A program made the translations under genes and the position numbers. From a virus (taxonomy: Duplodnaviria > Caudoviricetes), in IMG/VR virus record IMGVR_UViG_3300047275_000752, positions 1 through 64,000 of that record: a stretch of 64,000 bases of DNA; one strand, given 5' to 3'. The notes under the pieces were generated by a model. The model did no database searches. It had not been told where the DNA came from and worked only from the letters and a program-made list of their open reading frames with translations. Positions within the stretch are counted from its first letter, which is position 1, and every line of letters begins with the position of its first letter. This document shows positions 1 to 64,000 of this stretch, one piece after another.

Positions 1-27
1 ATATAATGTAACAAATATTAAGAAATA

Positions 28-474
28 CTAAAGATTATGTAATTGACGTATCTCAGATTCGGGCAACACTTCACCTGTCATTAGCCAATGATCAATACGG
101 CATTCTTTCCAATATTCATAGAATACTTGTTGACGGAACCATGATTTCCATTCTTGTGAGCCTTTTGACAGGTTACATTTTTTATCAGCGGGCACGATAT
201 TATCTGTCAGATCTTCACCACCTTTACATTTTGCTTTAACATGATCCAATGTAAGACTGGAGTCATCGATTGGTGGTTTACCGCAATAAGCGCAGCAATT
301 ATCCCATGAGTCTTTGATTGATTGTTTCCATTTTTGTTTAGCTTCTTTATGGGTTAAAGCTTCCATGTTATACAAATAATCACGGATGTGGCGATACATC
401 AAGCCTCCGTTTGAGACAAGCTTGACTGCATTACGACAAGCATTTGTATGTATGTGATTATTTAATATAAGCAA
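28..474 (-). CDS. HNH endonuclease
   Basis: CCAYCG ... TLDHVKAKCKGG ... N.VPADKKCNLSKG is an HNH/zinc motif; the true start may be a downstream Met. Confidence 0.85.
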   Translation of the reverse strand: MLILNNHIHTNACRNAVKLVSNGGLMYRHIRDYLYNMEALTHKEAKQKWKQSIKDSWDNCCAYCGKPPIDDSSLTLDHVKAKCKGGEDLTDNIVPADKKCNLSKGSQEWKSWFRQQVFYEYWKECRIDHWLMTGEVLPESEIRQLHNL

Positions 475-572
475 CCAAGTAATGACGGAACAGCATGCGG
501 GTAATCAGGTTTGCCATTCCGATATTATGCAAATTTTCAGTATTATTTTTCCGTAAAAAGGGAACTTAAGGG

Positions 573-581
573 GGAAAACTA
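573..581 (+). promoter_or_regulatory. putative late promoter GGNANNCTA (GGAAAACTA)
   Basis: recurrent motif, 25 nt before the GTG at 607. Confidence 0.6.
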
Positions 582-606
582 GTAGGATTAACAGCGATCA
601 GTTAAG

Positions 607-1038
607 GTGTCACAGAACAGGGTAACGGGGCCGATTGACATATATAATGAGTTAACTGGTGACACGACGTTTATGTCAAGTGTTGGCAGTTATGTATTTA
701 AGGATGGCAGTACGAATGATGCGATCAGTATTGTAACACCATCAAAGCCGATACCGAGTGTATCAAGCATAAGCGGTTTAGAGGTATTAATACATGACAC
801 GGGGATACCGAACAGGATTGACTACATAACAGGCAGTCCGGACATTTCAGTTACTTATAATATATTCTTAATATTATGGGATCCTGGTAATGGGACTACG
901 TTAACGAATGCTTGTTCCAGGGCGATGCAAATATTTAGCGGCAGCAGGATGATTGAAGTAATCAAGGAGACAAATAACGACAATTTATTAGTTCAGAACA
1001 TGATTGAGATACCGAACAATGCATTGATTTTAGTATAA
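607..1038 (+). CDS. hypothetical virion protein (possible tail completion/terminator)
   Basis: 143 aa, GTG start, directly upstream of the tail tube gene; call is by position only. Confidence 0.5.
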   Translation: MSQNRVTGPIDIYNELTGDTTFMSSVGSYVFKDGSTNDAISIVTPSKPIPSVSSISGLEVLIHDTGIPNRIDYITGSPDISVTYNIFLILWDPGNGTTLTNACSRAMQIFSGSRMIEVIKETNNDNLLVQNMIEIPNNALILV

Positions 1039-1055
1039 CTAGATTAGGTTTATTT

Positions 1056-1064
1056 GGAATCCTA
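1056..1064 (+). promoter_or_regulatory. putative late promoter (GGAATCCTA)
   Basis: motif upstream of the tail tube gene, followed by a 70-nt leader with hairpins. Confidence 0.55.
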
Positions 1065-1134
1065 GGAATAGGCAGGTAGGCGCCTGCTGATAATCCTTGT
1101 CGTCTCGCACTAGGAAATCCTACCTAGCTAAATC

Positions 1135-1737
1135 ATGGCAAATTTTTCAACTGCATTCGGCTATGATGTTTACATCATTCCGTTAGCTGCGGCTAATGTA
1201 GATACGACCTTTACCGGTGTGACGGGTGCCATTGGTGCTGGTGCCGCTAATTTCATCAACACGACGGCGGTTGTCGGCGCTGGTGATTCTGTCAGCTACA
1301 CTGGTGGTATATTCACTGTTGAAGCCACTGCTTTTGACATGGATGGTGCGGACAAGCCGGTTAAGCTGTATGGTTTAACCAATGCTGCACTGGAGACGGA
1401 TACTAATTCCGAGGAAGTTGTTACTTATGACTCGGATACTGGCGGTTTCAACCTGACTCTGCCTACGTCTAAGACATGGAGCATTTCGCTTGCGGGTGTG
1501 GCTGACTTCAAGGATGCGGGTTATCATATCCTGCGTCTGACTGAGCAGAACACGGTGAAGGACGCACTGCGTGTCAAGTTTGGCCGTGTAGGCCCCACAG
1601 GCACGACTGAAGCCATCTATGGCTATGGTACCCTTAGCGGCTACACGGAGTCGATTGAGGCCGGTTCTATCGTGTCCTGGGAGGCTACTATTGAGGGCTA
1701 TGGTCCGTATGTGATCGACATTGATGCCAATGCCTGA
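1135..1737 (+). CDS. major tail tube protein
   Basis: 200 aa, acidic, beta-rich (KTWSISLAGV, EAIYGYGTLSGYTESIEAG.IVSWEATIEGYG); precedes the tape measure gene; followed by a terminator. Confidence 0.8.
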   Translation: MANFSTAFGYDVYIIPLAAANVDTTFTGVTGAIGAGAANFINTTAVVGAGDSVSYTGGIFTVEATAFDMDGADKPVKLYGLTNAALETDTNSEEVVTYDSDTGGFNLTLPTSKTWSISLAGVADFKDAGYHILRLTEQNTVKDALRVKFGRVGPTGTTEAIYGYGTLSGYTESIEAGSIVSWEATIEGYGPYVIDIDANA

Positions 1738-1758
1738 TCATTGACATTGATTTGATCT

Positions 1759-1784
1759 AGGGCCTCGAAAGGGGCCCTTTTTTT
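1759..1784 (+). terminator. intrinsic terminator
   Basis: AGGGCCTC-GAAA-GGGGCCCT followed by a T run. Confidence 0.85.
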
Positions 1785-1793
1785 ATGGTATTC

Positions 1794-1802
1794 GGAATTC
1801 TA
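1794..1802 (+). promoter_or_regulatory. putative late promoter (GGAATTCTA)
   Basis: 23 nt before the tape measure ATG, just after the terminator. Confidence 0.6.
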
Positions 1803-1825
1803 GACCTAGGGAACGGAAAGTATTA

Positions 1826-4800
1826 ATGGCCAAGAGTGGTGATCTTAATTTTACAGTAAATTTTGACACCCAGCAGGCCGGTGCGGAAATTTCCAGATTA
1901 CTAACGGCATTTGCCAGTGGATCAGAAGCAGCGGGTAATAAATTAAATCGTGCACTTGGTGGCACCATTGAGCAACAACTTGTTATCAGGACTACACGTG
2001 GCGACAATGGTGTCAAGGAATTAAAAAGTGAATTAATCACTGTAAGGAGTGAAGCAGACAAGCTGAAGAATGCATTACTTCAAGCACAAAAGGTACAGCC
2101 ACTTAGTGTCACCAGTTTAAGGCAACAAGTAAACACTGCTAAAACATTACGAGACAGCATTGCTAAATACGGTATCGAGATTGACAACGTAAACAGGAAG
2201 AGTATTTCGAGTGCACAAATAAGTAGTCAATGGATTCAAGCTGATGAGAAGGTAAAGCAATTAACACAATCTCTTAGGCTAGTTGAATCTGCCAATCGCG
2301 GATTAGGTGGCGCCTTAGCGGATGGGTTTTCCAGATTTTTACAAGTAGGCGATAAATTACAGGAAGTTGTTGGTATTTTCCAGAGTATCAATATTGCTGT
2401 TGGTGCATTAACTAGTCCGATCAAGGCTGCCACTAATGCATTAGCAGATCTGGATGCATTTGCATTATCTTTTGAAGCAATTGGCCAAGGGTCAGATGTT
2501 GCCGTTACGGGACTTGGTAAAGCGCAAGAGATTGCACTTGGTCTTGGTGTAAACATAAAAACTGTTCGTGAAAGTTTTCAGCAATTATCACCTGTTATTT
2601 TAAATACAGGTGGCAGTCTGGAAGACGTTTCATCAATTACGGAGTCATTATCCAGCCGATTTGCTGCATTTGGCTTAAATGCGGACAAGTCAAGGCGTGT
2701 ATTAAATGGTGTAATTCAAGCTTTTGCTAAAGGTAAGCTACAAGCAGAAGAATTAACACAGCAGATATCTGAAGCGGATCCTGCATTTAAGACTGATTTT
2801 GCGCAAGCATTATTCAAGGTGCGCGGTGAACTAGGCGATTTAAGTTCAGAGATCAGGGATGGCACTGTTGCGAACTTAGAAAGACTGGTCAAATCAGGCA
2901 AGATCACTGGCAGTGTTTTAAGGACGGTTATTCCTGAGATCAGCAAATCTGAAGCGTTATTTGGCAAGCTGGGACCCAGCGCTCAATCTGCTGTTAATGC
3001 ATTAAAAGCTGGTGAGGTAACGATCAACCAGGTTAAGGCAAATTTCGACAGTTTGAATCAATTAAATCTGGAAAGGTTATCAAAGTTAGCCGAACCACTG
3101 GTGTTTGTATTATTTGATATACAGGCGGCTGTCATTGATTTTACAAAGAGGATCTCAGAATTAGCAGCAACACGACAGATTACTGATTTATTTATCTCCA
3201 TAGGCAAGGCTGCACTGAACACAGTTCAGGCATTTTTAGCGATATCAGAAGCAGTAATCAATGTAACCGGAGTTTTAGCTGGCATTATCAATTTCTTTGC
3301 CAAGATACCTGGTGCAGTTGAATTAGCAGGTATTGCATTGGTCGTTAAATTTTTCAATCCGATCAAGGCAACGATTGGTGGTGTAACGCGTTTAACGCAA
3401 GCTTTAAGTGATTTAGCGGATACGTCAAGAGGTATCAGGGGTGGCGGACCGGTTGTTGGTGGTGCAGCGGTTACGAGTGCAAAAAACAATGAGGTAGCCC
3501 TAAGATCACTAAAAGCATTAAAAGCAGAGCTATCTGCCCCTGTGTCTAGTGGCATTGTTGATACATATAACAAGAATATCGATGCAGCAATCAAGTCTGA
3601 TAATGTTCTTGAAGGATTAAGTAAAAGGGAACAAAAGAGATTAGTTAAATTACAAGCATATCTTGAAGAATTAACAAAGGACTATGCTTCTCGTGCATCT
3701 GAGTTACGTGAGATAAAGCTTGATCCAAGCGCACCTGACTTCAAGGATGAGATACGTGAATTCGAGCAGCCATTAAAGGAAACGCGGAAAAAGATTACGA
3801 GTATCCAACGTCAAATCAGTGAAATCATTGGCAAGCCGCTTGATTTTGAGTTACGGATACCTGTCCGTGAGATAGATCAGGTAAGTGATTTATTCCGTTC
3901 ATATGAGAATACTGCAGTTGATACATATGCAAGAGCGAGAGCTGCGTCTGAGATCAACTTATTGGCACTAGAAGCGCAGACAACCGCATTAATAAAGCAG
4001 AGGGATGCAGCAAAGGCTAATTTAGATACTTTCCGAAAGACACCAAGTTTACCAGGTGCAGCAGAAGCTAGGACCAGATTTGAGGCACTTGATGCAGCAG
4101 TCGAAAAAAACCAACGCAAAATCACCAGTCTACAGGGATCATACAAGGATCTGATTGTCAGTCAGCGTGATATTAGCGGTGCATTAGATGCATTAGAATC
4201 AAACCAGAAGTTAAGTGAAGATCAATTCAGGAGTTTAAGTACTGAAATTGATGTAACAGATACTGCATTATCAAATTACCGCAATACTGTAGATGGATTA
4301 AGGAAGCAACAAGTTAAATTAATACAAGAGCAGCAGCGGTTATCTAGTGAGCTAGTATCAGGTAAAGTAAAAAGAGGCTCTCAACAATATGATTTATTAA
4401 AAACACGGCTAAGTGAAGTACAAGTAAACCTGCGTAATTTAGCCGGAGAAATAGAATTAAACGACAATGTAGCTGGGCAGTTTGAGAGGAGATCAGTAGC
4501 ACTTCGTACTGCTTTAGACGAGGCAGGTAAGTCTGGAAAAGGATTCCGTGGCCTGCAGAGTAATTTAGCTCGTGCAGCGACTGAAGGGACTGGATTGAAT
4601 CGTGTTATCGGGCAAGTTGGCACTGGGATTATTAACTTTGGGCAAAGAGCCCTTAAGACCCTGAATGGTCTCAGGTTAGCTATTGCTGGAATTGGGAAGG
4701 AGTTAGTTTTCCTTGCGGCAATTACACTAGCAATGCAAGCATTTGCAAAGGCGAGTGCTATTGCTAAGAATGAATCAGAGAAAAACAAAACTACGATTGA

Positions 4801-7483
4801 CTCACTGAATGCATCAACAGAGAAATTAACTGAAAATATAAACCAATTAGGTTCTGCGACCGGTTCTAGCGCTATTGATTTCACTTCTAATCTGAGTGCG
4901 ATTGATAAGATATTGATTACAATTGGTTCTACATTAAAGCGTGTAACAGATGCATTTGCACGACTGTTTTCTAGTGGTGGTGGCGCCAAGGAATTCGACA
5001 AGGTAAGTGGACAAATCAAAGAGACAAGTGGTGAGGTGAATGTACTTGCTGTTGCTCTTGCTGGAGCTGCTACTGGTTTTACTTTTCTTCGGAACCCTCT
5101 CGGGCTAGTAATTGGTGGGATAACCGGCCTTACTATCGGTCTCTTTTCAGCATCAGCTAATATCACTGACATCCAAGAAAAAGGCAAGGGCTTCCGGGAT
5201 GGGCTAGCGGAGCAATATGTAGCCACAAAAAGACTTGGCGATGCCTTGCTTGAATATGCCAAGATAGCAGGATCGCAAAAGTTGAAACCCGGCGCTCCCG
5301 GAACCATAGGAGAAAAAGTATTTGCCGACCAGTCCATAGCCCTTGGCGATGCCATTGGCGATTTTAAAAACTATAAGAAATCAATAGAAGGCTTAGGCGC
5401 AACAAATAAGCAATTAAAGTCCGATATCTCCGAACAGCTTGACGCGATTACTCTATTAAGGAAAAAATTAAGGCTGAAGCCTGGCGAAAAACTGGATACA
5501 AATGCGATGCCGGCCTATAATTTGACACCAAGAGAAGAAGAAGAGAGGAGACTGGCGCTAGAGCTGGAAAGTCGACTGGCGAAATTGGAAGAGTTAAGGC
5601 AATCACAGGAACTACTAACTGAACAAGAAAAAGAGCTACTGCAACAACTTGATCAACTGAAAGCTGCTTATCCGCAACTGACGGATGAGATAATTATCAA
5701 TGGCCGCAGCATAGCCAATGTAAGTGATGAATATAAGAGTGCAAAAGCCGCTTTGGAGCAACTTGATCCCAAGCAACTTGGAGCAGATTTTGATGCCAGC
5801 GCTCGTCGAGCAGGTAATCTTAAGCAAGAGTTAGAAGCTATTGAGCAGCGTGCACAGGATCAGGAATTACTTGGATATATCAACAGTCTAACTTTTGCAT
5901 TAGCTAGCAACCAAATACCTAGAAGCTTACAGAATATCAATAATTTAGCTCAGGCTCTTGAGAATAGGGTACTACTGCTTGATATAAATTCACCTGAATT
6001 GCCTAAGGTTATCGCCGATTTAACTGTGATTCAACGTGGAGTTGATTTGATTAGCGGTAAAAAAGCTGAAATCGAAATTAATGTAATATCAAAAGGATTG
6101 AAGTCAGGTGATTTAGTCAGGACGCAAAGTCAGCTTGGGCGTTTACAAGCGGCATTTAATACCTTAGCAGATACGCAGGTTTTTGGTACTGAGCAATTTG
6201 AGCAGACTAAGCGGATGCAGGCTGCACTTAGTACCTTGGCTAATTTTGTCTCAAAAACCAGGGAGGAAATAGCTAGCCAAACGAGAAGCGTCCTCGCCAG
6301 CATTGGTGAGAACAGAATCAAAATTGCTCTTGATACCGGACCTCTGCGAGAGGCATCAGTCCTGGTGAATCAAACTTTCAACAATGTACAACAAAGCGCC
6401 CAGGACTATAAGACTGCCGTACAACAAGCTGAAAGCTTAAAAGCATCAGGTATTGCATCACAAAAAGAGATTAATGGGATATTGGGACAGGCGTCTTTAG
6501 CATTCTATAATACAATGGTCGCTGCAAAAGCGCAATTAGAGGATGCTGCGAGGGAAGTCAGCAAGCAGTTGTCCGCCGCGAAGCAGTCATTAGCCGGGGA
6601 GGTCCTTTCAAATCCTCAGTTCTTTACCTCAGAGGAACGTCAGCAGGCGATTGATGAAATAGACAGAAAAATACAAGAAATATCGAGTAGAGAAGGCATT
6701 GTTGTAACTTTCAGGGGATCGCAAGAGGAAATACTACAGCAAAAACAAGCCTTCATACAAGCAAGGGAAAGGGCGGCCGAACTGGAAGATACCATCGCTC
6801 AGTCACAAGCGGCTTTAGCAAGATTGCAGGCAGGTATAGACGAGCTTTCGGCTCTTACAAATACAGTAGGAACCATAACATTCGAGCAGGCAGTGAATGG
6901 TAGCGCAGATTTGGTGCAAAACATGTCTAATGCTGCAGATGAAGCGAACAGATTAAATGACATTTTGAACAGCCTTCCTACTCAAATAACTATTGACGTA
7001 AACTATAATGGGTCGCCGCCTGGCAGGTGGACTGGCGGCCCCGTGCTTGGCGGCACTAGTTACAAGGTAAACGAACTTGGCCAGGAAGGTTTCCTAAGTA
7101 ATGGCGGCCATCTTAGCGCCATTAACAGACCAAAGAATTCGTTATGGAGACCGCCTGTTTCCGGTACTGTGATTCCTGCCCATATCTGGAAGCAAATTAA
7201 TAACGGCAACAGAGCCAATGTAAGGCCAATAAGCGGCGATTACTCTAAGCGCGATAATAGTGGCGCTGCCATGGGAATGCTCGCTTCATATCTGTCTGCG
7301 AGTTCTGCTATTGCCGAAAAGAATAGGTCAGAAAGCGCGAGAGTACAAGGCCATCAAGCGCGGCAAATTGCCAAATTGTCCAGGGCTGTTGCTAAGTTAG
7401 CAGACAAAAACTGGAATGTTGGCGTCAATGTCAGGAATACTGGTAGTACAGCATTCATGGCTGCGGTAAATAGCAGACTGTAA
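1826..7483 (+). CDS. tail tape measure protein
   Basis: 1885 aa, Ala/Leu/Gln-rich and helical; tape-measure domain (QAFAKGKLQAEELTQQISEADP); C-terminal GRWTGGPV..GTSYKVNELGQEGF motif. Confidence 0.92.
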   Translation: MAKSGDLNFTVNFDTQQAGAEISRLLTAFASGSEAAGNKLNRALGGTIEQQLVIRTTRGDNGVKELKSELITVRSEADKLKNALLQAQKVQPLSVTSLRQQVNTAKTLRDSIAKYGIEIDNVNRKSISSAQISSQWIQADEKVKQLTQSLRLVESANRGLGGALADGFSRFLQVGDKLQEVVGIFQSINIAVGALTSPIKAATNALADLDAFALSFEAIGQGSDVAVTGLGKAQEIALGLGVNIKTVRESFQQLSPVILNTGGSLEDVSSITESLSSRFAAFGLNADKSRRVLNGVIQAFAKGKLQAEELTQQISEADPAFKTDFAQALFKVRGELGDLSSEIRDGTVANLERLVKSGKITGSVLRTVIPEISKSEALFGKLGPSAQSAVNALKAGEVTINQVKANFDSLNQLNLERLSKLAEPLVFVLFDIQAAVIDFTKRISELAATRQITDLFISIGKAALNTVQAFLAISEAVINVTGVLAGIINFFAKIPGAVELAGIALVVKFFNPIKATIGGVTRLTQALSDLADTSRGIRGGGPVVGGAAVTSAKNNEVALRSLKALKAELSAPVSSGIVDTYNKNIDAAIKSDNVLEGLSKREQKRLVKLQAYLEELTKDYASRASELREIKLDPSAPDFKDEIREFEQPLKETRKKITSIQRQISEIIGKPLDFELRIPVREIDQVSDLFRSYENTAVDTYARARAASEINLLALEAQTTALIKQRDAAKANLDTFRKTPSLPGAAEARTRFEALDAAVEKNQRKITSLQGSYKDLIVSQRDISGALDALESNQKLSEDQFRSLSTEIDVTDTALSNYRNTVDGLRKQQVKLIQEQQRLSSELVSGKVKRGSQQYDLLKTRLSEVQVNLRNLAGEIELNDNVAGQFERRSVALRTALDEAGKSGKGFRGLQSNLARAATEGTGLNRVIGQVGTGIINFGQRALKTLNGLRLAIAGIGKELVFLAAITLAMQAFAKASAIAKNESEKNKTTIDSLNASTEKLTENINQLGSATGSSAIDFTSNLSAIDKILITIGSTLKRVTDAFARLFSSGGGAKEFDKVSGQIKETSGEVNVLAVALAGAATGFTFLRNPLGLVIGGITGLTIGLFSASANITDIQEKGKGFRDGLAEQYVATKRLGDALLEYAKIAGSQKLKPGAPGTIGEKVFADQSIALGDAIGDFKNYKKSIEGLGATNKQLKSDISEQLDAITLLRKKLRLKPGEKLDTNAMPAYNLTPREEEERRLALELESRLAKLEELRQSQELLTEQEKELLQQLDQLKAAYPQLTDEIIINGRSIANVSDEYKSAKAALEQLDPKQLGADFDASARRAGNLKQELEAIEQRAQDQELLGYINSLTFALASNQIPRSLQNINNLAQALENRVLLLDINSPELPKVIADLTVIQRGVDLISGKKAEIEINVISKGLKSGDLVRTQSQLGRLQAAFNTLADTQVFGTEQFEQTKRMQAALSTLANFVSKTREEIASQTRSVLASIGENRIKIALDTGPLREASVLVNQTFNNVQQSAQDYKTAVQQAESLKASGIASQKEINGILGQASLAFYNTMVAAKAQLEDAAREVSKQLSAAKQSLAGEVLSNPQFFTSEERQQAIDEIDRKIQEISSREGIVVTFRGSQEEILQQKQAFIQARERAAELEDTIAQSQAALARLQAGIDELSALTNTVGTITFEQAVNGSADLVQNMSNAADEANRLNDILNSLPTQITIDVNYNGSPPGRWTGGPVLGGTSYKVNELGQEGFLSNGGHLSAINRPKNSLWRPPVSGTVIPAHIWKQINNGNRANVRPISGDYSKRDNSGAAMGMLASYLSASSAIAEKNRSESARVQGHQARQIAKLSRAVAKLADKNWNVGVNVRNTGSTAFMAAVNSRL

Positions 7484-8439
7484 TGGCAATTTCTGTTGGT
7501 TCGTTCAGCTTTCCAAACCTGACAGCACAACCTTTTGGGTACCAACAGACCAATACGGAGGCTGGGCTTACTGCCAGAAAGTGGTTGATCAGCGGATTGC
7601 TGACACCTGCTGATTGGTTGGATTTGTTAGATGTATATGATACGTGGAGAGATACCAGAATACTAGATGAACCAAGTGAAGTATCTGGGGTAGTTGGTAC
7701 TACATTTAATTTCAGCGGTACGGGTGCTGGTGGTGAGACCTGGACCAATATTCCATGTTGGTTTATTGCTGCACCAGAAGGTGAACAGCGTGGGGCTTAT
7801 ATATTAACAACAGTTGAAGTCGTAGATGCTGCACAGGCATTAGAGGTATTATTAAAAGAAAAGGAAATCCAAGAAGAAACAGAAGATAATGTAGACCTGG
7901 GCACCATAACAATTGGTACAACTGTACTAACATTACTGAAGCCCGCTGACGCATATCAAACCAATCCGTCGATGGAGCTTACGGCGACAGGTGTGCATTA
8001 TATTAGTGGTAATTTGGTTCCATATAAAATCAAAGATATCGAGGGAACTACTGACCTAACTGGATGGAACAACATTAGGACATGGTACGAGAAAAAGATT
8101 TCCAGTAATCCTGTCTTGAACATTAGCTCAAGCACCAATGCTTCTCCAATATCTATTACAGTAGCTTCGGCTCATGGCCTATCTACTGGTGATACGGTGA
8201 TCATTTCTGGTCATACGACAAATACAAACGCGAATGGGACATGGACCGTTACTTCTACTGGTGCTAATACTTTTACATTGAATTCCAGCACTGGAAACGG
8301 TGCTGGTGGTGCCACTGGTACAACTAAATCACTTTACTTCCCAATATCCTCGCCTAGTGCAAGTGCTGCCAATAAAGTAGTTGCTGGTGTAACAACGGTT
8401 GAATACACTATTAGCATACAGTTAGGGGTGGTTATCTGA
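7483..8439 (+). CDS. tail-tip/distal tail structural protein with inserted beta module
   Basis: follows the TMP with a 1-nt overlap; two related halves plus an inserted ISSSTNASPISITVASAHGLSTGDTVIISG module. Confidence 0.6.
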   Translation: MAISVGSFSFPNLTAQPFGYQQTNTEAGLTARKWLISGLLTPADWLDLLDVYDTWRDTRILDEPSEVSGVVGTTFNFSGTGAGGETWTNIPCWFIAAPEGEQRGAYILTTVEVVDAAQALEVLLKEKEIQEETEDNVDLGTITIGTTVLTLLKPADAYQTNPSMELTATGVHYISGNLVPYKIKDIEGTTDLTGWNNIRTWYEKKISSNPVLNISSSTNASPISITVASAHGLSTGDTVIISGHTTNTNANGTWTVTSTGANTFTLNSSTGNGAGGATGTTKSLYFPISSPSASAANKVVAGVTTVEYTISIQLGVVI

Positions 8440-10877
8440 TGGCAATAGATGTTAGGGCAAATGTCACCTGTAATATTGGGACATTAATAAGTGGATCAAT
8501 ATCTGATAGCTATATTCAGGGATCTGGGCTTGTTACTTGCTCTGGATCAATCGAACTTAGTGGGCTATATGCACCAGCAATAGGCGATCCCGTTACTTTT
8601 AGTTACACCAAAGATGGCATTACTAGGCAGATACCAAGGAAGCTACGCGTATTAAGTAGTTTTGCTGATCCTTTTCGCCAGACAACAAAAATAGAACTTG
8701 GATGCAAGTTAACGTATCTTAGTGATCTGAAGCCAGCGCCAACTGTCAACGAGGATTCGCCAATTGAGACCGGCATCCGCCAGCAGTGCGTAAATGGATA
8801 TATTGAATATCCACCAAATTCGACCTATGGTACGCCTATCATGGCATTTTTTTTGATGAATAGATGCCTCAGTAGTCTAGATATAACTTCTTCTAGTAAT
8901 CCGTTGAGCAATAGATTCTTTGATGAATCGTTCGATCTTAGTGGAGGTTATGTACAAGTCCTTGGCGACTTACTCGTATCAGAGAGTTATTGTGGATATT
9001 TAGACTTTAACGAGGTTTTGCAGGTATTTTCTTTAGATCAGAACGGTGGGACCGGTCCGGTCTTGGGTGTTGATTCCTTGATAGATGTCGATAAGACCGC
9101 TTTTGGCGACTTACCGGGGGACGCTGTTGTAGTGAAATATACATCATTGCAACTAAATGAAGATCTAGAGGAGGAAGATTCTGTTGAATTTTCCAGAAGA
9201 AACTGGGAGAGTGATAAAGAGGAAGGATCGGCGCAGTCTATTACTATCAATTACACTACAACATCGAACTTGCCAGGTCAGAGAACATATACCTATGTTC
9301 CATACACTACCACTACTACGACTTACGGCCAAGATCTTAGTTTTCCTGATGATGTATGTGTTATCGCTGGCAAGGACGGTCCAGATCTCAGCAATTCTGT
9401 AATATACAGGGAAACACGTAAAAGGATTTGTCTGGCTTTTGAAGCTGGCGATTACTGCGCAAAAATACTATCAGTCAACGGCGATCCTGGAGGATCAACG
9501 ACAGGGGAAGTTATTACAACAGAAGAGTATTCTTATGACAGTGAAGGCCAGGTAACGCAGATTGTAACTACAGAGCAACAACCATTTTGGGCTTGGGCTG
9601 GCAAATTAAATCTAGATTTTGTTTTTGGAAATGATTATGTAGAACTTTCCGGATTTACGAACAACGTGACGACAAGAAGAACAGTGGTTGATATAGAAAC
9701 TTTGTATGCAAACCTGCCTAGTTTTGTGACGTTAGATCCAGGAGAAACGCTTGAACGAGTCATAAATGGGCAAAGGGAGGTCACGTCTCAGTACCTTAAT
9801 TATGGATTATTTCAGTCCGGACAAGTATCAGTTTCAGGTATTAGGGAGAACGCACCGTTCAGCAGCAGTTCATTGCTTATTAGTTACCTCCTGTCGATAT
9901 CTACCATTCTCCTGCTAGAGGACAAAACCATAAGGACAAGTCGTGATAGAGTCCTGACAGCGGGACAGATACGGCCACCAACTCAAATCAGACTTGGTGG
10001 ATTCAATGGCGAAAATACTACTGAGTTGGTATACGCTAGCGGAAGCTCAATAGGCACTGATCGTGTCATCGAATTTTCGATGCCATATCAAGACGATGAC
10101 TACTATGGCCCTACTGGTTCTATTCTAAGGGGGAGAGCTGCAAGCAAGGCAGCACGTTATGGACGTTGCCAAAACAAATTACTGCTTGGTAATCGCTATG
10201 GAATGAATATTCAGTTGGTGCCTGAGATGCTACCAAGTGCTCCATTTTCGCCTTATTTCGTATCAGCCAATGGCTACCAGGTTTTATACAGAACGAATGG
10301 AACAAGCTGGCAGATGGATTCCACTGGTATTATTGTAAGTACAGATGGGTTGTTTTGGGGTGCGGTAGGTGGTGACAATGTTGGGCAGTTTTGGTTCCCT
10401 GTAGCGCCAGGTATTACATCTGTTCCGCCCGCTGTTACCGTGATAGATGGTGAAGCGACTGTTAATACAACAGTACCTGCATGGAATGAAATTGTACCAA
10501 CAATTGCGACGACAAAGACTAAGCTAGTGGTCACAACACTTGATTATGCCTTGAATGTACTTACTGAAGTAATCATTGCTAGCAAGACAAAACTTAACGC
10601 AACCAGAACGGTTGATTTTGTCGTGCCTGGTCCAATTGATGTAAGCATATCTACTATTGCCCCAAGAATCCAGGAGAGCCTGAGTGCAAGGGTACCTGTC
10701 ACTGACATAAGCACCCAGGCATTGATTCCAAAGGCAGAGCCTGCTTTACAGATTCGTCCTGCGGTTACTGATATAGTGGTTACAGCCCAGGTTCCCCTGG
10801 TTGGCCGAGAGATCGGGGTTTATGCTAACCCAAGTGCTGCCAATATCGGCATAGGCGCTATAGCTCCCAGTAATTAA
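8439..10877 (+). CDS. tail hub/tip protein
   Basis: 812 aa, second gene after the TMP; C-terminal short Pro/Val-rich repeats. Confidence 0.55.
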   Translation: MAIDVRANVTCNIGTLISGSISDSYIQGSGLVTCSGSIELSGLYAPAIGDPVTFSYTKDGITRQIPRKLRVLSSFADPFRQTTKIELGCKLTYLSDLKPAPTVNEDSPIETGIRQQCVNGYIEYPPNSTYGTPIMAFFLMNRCLSSLDITSSSNPLSNRFFDESFDLSGGYVQVLGDLLVSESYCGYLDFNEVLQVFSLDQNGGTGPVLGVDSLIDVDKTAFGDLPGDAVVVKYTSLQLNEDLEEEDSVEFSRRNWESDKEEGSAQSITINYTTTSNLPGQRTYTYVPYTTTTTTYGQDLSFPDDVCVIAGKDGPDLSNSVIYRETRKRICLAFEAGDYCAKILSVNGDPGGSTTGEVITTEEYSYDSEGQVTQIVTTEQQPFWAWAGKLNLDFVFGNDYVELSGFTNNVTTRRTVVDIETLYANLPSFVTLDPGETLERVINGQREVTSQYLNYGLFQSGQVSVSGIRENAPFSSSSLLISYLLSISTILLLEDKTIRTSRDRVLTAGQIRPPTQIRLGGFNGENTTELVYASGSSIGTDRVIEFSMPYQDDDYYGPTGSILRGRAASKAARYGRCQNKLLLGNRYGMNIQLVPEMLPSAPFSPYFVSANGYQVLYRTNGTSWQMDSTGIIVSTDGLFWGAVGGDNVGQFWFPVAPGITSVPPAVTVIDGEATVNTTVPAWNEIVPTIATTKTKLVVTTLDYALNVLTEVIIASKTKLNATRTVDFVVPGPIDVSISTIAPRIQESLSARVPVTDISTQALIPKAEPALQIRPAVTDIVVTAQVPLVGREIGVYANPSAANIGIGAIAPSN

Positions 10878-10887
10878 CTTATAAATT

Positions 10888-10896
10888 GGCAAACTA
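10888..10896 (+). promoter_or_regulatory. putative late promoter (GGCAAACTA)
   Basis: 22 nt before ATG 10919. Confidence 0.6.
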
Positions 10897-10918
10897 GTGT
10901 CGAATTTAGCACCCAGTA

Positions 10919-11353
10919 ATGCCAGTTACGGTATCGCAATTTGACCATAATGCGCAACGTTTTGCGTCTGGGGCAAACATATCGACTGATGTATACAAAG
11001 TAGCTTTATATACAGCGGTAACACCGAATGCTGCTGCAACTACTTTGGCTGGTATCACCAAGACAGAAGTTGCCAGCGGTAATGGCTATACCACTGCCGG
11101 GGCTACATTGAGCGGTGTTGCCATAACGACGGTAACAACAAATGATGCAAAATTTGACGCAAATGATGTTTCATGGACCGTACCAGCGGGCGGCAGCTTA
11201 AGTGCAGCTTATGGTATTTTGTATAATGATACTGATACTAACGACCCGCCGTTATTGTTGATCGATTTTGGTGGCACGCAAACGGTTACAGATGGTGGCA
11301 TCTTCCAGATCATTTGGGATGCCAATGGAATCTTTACTTTTACCGTAACCTGA
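10919..11353 (+). CDS. virion tail structural protein
   Basis: YKVALYT..EVASGNGYTTAG..FDANDVSWT..LLIDFGGTQTVTDG resembles a common phage tail-associated family. Confidence 0.6.
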   Translation: MPVTVSQFDHNAQRFASGANISTDVYKVALYTAVTPNAAATTLAGITKTEVASGNGYTTAGATLSGVAITTVTTNDAKFDANDVSWTVPAGGSLSAAYGILYNDTDTNDPPLLLIDFGGTQTVTDGGIFQIIWDANGIFTFTVT

Positions 11354-11354
11354 T

Positions 11355-11756
11355 ATGGCACAAACTACTAGTATTAGTCAAAAGGAGTTAAAACGTCAAG
11401 CAGAATTAGTGTTTGAAGGTAAAACACTAAAGGTGATGCTTTGCGATGTTGGCATCAGTGGTTATACAGCAGAAAGCACGGTGGCCAATTGGCAAAGTGT
11501 AGAAAAGACTGGCGATGGCTATGTTAGGTATTCAGCGGTAATTCCTGCAGGTGCGTATGATTCCGTGAGTGGTACACACAAGATACCTGATATCAATGCC
11601 GAATTCACTGCAACATTGTCCTATAGTTATGACCGCGTTATCTTGTATATTGACGGCGAAACATATATTCATTCAATGATTATAGAAGATCCTAATGTAA
11701 CGTTATCTACCGGTCAAACACAAACATATCGACTTAGCTTAAGGCAAGATGATTGA
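11355..11756 (+). CDS. virion tail structural protein
   Basis: 133 aa, coupled to the previous gene and of similar composition. Confidence 0.5.
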   Translation: MAQTTSISQKELKRQAELVFEGKTLKVMLCDVGISGYTAESTVANWQSVEKTGDGYVRYSAVIPAGAYDSVSGTHKIPDINAEFTATLSYSYDRVILYIDGETYIHSMIIEDPNVTLSTGQTQTYRLSLRQDD

Positions 11757-11774
11757 TCTACTGGCTGGGCCAAG

Positions 11775-12806
11775 ATGAGTGATTCGCTATCGGTGAACAT
11801 CGATATAAAAGGTCTTGATTTGCTGAGATTAAACAAGCAGCAGGTCGAGATGAATCGTTTCTTAACACTAGAGCGTAATGGTGACAAATTAACATTCAAG
11901 AAATCAGCAGAGCAATTAAGATTTGAGCAAGACAAAAAAGGCAAAAGATACAATGGTACCGAAAAAAACTTATTGAAACCAAAGCAAGATTACTTAAGTG
12001 ATCGCCCAACAGCGCCAGGAACATTGCCTGAATATATGCTGATGCTGCCCACATCTGGGCCGGTGAGCGGGCAGGTGCCGTTCAAGAGCCGAGGGTTCCC
12101 CAAGTTCGGCTCCGTGGTGGCACAACCCAACTTTGGGGCACCGATCTACGAGCCGACCGGAGGTCCTAATGGTGCAGCAGCGCTGGCCTGTGAACCGGAC
12201 GTATACAAAGATGTACTCATCGAGGTCGAGTTCCCTTACGAGGGGAGTACCAGTCGATACAAGCAAGGCGTTAAGGACTTCACGCTGCAAGCCTATGCCA
12301 AGCTGACCGACGCGAACACTTTTCGCATCAATCAGCCTGAGCCTGTATTCGCCGTGCTTATAGGAAACACGGACTGGGTGCAAATTGATGTCAGGCTAGA
12401 AACAAACATCATCTCACTTAGACCGGTCGTTCGAGCCGTGCAACGTGACATTAGTTTTGAGATATATAGATCAGGCTATGACGATGTTACTCTTTACCGC
12501 GCCACAACGTCATTGAGTGACCCAACCGGCCCGCAGTTAATGCCGGGAGCCTGGCATCATTTGGCGATCAGCAAAAGCGGCAGCAATGTGTATGCGTTCT
12601 TTGATGGCGCCGTCATCGGCCAGGCGACTGTCGATTGGGATATGTTGCGGTTTTCGACTTCGCCTGATTTTGATTGGGGGCAAATCTATTTCGGAACTAC
12701 GGACACCGATGGGTCAGCCGCCGAGCCTGTTCGCGTGCATGGCCTTAAGTTTGAGGCTCGCGCGGTCTATACCGCACCCTTTACCCCGCCACCTTTCATT
12801 ACATGA
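11775..12806 (+). CDS. tail protein with C-terminal LamG/concanavalin A-like domain
   Basis: PGAWHHLAISKSGSNVYAFFDG motif; 3' part is markedly GC-richer than the 5' part. Confidence 0.65.
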   Translation: MSDSLSVNIDIKGLDLLRLNKQQVEMNRFLTLERNGDKLTFKKSAEQLRFEQDKKGKRYNGTEKNLLKPKQDYLSDRPTAPGTLPEYMLMLPTSGPVSGQVPFKSRGFPKFGSVVAQPNFGAPIYEPTGGPNGAAALACEPDVYKDVLIEVEFPYEGSTSRYKQGVKDFTLQAYAKLTDANTFRINQPEPVFAVLIGNTDWVQIDVRLETNIISLRPVVRAVQRDISFEIYRSGYDDVTLYRATTSLSDPTGPQLMPGAWHHLAISKSGSNVYAFFDGAVIGQATVDWDMLRFSTSPDFDWGQIYFGTTDTDGSAAEPVRVHGLKFEARAVYTAPFTPPPFIT

Positions 12807-12902
12807 TCAAGTTAGATACGGAATCTTATTTATACAAGTAGCTGGACGATTCGGCGCCCGCGCCGTCCTGACTTGGTATTACTTTTTACCTAAAGGTCGC
12901 AA

Positions 12903-13067
12903 ATGGCAGGTTACCCTAGAAACGCTCCATATAATACGCCGGGCTATCAACGACAGCAAAAAATAATGGAGACTCTTGCTGCGCAAGTACAGGCAAACCG
13001 TTACTTATATCTTAGAGATACGGCAGGTCGTAAAATAATTGAACGTGTCAAAAATCAAAAATCTTAG
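12903..13067 (+). CDS. small hypothetical protein (54 aa, not in the ORF track)
   Basis: MAGYPRNAPYNTPGYQRQQKIMETLAAQVQANRYLYLRDTAGRKIIERVKNQKS fills the gap before the scaffold gene. Confidence 0.5.
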   Translation: MAGYPRNAPYNTPGYQRQQKIMETLAAQVQANRYLYLRDTAGRKIIERVKNQKS

Positions 13068-13081
13068 TTAGTAACAACTTA

Positions 13082-13090
13082 GGCATACTA
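13082..13090 (+). promoter_or_regulatory. putative late promoter (GGCATACTA)
   Basis: 31 nt before the scaffold ATG; followed by the hairpin TAGGCG-TGA-TGCCTA (13101-13115). Confidence 0.6.
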
Positions 13091-13121
13091 TCGCGCCCAT
13101 TAGGCGTGATGCCTAGAAACA

Positions 13122-13871
13122 ATGTCTGAAGAAAATCTTCAACTGACTGATGACCAGCAATCACTTGAGATGAGTGGGTCTGGTGCCAATGAATCCTCTG
13201 ATCAAAACGAAGGTCGAAACTATTCAGAGGAAGAAGTTCAAAACCTGTTAAAGGCACTCAAGTCTGAACGGGAAACACGCAAGATTTACGAGAAGGAAGT
13301 AAAGGAAAAAAGTCAGCAGCTTGAAAAGTTTGCGCAAATCAATCCTGATGAATATCGCAAACTGCAAGAAGAAGCTGCTATCGCCGCCCGTGAAAAGGCT
13401 GCTGCAGATGAACGGACTGCACTTCTGGAGGAAAAATACGGCGCTCAAGCTGCAGATGCGATCAAGCAGCGGGATGAGAAAGCACGTGAGCTGCAAGAAT
13501 TCCGCAAGCGTTATGCACTTGAAAAGGTATTCTTCTCCGCTGGCGGCCGGACTGATTCTGCTGATGGCGTGTCATTTTTTGACATGTTAGCGAATCAAAT
13601 TGGTGGTCAATTCCGCCTTGAAGCTGATGGCAGTATCACTGTAGTTGATTTCCAAGGTGATCCTGTATTGGATAAAGATTCAGGTCGTCGCATTCAACCT
13701 GAAGACTATTTGAGTCAATTCAAGAATCATCCGATCTATGGCACCTTCTTCAAGGGCAACAAAGGATCTGGTGCTGGTATTGGCTATGGCGGGACTAATG
13801 CTACCGGCATGCCTGGGGAGGACCTGCATTCCTTGACTAGCGAAGAGCTTTTCCAGCGAGCTTTTGGTTAG
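13122..13871 (+). CDS. capsid scaffolding protein
   Basis: acidic N-terminus, long coiled coil, C-terminal GSGAG motif; immediately upstream of the MCP. Confidence 0.75.
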   Translation: MSEENLQLTDDQQSLEMSGSGANESSDQNEGRNYSEEEVQNLLKALKSERETRKIYEKEVKEKSQQLEKFAQINPDEYRKLQEEAAIAAREKAAADERTALLEEKYGAQAADAIKQRDEKARELQEFRKRYALEKVFFSAGGRTDSADGVSFFDMLANQIGGQFRLEADGSITVVDFQGDPVLDKDSGRRIQPEDYLSQFKNHPIYGTFFKGNKGSGAGIGYGGTNATGMPGEDLHSLTSEELFQRAFG

Positions 13872-13902
13872 TAATAGTTACAAAACTTAATAATTATCAT
13901 GT

Positions 13903-13928
13903 GAACCGGTATAAAACCCGGTTCTTTT
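13903..13928 (+). terminator. intrinsic terminator
   Basis: GAACCGG-N8-CCGGTTC followed by TTTT. Confidence 0.65.
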
Positions 13929-13939
13929 ATATTTATTTC

Positions 13940-14028
13940 GGTAGTCTAAGTCGAGTACCCAGCCCTGAGTTGGTTGTGATGACCGATCGGGGAGGGTCTA
14001 GCGCCAATGGATGAGACATCCTGGGGCG
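13940..14028 (+). promoter_or_regulatory. late promoter (GGTAGTCTA) and structured MCP leader
   Basis: motif at 13940-13948, then hairpins TTGGTTG-TGA-TGACCGA (13970-13986) and GGATG-AGA-CATCC (14009-14021). Confidence 0.6.
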
Positions 14029-14069
14029 ATTTACCTTTCCTGCCAAACGTTCACCAACCATAAGGAAAA

Positions 14070-14963
14070 ATGGCACTTACTCTTGCAGAAGCCAAAAAGC
14101 ATTCCAGTAATCCTCAGGAACTGGCTATTATCACTGAGCTTGCAGCCGGCCCCCTGCTGCAAAACATGCCCTTCCGTGAAGTCCAAGGCAACGGTCTTTT
14201 CTGGAAGCGCGAAGAGTCTCTCGGTGACGTGGGCTTCCGTGCTTTCAACGAAGGCTACACTGAGAGCTATGCTACTGTCAAGCAGCACAGTGAGGCACTG
14301 AAGCTGTTCGGTGGCGACATCAAAGTTGATCGCGCTATCATCGAGCTGGAAGGCCCCGAAGCTCGCGCCTATCAGATCCAAGCCAAGACTCGCGCAATGC
14401 GTCTGTCTTTCGAGGGTCTGTTCATCAATGGTGACTCGAACAGCAACTCTGCTGAGTTCGATGGTCTGGCTCGTCGTCTGCCTTCTGGTTCCAGCCAGTA
14501 CATCGCCAATGGTGGTGGCGCTCTGGATACCGGCAAGCTGGATGAAGCCATTGACGCTGTCGACGCCCAAGGCGGCCAGAAGTATCTGGTCATGTCTAAG
14601 TCTGCTCGTCGTCATCTGAGCAAAGTTGCTCGTGCCAATGGTCAAATCGATATCGAGCGTAACGATTTCGGCTATCAGCAACTGTTCTATGGTGGCATTC
14701 CGGTGCTTGAGCTGGATCGCGACCACCAGAACGTTGCTATTCTTGATGGTACCCCCAACAGCCAGTCGATCTATGTTGTTGCCTTTGGCAATGACCTGCT
14801 GACCGGTCTGCAGAATGGCGGTCCTCAAGTCCGTGACCTGGGTGAAGCTACTGATTCTCCCGTGCTGGTTACCCGCGTGGAATGGTATTGTGGCCTGGCT
14901 TTGATAAATGGCCGTGCCGCCGCTCGCCTTGCCGGTGTGGACGCTACCGCCGCTGTTACCTGA
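14070..14963 (+). CDS. major capsid protein (HK97-like)
   Basis: 297 aa after the scaffold; MALTLAEAKK, GGDIKVDRAI, FINGDS..EFDGL, RVEWYCGLA motifs; strongly biased codon use; followed by a terminator. Confidence 0.9.
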   Translation: MALTLAEAKKHSSNPQELAIITELAAGPLLQNMPFREVQGNGLFWKREESLGDVGFRAFNEGYTESYATVKQHSEALKLFGGDIKVDRAIIELEGPEARAYQIQAKTRAMRLSFEGLFINGDSNSNSAEFDGLARRLPSGSSQYIANGGGALDTGKLDEAIDAVDAQGGQKYLVMSKSARRHLSKVARANGQIDIERNDFGYQQLFYGGIPVLELDRDHQNVAILDGTPNSQSIYVVAFGNDLLTGLQNGGPQVRDLGEATDSPVLVTRVEWYCGLALINGRAAARLAGVDATAAVT

Positions 14964-14984
14964 TCAGTTGCCATTGTTTATCCG

Positions 14985-15006
14985 GGGTCCTGCGGGGCCC
15001 TTTTTT
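14985..15006 (+). terminator. intrinsic terminator
   Basis: GGGTCC-TGCG-GGGCCC followed by TTTTTT. Confidence 0.8.
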
Positions 15007-15015
15007 ATTGTTTAC

Positions 15016-15024
15016 GGTAAACTA
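15016..15024 (+). promoter_or_regulatory. putative late promoter (GGTAAACTA)
   Basis: 20 nt before GTG 15045. Confidence 0.65.
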
Positions 15025-15044
15025 ATCTAGTTGAAATTCTGGCA

Positions 15045-17872
<2,828 letters not shown>

Positions 17873-17876
17873 AACT

Positions 17877-18332
17877 ATGCCGGCCAATACAGCCCCTATT
17901 TTCACTGGAACTCCAAGGGTGTCAGGAGCCAGGATTACTACTGCTCAAAATAACTCACAAGGAAATGGCACCATTGGTACTGACATCTATCTCGCTTTCA
18001 GTCCTGGAGTTAATGGAAGTTACTTGCAAAAAGTAAGATTTACATTGGCAGGTGCAACGGCTAATACTGCATCTACTGCATGCGTGTTGCGAGTTTATTT
18101 ATCTACACAATCAAGTGGATCTACAACGTCTTCCAATACTTGGCTGATTCAGGAAGCTGCTGGGACGACTCAAACACCGAATGTCGTTACGACACTTTCT
18201 AATGCCACTTTCCCGATAGAAGTGCCATTAAATTTTGCGATTCCATCGGGATACAATTTATTGGTTGGATCAAGCGCAGTCACTTCCGCCAATACTGTTT
18301 GGACTGTTACAACTTATGGAGGTGACTATTGA
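17877..18332 (+). CDS. fibre-associated hypothetical protein
   Basis: 151 aa, Thr/Ser-rich, coupled to the collagen gene. Confidence 0.6.
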   Translation: MPANTAPIFTGTPRVSGARITTAQNNSQGNGTIGTDIYLAFSPGVNGSYLQKVRFTLAGATANTASTACVLRVYLSTQSSGSTTSSNTWLIQEAAGTTQTPNVVTTLSNATFPIEVPLNFAIPSGYNLLVGSSAVTSANTVWTVTTYGGDY

Positions 18333-18487
18333 TGGATGAAATCACAATCCGGCAAGTTCGATTTACAAGCGGTCTGATTGAATCTGGGTTTGTTCATGTC
18401 GACTCCAGTCATCAGATTGTACTGTTTACCGATTTAGCAGGAAACGAGCTATTAACATACGAGTCTTGGTATCCAGAGGATGAATAA
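18332..18487 (+). CDS. small hypothetical protein (51 aa, not in the ORF track)
   Basis: MDEITIRQVRFTSGLIESGFVHVDSSHQIVLFTDLAGNELLTYESWYPEDE; TGATG overlap upstream, abuts the next ATG. Confidence 0.6.
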   Translation: MDEITIRQVRFTSGLIESGFVHVDSSHQIVLFTDLAGNELLTYESWYPEDE

Positions 18488-19390
18488 ATGCTGGATGTAT
18501 TACATCTCCCCGGATCTGATAGGCACGTCTTCTATTTTCCTGGTTCAGAATCCAGTAGCGGCTGGCAAGCATGGGAAGTTCCTAGGTGGGCTTCGTTCTT
18601 GGATATTTTCTGCCTAGGAGCAGGCGGAAGCGGAGGGAATGGTTTCAGTTCAGCAACTACCACGACTCGCGGCGGTGGAGGTGGAGGTGGTGGTGGGTTG
18701 GCTGGCAATTCAGTTATTCCTGCTAGTTTCTTGCCAGATGTGTTGTATATTTTCCCTGGAGCAGGAGCCTTGGCTGCTAACGGGCAATCCTCGCATGTAA
18801 GCATGGCTCCTAGTACCGCCACCTTTTATTTGATATGTACAGGTGCGGGAGGGTTTGCTGGCGGAAATGGCCAGTCTGGATCAGGGGGAACAGCAGGCTC
18901 CGTCGGCAGTTCAACAACATTGGCAAATGTTGGCCAAGGCTTTCAAGGTTTTTTCAATTCGTATCGCAACATCACTAATGGAAACGGTGTTGCGGGAGGA
19001 AGCGCTACCGGAGGAAACGGGGGGTCTATAGGTGAGAGGCAAAATATTTCAACAGGAGGAGCCGGAGGAGGAGGTGGTGCAACTGGATCCGGGGGAAACG
19101 TGCAGGGATTTAACGCACGAATCGTCGATGACACCAATGTACCTTCGGGGAGTTCTGGTAATGTCAATAGCGTTGACGGGAAGGATGGAGCAAATGGCTC
19201 TACAACTTTGAGCCCTTTCTTCAGTAAAGGAGGTGCCGGTGGTGGAGCTGGTTTTGATGGGATTAACAGTGTTGGCGGTCGCGGTGGCGACGGAGGTTTC
19301 GGGTCTGGAGGAGGAGGTGGTGGTGCTGGAGTAACGGGAGGCATTGGCGGCCGTGGCGGAAATGGTTTAGTGATTATTACTTGTTGGTGA
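18488..19390 (+). CDS. glycine-rich fibre-like protein, paralog 1
   Basis: WQAWEVP, GAGGSGG.G and C-terminal GGNGLVIITCW. Confidence 0.75.
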   Translation: MLDVLHLPGSDRHVFYFPGSESSSGWQAWEVPRWASFLDIFCLGAGGSGGNGFSSATTTTRGGGGGGGGGLAGNSVIPASFLPDVLYIFPGAGALAANGQSSHVSMAPSTATFYLICTGAGGFAGGNGQSGSGGTAGSVGSSTTLANVGQGFQGFFNSYRNITNGNGVAGGSATGGNGGSIGERQNISTGGAGGGGGATGSGGNVQGFNARIVDDTNVPSGSSGNVNSVDGKDGANGSTTLSPFFSKGGAGGGAGFDGINSVGGRGGDGGFGSGGGGGGAGVTGGIGGRGGNGLVIITCW

Positions 19391-19395
19391 TCAGC

Positions 19396-20334
19396 ATGAT
19401 TGACGTTTACGACATTCCTTTACCAGGAAACGGAAGAAGATCTATATTCTTCAGCCAAGGCCCTACCCCTGATGGCATCCAAGTATGGGAGAAGCCGTCT
19501 AATGTTACAATGATTTACATGACAGCTATTGGCGCCGGAGGGGCCGGTGGTAGCGGCTTCTCTTCTGCTGTTAGTACGTCTAGATGCGGCGGAGGAGGTG
19601 GAGGGTCTGGCGGAATATGCTCTATTCTTGTAGCCGCCAATCGATTACCAGACAGACTGTATGTCATTGTTGGGGATGCAAAAGACGCGACTGCTAGTAA
19701 TGGTGGTACAACTGTCGTATCTATTTCTCCAGAGTTGACCAATAACAATCGCGAGTCGTACTTGCCAATGCATGTAATTGTCGGGGCCGGTGGTGGCGGA
19801 CGAGGTGGTAATGGAACTGCAACTTCTAGGGGCGGCGCTGGAACCGCTTCGGTTGGTTTCGGGAAAGGTACGAGTTCTTTTTCCGGCCCACAAAGTATTG
19901 TTTCTGCGATTACTGGACAAAATGGCTCAACAGGAGGAAACATAAACACTGGCACAGATCTAACATATCCAGCCACTGGAATACTGCTTTCCGGCGGAAC
20001 TGGCGGAGGAGGTAACGCTGGTTATAGAGGTGGGAATTTGAACGTGCCAGCAAGTCAGAACAGCGCAAATATCATCATTCCTTCTCTTGATGGAGGCAGT
20101 CCTGGGCTTTTCGGCACGCGAGCCGGAGGCCGTGGCTTAGATGGTTTCGCTAGATTTGATTTTCTAGCATTCACTGGCGGAACAGGAGGCGGTTCTAGTT
20201 ACGATGATACTGCTTCCGGCGGAGACGGAGGAGTAGGGGCTATTGGCTGTGGAGGTGGAGGCGGGGGTGCTGGTAACCCTGGAGGAACTGGTGGCCTAGG
20301 TGGAAACGGTCTAGTCATTATCACTTGCTGGTGA
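19396..20334 (+). CDS. glycine-rich fibre-like protein, paralog 2
   Basis: start reassigned to MIDV by homology with paralogs; QVWEKP, C-terminal GGNGLVIITCW. Confidence 0.75.
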   Translation: MIDVYDIPLPGNGRRSIFFSQGPTPDGIQVWEKPSNVTMIYMTAIGAGGAGGSGFSSAVSTSRCGGGGGGSGGICSILVAANRLPDRLYVIVGDAKDATASNGGTTVVSISPELTNNNRESYLPMHVIVGAGGGGRGGNGTATSRGGAGTASVGFGKGTSSFSGPQSIVSAITGQNGSTGGNINTGTDLTYPATGILLSGGTGGGGNAGYRGGNLNVPASQNSANIIIPSLDGGSPGLFGTRAGGRGLDGFARFDFLAFTGGTGGGSSYDDTASGGDGGVGAIGCGGGGGGAGNPGGTGGLGGNGLVIITCW

Positions 20335-20339
20335 AAAAC

Positions 20340-21233
20340 ATGATTGATTATGCTCACATTCCAGACAGGAAAATAGTAACCGAGTCAAGGTACTTAGGTT
20401 TTTCCGCTACAGATGGCGGCTCTTGGCAGACATGGGAAAAGCCAAGAGGATCCACAATGCTGAGAATAACTTGCATTGCCGGCGGAGGCGGAGGTGGAAG
20501 TGGATATAAAGCTAGCGGTGGAGCAGGCGGAAGTGGTGGTGGAAGTTCCGCTATTTCAATTATTATGATTCCAGCCGATTGTCTGCCAGATGTTTTATAT
20601 GTTTCTGTCGGCGTTGGCGGGGCCGGTGGAGCTGTTCCAGCAGATAATGCAGCTACACTTGGGAGTAATGGAATTAGAACCTATGTAAGCGTTGCCCCTT
20701 TTACCGGAGTTATTTACAGCGTTTGCTACGCAGACAGTGGTAAAGCTGGAACAACTGCTGCAACTTCAACTTTGCCAGGCGGCGCCGGAGCAGGTGGAAC
20801 TGTTGCTACGCGGAATGAAAGCTCCTTTAGTTCTTATGGAATATCAAATTATATTGGAGGCCATGGGGGTGGATCCGGCGGCCAACAGGCAAACGCCCCT
20901 GCGACATACTCTTTTCCTACAACTGGAATAATGCTATCTGGGGGAGTTGGCGGTCCTGGTACAAACAACACTTTTGGAGGAGCAATAACAGCTCCGAGCC
21001 AACCTTCTTTAGTTTTCTTCTCTTCGCAAGCCAGAAGTGCGTCAACAGTGGGTCACTCTGGCATCGAAATCCAAAAACCTTTATTGTCAACAGGCGGCTT
21101 TTGTGATCGCAACTATACAAATGTTGCTGGGAATGGTGGCTTTGGGTCTGGTGGTGCTGGATCTGGGGCTGGGCTCACTGCACCAGCGGGAGGGAATGGT
21201 GGTCCAGGTCTAGTCATAATCCATGCTTGGTAA
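20340..21233 (+). CDS. glycine-rich fibre-like protein, paralog 3
   Basis: start reassigned to MIDY; WQTWEKP, C-terminal GGPGLVIIHAW. Confidence 0.75.
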   Translation: MIDYAHIPDRKIVTESRYLGFSATDGGSWQTWEKPRGSTMLRITCIAGGGGGGSGYKASGGAGGSGGGSSAISIIMIPADCLPDVLYVSVGVGGAGGAVPADNAATLGSNGIRTYVSVAPFTGVIYSVCYADSGKAGTTAATSTLPGGAGAGGTVATRNESSFSSYGISNYIGGHGGGSGGQQANAPATYSFPTTGIMLSGGVGGPGTNNTFGGAITAPSQPSLVFFSSQARSASTVGHSGIEIQKPLLSTGGFCDRNYTNVAGNGGFGSGGAGSGAGLTAPAGGNGGPGLVIIHAW

Positions 21234-21419
21234 GTATTATGTTGTTATGTGTAGATAAAAGTTAGTGGTATCGACCGTTAGCCGGAAGGTGGCTGGCGCT
21301 TAGAAACCCCCCAGTAAATGATATCAGGTAGTGACTATTCGTCAATATAAACTGCCCTTATTGACTTAATTGTTGTTACAATGTAGACATCGAATTGCTG
21401 GCCATTGCTGGACTGTTAA

Positions 21420-23021
21420 ATGCGTTTACATCTGATCGGCATATTCCACACACAACACAAGCAATCATTTAGCCATTGTGCATTTACTGGCAAGGCCTTG
21501 CGTTTTCCCAAGATGCTACAAGCCTATGGCTGGGAAGTCATTGAATATAGCAATGAGGGCTCTGAAAGCACTGCTGAAGAAAAAGTAGTAATCATCACTG
21601 AAAAAGAATTCAACGAATTGTATGGATCCCGCAGGGAATCTGACTTCTTTGGTAACCATGCGACACTAGGTAGCGATGGCCATCAGCTATTTGAGGGACG
21701 ACTTATCAGCGAAATGTATTCGCGAGTAAAGCCTGGTGATATCATTTGCCATCCATTTGGTCATGCTCACCAGTGCCTGATGGATATCTTTAAAAACAAT
21801 CGGCATGTAGAGACTGGTATCGGCTATCCAACATTGATGCCCAACAGCTTTAGAATATTTGAAAGCTATGCATGGATGCATTACCACCAAGGAAAAGAAA
21901 ACAGGAACGGGCGTAATTACGAATGGGTAGTTCCGAACTACTATGACCTGGATGACTGGAAACCAAAGTACAAGCATGGCGAATATTTTGCATTCCTTGG
22001 ACGTATAACCAGTCTGAAAGGTATTGATACCATCAGGGCAATCGCTGATTACAGTGAGTACCCGATTGTGCTGCATGGTCAAGGCGACCCGTCTCAATGG
22101 CAGCATCCGATGATTGATTATCGAGGGCCTATTAGCGGTCAAGAGCGCAGCAAGTTCCTGGGAGGCGCTAGGGCACTACTTGCTCCCACAGTATTTACTG
22201 AGCCATTCTGCGGTATGGCAGTGGAAGCAATGCTGTGTGGTACGCCGGTAATTTCTGTCGATTACGGGGCTATGACCGAGACTGTACAGCCTGGCATGGG
22301 CTTCCGTTGTCACACGTTACAAGACTGGCTTGATGCTCTTGACGATGTATCAACTTTAAATCGAGTCTACATTGCAAAAACTGCTCGCTCAAAATACAGT
22401 CTACAGGCCTGCGGCGCTAAATATGACAAGATATTTAAGCAATTAAGCGACCTCGACAAGCGCGGATGGTATGAGGTTAATCGAATCAATTTCCATGATA
22501 TAAAAACGGAGGAGGGTCCGTTTGCTAAGAGACTGGCGGAATGGATTGATGATGAATACGAACCATTCGATTTGCTAGACATTGGTTGTGGACCTGGTAT
22601 TTATGTTGATGCAATACGTGAAAGAGGCATCGACGCTATTGGCATTGACATTGATCCAAGGATCAAAAACAAAAGATTCGTATTTCAAGAATCGATTTTT
22701 GAGACAAATAAGAAGGCACAACTTGTGCTATGCCTTGAAGTCGCTGAGCACATCGAAAACGAATTATCCGATGATTTAGTGCGATCTGTCGTAAATTGCA
22801 TCAAACCGGGCGGTAGCTTGATCTGGTCCGCTGCTCAGCCTGGCCAAGGAGGCATAGGGCATATCAACTGTCAGCCGCCTGATTTCTGGATGAGGAAATT
22901 CCTGGATCATGGATTAACCTGGAATATCAACAAAGAGCAAGCGGCTAAAGCTTTTGCTAAAAGCGGTTATCACATGGGTTGGTTCTACAATAACGTTATG
23001 ATTTTTGATAAACTGATCTAG
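21420..23021 (+). CDS. GT-B glycosyltransferase fused to a class I SAM methyltransferase
   Basis: FLGRITSLKG and EPFCGMAVEAMLCGTPVI (GT4-like), then LLDIGCGPG and LVLCLEVAEHI (MTase). Confidence 0.85.
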   Translation: MRLHLIGIFHTQHKQSFSHCAFTGKALRFPKMLQAYGWEVIEYSNEGSESTAEEKVVIITEKEFNELYGSRRESDFFGNHATLGSDGHQLFEGRLISEMYSRVKPGDIICHPFGHAHQCLMDIFKNNRHVETGIGYPTLMPNSFRIFESYAWMHYHQGKENRNGRNYEWVVPNYYDLDDWKPKYKHGEYFAFLGRITSLKGIDTIRAIADYSEYPIVLHGQGDPSQWQHPMIDYRGPISGQERSKFLGGARALLAPTVFTEPFCGMAVEAMLCGTPVISVDYGAMTETVQPGMGFRCHTLQDWLDALDDVSTLNRVYIAKTARSKYSLQACGAKYDKIFKQLSDLDKRGWYEVNRINFHDIKTEEGPFAKRLAEWIDDEYEPFDLLDIGCGPGIYVDAIRERGIDAIGIDIDPRIKNKRFVFQESIFETNKKAQLVLCLEVAEHIENELSDDLVRSVVNCIKPGGSLIWSAAQPGQGGIGHINCQPPDFWMRKFLDHGLTWNINKEQAAKAFAKSGYHMGWFYNNVMIFDKLI

Positions 23022-23029
23022 GAAACCTA
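23021..23029 (+). promoter_or_regulatory. putative late promoter (GGAAACCTA)
   Basis: 19 nt before GTG 23049. Confidence 0.6.
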
Positions 23030-23048
23030 GCAAGATGCTGGCACCGCA

Positions 23049-26000
23049 GTGATTTTATCCTCTTCTGATGTCTACTCTCTGTTTACTAGGGATCCTATTG
23101 TTAGTGCGATTGCGACTGTCAGGATAGTAAAAGGTCGGCCGGCTTTAGAAGCAGGCAGTGGTGTCTATATCTATATTCAGGAATACCCGATTGTCCAGGA
23201 GTTCACGGCAACCTGGCCGATGTGGATTGTCGACTATGACGAGGAGCCACTCGACGTTGTTTTAAGTCAGATCAAAAAGTTAGTACCAAACTTCCAGATA
23301 ACAAAAACTGGTGCATTCATACATGCAAGCACTACTGATTTAAGGATAGAAAACACAAAAACCAAGCCCAAGCAGAAACTGCCAGATAGGTTAACTATTG
23401 ATCTGAACGAAAAATTTAGGGAGCTGCAGCAATCAATAGAAGACCGAATGCTGTTAGTTGGCCCTGGCCGGGCTGGCAGGGATGGCCGGGATGGGCCTCC
23501 AGGTAAAGACGGAAGAGACGGTCAAGATGGCCGAGACGGCAAAGACTTGCAAGCGACCGATGTTGAACTCGGTGATCTAAAGGATGTTTTTGTTTCTGAC
23601 GCAAAGAATCGTCAATTCTTGATGTATGATGGATCTTCATGGATCCCTAGCTTTGTTCCTCAAATAATTAAGAGCAGTGCCGCAGGCGGCGTAGATGCCG
23701 ATATGGTTCGGCAGATCTGTGGCATTGATCAGACTGGCGAACCAATGGGTCACGCCAATAAGTTAGACAGCGCAATTACTTTTAATAATACCACCAGGAC
23801 TTTTACGATAGCACCTGTAGCGTCTAGCTTTGATGTATGGGTCAAGGGAATCAAGTTTACCTATACAGAAGCGCAAAGCGTTCAGATTCCAGACGAATCC
23901 GATTTGTATTATATCTATTTTGATTCCAATGGTGATATTGGCTATCAAACGTCATTCTTTGTTTGGGATAGTCAGGCATTTACTTCATACATCTATTGGA
24001 ACGCCGCCGAAGGTGTTGCTACATATTTTGGCGATGAGCGCCATGGTATCGTACTTGACTGGCAGACGCATGAATATTTGCACCGGACGCGTGGTGCATC
24101 ACTTGCCAGTGGTTTTGGTATTCAAAATTACACAGTAACTGGTGACGGATCAGTTGATGCCCATGCCCAAATTGAAATTTTAAATGGTACATTTTTTGAT
24201 GAAGATCAGCAAATTGATATCACGCATTCTGCCACTCCTGTCCCGCAGACATGGCAACAGCAACTAATTGGTCCAGCAAGGATACCTGTTGCTTACCACA
24301 CAAATAATGGCTGGACTGTTAATGCAGCAACTGACTTTCCGGTAAAGACCAGTGGCGGTCAACCTGTTTACAACTTAAACACTTCAGGGGCGTGGAGTCT
24401 TGCCAATGTAGACGAGAACAAGTATTTTCACGTATTTATTGTTGCTACTCACAATCTAGGAAATCCTGTTATTTCTGTTCTTGGTCAACGGCAAGATACA
24501 AACATTAGCAATGCCAGGGGGTATACGTGGGATAATCTGAATTTGCTAGATTTCCCGTCGCTTGAATTCAGGCCACTTTATCATTTGATATATCAGCATG
24601 GTGCATATGGAAACACAGTAAATGCCAGACTAAGGGAAGTCGTTGATATCAGGTATTCTAGTATCGGAACATTCGCATCAGGGCTAATTGGTCAGAGTGG
24701 CGCGACTGGGGCCACGGGCGTTCAGGGTGATGTTGGAGCAACTGGGCTTACAGGCAACACTGGAGACATAGGTGCCACTGGCCCGCAGGGTGATGCTTTT
24801 GATTTGAATTATCAAGGGGTCTGGAGTAGCGCTACTGCATATCTTGCATTTCAGAGTGTCAGCTATAGCAATAGCATATGGCTATCAACTAGATCTACCA
24901 CTAACGAGCAACCTGGAACCAATGATGCCTGGGCGTCAATTGCTGCACAAGGGGCTCAAGGGCCTACCGGTCCTCAGGGACCGATTGGCTTTGATGGCGC
25001 TACTGGGCCGCAAGGTGTTGGCGAAATTGGAGCTACTGGTGCTACTGGGCCGATCGGTCAGCAGGGGCCGCAGGGCCCAGCCGGTGCTGATGGGCAAGAT
25101 GGTATCCAGGGCCCACCGGGTCCAAATATCAATTTCCAGGGATCTGTCCAGGCAGTATCTGATTTGCCTTTGGGTGCCTCTGTTGGTGATGCATATACGG
25201 TTGCAAACGAAGGTTTTTCGATTTATGTATGGAATGGAACTTCTTGGGTTGATGGAGGTCCGCTTCAAGGTCCGCAGGGTATCCAGGGTCCAGCGGGTCC
25301 AGTCGGCCCTCAAGGCGCCGCTGGTGCAACCGGTGCAACTGGTGTTGCAGGACCGCAGGGCAGTCCAGGTCCCGCTGGAGGCAGCTTTCTGGCAGCCAGG
25401 CTTTCCCTGACGATTAACTCTAGTACGACTAGCCTTACTATTTCGACAACTCAGGAGTGGCCGCTGATACCGGCCGATGTTGCTCAGTACAAAATACTGA
25501 TCGATAATGAAATAATGAATGTTACGGCCACATCCGGCACGTACGGCAACTTGCAGTTAACAGTATCTAGAGCGCAGCTAGGGACCAGCGCAAGTGCTCA
25601 CAATAAAAATGCTCTTGTATATCTTCGCCAGATTTTACCATTGCCTGGTGCTACTGGTGCGACTGGCGCAGTAGGCGCTACTGGCGCAACCGGCGTTGGC
25701 GCAACAGGTGCTACTGGTGCTATTGGGGCAACTGGTCCTGCAGGCAGCAGCAGTATTAGCCCCGTAAGATTGCAGGAAGTTCAGATGACATCATCCCTGG
25801 CAAGTAATGCATCTGCCGACTTGCTATTCACCTCTTTGAATGGTATTGGTACATTTGTTTCTGTTCAGGTGTCAAAGCCTGCTTGGGTTAGATTTTATAC
25901 AACCGCTTCTGAACGCACAAGTGATGCCGCCAGGTTAATGACAGTTGATCCTGCACTCGGGTCTGGTGTACTGCTTGAAGTAGCAACAACAACACAAAAT

Positions 26001-26147
26001 CAGACCGTTAAGATCACTCCTGCGACAGGTTACTATAATGGTGATTCACCTATTGACAGTAAAATATACGCTTCCGTCAAAAATCTAAGTGCTACTAATG
26101 AGGTTATTTCAGTTACACTGACGGTTGTCACCTTTGGCGCTACTTAA
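23049..26147 (+). CDS. multidomain collagen-containing tail fibre/spike
   Basis: several Gly-X-Y blocks (GRDG, GPQG, GATG) separated by beta-rich domains, one resembling a carbohydrate-binding module (YQGVWSSATAY). Confidence 0.75.
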   Translation: MILSSSDVYSLFTRDPIVSAIATVRIVKGRPALEAGSGVYIYIQEYPIVQEFTATWPMWIVDYDEEPLDVVLSQIKKLVPNFQITKTGAFIHASTTDLRIENTKTKPKQKLPDRLTIDLNEKFRELQQSIEDRMLLVGPGRAGRDGRDGPPGKDGRDGQDGRDGKDLQATDVELGDLKDVFVSDAKNRQFLMYDGSSWIPSFVPQIIKSSAAGGVDADMVRQICGIDQTGEPMGHANKLDSAITFNNTTRTFTIAPVASSFDVWVKGIKFTYTEAQSVQIPDESDLYYIYFDSNGDIGYQTSFFVWDSQAFTSYIYWNAAEGVATYFGDERHGIVLDWQTHEYLHRTRGASLASGFGIQNYTVTGDGSVDAHAQIEILNGTFFDEDQQIDITHSATPVPQTWQQQLIGPARIPVAYHTNNGWTVNAATDFPVKTSGGQPVYNLNTSGAWSLANVDENKYFHVFIVATHNLGNPVISVLGQRQDTNISNARGYTWDNLNLLDFPSLEFRPLYHLIYQHGAYGNTVNARLREVVDIRYSSIGTFASGLIGQSGATGATGVQGDVGATGLTGNTGDIGATGPQGDAFDLNYQGVWSSATAYLAFQSVSYSNSIWLSTRSTTNEQPGTNDAWASIAAQGAQGPTGPQGPIGFDGATGPQGVGEIGATGATGPIGQQGPQGPAGADGQDGIQGPPGPNINFQGSVQAVSDLPLGASVGDAYTVANEGFSIYVWNGTSWVDGGPLQGPQGIQGPAGPVGPQGAAGATGATGVAGPQGSPGPAGGSFLAARLSLTINSSTTSLTISTTQEWPLIPADVAQYKILIDNEIMNVTATSGTYGNLQLTVSRAQLGTSASAHNKNALVYLRQILPLPGATGATGAVGATGATGVGATGATGAIGATGPAGSSSISPVRLQEVQMTSSLASNASADLLFTSLNGIGTFVSVQVSKPAWVRFYTTASERTSDAARLMTVDPALGSGVLLEVATTTQNQTVKITPATGYYNGDSPIDSKIYASVKNLSATNEVISVTLTVVTFGAT

Positions 26148-26157
26148 CCTGCTTGCA

Positions 26158-26166
26158 GGTAAACTA
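26158..26166 (+). promoter_or_regulatory. putative late promoter (GGTAAACTA)
   Basis: 20 nt before ATG 26187. Confidence 0.65.
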
Positions 26167-26186
26167 ATTGAAGATTATCGCCTGGC

Positions 26187-27032
26187 ATGGTTTACAATTT
26201 ATACTATCAATATGGTCCAGTCTTTGGTTCTAATAGTAATTACACTCCAATTCTTGATTATCATTATGGTACATTTCTGCCTACTCGTGGGTGGGATGTT
26301 AACGTTCAGTCTGGCATTTTATATGGAAATGCTAGTTCTACTCAATACTACTGGTATCACAAAGATTTCACAACACTAACTGGTACTACTATATCTGAAC
26401 ATACATTGCAGACATGGACACCGTCGCTTCAGGATATGTTTGTATATGACACTACCTTGAGTCCACCTAATTATACAACGGGAGCTGTTCAAGCGAACTG
26501 GGATAACAGAAAACAATTCTATAGTGATCTTAGTGTTAGTTTTGCACCTGGCAGTGCTCAGTGGTGGGTTAATGATACAGATAACTCTTGGTTTGTTATA
26601 TGCGGCGCCAGGTTAATGGCCCTTGAGATGCCATCAGGCGGCTATGTCGATAGAGGCAACATGACTATTTCTTCAACATTATGCGGACCACTTAGAATGG
26701 GATGGTTTCCAGATGCTGCTAGCATCGCAGCTCCATTTATGTCAAATACTGTAGGTACCCCAATCCAAATAGTCAGCGGAATATTGCCAACAAGCAAAAT
26801 TCTAACAAGGGCCAGTGATCTTGTCGCGATTGCTAGTGACCATATTTACTGGATCGGAAGTCCCGTTGATATTTTGCAAAAATGGCATTCTGGTAGTAAC
26901 CTTGTGGCTCCTCAGAATGTTGCCGTGACAGTTACTCAAATAGGTTCTAATTTCTACTTTGATACTGGTGGCAACAGTAATTATGGGTTATTATTCAACG
27001 TAGGAACAACTGAACCTGCGTTTGTGCCTTAA
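26187..27032 (+). CDS. hypothetical virion-associated protein
   Basis: 281 aa, rich in aromatic residues and Thr, in the late module. Confidence 0.6.
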   Translation: MVYNLYYQYGPVFGSNSNYTPILDYHYGTFLPTRGWDVNVQSGILYGNASSTQYYWYHKDFTTLTGTTISEHTLQTWTPSLQDMFVYDTTLSPPNYTTGAVQANWDNRKQFYSDLSVSFAPGSAQWWVNDTDNSWFVICGARLMALEMPSGGYVDRGNMTISSTLCGPLRMGWFPDAASIAAPFMSNTVGTPIQIVSGILPTSKILTRASDLVAIASDHIYWIGSPVDILQKWHSGSNLVAPQNVAVTVTQIGSNFYFDTGGNSNYGLLFNVGTTEPAFVP

Positions 27033-27055
27033 CGTATTCACCTTCCTGATCAAAG

Positions 27056-27247
27056 ATGCCTAGCCTAGTAATTCCAGCCGGTAACGTTGACACCAACGTA
27101 GGTGGCGACTATGATCTGAATAATCAATACAGGCCTATCAGTACTTACATACTGTATTCTATCCTTGATCAAATCATCTTAGCGTCTGGCCGAACCCTAG
27201 TAACCCGCCCCACTAGCGGTATGATATACCCGAGAAGAAACTCTTAA
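27056..27247 (+). CDS. small hypothetical protein
   Basis: 63 aa ending RPTSGMIYPRRNS; fills the gap between neighbours. Confidence 0.55.
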   Translation: MPSLVIPAGNVDTNVGGDYDLNNQYRPISTYILYSILDQIILASGRTLVTRPTSGMIYPRRNS

Positions 27248-27251
27248 GATT

Positions 27252-27260
27252 GGAATACTA
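27252..27260 (+). promoter_or_regulatory. putative late promoter (GGAATACTA)
   Basis: 67 nt before ATG 27328; the leader contains AAGGAG. Confidence 0.55.
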
Positions 27261-27327
27261 AAAAGAATCGCGCCACTACTCTACGGGGCGGGTTCTGTAA
27301 CACCTCTCATTAATAAGGAGAATTCAA

Positions 27328-27678
27328 ATGGCTGCTCGTTCTAGTGGTGTGTTCCCCAGGGAAAAGTTTGACCTGGATGCCGCCCTGGCTGTCACCGCAA
27401 CCTCGGCTGCTGCTGCTATTGACCTCAAGTCGATCAATACCATCCGCGTGGTTGTGATTGGCGCCGCTGGCGTCGACAATGCTGGCACCAACAAGATCAC
27501 CGTTAATGTTGGCGGTGAGTCGGTTGTGTTCAATGCGAATGATCTGGATGCCAATGGTGTGGGCATTGCTCATATCCGTGGCTCCCTGTGCGACGCCAGC
27601 AACAACGTTGACTACGATCTCGGAGGCACTGCTACCCTGGTTGGGTGCTATATCGACGCCGTCGACAACGTTGGCTGA
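27328..27678 (+). CDS. putative head decoration/minor capsid protein
   Basis: 116 aa, Ala-rich and beta-type; MCP-like codon bias, own promoter, SD and terminator suggest high copy number. Confidence 0.5.
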   Translation: MAARSSGVFPREKFDLDAALAVTATSAAAAIDLKSINTIRVVVIGAAGVDNAGTNKITVNVGGESVVFNANDLDANGVGIAHIRGSLCDASNNVDYDLGGTATLVGCYIDAVDNVG

Positions 27679-27701
27679 TAAAATCAGCTAATCGGAATAA
27701 T

Positions 27702-27727
27702 AAGGGGTGACGCAAATCACCCCTTTT
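27702..27727 (+). terminator. intrinsic terminator
   Basis: AAGGGGTGA-CGCAAA-TCACCCCTT followed by TT. Confidence 0.8.
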
Positions 27728-27730
27728 GTT

Positions 27731-28025
<295 letters not shown>

Positions 28026-28033
<8 letters not shown>

Positions 28034-28211
28034 ATTCGTTTACTTGACCGGACCAAGGATACTTGAAGACGGCAAAAATCTGGATCGGGATTTTCGCGGA
28101 GGGCATCCTAGGACTGCTCATCGCGAAATAACCGATCCAGTAAGTGACGGCAGTCTTGGCCCTCCTGGATACGAGCCAGGCCAGAAGAATTTGGATGGTT
28201 CTGATCTGTAA
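28026..28211 (+). CDS. small hypothetical protein
   Basis: MDEFVYLTGPR..., 61 aa, overlaps the previous stop. Confidence 0.55.
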
Positions 28212-28220
28212 GGAACACTA
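28212..28220 (+). promoter_or_regulatory. putative late promoter (GGAACACTA)
   Basis: 20 nt before ATG 28241. Confidence 0.65.
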
Positions 28221-28240
28221 TCTGTAGTGCAGATCAGGCC

Positions 28241-28363
28241 ATGCCTCTCCCTTATGTTACTGCAAAGGCGACCGGCAAGGCGAAGAGCCCTGGCGGTCGG
28301 ACCAAAAGCAATGGTGCCATGACCAAGAAAACAAATTCTCGCAAGAAGGGCAGTAAGAAGTAA
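28241..28363 (+). CDS. small Lys-rich basic protein (40 aa, not in the ORF track)
   Basis: MPLPYVTAKATGKAKSPGGRTKSNGAMTKKTNSRKKGSKK; TAATG overlap with the next gene. Confidence 0.6.
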   Translation: MPLPYVTAKATGKAKSPGGRTKSNGAMTKKTNSRKKGSKK

Positions 28364-28665
28364 TGGCACAAAAGAAGCGTAGCACTGCTGATTTTTACGC
28401 CAAAAATCCAGAAAGTTACAAGAAAAAATTGGCGTACGATAAAAAGCGGAATGCTAGACCTGATCGGAAAGATTACAGGGCTGAGTTAGCTCGTGAGCGC
28501 AGGGCAAGGGGTATAATGGGCAAAGGTGGTCCAGACTTATCCCACACTTCCGGGGGAGGATTCAAGCTTGAAAATCCCAGTAAAAATAGGGCCAGGAATG
28601 GTCATGGCGACAATCCTAGGCTTGCATCGGGTAAAGGCACTAGGAAGCAAAAGAAAAGGAGCTAG
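28363..28665 (+). CDS. basic protein, possibly a degenerate HNH-like protein
   Basis: Lys/Arg-rich; DLSH...E..SKNRARNG. Confidence 0.6.
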   Translation: MAQKKRSTADFYAKNPESYKKKLAYDKKRNARPDRKDYRAELARERRARGIMGKGGPDLSHTSGGGFKLENPSKNRARNGHGDNPRLASGKGTRKQKKRS

Positions 28666-28669
28666 AAAA

Positions 28670-28987
28670 GTGTCTGACGATCAAACGCAGCGAGTAATCC
28701 TTAGGCTTATTTTCTGTGTATATGGCTACATGATGGCAATGGCAAGCGCCAATGTGATCCATTGCGAATTCAAGGACAGTCAGTCCTGCAGTCAGGAATG
28801 GGCGCAGGCATTTACAATTAGCAGTGGCGCGGCCACGACATTGTGGGCTTATATTACTGATAATCCAATTCAATCTTCCAGGAAATCTGCTGAATCCAGG
28901 AACTTGCCAACTGGACAGCCTGATCCGCAAACAGGTGGTGCGACTAGTGGTGCTAGCAGCGGAACAAGACAGAGGCGTCGCCAGTAA
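28670..28987 (+). CDS. membrane protein, putative holin
   Basis: GTG start; two hydrophobic segments; upstream of the endolysin. Confidence 0.45.
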   Translation: MSDDQTQRVILRLIFCVYGYMMAMASANVIHCEFKDSQSCSQEWAQAFTISSGAATTLWAYITDNPIQSSRKSAESRNLPTGQPDPQTGGATSGASSGTRQRRRQ

Positions 28988-28990
28988 TTA

Positions 28991-28999
28991 GGTAAACTA
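28991..28999 (+). promoter_or_regulatory. putative late promoter (GGTAAACTA)
   Basis: 23 nt before ATG 29023. Confidence 0.65.
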
Positions 29000-29022
29000 A
29001 AAACGCACCATAGGGTATCCCA

Positions 29023-29295
29023 ATGGACGAATCACGTGGGGTATCCCATGAGGATATCTATCATCGGCTAGGATCACTTGAGGGCAAGCTAGACGCGGCC
29101 ATCACAAAAATGACTGACTTCAAGCGCGACCTTGATACGTGTTATGGTCGTATCAGGACTTTAGAAGCCCACTTAAACAAAGCAGTTGGTATTGCTATCG
29201 TGCTTAGTATTATAATTCCTGTTGGATTAAATATGTTTACAAGCAATTACCACCTGCATTTTTCTAACCAACAAGATCAGCCGCGTATCAGGTAA
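29023..29295 (+). CDS. coiled-coil membrane protein (holin/XhlA-like)
   Basis: coiled coil followed by a single TM (AVGIAIVLSIIIPVGL); directly before the endolysin. Confidence 0.5.
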   Translation: MDESRGVSHEDIYHRLGSLEGKLDAAITKMTDFKRDLDTCYGRIRTLEAHLNKAVGIAIVLSIIIPVGLNMFTSNYHLHFSNQQDQPRIR

Positions 29296-29299
29296 ACTA
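29291..29299 (+). promoter_or_regulatory. putative late promoter (GGTAAACTA)
   Basis: 20 nt before the endolysin ATG. Confidence 0.65.
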
Positions 29300-29319
29300 T
29301 TGGGCGATTTTGACCCAAT

Positions 29320-30438
29320 ATGTCTGGTGTTTCTACTAGCTGGCACACCATTGCAGTATTAGCTACCAGCGCTGGAGCAAAATATCCAGAGCTGTGTGCA
29401 GCCCAATGGGCGCTAGAGAGTAGCTGGGGATCCAAGCAATCTGGAAAGAATAATTTCTTTGGTTTAAAGGGAAAAGGAACCAATAAGACTACTACCGAGT
29501 ATGTGGATGGAAAGCCTGTAACCATAGACGATGAATTTCTTGACTTTAATAGTGCTCAAGAATGTGTAAACTATCTAGTACAAAGATGGTATAAAGACTT
29601 CGATGGCTATTCCGGTGTCAATCGTGCTAGCTCCAGGGAAGACGCCGCTCGAATGCTGGAATCGGAAGGATATGCAACAGATCCACAGTATGCAGAAAAG
29701 CTGATCAAAATCATGAACTCTAATTCAGTGCCAAGCAAAAGTATTTCACTTAAAGATGCTGCTGCTAATTACAAAAAACTGAAGCATCAGGATGAGGGGT
29801 GGTTGTACTTGCAAAAGACTTTATCGCAAGAAGAACTGTCTAAGTTTGCCTCACTTTACAGGGGCGGTGACTCAGTGGGAACCAGCAAGATCGCCAATCC
29901 TTTGAAGGTGCCATATTTTTATCAAAGAGATAGTAAGACAGGGCATGGAGAACGGTGTTGCCAGGCATCTGCCATAGCAATGGTTTTGAAGTATTTGAAC
30001 AAAGACTTGATTGTAGATGATGACGACTATCTGAATTTGGTTTTCAGGTATGGCGATACTGTGTCTCAGGCTGCTCATTCCAAGGCATTACAGCATCTTG
30101 GTGTAAAACATAAGTTCTGCAAAAACGGCTCAGAAAAAGATATATTGCGTCTTATCGATAATGGATATCCGGTCCCTCTAGGAATTTTACATAAGGGCGA
30201 CTTGAACAATCCGACCGGTGGTGGTCATTATGTGACCATCATTGGTTATGATGACACATACTTTTACGTGCATGATCCTTTTGGTGAACTCAATGTTGTT
30301 GGTGGTGGATACCTCAAGACGAGACCAACTGATGGGCGGTCACAGATGTACACGAGGAAGAATCTGCTGAAACGATGGCTAATTCAGAGCAATTCTGATG
30401 GATGGTACTGGGATTTAAGTGGTAATGATCTAGCATGA
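29320..30438 (+). CDS. endolysin: glucosaminidase (FlgJ-like) plus C39-like peptidase domain
   Basis: AQWALESSWG, NNFFGLK, GYATDPQYAEKL; then VPYFYQRD..CCQAS..GGGHYVTIIGYD..HDPFG. Confidence 0.88.
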   Translation: MSGVSTSWHTIAVLATSAGAKYPELCAAQWALESSWGSKQSGKNNFFGLKGKGTNKTTTEYVDGKPVTIDDEFLDFNSAQECVNYLVQRWYKDFDGYSGVNRASSREDAARMLESEGYATDPQYAEKLIKIMNSNSVPSKSISLKDAAANYKKLKHQDEGWLYLQKTLSQEELSKFASLYRGGDSVGTSKIANPLKVPYFYQRDSKTGHGERCCQASAIAMVLKYLNKDLIVDDDDYLNLVFRYGDTVSQAAHSKALQHLGVKHKFCKNGSEKDILRLIDNGYPVPLGILHKGDLNNPTGGGHYVTIIGYDDTYFYVHDPFGELNVVGGGYLKTRPTDGRSQMYTRKNLLKRWLIQSNSDGWYWDLSGNDLA

Positions 30439-30665
30439 ACAAGCAAGTAGTAATCCCATTTTTGCCAGGATACATGTTCAATGGGTACTCCCTTGAATCA
30501 ACTGGTGCAGCATTGCCTCCAACTCAGCATATTCACCCAGACACCGGTGAGGTAATCTATTATGTTAGGCCGTTATTTGCTTTTAGCGGGCCATTTGTTG
30601 GTATGTACATCAGGCACAAAGGAATCATTGAATGGCTTCAATCTATTGAAGGCGAGCTTCTCTAA
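30435..30665 (+). CDS. hypothetical protein
   Basis: ATGA overlap with the endolysin. Confidence 0.55.
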   Translation: MNKQVVIPFLPGYMFNGYSLESTGAALPPTQHIHPDTGEVIYYVRPLFAFSGPFVGMYIRHKGIIEWLQSIEGELL

Positions 30666-31124
30666 TCAGACATTAACGCTAATATCATCATCGTCATCAT
30701 CGTCATCATCGCCTGGAACATAGGCCAACCCAGGGATGCTTTCTACTATTTCCCTCATGTAGCTATGTATCATATCTTTGCTCCATTCGCAATCATCGTA
30801 AAGCTTTTGGCTTAGTTCATTTAAGGTCAAGGAATGAGCATTTGTCCAGGCGCCACGAGACAATGCGTCTTCTTTTACTTTTGTCACATGAACTAGTATA
30901 TCTAGTTCATTGCTCAAGTCCTCTTGCTCTATTACTTGCTCAGCGTGATGGACTCGATCTTTGTCGATTAGCCACAGTATCCACTTGAAGATCGATGCAG
31001 TAAATCGAATTGCACCTATCGAGACACTTCCTACTATCTTCAGTGCAAGATTACTGCCTGATTGCATTAGAAACAGGACATTTTCAAAGATACTAGTCAA
31101 GCAATTGTAAAGGCCTGTTCTCAT
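30666..31124 (-). CDS. hypothetical protein with poly-Asp tail
   Basis: 152 aa, overlaps the end of dnaB. Confidence 0.6.
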   Translation of the reverse strand: MRTGLYNCLTSIFENVLFLMQSGSNLALKIVGSVSIGAIRFTASIFKWILWLIDKDRVHHAEQVIEQEDLSNELDILVHVTKVKEDALSRGAWTNAHSLTLNELSQKLYDDCEWSKDMIHSYMREIVESIPGLAYVPGDDDDDDDDDISVNV

Positions 31125-32917
31125 GATGCAAACCTAGAGCCGGGACTGGGGTGCCTTACTACGTTTATATTCTGCATTGTATCGTCATTTTTAAGGCTTT
31201 GGGTGGGATAATCAAGCTGGATCAACGACATTTGGATGTCATTCCTGACGGCAATAAGCCTCTCATTTGGAGGTTCGCCTTCCCAGAAATGCTGCCCATT
31301 GCGTACTGCACTATGCCACACTTCAAGCTTATTCTCTGATGGCCTCCCTTCGACTGCGACCTTATTTTTCCTAATAAGCCATACAGCATGTGACACATGA
31401 CTCAGGGCGTCAGTTCCCCGTATTTCATCAAGTTGAGGTTCCTTTGGCTCTGATGTCACGTTATTTCTTTCATTTTTCAAACCGACCTGGTTCATTTGAG
31501 CAAGGACAAATAGATCGATGTCTACCTCTTTCGCTACCGTCATCAGCTTATAGGCTCGTTCTTCCAACATCGATGCATTGTCTTTTGGCGCATTCTTATG
31601 TCGCGATAATGCATGGAAGTGATCTAGAACTACACACCTAAGGTCAGGATTTTTTGCCTTCATTGAGCGGATGGAGTTGGTTACCGTATTTGCGCATGCT
31701 CCCCAGGGCGCTTCTATCAGTAACTTGCCGTTTGATTCCTGAATAGCAAAAGCCAAAGCACCAAGTAGGTTTGTTAGGCCCTCTTTGTCATCATCGTTTG
31801 GACTAAATAGCTCACTAACTGTAACATATCCGAGTCTATCTTCAGATGCTCTCCAATGATAACCGTGCCTGGAGAGTAATTTGCGGCTAAAGGAAGCCAT
31901 CAACCGTGGTTCGATTGAATCGTAATCGAGTTCTGCGGATATGTAGCCTACTGTCAATCCCTTAGAACAGAGGGATGTCGCTATCTGACAACCTATTGCC
32001 GTTTTGCCCACCTTGGTTCTTGCTGCAATTGTCATCAATCGTCCGCCAAATAGTCTATGTGGCTCAGGGAAGGATACGCCTCCTCCTATGTCTAAATCAA
32101 ATGCGGCAATACCAGTAGAGGCTGGTCTGCGCTGTGCAATATTGCTAGAAAATCGATCTACCCAGTTTTTCCTTTGTCCGCCAGGGTCTCCAATGATCAC
32201 GTCAACCATTGCTACAGCTTGTCCCTGGTTACCTATGCTGCCTCTCATCATTCCAACGCCTTCCATTGCCTGCTGCTGCAAGTATTCAAGCGCTTCTTCT
32301 AATTTTGTGTCGGCCTTGATATTTTGTTTAGCGTTATGCAGCGTTTCAAGGTACAAGGCCCTTACTCGCACTTGTTTCAACACATCAAGCGCGGTATCCC
32401 ATTCAGACTTGGTGTCACCATAGCTCTTTATTAGATCTGGATCTGACAGTTCTGTTATCGTCTGGTTAAAGGAGATGACAGGTACAGTCCTAGAGGAATT
32501 ATTTAGATTAGTGTATCCAGCGATCAGTGATTCCCTTGATATGATTTGACCACTCCTATCTCCGATGAATGTTAGGTCAATTTCTTTTGCAATTGCCTTT
32601 AACCTTGAATCGGACCATAAATTAAGTGGCACCAGTTGCCCATGGCCGATCCCAAATCCTGTACGGAGGTTGCCCCATAGTTCACGGGCCATACCTGGAG
32701 GTGAAGACAGCACGCGGCTAAGGACAATAGCCTCCTGTGACGTTGTGTCTTCTCGATCCTGGACGGATGTGGGCTGCAGTTTGTCGACGATCCTGGCAAC
32801 TTCTGTTGCGCGATGGGCGTATTGACTATTGCATCCAGTGATTTTCCCATCATTTTCGACCAGAAGGCCGAGGTCAACTGCTTTTTGCAGATAAAATGGC
32901 AGTTCAGTCATGATCAC
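31121..32917 (-). CDS. dnaB: replicative DNA helicase, DnaB-like
   Basis: Walker A AARTKVGKT, ISAEL, VVLDHFH, LAQMNQ, IRGTDALSHVSHAVWL. Confidence 0.85.
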   Translation of the reverse strand: MIMTELPFYLQKAVDLGLLVENDGKITGCNSQYAHRATEVARIVDKLQPTSVQDREDTTSQEAIVLSRVLSSPPGMARELWGNLRTGFGIGHGQLVPLNLWSDSRLKAIAKEIDLTFIGDRSGQIISRESLIAGYTNLNNSSRTVPVISFNQTITELSDPDLIKSYGDTKSEWDTALDVLKQVRVRALYLETLHNAKQNIKADTKLEEALEYLQQQAMEGVGMMRGSIGNQGQAVAMVDVIIGDPGGQRKNWVDRFSSNIAQRRPASTGIAAFDLDIGGGVSFPEPHRLFGGRLMTIAARTKVGKTAIGCQIATSLCSKGLTVGYISAELDYDSIEPRLMASFSRKLLSRHGYHWRASEDRLGYVTVSELFSPNDDDKEGLTNLLGALAFAIQESNGKLLIEAPWGACANTVTNSIRSMKAKNPDLRCVVLDHFHALSRHKNAPKDNASMLEERAYKLMTVAKEVDIDLFVLAQMNQVGLKNERNNVTSEPKEPQLDEIRGTDALSHVSHAVWLIRKNKVAVEGRPSENKLEVWHSAVRNGQHFWEGEPPNERLIAVRNDIQMSLIQLDYPTQSLKNDDTMQNINVVRHPSPGSRFAS

Positions 32918-33906
32918 TTCTCGTCATCATAGCGCCAGAATATTTCCCTGCTGGTCTCAGGCTCAGGAACATCTGTAGGCCAACTTGATATTTGGTATTT
33001 CATCCTGAACTTTGCCGGATCAAGATTGGCGTCACGCATGCGTTGTTCTGTGTCTACGATTCTGTGATCAAGTACATTGACATTTTTGGGATCATTCCTT
33101 GAGAGCTCATAGTACATGAATTGTAGCTCGTCATATAGATCAATGAGCTCCCTGTACTTGGCTGGAATTACGACTTGATCCTTACGCTCATCTTCTTCTA
33201 ATGGTGTTGCTCTGTCATAATTCAGTCCATCATTGAATAGCGTATATACGTTCTGGTATTTCTTGGTATGTGGTGATCCGATACCAATAATGCTTTGCAG
33301 GTTCTTAGAGGAATTTTCTTTCGCCCAGAATGGGTTGTGTTCTATGCCATTCTTAAGGACCGAGAAGAAATATTCGTATGAATGACGCTCAAGTTTTAGC
33401 GCCGAGATATGGCAATCAATAGCCTTAAGTAGTTCGCAACTCATTCTATTAACTTTGGAGTAATTCGCGGGCCTGTAGGCATTCCAAGCTGTTCTGGCGA
33501 CTTCCAGATAATCAGGGCGCTCTTCTTTCTGTTTGATCGGCTCAACTTTTGCTTCAGGTTCAATGCCAAGCAGTTGTCTTTGCGCTTCAGCCCTTGCCGC
33601 ATTCGTGTGTTGTATAAGCTTCCTAAGAACAGGTGTAGGGTTAATCAATATCAGATGATCTTCAGTTCCCTTTATTAAGCCAAATTCTCGCAGCTCCTTC
33701 ATGCATCTTATACGCGTGGATCTATGTATACCTATCATCTTGTCGAGGACTGATTTATCGATCGGTCCAAACTTCGACTGATTAGCCAAAACGATCCACA
33801 GAAGTTTGCTGTTTGGATGCAGGTCTTCGCACAGCAGCAACTCCAGCGGTGCTTTGGCATAGGCATCCGGCTCCCATTGTGAGTCCTTGGAAACCGAGAT
33901 TTTCAT
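32914..33906 (-). CDS. putative replication initiator with N-terminal winged HTH
   Basis: LHPNSKLLWIVL..DKMIGIHRST.IRCMKELREFGLI; ATGA-coupled to dnaB; alternative GTG start at 33927. Confidence 0.55.
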   Translation of the reverse strand: MKISVSKDSQWEPDAYAKAPLELLLCEDLHPNSKLLWIVLANQSKFGPIDKSVLDKMIGIHRSTRIRCMKELREFGLIKGTEDHLILINPTPVLRKLIQHTNAARAEAQRQLLGIEPEAKVEPIKQKEERPDYLEVARTAWNAYRPANYSKVNRMSCELLKAIDCHISALKLERHSYEYFFSVLKNGIEHNPFWAKENSSKNLQSIIGIGSPHTKKYQNVYTLFNDGLNYDRATPLEEDERKDQVVIPAKYRELIDLYDELQFMYYELSRNDPKNVNVLDHRIVDTEQRMRDANLDPAKFRMKYQISSWPTDVPEPETSREIFWRYDDEK

Positions 33907-34023
33907 GGGCGAGGTAGCGCTGAGCACAAGTTAACGACCGAGCAAGGGAAAGCAACGGAAGAAAATCGGTGATCTTCTGATGCCTGTCCAGGTTAAGTAA
34001 TGTTACAACCCTGAAAAGGCCGC

Positions 34024-34218
34024 GTTGCATCTTGCGACAAAACGCGTTGGATTTTGCAACGTTCATGTTGCATAACGCGACATTTAGCGTTGTATTATGC
34101 AACTTTGTTGGATTATGCAACAAAATCGCGTTGCATTGTGCAACAGCCCGCGTTGCATCTTGCAACGCAAACGTTGCGTCCCGCAACATTCGGCCCAAAT
34201 CACGTTGCGTTGTGCAAC
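34024..34218. repeat. array of nine 15-bp palindromes GTTGC-N5-GCAAC (putative origin iterons or operators)
   Basis: units start at 34024, 34046, 34067, 34089, 34107, 34130, 34152, 34173, 34204; A-rich tract follows. Confidence 0.9.
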
Positions 34219-34285
34219 ACTTAAAAAGAACCTCCTTGAAAAAGAACAAATAATAAAAAAAAGAATAGGCAAACCAAAATTTGGT

Positions 34286-34294
34286 TGGTATGAT
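34286..34294 (+). promoter_or_regulatory. extended -10 promoter (TGGTATGAT), probably giving a leaderless mRNA
   Basis: -10 ends 6 nt before ATG 34301; TGGTATAAT also occurs at 36405 and 40182. Confidence 0.45.
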
Positions 34295-34300
34295 GACGGC

Positions 34301-34756
34301 ATGGCAGACGCAGACAAGCGCAAACTCAAGGACCTGACCCCTGCCGAACGGGAGACCTTCGAGCAGGGGTGGAACGAAATCGGCAAATCCATTGGAGAGC
34401 TGGTGGCGTCCCGCGCCAAAACCACGGCATGGGCTTGGTCTCTGATCGCGCCACTAGGCATGTATGAACGCTGGATGCTCTATGGATGGATAGATAGATC
34501 AAAAAAATTGCTATCCAATAGGAGAAGGCCAACTAGTGGTAGGCCACAATTGACCAATAAATGCTTTGAACGTAGTAAGTTCAGTAATTCCAGTGAACTG
34601 ATTCAAGTCTTGAAGCTGGTAAAAGGTGGCCTGTCTCCACAGGAGGCCATGGAGGTCTTCAATCAGCAGAAGAACCTGTATACTGTCAAAGACGACTCAA
34701 GGAACAATGCCCCTCGTACCCAATCTCGCAGGAGTAGCAAGCCAGGAACTGGTTGA
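34301..34756 (+). CDS. hypothetical protein
   Basis: start reassigned to MADADKRK, downstream of the palindrome array. Confidence 0.6.
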   Translation: MADADKRKLKDLTPAERETFEQGWNEIGKSIGELVASRAKTTAWAWSLIAPLGMYERWMLYGWIDRSKKLLSNRRRPTSGRPQLTNKCFERSKFSNSSELIQVLKLVKGGLSPQEAMEVFNQQKNLYTVKDDSRNNAPRTQSRRSSKPGTG

Positions 34757-35426
34757 GACTATTGGTACTGGCTCTTACCGAGCTAGCTATATCAACTGGG
34801 CCAGGACGTTCAACCTGCTGCATCAACACGCCCCGGATTGGATGCTGGAAACTATTCCAGCACCCGATGGCAGTAATGTATGGCGTGCACCTGGCAATGG
34901 CGGCTACCTGATGCTTAGATTTGTGCATTCAGAGGGCCATGTAACACCTGCCGTACCTCAGGCAGTCATGGATAACAGGAATAATCCTATCCCTTATGAG
35001 CGTATCAGCGCGAGGGACATTACCGATACGCATCGGCGTGGTGGTTGCATGGCGGCTGCTATGATCTTTGGCCTTGCTCATGAACTGTGGGCTAAAATGC
35101 CCCTGGAGAGCGGCTATCCAGAAGCCGATACAGAGACCCAGGTGGCCCCTGGAGGGGCCTTCCAGGCGCCCACAGAGGCCACTATGCAAGATTTCCTTGA
35201 GGCATGCCTTGAGAAAGGTCTAACACCTGTTGCGGCAGATACATTGCTTGACTTGATCGGAACGAATTACGCTGGTGGCATAAAAAGCCTTGCAAATAAA
35301 ACCTCAGATTGGGTGACTGAGCAGAACGAGAAAGCGGCTGAGGAGAGCAAGAAATCTGAACTTGGGGCTGCGCCAGCAAAACAATCTGTAAAAAAGACAA
35401 GCAAGCCCAATCCAGAGGATTATTGA
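34707..35426 (+). CDS. single-strand annealing protein (Sak/Rad52-like, DUF1071-type)
   Basis: SYINWART, VPQAVMDNRNNPI..ISARDITDTHRRG.CMAAAM.FGLAHELW. Confidence 0.65.
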   Translation: MPLVPNLAGVASQELVETIGTGSYRASYINWARTFNLLHQHAPDWMLETIPAPDGSNVWRAPGNGGYLMLRFVHSEGHVTPAVPQAVMDNRNNPIPYERISARDITDTHRRGGCMAAAMIFGLAHELWAKMPLESGYPEADTETQVAPGGAFQAPTEATMQDFLEACLEKGLTPVAADTLLDLIGTNYAGGIKSLANKTSDWVTEQNEKAAEESKKSELGAAPAKQSVKKTSKPNPEDY

Positions 35427-35551
35427 GCCAGCAATACCCCAGACTGCTTGAACAGGATTTCGCTCCAGTCACTTTCTCCATAGATTGGGCTGCAGGTCAG
35501 CTTGCTCAGGCCTTTGATGGGGTAATCATAAAAGATTATGAAGGGCCTTGA
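35423..35551 (+). CDS. small hypothetical protein (42 aa)
   Basis: TTGA overlap; MSQQYPRLLEQDFAPVTFSIDWAAGQLAQAFDGVIIKDYEGP ends inside the terminator. Confidence 0.35.
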   Translation: MSQQYPRLLEQDFAPVTFSIDWAAGQLAQAFDGVIIKDYEGP

Positions 35552-35563
35552 GGGGCCCTTTTT
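35541..35563 (+). terminator. intrinsic terminator
   Basis: AAGGGCC-TTGAGG-GGCCCTT followed by TTT. Confidence 0.75.
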
Positions 35564-35596
35564 CTTTGCTAATCTAATCTGGAAGCGACCCCACTC

Positions 35597-36412
35597 ATGT
35601 TTAAGTCTTCGACTCAAGACGAGCTAACAGCATGGATGAATGCTGCTGGCAATCATAAAATCTTGGCTCCAGATGAAATTGATATTATCGCTAGGCAAAT
35701 AAAAACAGCGGAACCTGGGTCAGCCGAGCATGTGCGATTGGTTAATTATCTGACGATGCACAACTTGAGGCTTGTTATCAAGTTTGTCAAGAATTTCATG
35801 TCAGGTAAAACCAAGAAAAAGTATGGTTGCACTGAAACGGTGGACTACTTACAGGTAGGCACTCTTGGCCTTAGAAGAGCTGCTGAATGTTATGACCCGA
35901 CTCGTGGGTATAAGTTTTCCACCTATGCCTACCCATGGATTAGGTCATTTGTGAGCAGATACAACATGAAGGTGTCAAGTATTTTCCATATACCGGAAAA
36001 CGCACTGAGGGATGCATGGTATTACGAAGCTCATGGCCATATCAAAACTAAAACCAAGTCTGGGTTTAGGGATGAAGCTTACTGTATTGAACTTAGGGAC
36101 AAGGTGCGAGCTGCTCAATCGCCAGTATCTCTGGATCTTAAGGTTGGCGACGACGAGTCTATCCCCCTTGGCCTGACGATTGAGAGCACTTACCCAGAGC
36201 GCACCAGGGAGGGTGAATTTCCATTGGAAATTGAAGACATGATCGATGCGGCTGGACTGACAAAAATGCAAAAAGAAATCATAAAGGCCTTTTACCTGCA
36301 AGACATTGACATGGAGCAACTGGCTAAAGCCTATTCAGTTACTAGAGATAAGATTAAATCTGTGAAAGAGTCCGCGATCCAACGCCTCAGAATGGCCAAT
36401 GGATTGGTATAA
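35597..36412 (+). CDS. RNA polymerase sigma-70 family factor (RpoD/group 2-like)
   Basis: region 1.2 KILAPDEI; region 2 HNLRLVIK..DYLQVGTLGLRRAAECYDPTRGYKFSTYAYPWIR; region 4 HTH. Confidence 0.88.
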   Translation: MFKSSTQDELTAWMNAAGNHKILAPDEIDIIARQIKTAEPGSAEHVRLVNYLTMHNLRLVIKFVKNFMSGKTKKKYGCTETVDYLQVGTLGLRRAAECYDPTRGYKFSTYAYPWIRSFVSRYNMKVSSIFHIPENALRDAWYYEAHGHIKTKTKSGFRDEAYCIELRDKVRAAQSPVSLDLKVGDDESIPLGLTIESTYPERTREGEFPLEIEDMIDAAGLTKMQKEIIKAFYLQDIDMEQLAKAYSVTRDKIKSVKESAIQRLRMANGLV

Positions 36413-36438
36413 TGAAATGTCAACCCATTTCGGGAATA

Positions 36439-36828
36439 ATGGCTACCATTAGTATTGCGGGTACTGTAACGGGTAAACCTGACCAAACTCCGGTCACCCT
36501 GAAAACGTTTCCCTCCAAAAATGGAGGTTCTCCTGACGTTATCGCGACCTTTAGCGTTGCTGACCGGGCTTATTTCTACGTGAAAGCCGGAGAGGAGCGT
36601 CAAGGGCAGTTCTATAACTGTGAGGTTCGAGGCAAAACCGCTGAGATTTGTGCTGAACGCATCAAGCGTGGCGACAAGATCGCAGTTAGCGGTCAATTGG
36701 TTCAGCGAACCTATCAGGAAAGGCTTTTCCTTGATATCAAGAACGCCTCCATCACTTTTCTGGACGATGGCGGTAACGCTAGTAACCCTGCCCAGAAGAA
36801 CTATTCCAAGGCGGAAATGCCCTTCTGA
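36439..36828 (+). CDS. ssb: single-stranded DNA-binding protein
   Basis: QFYNCEVRGKTAE..KRGDKIAVSGQL OB fold; ends EMPF. Confidence 0.85.
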   Translation: MATISIAGTVTGKPDQTPVTLKTFPSKNGGSPDVIATFSVADRAYFYVKAGEERQGQFYNCEVRGKTAEICAERIKRGDKIAVSGQLVQRTYQERLFLDIKNASITFLDDGGNASNPAQKNYSKAEMPF

Positions 36829-36853
36829 GTCACTGGTCAACTGACTTGTCACG

Positions 36854-36875
36854 GCGGCCTTCTGGCCGCTTTTTT
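36854..36875 (+). terminator. intrinsic terminator
   Basis: GCGGCC-TTCT-GGCCGC followed by TTTTTT. Confidence 0.85.
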
Positions 36876-36878
36876 ATC

Positions 36879-37331
36879 ATGAATATCAGTCAACAAGAAT
36901 GCAGTGAGCTGTCAGGTGCCGTTGGAGCACTAATTGATGATTTACCTGTTCTTACAACAGCACAAGTCAGGCCTTATGTCATAGCAATTTTGCTACATCG
37001 CGGTGCTGTGCGGCCAAGCGAGATAGCAGCTAGCTTAACTCCACATTGCAGACAATCAGATTTAAAAACTGGAGAATGGGATCCACTTGATGGCGAATGG
37101 TGCAATAGCACCAGACTGGAAAAATTGATAGATGAAGTTCTTGGTGAACTCGTATCAGAACAGATCGTACGGTATAATGAAGAACAGGACCTTTGGGTAC
37201 TGACGGCAAATCAAGTGTCAACCATTATATCGTGGGTTGCTTCACTGGGTGCCAAGATGCCACAGCATGTATTGCTTGAGCTAAGTCGAGATCAAATTCA
37301 AAGGATTCCCGAATACATTAATCTTGATTGA
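36879..37331 (+). CDS. hypothetical protein
   Basis: start reassigned to MNISQ, after the terminator. Confidence 0.6.
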   Translation: MNISQQECSELSGAVGALIDDLPVLTTAQVRPYVIAILLHRGAVRPSEIAASLTPHCRQSDLKTGEWDPLDGEWCNSTRLEKLIDEVLGELVSEQIVRYNEEQDLWVLTANQVSTIISWVASLGAKMPQHVLLELSRDQIQRIPEYINLD

Positions 37332-37334
37332 GCC

Positions 37335-37577
37335 ATGGTAAAAGCAAAAAGCAGGGAATTAGCTAATGACCAGCGGCTATCCAGACCGCCTTTCCCTATC
37401 CCGCGATTCATGAAGGGTACTAAAGTGCAGGTCTACATGGGGGCAGGCTGGAGCACTGGTTCGGTTGTAGATAGCCATCAGGACAAGTGCGCTGTTCGAC
37501 TCGCAATTGGAAACCGCTTGATTACCGTGTTTGATGCTAGGTCTATTCGTAAAGCAGCTCAGGACAACGAAGGTTGA
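37335..37577 (+). CDS. hypothetical protein (SH3/KOW-like)
   Basis: KGTKVQVYMGAGWSTGSVV. Confidence 0.55.
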   Translation: MVKAKSRELANDQRLSRPPFPIPRFMKGTKVQVYMGAGWSTGSVVDSHQDKCAVRLAIGNRLITVFDARSIRKAAQDNEG

Positions 37578-37581
37578 ATCA

Positions 37582-37995
37582 ATGAACGATCTATCCCGTA
37601 CGCAACAGCAGATATCCGACATCTGTGATTCTGTTAAAAAATTGCTAATCAGCAAGAACAAGAAATATGGTGACTCTGCACTGGCGCCGGTTAGGGTTTT
37701 CAGCAAAGCTAGTGCCGTGGAACAGATTTTTGTAAGGATAGACGATAAACTATCCAGGATATCGAAAGGGGTTGGTCTGCTTGGTAACGACGAGGATGTT
37801 ATCGATGATCTGATTGGTTATCTTATTCTGCTTAAAATTGCTATGCAACGCGGCGATGAGGAGCAGTGGGATGGCTGTAATATTGGCGATTCTGCTATTC
37901 CATGCCTTTTTAGGGAAGCTAAGCAAGAACCGGGCAAACCCTTAAATGATTCCGAGTGGCTTGAGTTGCACACTTCAGGGGACCGATTCACCTGA
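37582..37995 (+). CDS. nucleotide modification associated domain 1 (Nmad1/DUF1599-like)
   Basis: LLISKNKKYGDSAL.P..F....RIDDKLSRI....EDVIDDLIGYLILL. Confidence 0.75.
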   Translation: MNDLSRTQQQISDICDSVKKLLISKNKKYGDSALAPVRVFSKASAVEQIFVRIDDKLSRISKGVGLLGNDEDVIDDLIGYLILLKIAMQRGDEEQWDGCNIGDSAIPCLFREAKQEPGKPLNDSEWLELHTSGDRFT

Positions 37996-38344
37996 TCATG
38001 TGCTTGTAATTAAGCAGTCCTTATTCTCCAAAGCTCGGCCAAGACTGACCAGAAGTGGCCACGCATACATGCCAGCCTCATATAAAGCAGCTCAGCTTGA
38101 GATGAGGCGGCAATTGAAAATGCAATGGACTGAAGGCCCCCTTGAAGGGCCTATTTCTTTGGCTATAAAGGTAAAAGGCGAAGGCAGGGGTGATGCGGAT
38201 AACATTGCTGGTGCATTCATGGACAGTGCTCAAGGCATAGTCCTTCTAGATGATCGCGTCAGTGTAGTTCCTGTCCTTTCTATAGAATGGCAAAAGGCCA
38301 GCAAGGCTGAATCCGAATGGATCATAGAAATAAGGCAGTTATAA
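37946..38344 (+). CDS. rusA: RusA-like Holliday junction resolvase
   Basis: FSKARPR..., GDADNIAGAFMDSAQGIVLLDD; start uncertain. Confidence 0.75.
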   Translation: MIPSGLSCTLQGTDSPDHVLVIKQSLFSKARPRLTRSGHAYMPASYKAAQLEMRRQLKMQWTEGPLEGPISLAIKVKGEGRGDADNIAGAFMDSAQGIVLLDDRVSVVPVLSIEWQKASKAESEWIIEIRQL

Positions 38345-38366
38345 TGAAGTACGCGCTAGTTAAAAG

Positions 38367-39206
38367 ATGGTATCAATCGCCTATTGTCAGCCTGATGCGG
38401 ACTATCGACGTGAACTTGGTGAAAACCAAAGCCATCTTAAGCATATCTTAATTAGTCCAGCCCATTACAAGGCATCAAAGGCAAAGAGGTTTCCTGTTAC
38501 AGTTAACATGGAAATAGGTTCGGCTGTTCACTGTTTGACGCTGGAAGGCAAGAAGGAATTTGACTCACGCTTTTTGCTCAAGCCAGATGGCATCAACTTC
38601 ACGACAAAAGAAGGGAAGGAATTCAAAGCTGAAAATAAGCATAAGACAATCCTGGCAAAACAGGATTACGAAAACGTGGTTGGCATGGCTGATTCACTTG
38701 GTCAACTAGACTGGTTCGACCAATCACAGACTGATTACAGAAAATTCAATGAACTATCAATCTACTGGGATGTAGACACAATCCCATGCAAGGGCCGCCT
38801 TGATCGATTAGTTGATATGGGTGACTATGTTAATGTGCTTGACCTAAAAAGTACCGACTCGGTTGATCCTGATACCTTTGGCAAGAAGGTTACAGGCGGA
38901 ATGAATTATTTGTTCCAAGCAGCTTGGTATGCCGAGGCGGCGTCAATGGCTTTTAACAAGCCGGCAAAATTTACTTTCATAGGTATTGAGAGGACTCCTC
39001 CATGGACCGTGGCTATATTTGAGATCTCTGAAGAAATGATGCTGGAAGGCCAACAGCAAATCGGACAGGCTAGGCGTATTCTTAAGGATTGCATAAGGTC
39101 GAAAACCTGGCCAAGGCCGCAGGTCACTTATAATGTATTGGAGCTACCCCGCTGGTATCGATCACCACTCGGCTCTGAAGTTTACACAGAAAAGGATTTA
39201 TTTTAA
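38367..39206 (+). CDS. exonuclease VIII/RecE-like PD-(D/E)XK nuclease
   Basis: IGSAVHC, ELSIYW..CKGRLDRL..DLKST..YLFQAAWY..F.FIGIE. Confidence 0.85.
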   Translation: MVSIAYCQPDADYRRELGENQSHLKHILISPAHYKASKAKRFPVTVNMEIGSAVHCLTLEGKKEFDSRFLLKPDGINFTTKEGKEFKAENKHKTILAKQDYENVVGMADSLGQLDWFDQSQTDYRKFNELSIYWDVDTIPCKGRLDRLVDMGDYVNVLDLKSTDSVDPDTFGKKVTGGMNYLFQAAWYAEAASMAFNKPAKFTFIGIERTPPWTVAIFEISEEMMLEGQQQIGQARRILKDCIRSKTWPRPQVTYNVLELPRWYRSPLGSEVYTEKDLF

Positions 39207-39415
39207 TGACTCAAAACAACAGTAATGTGTCCAGTGCTAGTATGGGATTTAGTGGATGGCTTACCATCTTATTCATAGGCCTGAAACTGACGGGTTACAT
39301 TAGTTGGCCGTGGATCTGGGTGTTGTCGCCATTATTGATTTCGCTTTCGTTGCTGCTGACCATACTCCTTGTCTGCCTGTTAATCATCGGACTCATTAAA
39401 CTGACCGAGAAATGA
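39206..39415 (+). CDS. small membrane protein
   Basis: LTILFIGLKLTGYISWPWIWVLSP, a widespread phage TM motif. Confidence 0.7.
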   Translation: MTQNNSNVSSASMGFSGWLTILFIGLKLTGYISWPWIWVLSPLLISLSLLLTILLVCLLIIGLIKLTEK

Positions 39416-40164
39416 AACCAATTAAAGCAAAAGATTTACTACAGCTTGACACTAGACTTCAAGTTGTAAAGCTTCAGTCTTACCCGATTCCCGAGCAAGT
39501 TGTCTGGCAGGCAGCAAGGGGTGACTATTCCGAAATCCCCATCCATGAAGTCAAAGTTCCACCTCATCAAGAGTGTGGTCAATGGATTGTTGATCAACTT
39601 CTTGCCAATGAAAGAGGTCATTGGGGCCCGCTAGAGCACCCAGGGATCACTTTCTCGGTAGCCGGCTTCGTCCATAATGTAATGGTTCAATCAAGAACTC
39701 ATCGCATTGGGACCTCTTGGGATGTTCAGTCCCAGCGTTATACCGGCAAACGTGTTGTTAAGGTCGCTAAGGGCGAACTTGCTGTCGAGGATGTGTTCTA
39801 TGTTCGCCCAGAAGGACTCTACACTAATCGTAAAGGGAAAAAGTATGAATGGACTCAGCACCACAGGATCAGAAAACTTGGACGCATTCTGGACGAGTGT
39901 CAGGAATATACTGAATACTATGAGTTAGGAATGGCCGAAGAACACATTCGGGATTATCTTCCTCAGGCTATTCGCCAAAACTTCGTAGTATCCTTTAATC
40001 TGCGTTCGGTCCTTCATTTTTTGGACCTTCGTTCAAAACTTGATGCTCAAATTGAAATTCAAGCGCTTTGTGATGCTTTTATTCCTGAGCTTCAAAGATG
40101 GACGCCCAATGTCTGGAAATACTACGAAGAAAAGCGCCTTCATCGCGCTCGCTTGTCACCTTGA
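39412..40164 (+). CDS. thyX: flavin-dependent thymidylate synthase
   Basis: GHWGPLEHP, QSRTHRIGTSWDVQSQRY (cyanobacterial-type), SFNLRSVLHFLDLRSK.DAQIEI. Confidence 0.92.
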   Translation: MKPIKAKDLLQLDTRLQVVKLQSYPIPEQVVWQAARGDYSEIPIHEVKVPPHQECGQWIVDQLLANERGHWGPLEHPGITFSVAGFVHNVMVQSRTHRIGTSWDVQSQRYTGKRVVKVAKGELAVEDVFYVRPEGLYTNRKGKKYEWTQHHRIRKLGRILDECQEYTEYYELGMAEEHIRDYLPQAIRQNFVVSFNLRSVLHFLDLRSKLDAQIEIQALCDAFIPELQRWTPNVWKYYEEKRLHRARLSP

Positions 40165-40207
40165 TTCGATTCATGATATATTGGTATAATAGTTAGCACT
40201 TGGCGAG

Positions 40208-40837
40208 ATGCCTGCTGTGTCGGAATGGCGAGAAGCTAAACCTCCCAAACGTGAGGCTGGTCCTATTTACAACTTTAGGCGCGGCTATGATCTAGAAGCG
40301 GCTAAAATGCACGAAAATGCTGAGCAGTATGCTTGTTTCCAGAAATACTTGATGATTCAAGGTGCTAGAAGCTTGAACGAACTGGAAAGATTAACAGATC
40401 ATAGCTCGAATACGCTTTCAAATTGGAGCAAGACTTTTGAATGGGAGAAGCGTGCTGTCGAGTACGACAAGAAACAAATGGCTATTGTATGGCGGCAGGC
40501 GGAAAAATTGCACAGAAATAAGCACAAAGAAGCCATTGTTCAGTTTAGGGAATCTTCTGAACGACAGGCAAAAATGATGTCAAAGGTCTCGGAAGACCTG
40601 ATACGTCTTCTGGGTGATCGGATACTAAGGGCGGAGGAACAAAACGAAGAAGTTCCAATGAATCTAGTGTCTGGGCTGCTTCGTGCGGCAGCTTCTATCA
40701 CGGAACAATCTCGCCAGTCTTGGGCCAATGCTTTAGGCATCAATCAGATGATGGAAATGGTCGAAGCTGAAATGCAAAATCTTACAGTCGAAGACGTTAC
40801 TGACGTTGATGCCTATGAGATCCCGATCGATGAATGA
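40208..40837 (+). CDS. putative terminase small subunit
   Basis: ENAEQYACFQKY...RSL...WS..FEWEKRAVEYD HTH followed by a helical region; upstream of TerL. Confidence 0.6.
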   Translation: MPAVSEWREAKPPKREAGPIYNFRRGYDLEAAKMHENAEQYACFQKYLMIQGARSLNELERLTDHSSNTLSNWSKTFEWEKRAVEYDKKQMAIVWRQAEKLHRNKHKEAIVQFRESSERQAKMMSKVSEDLIRLLGDRILRAEEQNEEVPMNLVSGLLRAAASITEQSRQSWANALGINQMMEMVEAEMQNLTVEDVTDVDAYEIPIDE

Positions 40838-41018
40838 GTCACCTGAAGATAATAAGTTTCCGATGACCGTAACGGAAACTGAAGACGGTGGTTTTATTAT
40901 TGAGTGGGATGGGAGTCATCCTGTTACATCGATATTCAATGAATGGACTGAACAGGATTTCATAAACATGTTAGACTTAGCATGTAGAGATGCATTGGAA
41001 CCGGAGATAGACAAGTGA
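40830..41018 (+). CDS. small hypothetical protein
   Basis: VTETEDGGFIIEWD..P..S.FNEWTEQDF. Confidence 0.6.
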   Translation: MNESPEDNKFPMTVTETEDGGFIIEWDGSHPVTSIFNEWTEQDFINMLDLACRDALEPEIDK

Positions 41019-42514
41019 CTGATCGAATCAGTAAGAGGTTGATCGAGCAAGCCGCCTCCGATCGCCAAATGGTTCGTGAGCTTAAAAGAATAAAAACACA
41101 GAAGAAAGAAGGCGGCCAACAGGTAATACTGCATAAATTTATCAAACAAGTAGCATCAAGCTACAAGTTCTATCGTGTACACGCAGAGCTTACTAAGCAA
41201 TTGCAACGAATAGTAGACGGTGACTGTAAGCGTCTAATTATTCAAATTCCACCTCGTACGGGCAAGAGCTACCTTTCTTCTAAGCTGTTCCCAGCGGCTT
41301 ACCTGATGGCACACCCAGACAGGTACGTTGGCATAGTTTCGTATAGTGCTGAACTTGCCGAAGGCTTCTCTAGATCGGCCAGGGATTATTATCGACAGGC
41401 TGGCGGCACTTTTGACCCGTATAAACAGGCTGTCAATGACTGGGGAACCCAGGGAGGCGGTGGCTTGTGGGCAGCCGGTGTTGGAGGTGCTATTACTGGC
41501 CGCTCAGGTCACCTGCTGATCATTGACGACCCCGTCAAAAACAGGGAGGACGCAGACAGTCCAAGGATCATGGAAAAGCTTTGGGACTGGTATACTTCAA
41601 CATTGTACACACGACTCGAACCACAAGTTGGTGCAATTGTCGTATGTCAAACACGTTGGAGTGAGAATGATTTGATTGGTAAGCTGCTTGAATCGGAGAT
41701 GAATGTCTCAGAAAAAGGCAGGGAGCATTGGACTATACTTGACCTGCCTGCAATATCAGAAGATCCAGGCTCCAGGCCTCCATTGCCATCTCATTGTGAA
41801 GTAATAGAAGATTGGAGACAGGAGCCTGGTCTTGCGTTATGCCCTCAGCGATATGATATAGATGAATACGAGCGGATCAGAGAAGCCATTGGCGCCAGGG
41901 ACTTCGCTGCACTCTTCCAGCAACGCCCTGCCCCTCAAGGTGGTAACATGTTTGATCCAAACTGGTGGGGCTACTATGACCACTCTAGTACATTGCCTGA
42001 ATTCCAGCGCATAATGTTAAGTGTTGACTGTACATTTACAAACGCAAACACTAGCGACTATGTCGTTGGCTCTGTGATTGCTCAAGCCGGTAATTCTTTC
42101 TATGTACTAGATCTTGCACGTGAAAAGACTGATATAATGGGCACTATGGCGATGATATCAAGAATGCATAACAGGCATTCTCTTAGCGGAACGATAATTG
42201 AATTAGCTGCATCTGGTTATGCTGCATATCAAATCCTATCAAAGAAAATTCCAGGGATGATAGGCTTCAAGCCCGAGAAATCAAAAGTGGCAAGAGCAAC
42301 AGGTATTGTGCCGGTAGTTGAGGCTGGAAATGTTTATCTGCCGGCGAGTGCACCCTGGCTGGATGCTTTCATAAATGAATTTAGCTTATTCCCGGCCGCA
42401 AAGAACGATGATATAGTTGATTCCATATCAATGGCAATCAATTATATGACGCAAAGGTCTGCTCCGGCGATGACGGAGGTAAGCTGGGGTCGCGGTATAC
42501 CGTTGCCTTATTAG
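41015..42514 (+). CDS. terminase large subunit
   Basis: Walker A IPPRTGKS, Walker B LLIIDDP, nuclease SVDCTF and KNDDIVDSISMA. Confidence 0.93.
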   Translation: MTDRISKRLIEQAASDRQMVRELKRIKTQKKEGGQQVILHKFIKQVASSYKFYRVHAELTKQLQRIVDGDCKRLIIQIPPRTGKSYLSSKLFPAAYLMAHPDRYVGIVSYSAELAEGFSRSARDYYRQAGGTFDPYKQAVNDWGTQGGGGLWAAGVGGAITGRSGHLLIIDDPVKNREDADSPRIMEKLWDWYTSTLYTRLEPQVGAIVVCQTRWSENDLIGKLLESEMNVSEKGREHWTILDLPAISEDPGSRPPLPSHCEVIEDWRQEPGLALCPQRYDIDEYERIREAIGARDFAALFQQRPAPQGGNMFDPNWWGYYDHSSTLPEFQRIMLSVDCTFTNANTSDYVVGSVIAQAGNSFYVLDLAREKTDIMGTMAMISRMHNRHSLSGTIIELAASGYAAYQILSKKIPGMIGFKPEKSKVARATGIVPVVEAGNVYLPASAPWLDAFINEFSLFPAAKNDDIVDSISMAINYMTQRSAPAMTEVSWGRGIPLPY

Positions 42515-42516
42515 TA

Positions 42517-43146
42517 ATGGCTCGAAAACCATTTGATTTCAAGCTCACGCCAGATCAGCAAAAAATGGCGATAGCCAATATTAACCTGGCAAGACGCGAA
42601 GCCTGGAGGATACAGCGGACTACTGGCATAGAATATTCTGTTCTGGAGGGTGCAGCCTTCCTTGGCCTATGCAAGGCTTGCAATAGATATGATCCTGATT
42701 CTGGTTACAAATTCTCCAGTCTTGCTACACCAACAATCAGGGGCGAGCTTTTGCATTGGGTAAGGGATAGGACTTATGCAATGAGATTGTCCCACAAAAT
42801 GAGGGAAAATTGGATAAAAGGACGCAGGATGATCTTTGATGGTAAAAGCGATATAGAAGTATCAGCATTTCTCGGGATAACATTGCAAGAATGGCAAGAA
42901 GTCCGCTCTGCGTGTTCTGGACCACCTCTCGAACTAAAGGATCAGGCAATGCCGTCAGACCCCTTGGAACCAGAGGAGTTTGATTTTAAAAATGATTACA
43001 GAGAAATAGCTGAATCGATAATCGAAGAAATGTCAGAAAAAGAATACGACGCGCTATTGGCTTATTACAAAGGAGACGCGTCAAAGGCCCCATTACGAAT
43101 CTTTAATTCATTGTGTAATTCTCTGAGGAAAAGAAAAGTTTTGTAA
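42517..43146 (+). CDS. RNA polymerase sigma factor, SigF/SigB-like (group 3)
   Basis: ANINLARREAWR..LEGAAFLGLCKACNRYDPDSGYKFSSLATPTIRGELLHWVRD. Confidence 0.85.
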   Translation: MARKPFDFKLTPDQQKMAIANINLARREAWRIQRTTGIEYSVLEGAAFLGLCKACNRYDPDSGYKFSSLATPTIRGELLHWVRDRTYAMRLSHKMRENWIKGRRMIFDGKSDIEVSAFLGITLQEWQEVRSACSGPPLELKDQAMPSDPLEPEEFDFKNDYREIAESIIEEMSEKEYDALLAYYKGDASKAPLRIFNSLCNSLRKRKVL

Positions 43147-43210
43147 ATTGGTTGCCACCCACCGATCCCATGCCTAAGATCAGTCAGTACCTTAGCAGTA
43201 GCCACGGCTT

Positions 43211-44800
43211 ATGGTTAAATCAACAATCAGTGATTATACCATAAAAGCTGTTAAAGATCTGTCTTTTATTTCAGTCCTGGAAAGGGAGTCGGTCGAATAT
43301 AAAAAGATAGGGAGAGAGGCTATTACATTATGCCCTTGGCACAACGATAGAAACCCATCTCTCACCATAAATGATGAGAAGGGGTTCTGTTATTGTTTTG
43401 TCTGTCAGACTGGTAGTGATGCGATTGGGTTCATTCAAGCGAAACTTGGGCTCAGTTTTAGCGAAGCCATACAGAAGATTGCTGTAAGCAACGAAATAGA
43501 GGTAATATACGAAAATATTGACCCTGAGCTTGCAGCAAAAGAAGCCAAGAGGAAGGCGGAAATCCTAGGGCAGCTACAGAAGCAACAGCAAAATTATCGT
43601 AATCTACTGCGAGATCCAAGGGCGCAGCGTATCAGGGATTTTATAGATGATCGAAAAATACTGCCAGAAACATGCAGGCATTTTGGCCTTGGATATTGCA
43701 GTAAGGGATTTTTTGCTGACAGGGTAACCATACCAATTCATGACCACATAGGTAATCTGGTCGGCTTTTCTGGTAGGGCTACAAGGGATTCCGTCCAACC
43801 TAAGTACAAAAATACTGAAAGCAATGAATATTTTGATAAGTCAAGGCTGGTGTTCAATGAACATCGGGCGGCAAAATCAATCAAGGAATCCGATTCCGTC
43901 ATTTTTGTTGAAGGGCATTTTGACGTAATAAGTATGCATCAGTACGGAATAACGAATGTGGTAGCAATGCAGGGAACGAGTGCGCCTAGTGAGGCCGTGA
44001 TTTACCGATTATCCAGAAAGACAAAACGTTTCATATTGTGCTATGACGCAGATGCTGGTGGAACAAAAGCTATTGAGCAGTTTATTAAGACAGCAGGCCC
44101 CATGGCATGCCGTGGCGAGATAACAATTTCAATAGCACATCTGCCAGAAGGGACCGACCCTGATCAATGCATCAGGGAAAATCTGGTAGATTTGTTTTCT
44201 ATAATAGAAAATTCCAGTCCATGGCTTGATTGGCAGCTAGACGTATGGCTAGCTTCTATTGATCGAACTGATACAGCAAGATTTTCTGTGATTGAATCCA
44301 AAATTAGGGAGCTGGTAGATTCTATACAAAGCCCGGTCTTAAGACAGTATTATATCGACAAGGCGTCAAAAGCGCTTTCGTTGGATCAGGCAAGTGCAAT
44401 CCAAATTGCGAAAAGCTGGTCTCAGTCCCTTTCTGGTATTAAGGCAAGCAAGACCTGGCAACCGCCAACACCTGCTTATACAAGGTATACAGCCGAAAGG
44501 AGACTAATTAGGATGTATATTCACTACGAGGAAGTCAGGCAGGAATGTAGACCATTGATGGATAGGATTCAATCACCGGTGTATCGGTGGGCATGGGCAC
44601 GAGTGCGTGAAATAGAGCAATATGGAAAAGCTGTATCTGTTAAAGATGTATTCATGTCAGTCCTGGTTATCTCAGAGCCTCACTACATGAGACAGCTTAG
44701 ACCGATTGTAAGACCAACAATTAACGTGACCAAGGATACTGGTATACTGGAGCATATAAAATATGTGCTTAGCCAAGAACTTACTACGTCGGAGATCTAA
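43211..44800 (+). CDS. dnaG: DNA primase (CHC2 zinc finger plus TOPRIM)
   Basis: CPWHNDRNPS..CFVC, GFSGR, PKYKN, VEGHFDVI, YDADAGG, GTDPD. Confidence 0.93.
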   Translation: MVKSTISDYTIKAVKDLSFISVLERESVEYKKIGREAITLCPWHNDRNPSLTINDEKGFCYCFVCQTGSDAIGFIQAKLGLSFSEAIQKIAVSNEIEVIYENIDPELAAKEAKRKAEILGQLQKQQQNYRNLLRDPRAQRIRDFIDDRKILPETCRHFGLGYCSKGFFADRVTIPIHDHIGNLVGFSGRATRDSVQPKYKNTESNEYFDKSRLVFNEHRAAKSIKESDSVIFVEGHFDVISMHQYGITNVVAMQGTSAPSEAVIYRLSRKTKRFILCYDADAGGTKAIEQFIKTAGPMACRGEITISIAHLPEGTDPDQCIRENLVDLFSIIENSSPWLDWQLDVWLASIDRTDTARFSVIESKIRELVDSIQSPVLRQYYIDKASKALSLDQASAIQIAKSWSQSLSGIKASKTWQPPTPAYTRYTAERRLIRMYIHYEEVRQECRPLMDRIQSPVYRWAWARVREIEQYGKAVSVKDVFMSVLVISEPHYMRQLRPIVRPTINVTKDTGILEHIKYVLSQELTTSEI

Positions 44801-44801
44801 G

Positions 44802-45026
44802 ATGTCAGAATCTAAATACATTGTTTACACCAAGGACGGGTGTCCTTTTTGTAATCAGGCGAAAGGTTTACTTGAATATTACAAAGTCCCGTATGAATTG
44901 GTTTACGATAAGTCGCCTGACTGGGAAACCTATCCCTGTATTTATAAAGTAAATACGCAAGGAGACAAGGAGCTAATAGGCGGATTTTCTGAATTGGCTA
45001 GCTACTCCTATTTGCATGGACTATGA
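44802..45026 (+). CDS. glutaredoxin
   Basis: YTKDGCPFCNQAK..IGGFSEL. Confidence 0.85.
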   Translation: MSESKYIVYTKDGCPFCNQAKGLLEYYKVPYELVYDKSPDWETYPCIYKVNTQGDKELIGGFSELASYSYLHGL

Positions 45027-45273
45027 GATCATGTCACCAGCAATCCAGGCTTACCTCATCGTAATTGCCGCCTTTGTCGTCTTGTTCCCTGTTGACGCCA
45101 GTAATGGCGTCACTCTGGTGTGGTTATGGCTGCTGACCAGGGTTCTTAATTACTATTTAATGTTTAGGGCGTACATGATGTACCTCCGGCTTAGGTCTGA
45201 CTTTGCTAAACTAGGTATGCCGATGCCGGCATTCAAGTTCGTTCCCATCTGGGAGAGAAATGGCAGCAACTAA
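45016..45273 (+). CDS. small membrane protein
   Basis: hydrophobic N-terminal half; ends FVPIWER. Confidence 0.55.
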   Translation: MDYEIMSPAIQAYLIVIAAFVVLFPVDASNGVTLVWLWLLTRVLNYYLMFRAYMMYLRLRSDFAKLGMPMPAFKFVPIWERNGSN

Positions 45274-45406
45274 AAAGCTTAACAAAAAGACACTCTCAGG
45301 CAGCCTGGGACCGATTGAGCACGTCGGCAAAAAGACAACTCAAGGCAATGGATCCCGCTCGAAGCCGAAGAAAAACAGGAAAAAGTATAAGGGGCAAGGT
45401 AAGTAG
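45260..45406 (+). CDS. small Lys-rich basic protein (48 aa, not in the ORF track)
   Basis: MAATKKLNKK...KTTQGNGSRSKPKKNRKKYKGQGK. Confidence 0.65.
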   Translation: MAATKKLNKKTLSGSLGPIEHVGKKTTQGNGSRSKPKKNRKKYKGQGK

Positions 45407-45408
45407 AT

Positions 45409-45747
45409 GTGAAACGTTTTGTTCCTTTGCAATCGCCAAGGAATGCTTACCTGGTTAAATCCCTAGTAGCAGAAGGTCGATGCGTTAGTGCAGTAAAATA
45501 CTTGTATGCACTACGCAGATTCAGCATGGTCGACTGGTTAGTCGCCATTAGCCAACTACTGAGGATGGCTGAAAAGCCAAATGAGCTGAATACTTATGCG
45601 ACCCTAATAGAGGTATCAAAGGGTTCTCTTCTTGACCAGAAGGCTCATCTAGTGCCAGGGTTGGCAGCCGATCTGCATGGAAGGAAATTTGACTATGAGC
45701 ACTGCTTGCTTTTGATTAAACAGATCAGATCTGATCGCGGCTTTTAG
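45409..45747 (+). CDS. hypothetical protein
   Basis: 112 aa, fills the gap before nrdJ. Confidence 0.5.
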   Translation: MKRFVPLQSPRNAYLVKSLVAEGRCVSAVKYLYALRRFSMVDWLVAISQLLRMAEKPNELNTYATLIEVSKGSLLDQKAHLVPGLAADLHGRKFDYEHCLLLIKQIRSDRGF

Positions 45748-45748
45748 C

Positions 45749-45757
45749 GGTAATCTA
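45749..45757 (+). promoter_or_regulatory. GGNANNCTA motif (GGTAATCTA)
   Basis: 20 nt before the nrdJ ATG. Confidence 0.55.
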
Positions 45758-45777
45758 TCCTTGCATCCAAAATCACA

Positions 45778-48700
45778 ATGACCGAATTCAATCAGTTCGC
45801 CCCATCTGCCCATGCTGTCTTTTATCGCTCGTATTCGCGACGCAAAGAAGATGGTTCCAGGGAAAACTTTGCGGAATCAATAACCCGGACGATTAATGCT
45901 ATTGCGAAAGTTGGTAAATTTACCTCTTCGCAAACTGCTTTAGCACTTGAAATGGCGTTAAAGCAACACTGCTTTCCTAGTGGACGAGCACTTTGGGTGG
46001 CTGGTACTGAATGGTCAGAAAAACCTGATAATTTTCCTGGTTATTATAACTGCTGTTCCATGCATGTTGATGAGCCCTCAATGTTTGGGTTGCTCATGGA
46101 GCTAGCGATGATGGGCACAGGTACTGGCGCAGTCCTTGAATCGGATGTCGTAGCAAAGCTGCCAGCAATTACCAGGGCTATCAACATCATTGATATAATT
46201 GATAACCAAGGCGTCGAAGGTGGTAAAGCTGATACTGTAATCACCTATGAAGAAGAAGATCAAATTATTTACCTGACAGTTGGCGATTCTCGCCAAGGCT
46301 GGGCTTCTGCTTATCAGGGCTTGATTGAACTGGCAATGGGCAATCTGGCTGATGGCGAATCTGCTGCAGATGATATAAACATTATCCTCGATTTATCTGA
46401 AATCCGTCAAGCCGGACAATTACTGAAAGGATTTGGTGGTACTGCAAATCCAGTCAGACTGCAAGAAACCTTCGAGAGGGCGGCCAGGATCCTGCTTAAA
46501 GCAAAAGGTCGTAAGCTAACAGCAATTGAATGCTGTCTATTGATCGACGAGGCGGCCAGCGCCGTTGTCGCCGGCAACATTCGTCGTTGTTTACCAGGCA
46601 ATGCCCTCGTTCACACTGAACTAGGTCTTGTGCCAATTCGTGATATCAAGATTGGCACAATGGTGCAAACCTCGAAGGGATTGCGCCCTGTTGTCGACTT
46701 TTTTGATCAAGGCAAGCAGGTTATTTACGAAATCAAAACACAAGACGGAAGCCTGTTTTGCTCGAAAGAGCATAAAGTAGCTGTACTGCGCGATATTTAT
46801 GGTGCGTATGAAATGGTCAAGGCAATTGACCTTAAGGCCGGTGATCGAATGGTTGGTAACCATTTGATTGTCGCTGGTCACAGTACCAGCTTACCGGTTG
46901 CTGCTAATACGAAAGCAAATTCACGCAAGCCTCGCAAGCCAATAACTATTCCAAAACTAGATAAAGAAGTTGCCTATTTCCTTGGTTATTTACACGGTAA
47001 TGGCAATGTTAAATCAGACGGTAGCGGTATTCGTATAACTGGACCCAGTGGTTTTGAGGCTATTGCCACCAGATGTTCTAGTGTGCTTCAGCGATTTGGG
47101 TTTGATTCACGTCTTGTCAGCAAAAGCGATGCCTCGGCGTGGGAATTGACAGCGAATGGATCTGAATTAAATGCTTACTTCCGTAATTTTAAGCAAGTAT
47201 TTTCGCAACCAATTATCCCTGATTGCATTCTCCAAGGGACAGAAGAAATCCGCTGGCATTACCTGGGAGGCCTGATGGATTCCGATGGTTCACCTGGTAC
47301 TCATGTCCTGTTGAATTCTGTGTATCCGGAATTCAGTCATCAAATTCAAGCTATTTATAGCTCTCTTGGAGTTCCGACTCGCATCGAAAAGCGTCTCCGT
47401 AAAAATAATCATGAATGCGAGCTGAATGCAGTCGGTCTGCATAAGCAGAAGATCTATCAAGTATTTTCAAGCATTTGCACTCGTTATCCCTGTCTTGCAA
47501 CTAAACCATCTGACACCAGCAGGAATCAGCATGGGTTCGATAAAGAAATGGTGAAAGCCAGCATCAAAGGCATCAACTGGAGCCAATGCCAGGCCCAGAA
47601 GAGTTGTGTGTCGCTTGCTGCAATCGAACCAGCAATGACTGATCTTATTCCAATTACAGTAATTGATGTACAACCTACATCGCGTATCGAAGATACATTC
47701 GATATTGAGGTCAAAGATATCCACGAATTTTATTGCAATGGCTATCTTGTTTCGAATTCAGCGGGCATGCGTCAATTTACGTCAAGCGACGAAGAGGCAG
47801 CTTCTGCCAAGGATGGTCTGTATAAGCAAGACGAGAGCGGAAACTGGAGCGTTGATCCTGAGAAAGAAGCACTCAGGATGGCTAATCATACTAGATGCTT
47901 CCACACTAAGCCGGATCACGAAACAATTAAAGCTTCTATTGAGAAGCAGTTTTGGTCTGGTGAGGGCGCAATTATGTATGTGCCCGAATCTATTGCCAGG
48001 GCCAATGCCGACCTGCTAAATACCAAGCAGTTAAAGCAGCGGTTCCTGGGGCTGTATACACGCAGTCAAGATGACGCTCGTCAGATGTTGGTGGAGCTAG
48101 CAGAAAAGGCTGGTGAGCCGACTGATGATCGCATCATTCAGCATCGGATGGATCGGTATGGGCTTAACCCCTGCTTTGCGCCAGGCACTATTGTGATGAC
48201 CAGTGAAGGCTACTTCCCAATTGAATCACTGGTTGGCAAAACTGTTGAGATTCATGATGGGAATGAGTGGCGTACTATTGACAACTTCCGAGTTACAGCG
48301 CATGACCAAGATGTATACGATGTAACCTTGCATGACGGAACTGTCATTACAGCGACTGAATACCATAAATTTATCCTGAAGGATGGCACCAGGGTAGAAC
48401 TGAAGGATCTAAAGCAGGGCGACGAGTTAATGGCAGCCACTATCGAGCCCGTGACGGGAACTATTCAGGCACATGCCGCCTACCTTAAAGGATTTCTAAT
48501 TGGCGACGGAACGTCTGACAAGGGTCAGCGAGCAGCCTGTAAGTTGTATTCTCCCAAGAAAGTATGCGTCGACCGTCTGAGGGCTTCTAGGAACGAGCTG
48601 GGGTATTTTGAAGGTGAAACACTAACTCCGGCCGGGTATTTGCGTGGTTTAAATACCGCCAATGAAGACATGACTCCGTGGTCATCTACATACAAGCATG

Positions 48701-50280
48701 TATTTCCTCACGAAGTACTGAATTGGACGACTGAGGCCAAAGGCGAGTTTATTGCCGGATTGTTTGACGCAGACGGCACTCTTCGTGACACTAAAGAGAA
48801 CGGCTTTTCTTATCAGATCACTAGCGTTAGTCTTGAATTTCTGCGCGGTCTAGTGACCTTGTTGCGAACGGTTGGAATCGGGGCAAAAATTGGCCCTCCG
48901 CGACAAGGTGGCCTTAAAAACTTTGGCGCCGATCGGGGTGGCGTTTGCGTGGTCCAGCCTACTTATCGTCTCGCTATTTCACAGTTCAATTCAATTAAAC
49001 TAGCTAAAATCGCAAAATTTGAAAGATTAAAAAGTGTTGCTGACAAAGAAATTGTTTATATCAAAAAACTCGGTTATAACAAAGTAAAAGAAATTACTTA
49101 TTCTCATTGCGCACCCGAGGTTTATTGTTGCACTGTTCCCGTAACGAACTCTTTTACACTTGGTTCGTCGATAGTTGTTGCGAATTGCGGAGAGATAATC
49201 ATGCGAGACAATCTTTGCAATCTTTCGGAGGTTCACCTGAATACACTGGATCCAGTCAACAAGGAACTGCAACACCAGGTATTCTATGCCGGCGGCCTGC
49301 AAGTCGCTGCACTGCTGCAACATAAATTTGTCCCCGAACGCCTTGCTTATAGCCGTGAGAACGATCCAATTGTTGGCGTCAGTTTTACTGGCCTGTTTGA
49401 CTTTTTTGTTCATGCTTTTGGTGCCTCTTGGCTGAAATGGATGATGAAAGGCAGGCCCAGTGGTTCTGCATACAAAAAGTACACTGCCAAGGAAAAAGCC
49501 TTCTTGGAATCATGGAGGATCAGCGCGGAGCAAGGTGTTAAGGATTACTGTGCTCAACACGAGATTCGTCTCCCTAATCGATTCACCACTGTGCAGCCAG
49601 CAGGCTCCAAGAGCTTGCTGACAGGCGCATCATCTGGCTGGCATCCTCCAAAGGCTCAGCGATTCATTCGTCGAATCACGTTTGGGGTCAACGATCCACT
49701 GGTTAGCGCTCTCAGGGATTATGGTTACAGTGTTATCCCAGCACAAAGCGCGAGGGACGAGGAGGGCAACCTGCTTGATGATATTACAGATCCTAGGGTT
49801 CGCGAAGTCTTGGTGGAAATTCCAACTGAAGTATCTTGGGCGAATCTCCCTGGATGTGATGAGTTTGACTTGAGCAAGCTACCTGTCACTGCTCAGTGGG
49901 GACTGTATATGCAAGTCCAAAAATATTATACAACGCATAACACATCGGCCACTCTGGAATTTCGTGAAAATGAAATAGATGAATTGACTAGTCTAATTTA
50001 TCAAGACATCCAGTCCGATGGTGGCTATATATCGGCAGCACTACTTGCTCGATTCGATGCCAATGAAACTTTCCCGAGGTTGCCGTTTGAGCCAATTGAC
50101 AAACAAACTTTCGATCGTAGAATGGCTGTAGTTAAATTAGTCCGGGATAGCCTGCCGGAGGGCACCACAATGCTTGATTTGCTTTCAAGATATGACAATC
50201 CTGGCTACGAGTTAAAAGGGGCTGCTGGCTGTGACTCAGACAAATGCCTTGCCGAGGAAAAAGTGCCATTCAGTAAATAG
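45778..50280 (+). CDS. nrdJ: class II (B12-dependent) ribonucleotide reductase containing two inteins
   Basis: FPSGRALWVAG, AGNIRR|SAG, NP|CGEI, TTVQPAGSKSLL, HNTSAT; about 772 aa after splicing. Confidence 0.93.
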   Translation: MTEFNQFAPSAHAVFYRSYSRRKEDGSRENFAESITRTINAIAKVGKFTSSQTALALEMALKQHCFPSGRALWVAGTEWSEKPDNFPGYYNCCSMHVDEPSMFGLLMELAMMGTGTGAVLESDVVAKLPAITRAINIIDIIDNQGVEGGKADTVITYEEEDQIIYLTVGDSRQGWASAYQGLIELAMGNLADGESAADDINIILDLSEIRQAGQLLKGFGGTANPVRLQETFERAARILLKAKGRKLTAIECCLLIDEAASAVVAGNIRRCLPGNALVHTELGLVPIRDIKIGTMVQTSKGLRPVVDFFDQGKQVIYEIKTQDGSLFCSKEHKVAVLRDIYGAYEMVKAIDLKAGDRMVGNHLIVAGHSTSLPVAANTKANSRKPRKPITIPKLDKEVAYFLGYLHGNGNVKSDGSGIRITGPSGFEAIATRCSSVLQRFGFDSRLVSKSDASAWELTANGSELNAYFRNFKQVFSQPIIPDCILQGTEEIRWHYLGGLMDSDGSPGTHVLLNSVYPEFSHQIQAIYSSLGVPTRIEKRLRKNNHECELNAVGLHKQKIYQVFSSICTRYPCLATKPSDTSRNQHGFDKEMVKASIKGINWSQCQAQKSCVSLAAIEPAMTDLIPITVIDVQPTSRIEDTFDIEVKDIHEFYCNGYLVSNSAGMRQFTSSDEEAASAKDGLYKQDESGNWSVDPEKEALRMANHTRCFHTKPDHETIKASIEKQFWSGEGAIMYVPESIARANADLLNTKQLKQRFLGLYTRSQDDARQMLVELAEKAGEPTDDRIIQHRMDRYGLNPCFAPGTIVMTSEGYFPIESLVGKTVEIHDGNEWRTIDNFRVTAHDQDVYDVTLHDGTVITATEYHKFILKDGTRVELKDLKQGDELMAATIEPVTGTIQAHAAYLKGFLIGDGTSDKGQRAACKLYSPKKVCVDRLRASRNELGYFEGETLTPAGYLRGLNTANEDMTPWSSTYKHVFPHEVLNWTTEAKGEFIAGLFDADGTLRDTKENGFSYQITSVSLEFLRGLVTLLRTVGIGAKIGPPRQGGLKNFGADRGGVCVVQPTYRLAISQFNSIKLAKIAKFERLKSVADKEIVYIKKLGYNKVKEITYSHCAPEVYCCTVPVTNSFTLGSSIVVANCGEIIMRDNLCNLSEVHLNTLDPVNKELQHQVFYAGGLQVAALLQHKFVPERLAYSRENDPIVGVSFTGLFDFFVHAFGASWLKWMMKGRPSGSAYKKYTAKEKAFLESWRISAEQGVKDYCAQHEIRLPNRFTTVQPAGSKSLLTGASSGWHPPKAQRFIRRITFGVNDPLVSALRDYGYSVIPAQSARDEEGNLLDDITDPRVREVLVEIPTEVSWANLPGCDEFDLSKLPVTAQWGLYMQVQKYYTTHNTSATLEFRENEIDELTSLIYQDIQSDGGYISAALLARFDANETFPRLPFEPIDKQTFDRRMAVVKLVRDSLPEGTTMLDLLSRYDNPGYELKGAAGCDSDKCLAEEKVPFSK
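46588..47757 (+). mobile_element. intein 1 with LAGLIDADG homing endonuclease (390 aa)
   Basis: N-term CLPGNALVHT; YFLGYLHGNG and YLGGLMDSDG; C-term FYCNGYLVSN followed by Ser. Confidence 0.92.
48172..49185 (+). mobile_element. intein 2 with LAGLIDADG homing endonuclease (338 aa)
   Basis: N-term CFAPGTIVMT; YLKGFLIGDG and FIAGLFDADG; C-term SIVVAN followed by the catalytic Cys of NPCGE. Confidence 0.92.
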
Positions 50281-50317
50281 CCGGCTATAATGGGGGTGCC
50301 ATGACACGGTAGTTGGC

Positions 50318-50599
50318 TTGCCGGCAGACAAGGGTCTCTTTACCCACCCAGCGTGGGCCATCCCCGAGAAAGACCATTCACACTATGGTCCAGATGTCCA
50401 GATTGCCCTGACCGCCTTCAGGGGAGCCTGGGCATCTTATATTTCCATGACGAAATATGATTTTGGTGATGATTCTCAAAATATGAGGACCACTGCCATG
50501 CAAGAGTTATGGAACAGCATAGCTAGAGCAAGAAAAGCAGAGACGGGAACTGGATTCTATTTAAATCAAAAGGAGTACAAAAATGTCAACGATCGTTGA
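50318..50599 (+). CDS. hypothetical protein
   Basis: TTG start; TATAAT at 50286; overlaps dcd. Confidence 0.45.
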   Translation: MPADKGLFTHPAWAIPEKDHSHYGPDVQIALTAFRGAWASYISMTKYDFGDDSQNMRTTAMQELWNSIARARKAETGTGFYLNQKEYKNVNDR

Positions 50600-51095
50600 T
50601 TTCCAAATAGAAGCCCTAGCGCTGTCAGGTCTACTGGTACACCCTTTCCGGGCTGATCAAGTGAATCCGGCTTCGTACGATGTCCGGCTCGCCGATAAAA
50701 TATTAGTAGAAACACCAGAATACGGGTGGGTAGAGCGGGGGCTTCCGTACTTATTAGAACCTGGGGAATTTGTGCTTGGTAGTACTCAGGAATGGTTGAA
50801 TGTTCCTGAGGACATGGAGGCATTATTTCAGTTAAAGTCATCACGCGGGAGGGAGGGCTACGAACACCTGCTTAGCGGATACATTGATCCAGGTTTTTCT
50901 GGCCGGGTCACTTTGGAGTTAGTGAATGTAAATAGATACAATGAACTACCTCTATTCACTGGAATGCTAATCGGCCAGATTAGATTTATCAAGACAGATG
51001 CACCATGTAGGGCCTCGTATGAGCTAAAAGGTCACTACCAAGGAGATGACACTGTGCAACCATCAAAAGTAAGCGCAGACGGCTTGCTTCGTTAG
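50583..51095 (+). CDS. dcd: dCTP deaminase
   Basis: VNPASYDVRL, LEPGEFVLGST.E, KSSRGREG..YIDPGFSGRVTLEL, YQGD. Confidence 0.92.
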   Translation: MSTIVDFQIEALALSGLLVHPFRADQVNPASYDVRLADKILVETPEYGWVERGLPYLLEPGEFVLGSTQEWLNVPEDMEALFQLKSSRGREGYEHLLSGYIDPGFSGRVTLELVNVNRYNELPLFTGMLIGQIRFIKTDAPCRASYELKGHYQGDDTVQPSKVSADGLLR

Positions 51096-51101
51096 GCAGA
51101 A

Positions 51102-51170
51102 GGGCATCGTTCTGGGAATCCTAAGAGAGCCATTGGCGTGACGCCGGCAAGTTCTTAGGCGCGATGCCCC
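51102..51170 (+). promoter_or_regulatory. late promoter (GGAATCCTA, 51115-51123) and structured portal leader
   Basis: hairpins GGCG-TGA-CGCC (51135-51145) and GGCG-CGA-TGCC (51158-51168); GGGCATCG (51102-51109) is complementary to 51162-51169. Confidence 0.6.
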
Positions 51171-52670
51171 ATGCAAGTCGTACATCCAATAAATAACCCT
51201 GAACTGGTAAGCTACCACCGTCCAGAGCTTGTCGGTTTGCTGCCCAGCCTTGAATTAGCATTAGATTGCTGGAGTCTGTTAGATACTGACGGCCGTGGCT
51301 CTGCCAAGGCTAAGTATTTGGTTCGAGAACAAGCGGAGCCAGCAACTGCCTACAAAGCTAGACTAGAAAGGTCTACTTATACACCGATTTACAGGGATTC
51401 AATCAAAGCGTACGCTGGTCTTCTTAGCAGATTCCAGTTAGCTGGCGCTCCTCCGAGCATGGAGACGTGGGAAAAAGACGTAGACCTCCAGGGGTCCAGC
51501 GTTCAAAGCTTTTGGAATAGATGTGATGAATATGCCATCAGAGACGGTGGTGTGTTTGTCATGGTTGACATGATGCCTGGCAACGGCTTAGACAGCAATT
51601 TCTTTGATCAACAGAGAGATGGCAGGCATCCTTACAAAATAATGATTGAAAGGAAAGATGTCATCAACTGGTCGGTGGAATATAGTGGCGGCAGGGAATT
51701 TATTCACCATGCAACCATCCGCCAGATAAAGCAAAGGATGAACCCAGATGGGTTTGGGATAAAACTTGAGCCGGTCTATTATGTACTGAAACCATACCTA
51801 ATCGAAGAGTATAATCTAGTTAAGTCAGGCAGGAAATGGACGCAAGAACTGGTTGGATCTTATCCGACTACACTGCCTGTTGTGCCACTCGTGTGGTATG
51901 GGGCATCGATGAGCAGGTTTGCTCAAGGCGATATGCCATTAAATGGTCTTGCGGAATTAAGCATTCAGCACTTCCAAAGTCGGTCGGATTTAACGGAATT
52001 GCTGCATAAATGCGCAATGCCAGTTCCGGTAAGGAAAGGTGCACCTCTTGGTCCGGACGGAAGGCCTTCTTCATTGATCATTGGACCAAATACTGCCGTA
52101 GATTTGCCGGGAGAAGGCGGAGACTTCACCTTTGCCGAACCTACTGGAAGAAGCCTGGAGCGACATCAGGCTGAAATCAGTCACATTGAGCAGTTAATGG
52201 ATAGGTCTGGTCTTAACTTCCTGTATGGAGCCAATATCAAGACCGCCACCGAGGCATCACTTAGAGCATCTCAAGTAGCATCTCAAGTAGCAGCACTTGT
52301 AAGGAACAAGACCAGCGCGTTTGGTGTAGTAATGCGCTTATGGGCCGCTTATGCGGGCGAAGAGCAGTACATCAATGCTGAATCCGGGATAGTCATCAAT
52401 GATAGCCTTATTAACAGGCCAATTGATCCTAGCGGCATCGCTCAATTAGTTAATCTCCGAAACGCAAAAATCTTGAGCACCGAAACCGTGCTAACGGAAC
52501 TACAGCGAGGAGGAGTTCTTGATCCAGACATGAGGATCAAGGAGGAAATCTCTAGAATTAAGGAAGAATTTCCGCCTGAAGAGCCGATAGTGTTAAGTAA
52601 TCCGAACAGGCAGGCTACGGGAACCGTACAGCCAGTTGTGAACCCATTAGGAAAACCAGTAAGCAGGTGA
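51171..52670 (+). CDS. portal protein (DUF4055-like)
   Basis: 499 aa; KYLVREQAEP..AYKARLERSTY, P.NGLAELSIQHFQSRSDLTELLHKCAMP, ILSTETVLTELQRGGVL. Confidence 0.8.
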   Translation: MQVVHPINNPELVSYHRPELVGLLPSLELALDCWSLLDTDGRGSAKAKYLVREQAEPATAYKARLERSTYTPIYRDSIKAYAGLLSRFQLAGAPPSMETWEKDVDLQGSSVQSFWNRCDEYAIRDGGVFVMVDMMPGNGLDSNFFDQQRDGRHPYKIMIERKDVINWSVEYSGGREFIHHATIRQIKQRMNPDGFGIKLEPVYYVLKPYLIEEYNLVKSGRKWTQELVGSYPTTLPVVPLVWYGASMSRFAQGDMPLNGLAELSIQHFQSRSDLTELLHKCAMPVPVRKGAPLGPDGRPSSLIIGPNTAVDLPGEGGDFTFAEPTGRSLERHQAEISHIEQLMDRSGLNFLYGANIKTATEASLRASQVASQVAALVRNKTSAFGVVMRLWAAYAGEEQYINAESGIVINDSLINRPIDPSGIAQLVNLRNAKILSTETVLTELQRGGVLDPDMRIKEEISRIKEEFPPEEPIVLSNPNRQATGTVQPVVNPLGKPVSR

Positions 52671-52716
52671 TGCCAGTTATCCGGCCTCCTTATACTGAAT
52701 AAAAGGATCCCAATCA

Positions 52717-52923
52717 ATGATTACCGCCAGGATTTATTTTAAGCCAGAATACTCCCAGTGCTTCATCCAGTCGGATGGCGGCTCGCAGTCAATCATTGAG
52801 CAAGTCTTTAGCTGTCCTGAGGAACTCATAGAAACACTTAAGGAGTTTGAACCTTTTATTTTAGAATGCACCACCGTTATTAACGGTAAAATGCTTTCAT
52901 TAAGTTCCTTTAAAGCTAAGTGA
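52717..52923 (+). CDS. hypothetical protein
   Basis: 68-aa ORF in operon context. Confidence 0.5.
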   Translation: MITARIYFKPEYSQCFIQSDGGSQSIIEQVFSCPEELIETLKEFEPFILECTTVINGKMLSLSSFKAK

Positions 52924-53273
52924 GTCATCCGCTTCCCAGCGGTAAATGGTTAAGATCACCTGGCGGCAATTTCGCCTACCGGGTGCTCGGTCCGTGCTGC
53001 CGCCTGTTCGATCGTGAGGAACTGCCCTGGCCGTGCTGCCGCCTGGCCTGGCGCAGTAAGGAGCCGAGCTGGAACAGGATAGGTAAGCGGTTTGTCCCAG
53101 ACATAGCAGCTTCCCGTTGCCCGAGCTACGCTGTGGAAGCCGTAGATCAGTGGGGAGGCCTATGGATCCAAGTCTTGACCCTTTATCAAATCAGGCTAAC
53201 CACAGCCGAGAAGGAATGGTGGGTGACCAGGAAGCCAGCAAGCAAGGGCTACCCAGCACTAGATCAGGCATAA
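52920..53273 (+). CDS. hypothetical protein
   Basis: GTGA overlap; GPCCRLFDREELPWPCCRLAWRSKEPSW. Confidence 0.65.
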   Translation: MSHPLPSGKWLRSPGGNFAYRVLGPCCRLFDREELPWPCCRLAWRSKEPSWNRIGKRFVPDIAASRCPSYAVEAVDQWGGLWIQVLTLYQIRLTTAEKEWWVTRKPASKGYPALDQA

Positions 53274-53377
53274 ACTGGACCAGAATCCTGGCCGAGCGTG
53301 GTCTTGAGTCACCTGGCTATCATGAAGTGATTGCTAAGATGAAGCAAGAGGGCCGCATTAAATCTAAAGCACCTTAG
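53216..53377 (+). CDS. small hypothetical protein
   Basis: INWTRILAERGLESPGYHEV; start uncertain. Confidence 0.4.
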   Translation: MVGDQEASKQGLPSTRSGINWTRILAERGLESPGYHEVIAKMKQEGRIKSKAP

Positions 53378-53412
53378 ACTGGGCATGCCTGATACGATTA
53401 TCGAGCCAAGTC

Positions 53413-53673
53413 ATGACGAGCCAGTGCACGGAACGTCTTGTCTATTTCAAGCGTGCTGCGGAGATTCTCTCAACTGTGTTCACCAGCCCTCCTCCCAGCT
53501 TATTTAAGCAAGCCGACCAGAGCGGATGTCTTTCTGAATTTGAAAGGCTTTGTGAAGAGATGCGGGAATTCTTGAGTGACGAGGACTACCTTGGTGACCT
53601 GGCCTGGTCGGAGTCTGGCGATCAAGACGACGAAGAGGACGAGGACGAGTGTTTCGAATTGTTACAATTGTAA
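53413..53673 (+). CDS. small acidic hypothetical protein
   Basis: C-terminal [10 protein letters not shown]. Confidence 0.55.
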
Positions 53674-53726
53674 CAACCAGGACCCCGGTCCACGCTAGGA
53701 TCGGGGTTCGTTCACAGGCAAATTCC

Positions 53727-54281
53727 ATGAATACAGTTGAGTTCAGGCTTCCCGAGAAATCTGAGCGCTACACAACCAGTCAGCGCAGGTCGAACAAACC
53801 TGTCACATACTTCGCTTGTTCGATGATCGACAAATTTGTCGACGATGAACTTGATGTCGGTACGTTTACATGTCACAACACTCAAGTTGATTGCGAAAAG
53901 TCTGGTAGCGTCAGGACACTGTCTATTTATCTGCACGAAACAAAGCTTCTTAGCCTGTCTCTTGATAAGCACGGAGACTCTATCTATCTGCAACTGTCGA
54001 TCGGTGACCGTTTCATGAAATACTCGGGCCATCCGGCCAGCGCAGTCGTTGAAAGGATGAATGGTATTTTGGACACACTTGGGTATCATAGTTTCATACC
54101 GGTTGGTGTCAGGTTGTTCCGTAATCCTGAAAGCGATACCTTCTTCATTGGTGTCGGAAGTGGCGGTGGTTTGGTAGTGCCTGTTGGCAGGGATTACGCA
54201 AAGAATATCCTGATTGAATCGGATCCTGATGAGCTGATCATCATTGCCCACGATTGCAAACGACAAGATGACAAAGACTGA
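53727..54281 (+). CDS. hypothetical protein
   Basis: start reassigned to MNTVEF. Confidence 0.6.
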
Positions 54282-54549
54282 AGAGTATCCCACATGGATC
54301 TGCGAGGAATGTGGGATCAAACATGGCAGGTGGTTTCCTAAAGATGGAACTTACATAGGTCCATCACCTCTTTGTGCTACATATCATGTCGATCGATGCG
54401 ATATGTGTAACAAAGATGGGGTAATGGTTACGGAGCCGAGAGATTTTGGTTACCTGAAAAGGGATTCTTTGTTAGAATATACAGAGAACCTTGCGCACTT
54501 CAGGTATGCCAATAATGTTGGCAAAAAATCTCGGAAGATTGGGAAATAG
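54268..54549 (+). CDS. zinc-finger hypothetical protein
   Basis: [20 protein letters not shown]. Confidence 0.6.
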
Positions 54550-54729
54550 AGTCTTACTCGAATTCCTTTGGATCCGTCAAACGAGTAAACCAAGGCCAGA
54601 CTTTTCTGTTTCATTGTCAATCAGCTTCCGTCACGGGCTGGGAGTAAGCATGCTTACACCAGCCTTTTTGGCTGAAATCAGCTTGCTTCCAGATATAAGG
54701 TCTACTCATTATTACTATATGGAGCATTT

Positions 54730-54927
54730 TTGATGATTGATACGACTGGTCTGAATCTGAGGACGTATCCAAGCAGCCTGAAAATGTACAAGCTGATATA
54801 TAATGACGATACCTCTGCTACATTATTTGGCTGTGGCGCAGCCAATGCAATTGCTATTTCAAAAATGAAATGGCCTCACCTGGAAGTGACGGACATCCAA
54901 ACACTGGATGATTCATGGAGGAATTGA
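54730..54927 (+). CDS. small hypothetical protein
   Basis: 65-aa ORF. Confidence 0.45.
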   Translation: MMIDTTGLNLRTYPSSLKMYKLIYNDDTSATLFGCGAANAIAISKMKWPHLEVTDIQTLDDSWRN

Positions 54928-55001
54928 ATTAAGAAAAAATAAAGACTTCGACGATCCCTCCTAGACTTGGTAGCCTATTCCGATGTTGTGCTATGCTGGC
55001 A

Positions 55002-55066
55002 TCAACCAGTTACCTGAAACGGTGACTCCCTAACGGGATTTGGCTACTGGATGGCAGTAGCGTTGA
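55002..55066 (+). ncRNA. candidate structured 5' leader (four-way junction) of the rlpA-like gene
   Basis: TCAAC/GTTGA closes three hairpins: AGTTACC/GGTGACT, CCC/GGG and GCTACTG/CAGTAGC. Confidence 0.4.
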
Positions 55067-55081
55067 GTTCTGTTCTGACTA

Positions 55082-55450
55082 TTGCTTAAAACACTTCTTT
55101 CGACTGCCGCTTTTGCAGTATCAGGATTCCTCCTGTTGCCTGCAAGAGCGGCAGTTTCACAATGCACTTTTGCTTCTCATTATGGTGTCGGCGATGGTTA
55201 CCATGGTAAATCAACTGCAAATGGAGAAAAGTTCAATGCCTATGGTAAAACCGCTGCTCACCGAACACTGCCATTTGGCACCAGGCTGCTTGTGCAAAAT
55301 CCGGCCAACAACAAAACAGTAGTGGTAAGGATCAATGATCGAGGCCCCTTTCACGCTGGACGTGACATTGATCTGAGCTACGGCGCGTTTGGCGAGCTTG
55401 CCGGCACTGGTACTGGCGTTACAAAAGTTTGCTATTCGAGGATTGCATAA
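55082..55450 (+). CDS. rlpA: RlpA-like double-psi beta-barrel lytic transglycosylase
   Basis: signal peptide; ASHYG..STANGEKFN..TAAHRTLPFGT..VVVRINDRGPF..RDIDLSYGAF. Confidence 0.9.
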   Translation: MLKTLLSTAAFAVSGFLLLPARAAVSQCTFASHYGVGDGYHGKSTANGEKFNAYGKTAAHRTLPFGTRLLVQNPANNKTVVVRINDRGPFHAGRDIDLSYGAFGELAGTGTGVTKVCYSRIA

Positions 55451-55470
55451 CGCCAAGTGGCGGTTACCCT

Positions 55471-55493
55471 GGGGGCTATGCCCCCTTTTTTTT
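55471..55493 (+). terminator. intrinsic terminator
   Basis: GGGGGC-TAT-GCCCCC followed by T8. Confidence 0.8.
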
Positions 55494-56036
55494 ATGGTCG
55501 ACTTCCAGTTCAGCCAGGAGCAGCGTCTAAGGGCCTATCACGAAGGCCTTAGGCGTCAGTCGATCAATGAGTCCAAGGGGCTCAAGGGGCGCAACAAGGC
55601 CCCTGTAGCGGGCCGAGAAGCCCAGGAGATGCATCTACTCGGAGCGGCCGGTGAAATGGCCGTAGCGGCCTTCCTGGGGCTGGAGGAATACCTTTATGGC
55701 GACGAGATGCCCGTCAGGGGATCTTGTGACTTACCTGGTATAGATGTAAAAGCAAGAAAACGGCATTGGCATGATTTGCTGATCCAGCTAGATGATGATC
55801 CAAGCAAGGTCTTCGTTTTAGTTACGATTCATAACAAAAGGACACTGATACACGGATGGATAACTGGTTTTGATGGCATGCAGGAATCCTGGATAAGATC
55901 ATTTCAGAAAGATAGGCCTTGTTATGCTGTGCCAAAGAGTCAACTGAAACCCATGGAGGAACTTCAATGTCGAGTGGCTGCTGTTTTGAAAGAGAAGACT
56001 GCTGGCTTGAATGGGAAGAAGATGAAGCTATTTTGA
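55494..56036 (+). CDS. hypothetical protein, possible PD-(D/E)XK-like nuclease
   Basis: GAAGEMAVAAFLG..CDL..IDVK. Confidence 0.5.
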   Translation: MVDFQFSQEQRLRAYHEGLRRQSINESKGLKGRNKAPVAGREAQEMHLLGAAGEMAVAAFLGLEEYLYGDEMPVRGSCDLPGIDVKARKRHWHDLLIQLDDDPSKVFVLVTIHNKRTLIHGWITGFDGMQESWIRSFQKDRPCYAVPKSQLKPMEELQCRVAAVLKEKTAGLNGKKMKLF

Positions 56037-56155
56037 ACTTTTCGCAAAATGCAATAGATTATCTTGGCTGGCAAGTTGGGGACGAGCTAAACTTTGAGGT
56101 ATGTGGGGATGGTTCGGTGATAATCAAAAAATGCACAAGTGATCAAGATGGATGA
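55967..56155 (+). CDS. AbrB/MazE-like small DNA-binding protein
   Basis: AILNFSQNAIDYLGWQVGDELNFEV..DGSVIIKK; start uncertain. Confidence 0.6.
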   Translation: MSSGCCFEREDCWLEWEEDEAILNFSQNAIDYLGWQVGDELNFEVCGDGSVIIKKCTSDQDG

Positions 56156-56360
56156 CAAACCACTTACGATCAACGAACTCAGAAGGGTAGCCGCTGCAAA
56201 AGCTTGGAATGCTTGTCGATCAGACAATGATCCAATACAAGTGCCGGAAAATTTCTACTACATAGTCGACTTAATCATAAAGGAATGCTATGTAAATCTT
56301 GACAAGATGATTCTTTGTGTTATAAAACAAAGACTAGATTCCCTGTATGATACGAAATGA
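56139..56360 (+). CDS. hypothetical protein
   Basis: 73-aa ORF overlapping its neighbours. Confidence 0.45.
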   Translation: MIKMDDKPLTINELRRVAAAKAWNACRSDNDPIQVPENFYYIVDLIIKECYVNLDKMILCVIKQRLDSLYDTK

Positions 56361-56506
56361 AAGAGGAAGAAATCCTAAAGCTGATAAACGCTAAGATCCG
56401 TGACCACGAGATCAGGGTCGCAATCGTATCGGGTATCATAGGCCTGTCCATGACGGCAGGAATTATCCATGCGATTCATCTCAACCACGTCTTACTGCTC
56501 TCTTGA
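56357..56506 (+). CDS. small membrane protein (49 aa, not in the ORF track)
   Basis: MKEEEILKLINAKIRDHEIRVAIVSGIIGLSMTAGIIHAIHLNHVLLLS; ATGA overlap. Confidence 0.55.
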   Translation: MKEEEILKLINAKIRDHEIRVAIVSGIIGLSMTAGIIHAIHLNHVLLLS

Positions 56507-56669
56507 CGCAAGACCGAGTCTCACTCAGGAAGAGTGGGATGAGCTGGTTGTTTTGAAAAACGCAATAAGCTACTTGCCAAGCACAGTGCATCCAGCTAAG
56601 ATGCAAAGGTTCAGCCAGCTATTCGCTAAGAGCTTGCTGGGTAAAGGTGATCCGATCATTGAACAATGA
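56469..56669 (+). CDS. hypothetical protein
   Basis: LTQEEWDELVVLKNAISYLPSTVHPAKMQRF. Confidence 0.55.
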   Translation: MRFISTTSYCSLDARPSLTQEEWDELVVLKNAISYLPSTVHPAKMQRFSQLFAKSLLGKGDPIIEQ

Positions 56670-56896
56670 CACCAAATGTTGATTATTCTGCTTCCCACGA
56701 GAAGGATGGATTTTACTTCAAGCATAAAGTCGGCAATAATTGGTTTAAAATGCAAATTTCTTACCATGACTGTTTACAGATTGTTGTTGCTTTTACTCAT
56801 TTCTTGCTTGGGTGCGGATTCTCTAGTGAGCTTGTCATCAACGGATTGCGACACGCCATCAACGACCTAGAAACGTCTCGTCAGCCAAGGAGCTGA
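56666..56896 (+). CDS. hypothetical protein
   Basis: ATGA overlap; followed by a terminator. Confidence 0.5.
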   Translation: MTPNVDYSASHEKDGFYFKHKVGNNWFKMQISYHDCLQIVVAFTHFLLGCGFSSELVINGLRHAINDLETSRQPRS

Positions 56897-56901
56897 CAAC
56901 C

Positions 56902-56922
56902 GCCCCTTCCAAGGGGCTTTTT
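56902..56922 (+). terminator. intrinsic terminator
   Basis: GCCCCT-TCCA-AGGGGC followed by TTTTT. Confidence 0.75.
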
Positions 56923-56923
56923 A

Positions 56924-57421
56924 ATGAAATGTTTCCATTTCTTAAGAAATCCCAAATATCGGCACTTGCTGACCTATGGCTGGTCTATGGTTGAGACACA
57001 GGGAGATCCCTGGTACTACCGCAAACACACACACCCCATGGAAAGGACTATTAACTTCTCTGATGTCATTAGCTATGATTTCAATGTGATTGGGTCGGAT
57101 ATGTTTCTTGAATTATCCCAACAAGACTCTGAAACAAAAATCAAGATCGCCATCAGAACAGCCGACAAAGGAAAACCCATTAGCGATCAGATGAAACTTT
57201 TGCCGGCCGCGATAAGTCACAACACAGCAGTCACCAAGAAGCGCAACTTACGGACTAAAATGACAGAAGAAGCTGTCAAAGAAATCAGAAGCAACTGGGA
57301 GCAGGTTGTTAAAGCGTGTGGCACCAAGAACGCTGCGGCTGAACGCTTAGCAAAAATTTACAATTGCAGCTCTAAGAATATCTACGCAATTATTTACAGG
57401 TATTCATGGGCACACGTCTGA
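56924..57421 (+). CDS. hypothetical protein with C-terminal HTH
   Basis: KMTEEAVKEIR..AAERLAKIYNCSSKNIYAIIYRYSWAHV. Confidence 0.6.
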   Translation: MKCFHFLRNPKYRHLLTYGWSMVETQGDPWYYRKHTHPMERTINFSDVISYDFNVIGSDMFLELSQQDSETKIKIAIRTADKGKPISDQMKLLPAAISHNTAVTKKRNLRTKMTEEAVKEIRSNWEQVVKACGTKNAAAERLAKIYNCSSKNIYAIIYRYSWAHV

Positions 57422-57481
57422 CCTAGGTCGTTAGACTGTCCTCGAAGGCGGTAGACGCGTCTTCGGGTGTGAGGTAAACTG

Positions 57482-57513
57482 GCACCAGTCATCCCCTAGA
57501 CTGGTGCTTTTTT
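57482..57513 (+). terminator. intrinsic terminator
   Basis: GCACCAGTC-N8-GACTGGTGC followed by TTTTTT. Confidence 0.8.
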
Positions 57514-57903
57514 ATGCCTAACGATCATCCTACGATCGAGGTGTCGACAGAATTCACCGATTCCGTTGTCTTGGATTATTATCCGCATGAAACAAAAGAG
57601 AGGATAGTCGAAACAAGTGTTAGCTACGACGGAGAAGTATTTTGCGTAGACTGCTGTTATGCTTTTTCTGACGAGATCCATGATTCCAATAAATGGGACC
57701 AGGAGGGCATCACTACCTTCGGATGGCGGCATGCCAACCTTGTGATATGCTCATTATTGGCATTACTAGAAGCGTACGGTCAGCCACATTTGTTAAATGA
57801 CGCGGACATACAGGAGGATTTCTCCAGAATGGTTCAGGAGACCAAAAACTCTTATGCTGAAAAAGCATTTGAGCAAATACGTAATGGACTCAAAAGAGAA
57901 TGA
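57514..57903 (+). CDS. hypothetical protein
   Basis: 129 aa, acidic. Confidence 0.55.
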   Translation: MPNDHPTIEVSTEFTDSVVLDYYPHETKERIVETSVSYDGEVFCVDCCYAFSDEIHDSNKWDQEGITTFGWRHANLVICSLLALLEAYGQPHLLNDADIQEDFSRMVQETKNSYAEKAFEQIRNGLKRE

Positions 57904-58036
57904 CTTTCGGTTTTCTGGTGTCAATAGGGCTAAGTCTTTGAAGCCATTGACTGCATGGGATGATAAAAAAGTAGCAGCTCGTGCAGAAGTGTATGATTAT
58001 GATAGTAAACGATGGAATCTTAATAGGAACCATTAA
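57884..58036 (+). CDS. small hypothetical protein
   Basis: MDSKENDFRFSGVNRAKSLKPLTAWDDKKVAARAEVYDY. Confidence 0.5.
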   Translation: MDSKENDFRFSGVNRAKSLKPLTAWDDKKVAARAEVYDYDSKRWNLNRNH

Positions 58037-58057
58037 AATGTCAGGGAAGTCAATGCA

Positions 58058-58267
58058 ATGATCATTGACCCATCAAAAAGGACATGGAATACGTCCGTGC
58101 GCTCCCCATGGAATGCACGGATTTTTCATATTTTAAAGTCAATCGATGCACATAATGAATTGTATTTTCGCACCTTAGATGACTGGCATCTTGAGCAAGC
58201 CAGTTATCTTAGACATTATTTGAATTCATTAAAGACCTGGATTAAAGATCAGGAATCCGATCGGTAG
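58058..58267 (+). CDS. hypothetical protein
   Basis: RTWNT.VRSPWNA.I..ILKSIDAHN..W HLEQA..LR.Y..LKTWI-type small protein. Confidence 0.55.
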   Translation: MIIDPSKRTWNTSVRSPWNARIFHILKSIDAHNELYFRTLDDWHLEQASYLRHYLNSLKTWIKDQESDR

Positions 58268-58518
58268 CCGCCAGAAATCCTCCTGAGGTATCTAAGCCCA
58301 GAGGTTAATGAATAACTTTCCGGCCTGGTGCTGGGTGAATCATTCCACTTGATAAGTAAGTCATGACGGAGAGGGCCACGTTCAAAGTTAACCTTGAAAT
58401 TATTTTGCTTAGCAAGATCAACTAATTCTGTCACGGACCCGCAGTATTTCAGCCGGTCATGAATGATTAATTCAGGTCTTTGATCGTAAAGTTCCCCGTA
58501 TGCATTGTAATCAGTCAT
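58249..58518 (-). CDS. hypothetical protein
   Basis: 89-aa ORF convergent on the previous gene. Confidence 0.45.
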   Translation of the reverse strand: MTDYNAYGELYDQRPELIIHDRLKYCGSVTELVDLAKQNNFKVNFERGPLRHDLLIKWNDSPSTRPESYSLTSGLRYLRRISGGYRSDS

Positions 58519-58758
58519 TGGCTGTATTCCTAGTAGGCTTCATTTATCCGGATTACTGATAAATGTGATTTATCCGGTTTCCTGATATTCTACCTATGAC
58601 ATGTTAGAATGCGTTCATCGCCAAGGGTCGCTTTTCATTGCTTACTGGTCGTGCAGTTAGAACGTGTTGACGAATTGTATTCACATACCGTCTGCAGGGC
58701 CATGAATAGCCCTGCCAGCAAGATGCTGTAGCCAGACAGGAGTGCTACAACAAAAAAT

Positions 58759-58899
58759 TCAGCTCTTCTTAGTCCGCTTTCTGCTTTTTGATTGGCTGAG
58801 GGCGATTGCTTGCGCTTGTTTCGGATCATAACCCTCTTTGATTAACTTGCTGATGTTAGAGCTGATCGTTTTCTGACCGCTTCCTTTCTTTAAAGGCAT
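58759..58899 (-). CDS. small basic protein (46 aa, not in the ORF track)
   Basis: [46 protein letters not shown]. Confidence 0.7.
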
Positions 58900-59001
58900 T
58901 ACAGGACTCCAAGCTGTCTAACATTAGAACCCAAACAACAAATGCTCCGGTCCCTAGTAATACGATTCCGATACCGATGGAAACATCCCACGGAAAGTCA
59001 G

Positions 59002-59250
59002 TCATTTCTGTTTGTTATCGGGATTAAGTTCTTGCATTAGATACTGACGTAAAGCTCTGTCAGAGGGTGTTGGTACCGGTTTCAGGTCGATTTCGAGTAC
59101 TCTCAGTCGTATTTGGCGAGCGTAATAGTCATCTAATTGGCGTTTCACCTCTTGTGACTTGGCGTATCTGGAATCGATGGTCACAGTTGTCGTAACAACA
59201 CCAACAACAAAAGCTAAAATTGCGCCGATTATTTGGATGTGCTTTTCCAT
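59002..59250 (-). CDS. N-terminally anchored membrane protein
   Basis: start reassigned to MEKHIQIIGAILAFVVGVV. Confidence 0.55.
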   Translation of the reverse strand: MEKHIQIIGAILAFVVGVVTTTVTIDSRYAKSQEVKRQLDDYYARQIRLRVLEIDLKPVPTPSDRALRQYLMQELNPDNKQK

Positions 59251-59254
59251 ACAC

Positions 59255-59545
59255 TCACCAGAGTTCCCGATTGCTCCAATATGCACCCGAAAGTTTGCCT
59301 CGTGCAATATTCTTTGCATGCCTGCTTTTAAATGACTTGCGCCGTGCCTTATCCTTGGCAGAATCTCCTGAACCAGGCTTGCCGGCAGTCGTCATTTTCT
59401 GATCGCCGAAGCGCACGAGTTTCACCTTATCGCCTTCCTTGGCAAGGACTACACCCTTCTTGGTCGGATGATCTGGTGTGCGCTTTGGCTTATTGTAACC
59501 CTGTAGGCCGTACCGCTTCAAGCGTGGATCTTGTTTCGGTGCCAT
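59255..59545 (-). CDS. conserved basic phage protein
   Basis: GYNKPKRTPDHPTKKGVVLAKEGDKVKLVRFG..ARRKSFKSRH..SGAYWSNRELW. Confidence 0.7.
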   Translation of the reverse strand: MAPKQDPRLKRYGLQGYNKPKRTPDHPTKKGVVLAKEGDKVKLVRFGDQKMTTAGKPGSGDSAKDKARRKSFKSRHAKNIARGKLSGAYWSNRELW

Positions 59546-59703
59546 TACTTTTTGCCCTTTTTCGCTGTTTTTGCTGCGGCACGAAAATCTGCGGCACTAG
59601 GCGCACCCTTGGCCCCAGGTTTCCGCATGCGCTCGTCGCTACCCTGCTCTATCCGCCGACGTTTTGCTGCAATATTGGCATATAAGCCAGGTTTCTTTGC
59701 CAT
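59545..59703 (-). CDS. small basic protein (52 aa, not in the ORF track)
   Basis: MAKKPGLYANIAAKRRRIEQGSDERMRKPGAKGAPSAADFRAAAKTAKKGKK; TAATG overlap. Confidence 0.7.
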   Translation of the reverse strand: MAKKPGLYANIAAKRRRIEQGSDERMRKPGAKGAPSAADFRAAAKTAKKGKK

Positions 59704-59723
59704 AGTTTAAAATGCCAACTTAC

Positions 59724-59732
59724 TAGATTACC
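59724..59732 (-). promoter_or_regulatory. putative late promoter (GGTAATCTA)
   Basis: 20 nt before ATG 59703 on the minus strand. Confidence 0.65.
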
Positions 59733-59768
59733 GGAATATAGTTATACTGCGCTAGATGCTGACTACGC

Positions 59769-60119
59769 ATGGCGTGCAGTACTACTCAAGAAGCAAGGCA
59801 GCGCAAGAAGAGCGCCAACATTAAAAACAGACAAAAATATCGAGACATGATAAATGACTTCAAGGATAAACCTTGCGCCATTTGCCATAAAAGCCACCAT
59901 GCTATTGCTATGGACTTGCATCACATAGATCCATCCACTAAGGATCAGGACATTTCTAAGATGTTAAGATCAAAAGGATATGAAAAAATTCAGCAAGAGT
60001 TAAACAAATGCGTAGTATTGTGTGCTATTTGTCACAGGTTATTGCACGCCGGTCTCGTTGATCTAGATGTCACGAACGGGGGTCGAACCCGTACAGGCGC
60101 AATGCCCGACGCATTTTAA
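59769..60119 (+). CDS. HNH endonuclease
   Basis: CAIC..DLHHIDP..ELNKCVVLCAICHRLLH; 3' end overlaps tRNA-Leu on the opposite strand. Confidence 0.75.
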   Translation: MACSTTQEARQRKKSANIKNRQKYRDMINDFKDKPCAICHKSHHAIAMDLHHIDPSTKDQDISKMLRSKGYEKIQQELNKCVVLCAICHRLLHAGLVDLDVTNGGRTRTGAMPDAF

Positions 60120-60152
60120 GTGCGTTCTGTCTACCAATTCCAGCACCGTGAC
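60068..60152 (-). tRNA. tRNA-Leu (anticodon TAA), intronless, no encoded CCA
   Basis: GTCACGG acceptor, GGAATTGGTAGAC D arm, ACGCA-CTTAAAA-TGCGT anticodon arm, long variable arm, GTTCGACCC T arm. Confidence 0.93.
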
Positions 60153-60153
60153 T

Positions 60154-60229
60154 TGGTGCTCCCTGCGTGGATCGAACACGCCTGAGCCGAATTATGAGTT
60201 CGGAGCATTCACCAGATTGCTAAGGGAGC
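60154..60229 (-). tRNA. tRNA with CAT anticodon (probably Ile2/lysidine type, otherwise Met), CCA encoded
   Basis: GCTCCCT/AGGGAGC acceptor with C4:G69 and C5:G68; CCGAA-CTCATAA-TTCGG anticodon arm; GTTCGATCC; ends ACCA. Confidence 0.9.
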
Positions 60230-60241
60230 AGCAACAGGCAC

Positions 60242-60270
60242 AGTCTAGCGCCCTCTGTTGATTTTGGCAA
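60242..60270 (-). promoter_or_regulatory. sigma70-type promoter for the tRNA pair
   Basis: TTGCCA-17 nt-TAGACT on the minus strand, 12 nt before the first tRNA. Confidence 0.6.
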
Positions 60271-60346
60271 TGTCTTGGTCTCGTTACCGCCCGTAGACAG
60301 CCTGCGATGGGCTCCCTAGCATCCTTCTAAGGCCCTATGACCTAAG

Positions 60347-60721
60347 ATGCCCCGTCCAACCAAGCCTCGCCCCTGCCGCCGCCGTCTCCAAGGCCAACGT
60401 GTGCTCACTTTTGTCGAAAGGTTTAACATTAAAGGCAATGGAGTTACCTCAGTGACAGCCGCAAGGAAATTTGTAACTGCCAATTCGTTGGTCTCACCTG
60501 TTATTATAGATGTTGAAAGGAATAGTTACACTATTGATCACTTCTTTTTGGCCGAAGAAGGTATGTTTGGTTTGTCTTATGTGGAAGTTAACTGGATGCT
60601 TTTCCCATGTTTGAATGAGCTTGTGAAACGAAAAGGCGCAAGCACCTTATTCGGAGACCTGCTGGAACAGGACTGGACTTCCGAGGAGGAATCTTACCGA
60701 CCAGAATACGCTTTTATCTAG
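60347..60721 (+). CDS. hypothetical protein
   Basis: 124-aa ORF. Confidence 0.55.
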   Translation: MPRPTKPRPCRRRLQGQRVLTFVERFNIKGNGVTSVTAARKFVTANSLVSPVIIDVERNSYTIDHFFLAEEGMFGLSYVEVNWMLFPCLNELVKRKGASTLFGDLLEQDWTSEEESYRPEYAFI

Positions 60722-60729
60722 CGATATTA

Positions 60730-61050
60730 CTACTTCCTAGAAAAGCTGAGCGAAGAAGAGTCGTCATCATCATCCTCAAAAGAGGACGGCTCTTCAAACA
60801 GTTGACTCATTTTTTCACGAAAAGCCAAATTTTGTAATTTTTGAAAATTGTAATCCTCAAAGGTGGCAACCAGTAACCTTTGACCAGGTGTATAGTCAGC
60901 CATCTCTGGATGACCATTGCTGGGCGGAATGTCAGAGCTTTTGTAATAGCCAAACCTTTCCGTCATCACCATCCAACCCTGAATGCACAGGGACAAAAAG
61001 CTAATAAAAAATACTGATGCAATTAGGAATATCATAAATTCCTCTTGCAT
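60730..61050 (-). CDS. DUF2973-like cyanophage membrane protein
   Basis: N-terminal TM, GHPEMAD motif, LFEEPSSFEDDDD tail. Confidence 0.6.
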   Translation of the reverse strand: MQEEFMIFLIASVFFISFLSLCIQGWMVMTERFGYYKSSDIPPSNGHPEMADYTPGQRLLVATFEDYNFQKLQNLAFREKMSQLFEEPSSFEDDDDDSSSLSFSRK

Positions 61051-61073
61051 CAGTATTCTTATGTTACCAGGAA

Positions 61074-61460
61074 TTACCGCTTGATCAGCCTATTGCAGAA
61101 TGAATAGGGATAGCTGTTGTCATCGCAGTCTTCGGCATAGGTCTTATGACAACAGATTTTATTGATTGCTGTCACATGCAGGCCGAAATCTTCCGCAATT
61201 CTAAGTTGCGTCTCGCCAAGCTTGTGACGAAGGCGGATTTCATGAATCTGTCGATCACTAAGGAAACCAGACTTGCGTCCACGCTTAATTGGATCCTTCT
61301 CGAACGGAGGCCTGCGCATTACTCTGCGGATAACCTTGCCTGGTGTTGTAAGAGAGACATTGGTAATCCTAGCGATGCTGTCATAATCGTAACCTTGACA
61401 CCTTAAATCCCAAATCCTGTCTTCTTTGGGAATGGAGACACGTCCTCTGCGTCGGGTCAT
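61074..61460 (-). CDS. double-HTH DNA-binding protein
   Basis: IWDLRCQGYDYDSIAR..; LSDRQIHEIR..GETQLRIAEDFG. Confidence 0.6.
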   Translation of the reverse strand: MTRRRGRVSIPKEDRIWDLRCQGYDYDSIARITNVSLTTPGKVIRRVMRRPPFEKDPIKRGRKSGFLSDRQIHEIRLRHKLGETQLRIAEDFGLHVTAINKICCHKTYAEDCDDNSYPYSFCNRLIKR

Positions 61461-61610
61461 GATGGGTCGATAGGTGCTGACCGTGTACTGGTGTATCTTA
61501 GATGATTTCAGTCCGAATGCAACCTGTTTGGTGTGTAACGATTTATTACGAAAAGAAGAAGCTGGCGTCTGTGGTATTAAAATAAGATGTCGCTTAATCC
61601 AATCCTGTAA

Positions 61611-61886
61611 ATGCCCAAGAGAGTTGCGATGGCACTTGTCACAATGCTGGCATTCACTCCAGTGTCAGCATCCGCCCAGTGGGCGCAGACATGTACTCGT
61701 GATCCAAATTCTAGTGTAAACCTGCGTTCTGGTCCTAGTCGCAATCATAGCGTCATTGCCTCGATTCCGCCCAATACTTACGTCAGGGCAATGACTTGGG
61801 TATGGGGTGGCGATGGCATGAAGTGGTATCGAGTAGAAGCAAATGGCCTTGTTGGTTGGCAGCGCCAGGATTTCCTATGTGTTTAA
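61611..61886 (+). CDS. secreted bacterial SH3 (SH3b) domain protein
   Basis: signal peptide; SVNLRSGPS..HSVIASIP..KWYRVEANGLVGWQRQDFLC. Confidence 0.8.
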   Translation: MPKRVAMALVTMLAFTPVSASAQWAQTCTRDPNSSVNLRSGPSRNHSVIASIPPNTYVRAMTWVWGGDGMKWYRVEANGLVGWQRQDFLCV

Positions 61887-61912
61887 CCGATTTTCAGGCT
61901 ACCGCTTGAATT

Positions 61913-62383
61913 ATGAATCAATCAGCCAATGTCAGTCAACAGTCCAAGCCTCGTGAGATTACGATTAAAATCCCTCGCTTACCAAAGGACAATGTCGTCA
62001 TCATGGCAGGCATAATAGGCTTTTTGATTGCATTTATTTTTGGTTCATTCGTCCTAAAGGAATTAAATGAATTAAAGCAACAGCAGAAGACTTCAGAAGA
62101 GCGCATCAAGAAGGAGGTCTTAATGCCAGGAGGTACAACTGAATACAAGACCGAATTCAAGCCAGATCCATCGAGGGACACAGCAAAGGACCTAGTGACC
62201 GAACCAGTCGACAGCAGACCAACATCCGCTGTCGAGAATGTCACTCCAACTCCAGTCATTAAAGACAGCAGGCCGCAGTCAGTCCCAGCGCCTCCCCCAC
62301 CAACTCGTCTAGGTCCTGGTAATTTTGACGGCGGCTATACTCCGTCGTATAGCGGAAACCGGACCGGTCCGGGCAACATGTAA
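61913..62383 (+). CDS. single-TM Pro-rich protein
   Basis: TM IMAGIIGFLIAFIFGSFVL; LGPGNF/TGPGNM repeats. Confidence 0.65.
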   Translation: MNQSANVSQQSKPREITIKIPRLPKDNVVIMAGIIGFLIAFIFGSFVLKELNELKQQQKTSEERIKKEVLMPGGTTEYKTEFKPDPSRDTAKDLVTEPVDSRPTSAVENVTPTPVIKDSRPQSVPAPPPPTRLGPGNFDGGYTPSYSGNRTGPGNM

Positions 62384-62386
62384 CCA

Positions 62387-63148
62387 ATGAAAACCAACAA
62401 AACCAAAGTGATAGCAGTTCTTGCGTTTGGAGCTGGTGCCGTGGCTTATACCGCTGCATCGATAAAAAACGAAACAATCAGACAACAAGAAGCCAGGTAT
62501 CAGCAAATGGTTCTTTTGGCAATGCAAACAGATAACCCAAGCCCGATTCAGCAAGTTGACTCATTGGGGCCAGGTAATCTGGTACCGCTTGAGCAATTAC
62601 CAGTTGATGCTACTCCAACACCAGGATATACGAGCCAACCAGGCTCAGCTCCGAAGAAGATTATTTACAAGCCAACAGCTCCGGCAGTACCAGTCAAGCC
62701 GGTATTCTCGATTATCGTTGAACGTACTAACGAAAAACTAGATCAGACTGGCGACCCGATTTGGAAAGTAGCCCTAGTCGACAATTCTGGCAAAGAACTG
62801 GATGCCCTTAAAGCCTTATCTGGCAGAGCCTCAAAACAAAAGGCAAATCGTAATCAAGGGGGCAATAAATCTCCTTTACCTGGCGGTATCTACGCCATTG
62901 ATGTTAGCGGCATTGAGCGCGGGCCTTTTGGCGACCCCGAACTTGGTCATGGATATTGGGTGCCTATTTCACCGCTTTTTAACACAGGACGTTCTGCTCT
63001 TGGATTTCACCAAGACCCATCATGGGGCAAGGTAAATGGAGAATCTGGCACTTCTGGTTGCGTTGGCCTAGAAAGTCCAGAAGCGACATCAAAACTGGTT
63101 AACTGGATCAGAACTTATCAGGTCAACAAAGTAATTGTCGCTTCCTGA
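62387..63148 (+). CDS. secreted L,D-transpeptidase (YkuD-like) domain protein
   Basis: signal/anchor, Pro-rich linker, SPLPGGIYAI and GFHQDPSWGKVNGESGTSGCVGL (His...S-G-C motif). Confidence 0.7.
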   Translation: MKTNKTKVIAVLAFGAGAVAYTAASIKNETIRQQEARYQQMVLLAMQTDNPSPIQQVDSLGPGNLVPLEQLPVDATPTPGYTSQPGSAPKKIIYKPTAPAVPVKPVFSIIVERTNEKLDQTGDPIWKVALVDNSGKELDALKALSGRASKQKANRNQGGNKSPLPGGIYAIDVSGIERGPFGDPELGHGYWVPISPLFNTGRSALGFHQDPSWGKVNGESGTSGCVGLESPEATSKLVNWIRTYQVNKVIVAS

Positions 63149-63166
63149 AAAGTAAAGAAAGAATTA

Positions 63167-63197
63167 CCTGGGGGCGACCAACCCCCAGGATTTTTTT
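63167..63197. terminator. bidirectional intrinsic terminator
   Basis: CCTGGGGG-N7-CCCCCAGG with T7 on the plus strand and an A-rich tract (U-rich on minus) at 63146-63166. Confidence 0.8.
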
Positions 63198-64000
63198 GTG
63201 GGTCCCATCCCCACTAGATCCGTCAATGAGGTTAACGAATGCAACCCTCCCGTACTACCGGAAGAACGTACCCAAGTGATTACGGTCAGAGGGCACTCGG
63301 GAAGACCTCAGGCATCTTGCCGTATCGAACGGCATTTCTATGCTATGTGCATAGCGTGTTCCTTACACTAAGATGCAGGGACCCCTCGGTTTGAGCATCA
63401 TTCCTGGAACCATTTTGTCGGCGCCAACAAAATCGTTCCTATTTGGAAGCTAAGCTTGAGGGGTATTCTTACGTGTTGCCAAGCCGCAAGGCTTGACTCG
63501 CTTCAGGGCTTTACACATAAGGGTGGTAGCAGGAGGTGGGGAGCGACATGTGTATCACCCCACTCTTTCACTTCATCTAGCCGTATGGACCGACCAGCGA
63601 GAGGTGTTACACATCCTGCTAATGTTGCGGGGGTGATCAATCCCCCGGCCTGGTTACCCAGGACTTAGCCCGATACGACGACCGGAGATTTCCAGTCCTT
63701 GCAGAGCGGGGGTTGGTGCCGGTTTCCATTTATACCACCCAGAACTACGGAAACCGGTCAAATGGCATCCTGGGATAACCTCGTTCTCCCTTGGGGGCAC
63801 CCGTAGGCGTCCGGGACGGTGATTGCCGACCGCAACTTGCACAGGGAAGGATAACCCTCACCAACGGAGGATCCCAGAACCTGGCAAACCATACCGACAG
63901 AGCAGTATGGGAATTTAGGATGACCCAGGTGTGCCCTTTTGGGGCAGGGACCTGGACTCTATCCATATCTGCGTGGAAAGCTTTATCCAAAGGACTAAGA
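63198..64000 (-). ncRNA. candidate large structured ncRNA (5' end may lie outside the window)
   Basis: no credible ORF; at least 13 stems including long-range ones; five stems have G-U pairs only on the minus strand; embedded tRNA-like element. Confidence 0.7.
63310..63377 (-). ncRNA. degenerate tRNA-like cloverleaf with a CAU anticodon position
   Basis: TGCATCT-TA-GTGT-AAGGA-ACAC-G-CTATG-CACATAG-CATAG-AAA-TGCCG-TTCGATA-CGGCA-AGATGCC-T. Confidence 0.7.

Follow-up and report, generated by a model that had tools for sequence, protein, structure and literature searches.

What do the short capped hairpins that precede head-assembly genes in a freshwater cyanophage have in common, and what could they do? 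The phage, a dsDNA siphovirus, is known from freshwater DNA metagenomes only. For the window, the whole 64,000-nucleotide (nt) stretch analyzed here, an original prediction had placed five hairpins in the leaders of the scaffold, major capsid (MCP), and portal genes. On direct re-reading, all five (5/5) were found at the coordinates given for the whole window, and each of these three leaders does carry a hairpin. Three copies were added, one in the scaffold gene and two at the small-terminase gene terS (phrog_6299 in PHROG), which joins the gene set. The features are the following.

13082–13090, + strand: scaffold promoter box GGCATACTA, inside TAGGCATACTA, which is kept upstream of scaffold in 40 relatives
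13100–13116, + strand: scaffold hairpin U, TTAGGC-GTGAT-GCCTAG, ending 5 nt 5' of the ATG at 13122; in the MFE fold
13161–13177, + strand: scaffold hairpin D (added copy), TCACTT-GAGAT-GAGTGG, in the coding region (codons 14–19); in the MFE fold
13903–13924, + strand: intrinsic terminator at the end of the scaffold unit, from the terminator scan
13940–13948, + strand: MCP promoter box GGTAGTCTA
13957–14041, + strand: structured core of the MCP leader, ACCC(AGCCC), hairpin 1, GGGGAGGGU, hairpin 2, ACCUUUCCU (alignment A1, 42 sequences)
13969–13987, + strand: MCP hairpin 1, GTTGGTT-GTGAT-GACCGAT (A1, helix 2; double changes in 5 of 6 pairs)
14009–14021, + strand: MCP hairpin 2, GGAT-GAGAC-ATCC; in the MFE fold
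14984–15001, + strand: intrinsic terminator at the end of the MCP unit, from the terminator scan
40183–40191, + strand: box-like GGTATAATA upstream of terS, where there is also a TATAAT −10 match
40202–40212, + strand: terS hairpin 1 (added copy), GGC-GAGAT-GCC, containing the ATG at 40208; an in-frame GTG (40217) lies 4 nt downstream of the hairpin
40226–40238, + strand: possible terS hairpin 2 (added copy), TGGC-GAGAA-GCTA, in the coding region
42517–43146, + strand: phage SigF-like (group 3) sigma factor gene (phrog_36098; Pfam Sigma70_r2)
51115–51123, + strand: portal promoter box GGAATCCTA, conserved upstream of portal leaders
51133–51147, + strand: portal hairpin A, TTGGC-GTGAC-GCCGG, starting 9 nt past the box (alignment A3, helix 1)
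51158–51168, + strand: portal hairpin B, GGC-GCGAT-GCC, ending 2 nt 5' of the ATG at 51171

The stems are short, and such a motif could be an accident of composition. Hairpins fitting a loose G-NGA-Y pattern (stem of at least 4 pairs, G-U allowed) number 31 in the window and 28.4 ± 5.4 in dinucleotide shuffles; window-wide there is no enrichment. The original prediction was to fall if the pattern proved equally frequent elsewhere. The loose pattern is indeed at chance level over the window, but it is concentrated at the head and packaging genes. The form GGCGNGAYGCC occurs four times in the window, always on the + strand, with none on the reverse strand and none in the backwards-read control; with at most one mismatch there are 13 matches, against 4.8 ± 2.4 expected. 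In the 72.4-kb genome, 8 of 32 relaxed hairpin matches are intergenic, compared with an intergenic share of 8%, and placement is non-random. One hairpin, at genome position 65746, was set aside as a chance match: it may fall in coding sequence, it has no box, and the ORF downstream is not homologous to the S-CBS2 gene with a similar feature.

The promoter box GGNANNCTA, found 32 times on the + strand and 6 times on the − strand, brings out this placement. Twenty-one genes are preceded by a box. The scaffold, major capsid, small terminase, and portal genes carry two hairpins each, and the remaining 17, which are tail, lysis, and replication genes, carry none. Such a partition, 4/4 head or packaging genes versus 0/17 others, is one arrangement in 5985; that the element avoids tail-gene leaders had been correctly noticed in the original prediction. 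The GGNANNCTA/TAGGCATACTA box resembles the SigF elements TAGGC and GGTAA of Synechocystis (PMC2532724). It is probably read by the SigF-like sigma factor, of which a clear homolog was found in 4/4 complete relatives tested. The phage encodes sigma factors of its own. Under a SigF-type −12 assignment of the box (PMC2532724), the first portal or scaffold hairpin would lie at or near the predicted 5' end of the message. Among relatives, the first hairpin follows the box by 5–15 nt (mode 6) in portal leaders and by 9–16 nt in scaffold leaders.

About 50 relatives of this phage carry the element, including the Prochlorococcus phage P-SS2. P-SS2 and S-CBS2 have the same layout as the window, and hairpins lie on matching genes in S-CBS2, P-SS2, and the genomes G003–G007, except that the terS copy is missing in G004 and G007. 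At 53 nonredundant MCP loci, matches accumulate at just two places, the MCP leader (78) and the scaffold start (69), over a background of about 1 match per 100-nt bin; the minus strand yields 28 matches versus 199. In the MCP leader, 15 control loop classes give 0–10 matches each and the GNGA class gives 80. The relatives also define the cap. Its G1, G3, and A4 are invariant, and N2 may be A, C, or U, with a single G among 304 hairpins. The cap had been described as always G-N-G-A-Y, which holds in the window but not in relatives: position 5 is U in 162 of the 304 hairpins, C in 94, A in 33, and G in 15, hence a pyrimidine in 256 (84%). With G1, a variable N2, a purine at position 3, and A4, the signature is GNRA-like, and yet GNAA caps are nearly absent. 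A hairpin upstream of a 123-aa gene in G003 and G004 has G at N2 and, being atypical, was not counted.

Conservation and covariation in relatives had been named as the test of the prediction. Both are present in the alignments of the MCP (A1), scaffold (A2), and portal (A3) regions, which comprise 40–44 distinct relatives per gene. For scaffold, 90.4% of cells are paired versus 30–45% when the alignment is slid, with 111 double-change cells versus 32 in shuffled data. The corresponding values are 84.6% versus 34–53% and 117 versus 45 for MCP, and 86.3% versus 18–56% and 51 versus 20 for portal. The stems differ in sequence yet stay paired, as originally noticed, through compensatory changes. 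In addition, stem pairs include 277 G·U versus 40 A·C, an asymmetry that points to selection on the + strand (sense) RNA. Compensatory changes and the invariant G, G, and A of the cap bear out a structure-conserved sense-RNA element, and on this comparative basis the capped hairpin is a real conserved element despite the chance-level frequency of the loose pattern. That the hairpins are chance inverted repeats, or dsDNA palindromes for a DNA-binding protein, could be argued from the short stems and from that frequency. This reading is already contradicted by the comparative data, namely positional enrichment, covariation, and a seven to one excess of G·U over A·C. For a DNA operator, moreover, the opposite is expected, whereas here sequence varies and pairing is kept; we regard it as extremely improbable.

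The same asymmetry bears on the promoters of phage N4, which are DNA hairpins with a 5–7 bp stem and a 3-nt loop with a central G, read by a giant virion RNA polymerase (vRNAP). The hairpins described here resemble them in stem and loop shape, with a central G, upstream of genes. However, both strands of an N4-type hairpin should pair equally, which the G·U and A·C counts contradict by pointing to RNA. No giant virion RNA polymerase gene is present, the largest ORFs being the tape measure (1885 aa) and RNR (1500 aa), and loop-to-start distances range from 1 to 55 nt instead of keeping one fixed initiation distance. No Rfam 15 family, a comparison suggested with the original prediction, matches the hairpins; at gathering score only two tRNAs are found in the window, and scanning three leader regions by E-value yields nothing above noise (E ≥ 1). 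None of the GNGAY hairpins was matched as an intrinsic terminator in the terminator scan, and no U run lies 3' of them.

The original prediction had also evoked boxB, a short stem with a GNRNA pentaloop in which the A at position 5 pairs with G1, bound by the N protein. The likeness to the nut sites of lambda and P22 is that of a short stem with a five-base GNRA-like loop in the 5' part of phage transcripts. A boxB- or put-like signal in the nascent transcript, modifying RNA polymerase by antitermination or pause control at late promoters, would fit a GNRA-type pentaloop just past the promoter, as in nut sites, and sigma factors encoded by the phage. The resemblance proves to be an analogy only. 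The cap is G-N-G-A-N5, mostly GNGA plus a pyrimidine, with the invariant A at position 4, not 5. No boxA (CGCUCUUA-like) match with at most one mismatch occurs on the + strand of the scaffold, MCP, terS, and portal leaders. The boxB hairpins belong to early operons and are read by a small phage protein; those described here are on late head genes and abut start codons, and no N-like protein turned up: about 45 ORFs scanned against Pfam and PHROG include no arginine-rich N-type match, short ARM peptides being hard to detect in this way. A spacing of 1–2 nt from the start codon and a copy in a coding region would have no role in antitermination. Furthermore, a terminator closes both the scaffold and the MCP unit and a new promoter follows each, leaving no need for read-through there. 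We consider a signal of this kind quite improbable.

As expected of translational operators, the portal, scaffold, and terS hairpins abut or overlap the initiation region, in line with the operator-like role originally proposed; the MCP copies are distal. In portal leaders, 53 of 60 bear hairpins (7 do not), and in 41 of these 53 the last hairpin stops just short of the ATG, at a distance of 1 nt (31 leaders) or 2 nt (10 leaders). Helices 2 and 3 of A3 covary. The scaffold ATG lies between two hairpins, the first 5 nt upstream and the second about 40 nt downstream of it. Hairpin U (A2, helix 1) is 95% paired with double changes in 5/6 pairs, and hairpin D (helix 2) is 86% paired with double changes in 6/7 pairs. 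The residues encoded at hairpin D vary among relatives (LEMS, PETG, SEMD) while the helix is kept. The terS leaders were compared in six complete genomes, a peptide-pattern scan of IMG/VR having recovered no terS relatives. A hairpin matching terS hairpin 1 exists in S-CBS2, G003, and G005 and not in G004 and G007, and is thus missing from 2/6; canonical boxes occupy the terS position in S-CBS2 (GGTAAACTA), G003 (GGCATCCTA), and G005 (GGCATACTA). The possible second terS hairpin has a weak counterpart only in G005 and is the least certain part of the set.

The two MCP hairpins begin about 24 nt past the box, behind a conserved ACCC segment, and lie about 50–80 nt upstream of the start in a larger folded leader with an AGGA-type ribosome site of its own. 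Hairpin 2 (A1, helix 3) is 88% paired with double changes in 5/6 pairs. In the core, a central GGGUG has two possible partners, ACCC upstream (83% paired) and CACCC downstream (89.5%), and A1 contains no compensatory changes that decide between the two pairings. An anti-SD switch, in which a pyrimidine tract pairs with the AGGA, looked good in the window and in L012, L035, and L039, but was rejected on the overall mean (z = −0.14); several relatives' MCP leaders have no SD. Likewise, masking of the portal start by pairing of GGGCATCG (51102) with CGATGCCC (51162) was discarded, as the 5' arm is not kept in the nearest relative, L079. These hairpins are short and not all appear in single-sequence MFE folds: MCP hairpin 1, the terS pair, and the portal pair are absent, a swapped A/B pairing being preferred for portal, and the fold energies of the terS (z = −0.5) and portal (z = −0.1) regions are unexceptional.

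Since the hairpin is common to the scaffold, capsid, portal, and terS messages, these dispersed head-assembly genes are most likely under one common post-transcriptional control acting through it. We lean toward the hairpins being a shared, putative translational operator for one trans-acting factor. In this scheme, head and packaging units are transcribed separately, each from a SigF-type box, and each is marked by a pair of hairpins in the stretch that runs from the predicted 5' end to the first codons. Recognition of G1, G3, and A4 in the GNRA-like cap would fall to a predicted trans-acting factor, probably encoded by the phage, and the distance from hairpin to start codon would set the effect on translation initiation. 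In portal leaders this distance is 1–2 nt, and the terS hairpin covers the ATG or lies 4 nt 5' of the alternative GTG. Repression would be the likelier direction of the effect. What is established here is the hairpin structure, with its conservation, its sense-strand bias, where it lies, and which genes carry it; the transcription start, a binding factor, the effect on translation, and the originally proposed balancing of portal:scaffold:capsid output by one phage protein are inferences.

A cis-acting role in message stability or processing appears unlikely. Here the stem-loop, with its nuclease-resistant GNRA-like cap, would shield late head mRNAs from RNases that depend on the 5' end (RNase E/J), or mark a processing site, with no dedicated binder. 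The proximity of the first hairpin to the predicted 5' end under the SigF-type reading of the box (PMC2532724) would suit such a role, and each unit is monocistronic with its own terminator, so that message stability would set output. This leaves unexplained the portal hairpins immediately before the ATG, the scaffold copy in the coding region, and the MCP copies well past the box. A protective element would also tolerate GNAA or UNCG caps, whereas GNGA alone is used (80 vs. 1), and the hairpin is lacking from 17 further late genes that share the promoter.

A module made of RNA alone is, in our view, improbable. The GNGA(Y) caps would dock as GNRA-type loops into helical receptors, either the tandem C-G pairs of the MCP ACCC/GGGU helix or rRNA, and would thereby fold the leader or recruit the 30S subunit to the mostly SD-poor starts. 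The GNRA signature of the cap fits such docking, as do the conserved C-G-rich helix adjoining both MCP hairpins and the portal, scaffold, and terS starts, which have no evident SD. However, no conserved receptor-like helix was found in the scaffold, portal, and terS leaders. In addition, the free variation of N2 excludes base pairing of the loop to a fixed RNA partner for most copies, including pairing with the 3' tail of 16S rRNA (AUCAC), N2 being U in only about one-third of hairpins.

Returning to the trans-acting factor of a shared operator, several candidates were considered, and none emerged as the binder. A DUF3155 protein (60347–60721) was rejected as the common factor because its gene is missing in S-CBS2, S-CRES2, and S-CRES3, which all have the motif. 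The leader of the DUF3155 gene has a GNGAY hairpin at 60299–60313. A 117-aa Trp/Arg-rich protein (52920–53273) is encoded directly after the portal gene throughout the clade; its distribution in isolated phages is that of the clade and therefore does not discriminate it as the binder, and its structure model is only weakly like known folds. The scaffold protein has, as read from the sequence, an acidic N-terminus, which makes direct RNA binding by this region less likely. As a tentative extension, the hairpin might label, like an address, the mRNAs of a head-assembly regulon. One factor, an unassembled head protein or the 117-aa protein, would couple portal, scaffold, capsid, and terminase translation to the assembly state of the procapsid, or would co-localize their synthesis.

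The portal, scaffold, capsid, and terminase proteins of a tailed phage are made in very different copy numbers, and to our knowledge little has been established about how the phage matches them. The comparative evidence defines a compact RNA element, ready for mutation, on four dispersed head genes. Its presence in culturable phages, namely P-SS2 (Prochlorococcus MIT9313), S-CBS2 (Synechococcus CB0204), and S-CRES1–3, makes the question of morphogenetic control directly testable. An undescribed RNA motif and a structured capsid-gene leader of about 100 nt, both tied to a SigF-type late promoter, are thereby added to the sparse catalog of cis-regulatory RNAs of dsDNA phages. If the regulon reading is true, no RNA operator for morphogenetic feedback would have been defined earlier in tailed dsDNA phages, and this one would be common to marine and freshwater cyanosiphoviruses.

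In their survey of IMG/VR, Fremin et al. (2023; PMC10690425) list candidate csRNAs, predicted computationally, of which five precede major capsid genes and others precede terminase genes. Going by their descriptions in that text, these concern PHA00201-type capsid genes and a putative large terminase (psiM2_ORF9), not terS, and the descriptions include no hairpin shared by four head genes. The RegA, gp32, and gp43 operators of T4 are similar in that one phage factor represses several mRNAs at initiation regions, but RegA binds unstructured, AU-rich sites of early or middle genes, whereas we describe a structured hairpin on late morphogenetic genes. The coat-protein operator at the replicase start of MS2, Q-beta, and PP7 links synthesis to the supply of capsid protein. 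It too is a small hairpin located at a start codon or enclosing one, loop-specific and free in stem sequence, but it is a single site in ssRNA phages, with other loops and a bulged A, whereas the dsDNA siphovirus studied here has some eight copies spread over four mRNAs. For the autoregulation of the P22 scaffolding protein, we know of no RNA operator that has been defined or mapped. That regulation (Wyckoff and Casjens 1985, J Virol 53:192; cited in PMC2115188) is also a post-transcriptional control of a head-assembly gene and is thought to sense unassembled protein. In P22 the protein is known without an RNA element, whereas here an RNA element is defined, and it reaches the capsid, portal, and terS genes.

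The window DNA is that of a freshwater cyanosiphovirus. It covers the first 64 kb of a 72.4-kb IMG/VR virus record, 100% complete according to CheckV, and the stretch is present only in DNA metagenomes from freshwater, aquaculture, and drinking water. The closest isolated relatives are the Synechococcus phages S-CRES1-3 and S-CBS2, which are ~70% identical to it in nucleotide sequence across scaffold and capsid, and also the Prochlorococcus phage P-SS2. The main features are as follows:

13122-13871, scaffold
13903-13924, intrinsic terminator, end of the scaffold unit
14070-14963, major capsid protein (MCP)
14984-15001, intrinsic terminator, end of the MCP unit
35597-36412, RpoD-like sigma factor
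40208-40837, small terminase (terS)
41015-42514, large terminase
42517-43146, SigF-like sigma factor
51171-52670, portal

Two tRNA genes lie within 60068-60229 on the minus strand. The RNR ORF (45778-50280) encodes 1500 aa versus 766 aa in S-CBS2 and gives three separate RNR-profile matches with a helicase-like match between them, which suggests that it holds at least one inserted element (inteins).

The five hairpins of the original prediction, one before scaffold (13101-13115) and two each before MCP (13970-13986, 14009-14021) and portal (51135-51145, 51158-51168), were all recovered at exactly these positions. The loose form (G-NGA-Y, stem of at least 4, G-U allowed) is by itself at chance level, with 31 occurrences on the plus strand versus 28.4 ± 5.4 expected from dinucleotide-preserving shuffles. 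What exceeds chance is the form GGCGNGAYGCC, with four copies on the plus strand and none on the reverse strand or in the backwards-read control, together with the placement of the hairpins. The fourth of these (40202-40212) coincides with the start of the packaging gene terS, which the predicted set did not include. Eight of the 32 relaxed matches in the whole genome are intergenic, though intergenic DNA represents 8% of the genome. Among the 21 genes preceded by a promoter box, scaffold, MCP, terS, and portal have exactly two hairpins each and the remaining 17 have none, a split corresponding to one arrangement in 5985. Hairpin placement is non-random. The hairpin-free genes include major tail, tape measure, tail fiber, endolysin, and RNR; this agrees with the original prediction, in which no hairpin was noticed in tail-gene leaders. 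Another GNGAY-capped hairpin (AGCCT-GCGAT-GGGCT, 60299-60313) is found 33 nt upstream of the gene for a DUF3155 protein.

The sequence of the box is GGNANNCTA. The plus strand of the window has 32 boxes and the minus strand 6 (573-56290; e.g., 1794, 10888, 15016, 23021, 26158, 28991, 29291, and 45749); in S-CBS2, the numbers are 38 and 5, respectively. In hairpin-free genes, it is usually found 19-25 nt 5' of the start codon. The box variants TAGGCATACTA and GGTAAACTA are similar to the TAGGC (-32) and GGTAA (-12) elements of the Synechocystis group 3 sigma factor SigF (PMC2532724). Clear homologs of the phage SigF-like sigma factor exist in 4/4 complete relatives. Transcription would start a few bases 3' of the box, provided that the latter is a -12-type element. 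The first hairpin follows the box by 5-15 nt in portal, 9-16 nt in scaffold, and ~24 nt in MCP units. A plain 5' stabilizer of the mRNA would account for such promoter-proximal hairpins, but this explanation is unlikely, as it leaves unexplained why some copies lie close to start codons or within coding sequence, why GNGA is used exclusively, and why 17 other late genes have no hairpin. Directly 5' of the scaffold box, a 33-codon ORF (12967-13068) encodes a Lys/Arg-rich peptide; no counterpart was recovered from five complete relatives.

We fetched 67 loci around MCP homologs and 80 around portal homologs from IMG/VR. In 53 non-redundant MCP loci, hairpins with a GNGAN cap and at least 4 outer pairs form only two peaks, one within the 100 nt preceding the MCP start (78 hairpins) and one at the scaffold start (69 hairpins), over a background of ~1 per 100-nt bin; 199 are on the plus strand versus 28 on the minus strand. 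In the MCP leader, GNGA gives 80 matches versus 0-10 for each of fifteen control loop classes. Stem sequences vary among relatives, with pairing retained, and the covariation sought in scaffold, MCP, and portal leaders was seen in all three alignments. For scaffold (40 sequences), 90.4% of cells are paired versus 30-45% with the 3' partners slid, double-change cells number 111 versus 32 in shuffles, and 11/13 pairs covary. The corresponding values are 84.6% versus 34-53% and 117 versus 45 for MCP (42 sequences), and 86.3% versus 18-56% and 51 versus 20 for portal (44 sequences). Because the aligned sequences are related, the counts from shuffles do not represent probabilities; sliding the register preserves relatedness, and the outcome of this control is equally clear. 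Stems contain 277 G·U pairs versus 40 A·C oppositions, which indicates that the selected structure is in the sense-strand RNA and not in duplex DNA or an antisense transcript. The layouts of scaffold and MCP recur in P-SS2, and the element thus spans marine and freshwater phages of Prochlorococcus and Synechococcus.

We examined the cap in 304 leader hairpins, with G1, G3, and A4 fixed by the search definition. The second position is A, C, or U, and G once only; the fifth is U in 162, C in 94, A in 33, and G in 15. The GNAA alternative is almost unused. The cap has the signature of a GNRA-type fold in which the second base is free and one base is added on the 3' side. The notation that suits it best is a GNGA(Y) pentaloop; it can also be described as an NGA triloop, with G-Y as the closing pair in ~84% of copies.

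The layout differs between transcription units. The second scaffold hairpin (TCACTT-GAGAT-GAGTGG, 13161-13177) is in the coding region, so that the ATG has a hairpin on each side; this copy is conserved, and its stems covary while the encoded residues vary (LEMS, LETS, PETG, SEMD, and others). Two or three hairpins are present in 52 of 60 distinct portal leaders. The distance from the end of the last one to the ATG is 1 nt in 31 leaders and 2 nt in 10. The terS hairpin covers the ATG at 40208 and lies 4 nt upstream of an in-frame GTG. In S-CBS2, the terS start reads GGTAAACTA, 8 nt, GGA-GTGAT-TCC, agtc, ATG; two complete relatives (G003 and G005) are similar, and two others (G004 and G007) have no hairpin there. 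Both MCP hairpins are inside a conserved structured leader of ~100 nt (13957-14069), in the order ACCC, hairpin 1, GGGUG, hairpin 2, CACCC plus a pyrimidine tract, and an AGGA/AGGU-type ribosome site. The central GGGUG can pair with either flanking ACCC (83% or 89.5% paired). The two helices exclude each other, one enclosing hairpin 1 and the other hairpin 2, a layout that looks switch-like; compensatory changes favoring one partner were not found in the alignment. In this clade, the tract ACCUUUCCU can pair with the AAGGAAA ribosome site. In S-CBS2, gp037 (L006, the MCP locus, 1951-2427; HNH endonuclease in RefSeq) is inserted between scaffold and MCP, with the MCP box and leader intact 3' of it.

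Single-sequence minimum-energy folds include both scaffold hairpins and MCP hairpin 2 but neither MCP hairpin 1 nor the two terS hairpins. For portal (51128-51170), a swapped pairing (A-5' with B-3', A-3' with B-5') replaces the hairpins because both share the GGCG/YGCC stem in this phage; such a swap is impossible in relatives whose two stems differ. Thermodynamics thus backs the hairpins partially, and the case rests on comparative evidence.

A shared translational operator for one putative trans-acting factor is the best fit to four features taken together: the loop is invariant, the stems are free to vary, each mRNA has two copies, and the spacing to start codons is tight. This factor would read the hairpins and control translation initiation. 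An RNA-only docking role is less likely. Portal is present in 12 copies per virion and MCP is needed in hundreds. The layout may be graded with the required protein amount: hairpins on the portal and terS starts, adjoining the scaffold start, and far 5' of the real ribosome site in MCP. The window phage and five complete relatives have 28 genes in common. The most striking shared uncharacterized protein (117 aa; 52920-53273, just 3' of portal) is basic and Trp/Arg/Cys-rich, and all relatives, P-SS2 and S-CBS2 (gp092) among them, retain it with 50-82% identity. It is under purifying selection (third-position differences ~2x those at other positions), with 18 invariant residues in 35 sequences. 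It has no Pfam or PHROG family, and a protein atlas search found nothing. AlphaFold models it as a small beta-rich domain (mean pLDDT 77), which matches SH3/KOW/Tudor-like barrels weakly (Z ≤5) and has no clear match among solved structures. We consider it a candidate only for the hairpin-binding factor. The DUF3155 protein was excluded as common factor, its gene being in some relatives only.

No Rfam 15 family matches the hairpins in the comparison that had been proposed. The P-SS2 genome paper mentions a group 3 sigma factor and no hairpin or stem-loop, and a 2023 IMG/VR survey includes, among its candidates, unnamed RNAs 5' of some capsid and terminase genes (PMC10690425). The predicted analogy with boxB holds for the look of the element, a boxB-type pentaloop, but not for the defining features of that system. 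Antitermination of this kind is unlikely, since boxA is absent from the leaders, every unit is served by a promoter and a terminator of its own, and the hairpin-ATG spacing would be purposeless. The element also differs from the N4 hairpin promoters in their defining features. In its operator-like action, it may instead be likened to phage translational operators, those of the MS2 coat protein and T4 RegA.

Follow-up and report, generated by a model that had tools for sequence, protein, structure and literature searches.

The structured non-coding region that closes the window (the whole stretch of 64,000 bases that was analysed, which covers bases 1-64000 of the virus record G000, 72,398 bases in length; positions above 64000 continue the same numbering) consists of a string of small RNA modules, about 15 in number, that are gained, lost and sometimes reordered among related phages. 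We hold this description with high confidence. One of the modules, J, is by its sequence and predicted fold an abiF antitoxin RNA carrying a 57-nt insert, and another, B, is a candidate second antitoxin for the same family of toxins. Since B and J are toxin-less copies of RNAs that precede two clades of AbiF genes, the phage probably makes antidotes. We therefore favor a reading, to which we assign a probability of about 0.65 with respect to the decoy function of J and B, in which at least some RNAs of the polycistronic string would serve to decoy the defence RNases of the host.

The phage itself is, as judged from its proteins, an S-CBS2-like Synechococcus siphovirus, with a major capsid protein 68-72% identical to those of the Synechococcus siphoviruses S-CBS2 and S-CRES1-3. 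Freshwater metagenomes from about a dozen studies contain the stretch. The structured non-coding region lies on the minus strand and runs from about 64122 to the terminator at 63189-63167, so that it extends beyond the end of the window. Reading along this strand, a metallophosphoesterase gene is followed by tRNA-Arg(UCU), an extended -10 box, the structured region and a bidirectional terminator (Table 1). The 5' end near 64122, behind the box and the tRNA, was reached by extending past 64000 as the first-pass annotation had proposed, and the same kind of box stands at the head of most homologous arrays. The terminator that had been placed at the end of the region indeed scored on both strands. 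Two same-strand tRNAs noted earlier are also present, a tRNA-Leu(UAA) and a CAU tRNA at 60068-60229 (minus strand), 3 kb downstream of the array; they lie beyond the terminator and thus form a separate unit. Elsewhere in the window, positions 45778-50280 on the plus strand encode a class II ribonucleotide reductase that contains an intein and a LAGLIDADG domain.

Table 1. Features of the RNA array and its surroundings, in minus-strand order.
Feature	Position	Strand	Description
Metallophosphoesterase gene	64237-64806	-	Upstream of tRNA-Arg(UCU)
tRNA-Arg(UCU)	64138-64213	-	Directly before structured region
Extended -10 promoter-like box	64135-64127	-	Consensus match only
Module A	64020-64122 (beyond window)	-	Four hairpins, tRNA-type T-arm
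Module X1	63967-64018 (whole); 63967-64000 (3' part inside window)	-	Hairpin loosely like B
Module B	63916-63966	-	Outside Rfam; host counterparts precede clade-2 AbiF (Abi_2) genes
Module C	63884-63912	-	8-bp hairpin, six-base loop nearly invariant
Module D	63840-63884	-	Bulged hairpin; 7 distinct copies
Module E	63772-63839	-	Copies in L002, L005, L082, L096, L108, L150
Module L	63715-63769	-	Stem with conserved purine-rich top; 4 distinct copies, one in a tRNA array
Module F	63667-63711	-	Contains nested GAAA hairpin (W)
Module G	63624-63666	-	Two hairpins; 34 pattern matches
Module M	63523-63622	-	Three-way junction; homologs in L082 and in other phages' tRNA arrays
Module N	63468-63521	-	Stem, invariant 16-nt loop segment, hairpin
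Module J	63380-63465	-	abiF (RF03085)-type, 57-nt apical insert, self-complementary tip 63412-63433
Module T	63311-63376	-	tRNA-shaped; tRNA-Met by ARAGORN; no RF00005 match in Rfam
Hairpin H and module O	63198-63305	-	O also in L085, L205
Bidirectional intrinsic terminator	63167-63189		Scores on both strands; shared with convergent YkuD-like gene
YkuD-like gene	62387-63148	+	Convergent with array, faces terminator

The first-pass annotation had described the gene-free part of this region as a candidate giant structured RNA, possibly of the GOLLD or ROOL type. Much of the underlying observation stands. The eight hairpins and five two-arm helices that had been listed all pair on the minus strand, each of the two repeated octamers is present twice, and the tRNA-like element is confirmed as module T. 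The folding z-score against dinucleotide shuffles was -4.95 for the minus strand and -2.16 for the plus strand (20 shuffles each). There is no credible protein gene: only one long ORF is present on the minus strand (64128-63745, 127 codons), and in L082, the nearest full homolog, it is interrupted by a stop at codon 29. Among homologs, two-sided changes occur in the stems of modules A, B, C, G, J and N. The region is therefore structured, non-coding, on the minus strand, tRNA-associated and cyanophage-borne as described, but it is a string of modules and not a single ornate RNA. The three proposed long-range helices fared similarly. All of them pair, but those at 63527-34/63614-21 and 63381-87/63458-64 are merely the closing stems of modules M and J, while the third, 63768-76/63871-79, competes with the local stem of module D by reusing its bases, and the D stem persists in phages without the distal arm. 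Membership in GOLLD or ROOL was not borne out, as Rfam returned only tRNAs at gathering as well as E-value thresholds, a targeted search for GOLLD (RF02032) found nothing at E 10, and none of the models for ROOL, OLE, HEARO, tmRNA, RNase P or group I/II introns matched.

The modular build was apparent from the comparison of homologous loci, which we collected via the two flanking genes and by motif scans. Motif mapping, with a background of 0-4 matches per motif in shuffled sequence, resolved 52 distinct module architectures among the homologous regions. Pairs of modules stood in the same order as in the window in 263 cases and were reversed in 30. No part was common to all arrays, and some consisted of only two or three modules. 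Single modules were found on their own behind a promoter, as for module T in L011, or between tRNA genes, and other cyanophages have tRNA arrays in which J in particular is flanked by true tRNA genes. Contigs from other samples skip whole modules, for example by joining across 63936-64019, which represents strain-level loss in DNA runs. The predicted fold follows the same boundaries. All 127 base pairs with a probability above 0.8 in the window RNA lie within modules, no pair between modules reaches 0.8, and the native module order (-373.7 kcal/mol) is no better than shuffled orders (-378.4 +/- 4.0 kcal/mol). Modularity, pairing inside modules and an energy that does not depend on order together largely refute one co-folded ornate RNA. 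Searches with the array by blastn gave matches at chance level only in phage and plasmid records, BLAST against 401 genomes of the cyanobacterial phylum gave two chance matches in one coding gene, and no array was seen in the cultured relatives S-CBS2, S-CRES2 and S-CBS4.

Module J resembles the abiF RNA (RF03085, also AbiFr or RCd22), the antitoxin of the AbiF/Abi_2 HEPN RNases (PDB 8VZ6), in its basal architecture: the two share the basal stem, a one-base 5' bulge, a short second stem, a 3' bulge and the flanks. The window copy, which has the 57-nt insert in place of an 11-nt loop, gave no match to RF03085 at E 10. The module that occupies the J slot in L085 has the short 11-nt loop and scored 51.8 bits (cut-off 37). 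Across about 40 copies of J both flanks are common, and the main difference is an apical insert of 11, 22-23, 57-58 or 72-73 nt. The P1 helix is 96% paired across 38 copies, and the first pair of P2 forms in all 38, as A-U in 16, U-A in 20 and G-C in 2. A blastn search with the L085 copy led to a hairpin just upstream of a Phyllobacterium Abi-family gene; the product of this gene is closely related to PbAbiF (8VZ6, E 2e-53). J differs from the abiF RNAs of hosts in its apical loop, in its setting among unrelated modules and in the missing toxin gene. It does not stand 5' of an Abi_2 gene, since PF07751 is absent from G000; no Abi_2 was found in G000 or in four further array-bearing phage records, one of them a short fragment.

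The abiF RNA neutralises AbiF in trans as well as in cis, and two RNA motifs are bound by the AbiF homodimer (10.1101/2025.04.15.648962). The bases that inhibit AbiF lie in a single-stranded bulge, and AbiF processes its own ncRNA (PMC12737573). This inhibitory bulge presumably corresponds to the 3' bulge retained by J. In all ten aligned inserts of 57-58 nt the four bases at the tip are self-complementary, although their sequence varies (GCGC, ACGT or ATAT). The predicted energy gain upon dimerisation was -19.9 kcal/mol for J as compared to -2.8 to -9.7 kcal/mol for the other modules, which suggests that J RNAs could dimerise via the tip. Such a dimer would present two motifs to the AbiF dimer. 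The arms of the tip contain G-U pairs, which speaks for pairing at the RNA level. Switching between palindromes has served as support for intermolecular bridges in OLE and GOLLD (PMC12286853). In L090 and L111 an unrelated insert of 72-73 nt also ends in a 12-base palindrome, which is imperfect in other copies.

We built a covariance model of module B from 14 phage copies and no host sequence. In its alignment 98.9% of cells are paired, 6 of the 13 pairs show two-sided changes, and none of 500 shuffles was as good in pairing and covariation score. The host-family set consisted of genomes from one cyanobacterial family (1.3-4.0 Mb, with loci at 59-65% GC), inferred to be picocyanobacteria. Abi_2 genes occur in 17 of 261 genomes of this presumed host family and fall into three clades. 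Upstream of three clade-2 Abi_2 genes the phage-only B model reached scores of 49.9-54 bits, and it found nothing at the other Abi loci tested; in 101 host-family genomes it matched at one place only, the leader of a clade-2 Abi_2 gene. A B-type RNA thus precedes all three clade-2 loci. A J-type RNA with the stem, bulge and flanks of the phage copies precedes 10 of 10 clade-1 loci, likewise with an inserted apical helix, and the three clade-3 loci (L253, L254, L270) have their own abiF variant with a different 3' bulge, of which no copy was recognised in the window. Clade-1 and clade-2 toxins are about 24-29% identical in most comparisons. The three host copies of B are near-identical, and their toxins are 88-98% alike, so that these copies count as about one independent event.

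One of the B-bearing loci, G117, is a host toxin-antitoxin island (ParE, RHH, HTH_3). Neither B nor the G117 locus matched RF03085. B differs from the abiF RNA in architecture but occupies the equivalent place at another AbiF clade, and it is this position alone that makes B, toxin-less in the phage, a candidate second AbiF antitoxin. In phage arrays no other module comes first after the promoter box as often as B. B would define an AbiF-associated RNA family absent from Rfam, which bears on a toxin-antitoxin system ancestral to Cas13. Among the plasmid Abi genes at L196-L202, several divergent family members are preceded by a promoter, a bulged hairpin and a U-tract, all negative for RF03085; these leaders suggest further uncatalogued AbiF RNAs.

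The remaining modules have their own conserved features. Module A is represented by 8 distinct copies, three of its helices showing two-sided changes, module C by 13 distinct helices with 4 pairs changed on both sides, and module N by 5 copies that are 100% paired, with two-sided changes at 6 pairs. The first helix of G is 97% paired with 3 two-sided changes. Module E precedes G in the window and follows it in L002 and L096, and X1 is absent from L082 and from one strain in run X10. The internal loop of F matches a small one in the apical part of J-type abiF RNAs from hosts. X1, C and F are at most tentative candidates for further abiF paralogs, as their common feature is a small asymmetric loop only and no host copies were found; X1 was not matched by the B covariance model. 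Patterns for F, G, C and N gave matches in coding regions without the stems in 101 host-family genomes, and since pattern and BLAST searches are insensitive to diverged stems, absence of host copies is not established by this result. In module T, position 33 is an A in the window copy and the other copies compared, the D-loop is short and CCA is not encoded. For these reasons T is unlikely to decode. It is probably a punctuation mark for RNase P, a nuclease decoy, or both.

The position of J relative to tRNAs is consistent with processing. The end of J lies at most 8 nt from the 5' end of a tRNA or tRNA-like element in 41 of 47 contexts, and in the window J is followed by T. In the tRNA cluster of cyanophage S-CREM1 an abiF RNA lies four bases before tRNA-Gly. 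The published account annotates abiF, wcaG and manA RNAs in that cluster, without assigning them a decoy role there (PMC9964418). This abiF is the canonical short form, in a T4-like phage, and in the 3.5 kb of S-CREM1 examined none of the other modules of the window was detected. A near-identical copy of the S-CREM1 abiF-tRNA-Gly unit, the sole match in a scan of genome contigs, was found on L157, a contig of a GTDB Acidimicrobiaceae MAG, which is probably a cyanophage contig misbinned into an actinobacterial genome. As to expression, one 152-nt contig identical to 63735-63886 was present in a single, unstranded metatranscriptome. The flanking genes were without cover in RNA run X20, although expression cannot be ranked from contigs.

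We propose the following sequence of steps. Host RNA polymerase would transcribe the string from the extended -10 box, and RNase P would cut at the 5' end of module T, leaving an RNA that ends in J with its 3' end freed. As infection depletes the host's own antitoxin RNA, the phage RNAs would substitute for it: J would bind clade-1 AbiF via the conserved 3' bulge and B would bind clade-2 AbiF, so that both HEPN RNases are held off. Pairing of J tips would join two J RNAs, matching an AbiF homodimer with its two bound RNA motifs. The remaining modules are plausibly further decoys. That most of the roughly 15 modules mimic RNAs of different host RNA-controlled defence systems, many of them undescribed, is a bolder extension that we regard as tentative and rather doubtful. 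If it were true, phage arrays could be read backwards to find RNA antitoxins, as was done for module B, and J would have evolved into a self-dimerising decoy directed at the AbiF homodimer.

Other explanations have to be weighed against a decoy function. The string could be an operon of small stable RNAs with no part in counter-defence, one that took up B and J from host leaders and now uses them as signals for processing or protein binding, or even as triggers of AbiF. T4 species I and II are non-tRNA structured stable RNAs of this kind, co-transcribed with phage tRNAs; the array has far more modules, these are shuffled between phages, and two have a host counterpart. Several observations would fit such an operon. 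Most modules lack a link to a host or a toxin, and S-CREM1 has an array of this kind with wcaG and manA, for which a role in defence is not known; in addition, AbiF is rare in the host family and processes the ncRNA that belongs to it. We nevertheless consider it unlikely, because two RNAs from two AbiF clades were captured and kept across different phage groups, their stems covary while their bulges are invariant, and the five phage records checked carry no toxin gene. A role of the sequences as DNA, as repeats or operators, is favored by perfect DNA palindromes of 16-28 bp at some J tips. The stem changes, however, are two-sided and tolerant of G-U pairs, the strand is fixed, and promoter, terminator and homology to a known RNA family all point to RNA, leaving this explanation hardly credible.

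Two further explanations invoke a larger RNA. A single scaffold RNA with optional domains could assemble through palindromic kissing loops into a higher-order particle like those of OLE, ROOL and GOLLD. The palindrome switching at the J tip is the kind of signature that has been taken as support for intermolecular bridges in OLE and GOLLD, most module pairs keep their order, and modules A to J could remain on one RNA of about 750 nt. However, such a tip is found in J only and there in the long forms only, and arrays of two or three modules, or single modules between real tRNA genes, are difficult to reconcile with a scaffold, so that we judge it quite improbable. An ornate RNA of the GOLLD/ROOL type with a conserved long-range fold is already largely refuted and very improbable. 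An RNA-only nanocage is one criterion for GOLLD and ROOL. GOLLD is further defined by a universally conserved 3' region with a long-range multistem fold (PMC12286853). The array shares with these RNAs a size of about 800 nt, phage origin, proximity to tRNAs and a palindromic loop that possibly bridges molecules, and its folding z-score also speaks for this view, but it matches neither RF02032 nor ROOL at E 10, it has no conserved 3' domain or other universal part, and it shows no long-range fold, with all confident pairs inside modules and a native order no better than shuffled ones. The case calls for caution, as long structured intergenic regions of phages may be strings of small RNAs and not GOLLD-like giants.

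The decoy function that we favor for J and B has a precedent in pseudo-ToxI of phage PhiTE, which imitates a type III RNA antitoxin and is carried by the phage without a toxin (PMC3475682). As there, the array contains toxin-less phage copies of host RNAs that stand in antitoxin position, the decoy function being predicted here. Pseudo-ToxI reportedly repeats a single unit in tandem, acts against ToxN and was expanded in escape mutants. The array, unlike this, holds single copies of at least two different RNAs for two AbiF clades among about 13 other modules, and it is conserved in wild phages. The best-known case of antitoxin RNA mimicry is one laboratory example, PhiTE; if B and J act as proposed, the RNA antidotes of wild cyanophages form a shuffled panel in which each AbiF clade has its own decoy. 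A literature search, with most subscription journals outside its reach, found no report of such arrays.

Some further observations concern the arrays of related phages. An additional module, found 33 times in related phages only (L002:5095-5195, L006, L013, L082, L090, L205) and not in the window, has the shape of a tRNA or tmRNA end domain, with an acceptor-like stem, a D-like hairpin, a variable insert and a T-arm; no Rfam model matched it at gathering score. A permuted tmRNA called by ARAGORN at a relaxed threshold was rejected, as the calls were inconsistent between homologs. Modules also nest: T's anticodon-like hairpin and W, the GAAA hairpin, occur as apical inserts of other modules, in module B in L109, L117 and L125, and also in L002, L102, L115 and L127. 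Near the arrays of L007, L008, L010, L011 and L002, glutamine riboswitch aptamers (RF01739) lie on the opposite strand.

What the first reader, a model, noticed from the sequence alone, without database searches (positions are those of the whole stretch)
63310..63377. Degenerate CAU tRNA-like cloverleaf nested inside the large RNA
Seen on the minus strand: acceptor TGCATCT/AGATGCC (position 1:72 mismatched), T8-A9, D stem GTGT/ACAC with a 5-nt loop AAGGA, anticodon arm CTATG-CACATAG-CATAG (CAT centred, A instead of U33), a 3-nt variable loop and a canonical T arm TGCCG-TTCGATA-CGGCA. There is no CCA. It is flanked by further stems, not by its own promoter. Inference: a non-decoding tRNA mimic serving as an RNase P/RNase Z processing signal that cuts the long RNA, a decoy for host anticodon nucleases targeting CAU tRNAs, or a structural domain.
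Basis: partly seen in the sequence, partly recalled or inferred. Interest (0 to 1): 0.8.

Follow-up and report, generated by a model that had tools for sequence, protein, structure and literature searches.

The report
Shrunken non-decoding tRNA mimic in cyanophage RNA
The odd 'tRNA' is real: it belongs to a conserved family of miniature, apparently non-decoding tRNA look-alikes that freshwater cyanophages place where other cyanophages have a normal tRNA, right behind a toxin-less copy of the RNA that silences the bacterial AbiF suicide nuclease, so it most likely serves as a cutting mark for the host's tRNA-processing enzymes.

Summary
The cloverleaf at 63377-63310 (minus strand) exists exactly as described. 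ARAGORN calls it (66 nt, CAU); the Rfam tRNA model does not. It is not a decaying pseudogene. I found 29 distinct relatives in cyanophage contigs: 95.5% of stem cells pair, and 12 of 21 pairs show compensatory changes.

The family keeps the tRNA elbow: the GG D loop, the UUCGAUU T loop, and an 8-14 tertiary pair that swaps U-A for A-U. Its "anticodon" loop is C-A-N-A-U-A-G, with A33, a C32/G38 closing pair, and GAU, CAU, UAU or GAC in the middle. CAU is therefore not the conserved feature.

The element starts 2-3 nt after a hairpin homologous to the Rfam abiF motif, the RNA antitoxin of the AbiF HEPN toxin. In 36 of 44 cyanophage loci with that hairpin, an ordinary tRNA (Gly, Leu or Thr) fills the same slot. 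None of 51 phage records encodes AbiF.

Best reading (0.55): a non-decoding tRNA mimic used as an RNase P/RNase Z cutting mark in a modular small-RNA cassette. Its conserved loop probably has a second, unknown ligand. No RNA-end data exist.

Earlier follow-ups in this scan reported similar abiF-plus-tRNA-mimic cassettes in other cyanophage genomes.

The parts
63310..63377 (-). TLS2: miniature tRNA-like cloverleaf. 6-bp acceptor plus a U1.C72 mismatch, D arm GUGU-AAGGA-ACAC, hairpin CUAUG-CACAUAG-CAUAG, 3-nt variable loop, T arm UGCCG-UUCGAUA-CGGCA, no CCA.
   Evidence: Sequence. ARAGORN 63311-63376. Own model R1: 71.1 bits, the only hit in the genome. Covariation in 29 relatives.
63380..63464 (-). 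abiF-motif-like hairpin (M1). Base helix ACCCCUC/GAGGGGU, inner helix AGC/GCU, 3' bulge CAAACC. It ends 2-3 nt before TLS2.
   Evidence: Aligns with cyanophage copies that score 41.9-55.7 bits on Rfam RF03085 (gathering score 37). The closest relatives score 25.4-25.7 bits over the full model. The own copy gets no Rfam hit.
63401..63448 (-). Long apical hairpin inserted at the tip of M1. Relatives have a triloop or an 11-nt hairpin at this place.
   Evidence: Alignment A4. The same insertion occurs in L174/G043 and L239.
63190..63309 (-). Structured 3' tail between TLS2 and the terminator. It has no counterpart in relatives.
   Evidence: Fold. No blastn match in 11 related loci.
63167..63189 (.). 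Bidirectional intrinsic terminator-like hairpin that closes the RNA locus and the convergent YkuD-like gene.
   Evidence: Terminator scan, both strands.
63523..63619 (-). Module G: long hairpin domain (GCAGGAUG...CCUCCUGCUACCAC). It is shared with the spacers of T4-like cyanophage tRNA arrays.
   Evidence: Comparison with L177, L197, L205, L209 and L212. Coordinates.
63627..63710 (-). Modules E and F: CCCGCUCUGCAAGGACUGGAAAUCUCCGGUCG... and CUAAGUCCUGGG...GGGGGAUUGAUCACCCCC. These are the conserved core hairpins.
   Evidence: 88-95% identical blocks in G001, G004 and G007; 79-88% in G002, G003 and G041. Compensatory changes between the own RNA and L003.
63735..63886 (-). Part of the core that is covered by a 152-nt contig of a freshwater metatranscriptome run (X20), 100% identical.
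   Evidence: table 8, record 1. This is a weak sign of transcription only, because DNA carry-over cannot be excluded. TLS2 itself has no cover in the RNA runs.

Best explanation
TLS2 is a member of a conserved and, as far as I could find, undescribed cyanophage family of miniaturised tRNA look-alikes that no longer decode.

It keeps what tRNA-processing enzymes recognise. That is an acceptor/T-arm stack with a U|G junction at its 5' end, and a D-loop/T-loop elbow. It sits in a 'tRNA slot' directly 3' of an abiF-antitoxin-like hairpin.

The locus is transcribed as a string of RNA modules, running from the tRNA-Arg promoter or the extended -10 at 64135-64127 to the terminator at 63189-63167. Host RNase P is proposed to cut at U63377|G63376 (or one base upstream). 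RNase Z or exonucleases are proposed to cut near 63311/63310. This would release the upstream RNA with a defined 3' end just behind the abiF-like hairpin. It would also release the ~66-68-nt mimic and the 3' tail.

The mimic's strictly conserved loop C-A-N-A-U-A-G probably binds a second, unknown partner.

Shown: the fold, its conservation and covariation, the non-canonical loop, the shared slot, and the absence of AbiF genes in the phages.
Inferred: transcription as one unit, every cleavage, and any anti-defence role.
For: 1. Fold and covariation: 95.5% of cells paired, 12 of 21 pairs with changes on both sides, 0 of 500 shuffles reach the score. The unfitted alignment gives 93.4%.

2. Elbow kept: GG is present in every D loop. 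The T loop is UUCGAUU/A in 26 of 29. The 8-14 tertiary pair is U-A in 9 and A-U in 14 of 27.

3. Not a decoder:
- A33 and C32/G38 in 28 of 29; the middle triplet varies; the D loop is 3-7 nt.
- The Rfam tRNA model finds neither the own copy nor L228 or L233.
- R1 finds none of the phage's true tRNAs.

4. Shared slot: the motif GAYGCWCAAACMGRRGGGTCMC-U|GC occurs in 43 IMG/VR contigs plus the own phage. ARAGORN finds, starting at the G (one base earlier in two), tRNA-Gly(UCC) in 24, tRNA-Leu(UAG) in 11 and tRNA-Thr in 1. The remaining 8 carry TLS2.

5. The hairpin is the abiF motif: 50.7 bits in T4-like contigs; 55.7 and 41.9 bits directly 5' of TLS2 in L241 and L229. The own copy aligns with the same helices and bulge.

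6. Modular string: in G043, G002, G003 and G041, TLS2 is followed 5-13 nt later by tRNA-Arg. In G004 it is followed by another module and then tRNA-Arg. The order of modules differs between phages.

7. There is no internal terminator on the RNA strand.

8. No Abi_2/AbiF gene in the own phage or in 50 other carriers.

9. From papers: abiF-motif RNA is the antitoxin that binds and neutralises AbiF (10.1101/2025.04.15.648962; PMC12737573).
Against: - There are no end-mapping data. In the run laid as RNA, a contig identical to this phage covers only 63735-63886. Contigs cannot show RNA ends in any case.
- RNase P and RNase Z do not need an anticodon arm, yet that arm's loop is the most conserved part. 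Processing alone therefore does not explain the element.
- In the own subgroup the acceptor/T stack is 11 bp plus a U.C mismatch, not the canonical 12 bp. In G002, G003 and G041 the T loop is CCCGAUA. Both could weaken RNase P recognition.
- The own abiF-like hairpin does not reach any Rfam score.
- I could not test whether the hosts carry AbiF.
Confidence: 0.55

Rival explanations
1. Decoy or sponge. The mimic, and above all its C-A-N-A-U-A-G hairpin, titrates a host or phage factor that recognises tRNA. Candidates are a tRNA-cleaving defence nuclease, IleRS, TilS or the t6A enzymes. Processing would only be the way the decoy is made. This reading can coexist with the best explanation.
For: - The loop and its closing G-C pair are the most conserved part of the element.
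- The same hairpin stands alone about 10 nt behind ordinary tRNAs in T4-like cyanophage arrays.
- A35-U36-A37 are kept, as in Ile/Met-box tRNAs.
- The next-best R1 hits are ordinary tRNA-Ile(UAU) genes.
- The neighbour is an antitoxin-like RNA without its toxin.
Against: - The loop is not a copy of any real anticodon loop: A33 replaces U33 and G38 replaces A38.
- Position 34 can be G, C, U or A.
- No target is known, and no tRNA-directed nuclease of picocyanobacteria was examined here.
Confidence: 0.2
2. Integral structural domain. TLS2 is never cut out. It is a tRNA-shaped domain of one large ornate RNA, in the manner of GOLLD or ROOL with their associated tRNAs, and serves folding or assembly.
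For: - About 930 nt without a credible gene lie between a promoter-like site and a terminator. The stretch is densely paired, with MFE -405 kcal/mol.
- There are many compensatory changes in the core.
- Modules E, G and M1 keep their order in distant phages.
Against: - No GOLLD, ROOL or any other large-RNA family matches at E<=10.
- Modules are shuffled, lost or separated by true tRNAs and even by a promoter-like site in close relatives.
- In more than 30 contigs TLS2 stands without the large RNA, between an abiF hairpin and a protein gene.
Confidence: 0.12
3. Working tRNA. TLS2 is an unusual but functional tRNA of the Ile/Met box. It would be charged and used in translation or in another aminoacyl-transfer reaction.
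For: - ARAGORN calls it Met (own, L174, L239) or Ile(GAU) in about 30 relatives.
- The G004 copy passes the Rfam tRNA gathering score, 32.5 against 29 bits.
- The triplets GAU, CAU and UAU could all serve Ile codons.
- 17 of 29 members have a full 7-bp acceptor.
Against: - A33 replaces the near-universal U33, and C32/G38 can close the loop to 5 nt.
- G001 and G007 differ at position 34 (G against C), with only four other changes, all in flanks or at the linker. A decoder would not tolerate that swap.
- GAC and an 8-nt loop also occur.
- Position 73 is C or U, not the A of tRNA-Ile (this identity rule is from my own knowledge).
- The D loop is as short as 3-5 nt.
Confidence: 0.1
4. Decaying tRNA pseudogene, or a chance cloverleaf.
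For: The Rfam tRNA model gives no score, and the arms are shortened.
Against: There are 29 distinct conserved copies with compensatory changes in three stems. One tertiary pair also swaps U-A for A-U, and the loop is under strict constraint.
Confidence: 0.02

Closest known systems
mascRNA / MALAT1 and MEN-beta tRNA-like elements (Rfam RF01684)
   Same: A small tRNA-shaped cloverleaf with a reduced D loop and a non-anticodon loop, embedded at or near the 3' end of a long non-coding RNA. There RNase P and RNase Z cut it out and so make the long RNA's 3' end (own knowledge). Two family members give weak matches to this model: 29.7 and 25.6 bits.
   Different: The matches are below the gathering score of 42.5, so this is resemblance of shape and not homology. 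mascRNA is a vertebrate nuclear RNA; this is a phage RNA. No processing is shown here. Here the loop sequence is conserved.
Phage T4 tRNA-operon stable RNAs (species 1 and 2, rnaC/rnaD) and mitochondrial tRNA punctuation
   Same: Non-tRNA RNAs are co-transcribed with tRNAs and released by the tRNA-processing enzymes. In mitochondria, degenerate tRNA-like folds also serve as punctuation. Both points are recalled from my own knowledge and were not checked here.
   Different: No sequence relation was tested. Here the punctuation mark is itself a conserved, dedicated mimic family with its own conserved loop.
abiF RNA motif (Rfam RF03085; AbiFr, RCd22), RNA antitoxin of the AbiF/Abi_2 HEPN toxin
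   Same: The hairpin directly 5' of TLS2 shares the base helix, the inner helix and the 3' bulge with phage copies that score 41.9-55.7 bits.
   Different: This concerns the neighbour, not TLS2. The own copy has a 48-nt apical insertion and no Rfam score. No AbiF gene lies next to it or anywhere in 51 phage records. In bacteria the motif precedes abiF; here it precedes a tRNA or TLS2.
Pseudo-ToxI of phage PhiTE (phage-made antitoxin RNA mimic against ToxIN)
   Same: A phage-encoded, toxin-less copy of a type III antitoxin RNA as an anti-defence device (own knowledge). This is the model for what the abiF-like hairpin plus TLS2 cassette might do.
   Different: It belongs to a different toxin family, has no tRNA-like partner, and is experimentally shown. 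Here the idea is only inferred.
YrlA / bacterial Y RNAs with a tRNA-like domain (PMC4201824)
   Same: Non-decoding tRNA mimicry by a bacterial or phage non-coding RNA, with the T-loop/D-loop elbow preserved.
   Different: YrlA lacks a full cloverleaf with an anticodon-like arm and works with Ro60 (Rsr). No Rfam Y RNA or YrlA match was found here.
GOLLD and ROOL large phage RNAs
   Same: Large structured non-coding stretches in phages next to tRNAs.
   Different: No match at E<=10. The locus here is a shuffled string of modules and not one conserved architecture.

Membership tests
Canonical decoding tRNA (Rfam RF00005) | Four-arm cloverleaf supported by covariation | tested here: met
   21 pairs, 95.5% paired, 12 pairs with changes on both sides.
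Canonical decoding tRNA (Rfam RF00005) | Reaches the family's gathering score (29 bits) | tested here: not met
   The own copy has no match at E<=10. L228 and L233 have none at E<=1. Only the G004 copy reaches 32.5 bits.
Canonical decoding tRNA (Rfam RF00005) | 7-nt anticodon loop with U33 and no Watson-Crick 32-38 pair | tested here: not met
   A33 with C32 and G38 in 28 of 29 members; one member has an 8-nt loop.
Canonical decoding tRNA (Rfam RF00005) | Anticodon conserved within the family | tested here: not met
   GAU 20, CAU 6, UAU 1, GAC 1, other 1. G001 and G007 differ at position 34 (G/C) and otherwise only outside the stems and loops.
Canonical decoding tRNA (Rfam RF00005) | D loop of normal size (about 7-11 nt) and a 4-5-nt variable loop | tested here: not met
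   The D loop is 3-7 nt (own: AAGGA). The own variable loop is 3 nt; most of the family have AAUG or AAUA.
Canonical decoding tRNA (Rfam RF00005) | T loop UUCRANN with G18-G19 in the D loop (the elbow) | tested here: met
   UUCGAUU/A in 26 of 29; GG in every D loop; the 8-14 pair is U-A or A-U in 23 of 27.
Canonical decoding tRNA (Rfam RF00005) | Aminoacylation and use on the ribosome | not testable with these tools
   Needs a bench assay.
abiF RNA motif (Rfam RF03085), for the hairpin 5' of TLS2 | Reaches the gathering score (37 bits) | tested here: not met
   The own copy has no hit. G043, G001 and G007 score 25.4-25.7 bits. The score is met in other carriers: 50.7 bits, and 55.7 and 41.9 bits directly 5' of TLS2.
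abiF RNA motif (Rfam RF03085), for the hairpin 5' of TLS2 | Base helix, inner 3-bp helix and conserved 3' bulge | tested here: met
   Alignment A4: ACCCCUC/GAGGGGU, AGC/GCU, CAAAC(A/C). Three pairs have compensatory changes.
abiF RNA motif (Rfam RF03085), for the hairpin 5' of TLS2 | Lies upstream of an abiF (Abi_2, PF07751) gene | tested here: not met
   0 of 1 (own phage) and 0 of 50 carrier records.
abiF RNA motif (Rfam RF03085), for the hairpin 5' of TLS2 | Binds and neutralises AbiF | not testable with these tools
   Known for RCd22 and AbiFr from papers only (10.1101/2025.04.15.648962; PMC12737573).
mascRNA-type tRNA-like processing element (Rfam RF01684) | Sequence/structure homology at the gathering score (42.5 bits) | tested here: not met
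   29.7 bits (L228) and 25.6 bits (L233); none for the own copy.
mascRNA-type tRNA-like processing element (Rfam RF01684) | Cut out by RNase P and RNase Z | not testable with these tools
   No run with raw RNA reads covers the element.
GOLLD / ROOL large RNAs | Match to the family model | tested here: not met
   No match at E<=10 on the full locus.
tmRNA (including permuted forms) | tRNA-like domain plus tag reading frame | tested here: not met
   ARAGORN finds no tmRNA, and Rfam finds none in the locus.

The most novel reading that the evidence does not exclude
The abiF-like hairpin plus TLS2 is a two-part RNA anti-defence cassette. The host's own RNase P and RNase Z mature a toxin-less AbiF-antitoxin mimic that disarms a cyanobacterial AbiF-type HEPN nuclease. 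The excised mini-tRNA, through its C-A-N-A-U-A-G loop, is a second decoy or ligand for a tRNA-recognising host factor. Cyanophages would then have evolved a dedicated non-decoding tRNA as a maturation handle and bait.
Probability: 0.22. Interest if true: 0.8.

Novelty: new variant of a known kind. Interest (0 to 1): 0.6.

Why it matters
Phage tRNA genes are usually explained by codon usage or by replacement of cleaved host tRNAs. This case is different. One tRNA lineage has been stripped of decoding features, yet it is kept under strong structural selection. It is tied to a toxin-less antitoxin-like RNA, in at least 54 uncultured cyanophage contigs.

If the reading holds, it gives a concrete and testable case of two things. 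First, phages using the host tRNA-processing machinery to manufacture small regulatory or anti-defence RNAs. Second, RNA-level counter-defence against the AbiF family, the proposed ancestor of Cas13, in ecologically important picocyanobacteria.

It also warns annotators. ARAGORN labels these elements tRNA-Met or tRNA-Ile, which would inflate phage tRNA repertoires.

Tried and rejected
- **Rfam on the window and the full locus.** Gathering threshold and E<=10 gave no GOLLD, ROOL, Y RNA, tmRNA or ribozyme; only the true tRNAs appeared.
- **blastn of the locus against 50,697 phage records.** Only the tRNA-Arg matched. A canonical family member plus its hairpin found nothing.
- **The search for related loci with the YkuD-like neighbour.** No relative found.
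- **Exact 18-mers of the core.** In IMG/VR this found only the one known relative. In metagenome contigs it gave 58 hits, none homologous to the phage RNA. About 30 of them are an unrelated soil element that shares one hairpin.
- **Genome-contig scan for the 3' half of the hairpin.** All 11 hits lacked the partner 5' strand and read on like ordinary coding sequence; none is a cyanobacterium. I therefore could not test whether hosts carry AbiF with this RNA.
- **Sequencing runs.** The phage DNA is present in about 19 freshwater, aquaculture and drinking-water runs from 11 studies. The only RNA run holding part of it has no cover over TLS2, and contigs cannot show ends. No conclusion on processing can be drawn from this.
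- **Kissing pairing between the TLS2 loop and the hairpin.** GAUAG/CUAUC fits the T4-like copies but not the own subgroup, so I dropped the idea.
Rejected, because CAU is the minority triplet in the family.
- **The cloverleaf reading of the second tRNA-like element (TLS1).** Rejected; see Noticed in passing.

Full report
**What is there**

The window is the first 64,000 bases of a 72,398-bp virus record. Its portal protein has 143 relatives in IMG/VR. One of them is a 72,332-bp record, which is the size I recall for Synechococcus siphovirus S-CBS2. The DNA occurs in freshwater metagenomes.

ARAGORN calls tRNA-Met(CAU) at 63311-63376. The Rfam tRNA model gives nothing, even at E<=10.

The element lies in about 930 nt without a credible gene. 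On the minus strand this stretch follows tRNA-Arg(UCU) at genome 64213-64139 and an extended -10 (TGGTATAAT, 64135-64127). Both lie beyond the window. The stretch ends at a bidirectional terminator at 63189-63167. No large-RNA family of Rfam matches it.

**Conservation**

A relative with a 74% identical phosphoesterase gene (L003) carries homologous RNA blocks and a copy of the cloverleaf with compensatory changes. blastn of the locus against 50 portal relatives found pieces in 11 of them.

The order of the pieces differs between phages:
- In G043 the 5' domain is joined directly to the segment that holds the cloverleaf, and tRNA-Arg follows 5 nt later.
- In G002, G003 and G041, tRNA-Arg also follows the cloverleaf.
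- In G004 another module and tRNA-Arg follow it.
- In G001 and G007 the RNA ends in AT-rich sequence right after it.

So the 'large RNA' is a string of modules and not one fixed architecture.

**The tRNA slot**

In every copy the cloverleaf is preceded by GAYGCWCAAACMGRRGGGTCMC-U. That motif is found in 43 IMG/VR contigs of 8-172 kb. ARAGORN finds, starting at the G after that U (one base earlier in two Leu loci), tRNA-Gly(UCC) in 24, tRNA-Leu(UAG) in 11 and tRNA-Thr(GGU) in 1. The cloverleaf (TLS2) fills the slot in the other 8 loci, counting the own phage. G63376 therefore aligns with position +1 of real tRNAs.

The motif is the 3' half of a hairpin that Rfam identifies as the abiF motif (RF03085, gathering score 37):
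- 50.7 bits in T4-like cyanophage contigs.
- 55.7 and 41.9 bits directly 5' of TLS2 in L241 and L229.
- 25.4-25.7 bits in the closest relatives.
- No score for the own copy, which has a 48-nt hairpin inserted at its tip but aligns in both helices and in the bulge.

According to 10.1101/2025.04.15.648962 and PMC12737573, abiF-motif RNA is the antitoxin that binds the HEPN toxin AbiF. PMC9964418 lists an abiF Rfam hit in cyanophage S-CREM1 without further analysis. No Abi_2 gene is present in the own phage or in 50 other carriers.

**The TLS2 family**

A pattern built on the D arm, the loop and the T loop found 54 IMG/VR contigs. There are 27 distinct sequences, and 29 with two more found by model search.

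Stem pairing and covariation:

| Measure | Value | Control |
|---|---|---|
| Cells paired, MAFFT alignment | 93.4% | 36-54% when partners are slid |
| Cells paired, model-fitted alignment | 95.5% | 35-56% when partners are slid |
| Pairs with changes on both sides | 12 of 21 | |
| Covariation score | 0.547 | 0.199 in shuffles; 0 of 500 reach it |

The D stem GUGU/ACAC never varies, but the pattern fixed it.

Other features:
- The D loop is 3-7 nt and always holds GG.
- The T loop is UUCGAUU/A in 26 of 29.
- Position 8 and the first D-loop base are U-A in 9 and A-U in 14 of 27. This swap fits a preserved tertiary pair.
- The loop is CAGAUAG in 20, CACAUAG in 6, and CAUAUAG, CAGACAG and CCAUGGAG once each. 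So it has A33, C32/G38 and a free middle position.
- Seventeen members have G1-C72. Twelve, including the own copy, have U1.C72 preceded by C. A U|G step is therefore always present at the 5' edge.
- Position 73 is C or U. There is no CCA, but the phage's true tRNAs lack it too.

The model R1 hits the own genome once and none of its true tRNAs. Among the 50 portal relatives, 11 have a strong copy. The next-best hits are ordinary tRNA-Ile(UAU) genes, which may point to the origin of the family.

**Context elsewhere**

In at least 30 contigs TLS2 ends about 20 nt before the start codon of a ~185-aa phosphoesterase (phrog_547). It is then preceded by an abiF hairpin or by another hairpin. In the own phage that gene lies upstream of tRNA-Arg.

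The hairpin that forms the TLS2 'anticodon' arm also stands alone about 10 nt behind ordinary tRNAs in T4-like arrays.

**Reading**

The comparative picture best fits a non-decoding tRNA mimic retained as a substrate for RNase P and RNase Z. The mimic would punctuate a polycistronic string of small RNAs and define the 3' end of the abiF-like RNA. Processing does not require the anticodon arm, so the strict conservation of its loop implies a further ligand. I keep a decoy role as the main rival or complement.

A working tRNA is unlikely, and a pseudogene is excluded. The CAU-specific idea falls.

No transcript ends are known. The only RNA-library evidence is a 152-nt identical contig over 63735-63886.

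**Relation to earlier notes**

Earlier follow-ups in this scan reached similar readings for other cyanophage genomes. I arrived at the abiF link from my own Rfam search before reading them. They are not independent evidence.

Two first-reader notes concern the same locus. Against the first, I find no GOLLD-like family. Against the second, TLS2 is not anticodon-less, and the 'TLS1' cloverleaf does not hold.

Noticed in passing
genome 64141-64021 (minus strand; beyond the window end); L002:4021-4141: The other 'tRNA-like' element (TLS1) is not a cloverleaf. Its supposed 3' acceptor strand ACUUUCC pairs downstream with GGGAAGU, and that pairing covaries. An extended -10 (TGGTATAMT) sits on its supposed 5' strand in 6 of 7 phages. 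The consensus fold is a multi-hairpin domain. One hairpin carries a GG loop and another a T-loop-like hairpin (GCAGG-UUCGAUG-CCUGC).
   Followed up: partly
L172, L178, L180, L192, L196, L203, L204, L207: A free-standing hairpin with the TLS2 loop, for example GUUAGG-CAGAUAG-CCUAG (CAAAUAG in L204). It follows ordinary tRNAs (Leu, Thr, a CAU tRNA) by about 10 nt in T4-like cyanophage tRNA arrays.
   Followed up: no
L205:1222-1293 and the same element in L173, L177, L180, L186 and others: A second tRNA mimic: CCUCUGGUAGUCUAUUGGUAAGGAC...GGUUCGAUUCC...CAGAGG, with a non-anticodon middle arm (26.3 bits on Rfam tRNA). It lies 5' of the abiF hairpin in T4-like contigs. It is present in cultured phages S-PM2, S-RIM32, S-CREM1 and S-SZBM1. 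In the last, the matched stretch carries a tRNA-Ala annotation.
   Followed up: partly
L006, L008-L010, L012-L016 and about 20 more soil or peat metagenome contigs: The 18-mer hairpin GACTGGAAATCTCCGGTC of the phage core recurs in a conserved soil element. That element lies behind a TTGAC-N17-CATATT promoter and continues GGCGCTGGGCYTCTGG... There is no wider similarity to the phage RNA, and its identity is unknown.
   Followed up: no
L224:6912-7487, L229:3744-4301; own genome 64237-64806 (minus strand): A ~185-190-aa phosphoesterase (phrog_547; nearest structure Aquifex aq_1665, 1XM7). In many relatives it starts about 20 nt after TLS2. In the own phage and in L003 it lies just upstream of the RNA locus. 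This is a conserved neighbourhood of unknown meaning.
   Followed up: partly
L151 (G024), between tRNA-Arg and the TLS1 domain: An AT-rich insertion of about 600 nt that appears to encode a Cys-rich HNH-type endonuclease. It separates tRNA-Arg from the RNA module and looks like a homing-endonuclease insertion. This was read by eye from the sequence; no family search was run.
   Followed up: no
L233:10289-10525: A group I intron (RF00028, 80.8 bits) in a contig that also carries the most canonical TLS2 copy.
   Followed up: no
window 63735-63886: A 152-nt contig of a freshwater metatranscriptome run is 100% identical to the core of the RNA locus. A second contig of that run (103 nt, higher depth) comes from a diverged relative.
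   Followed up: partly
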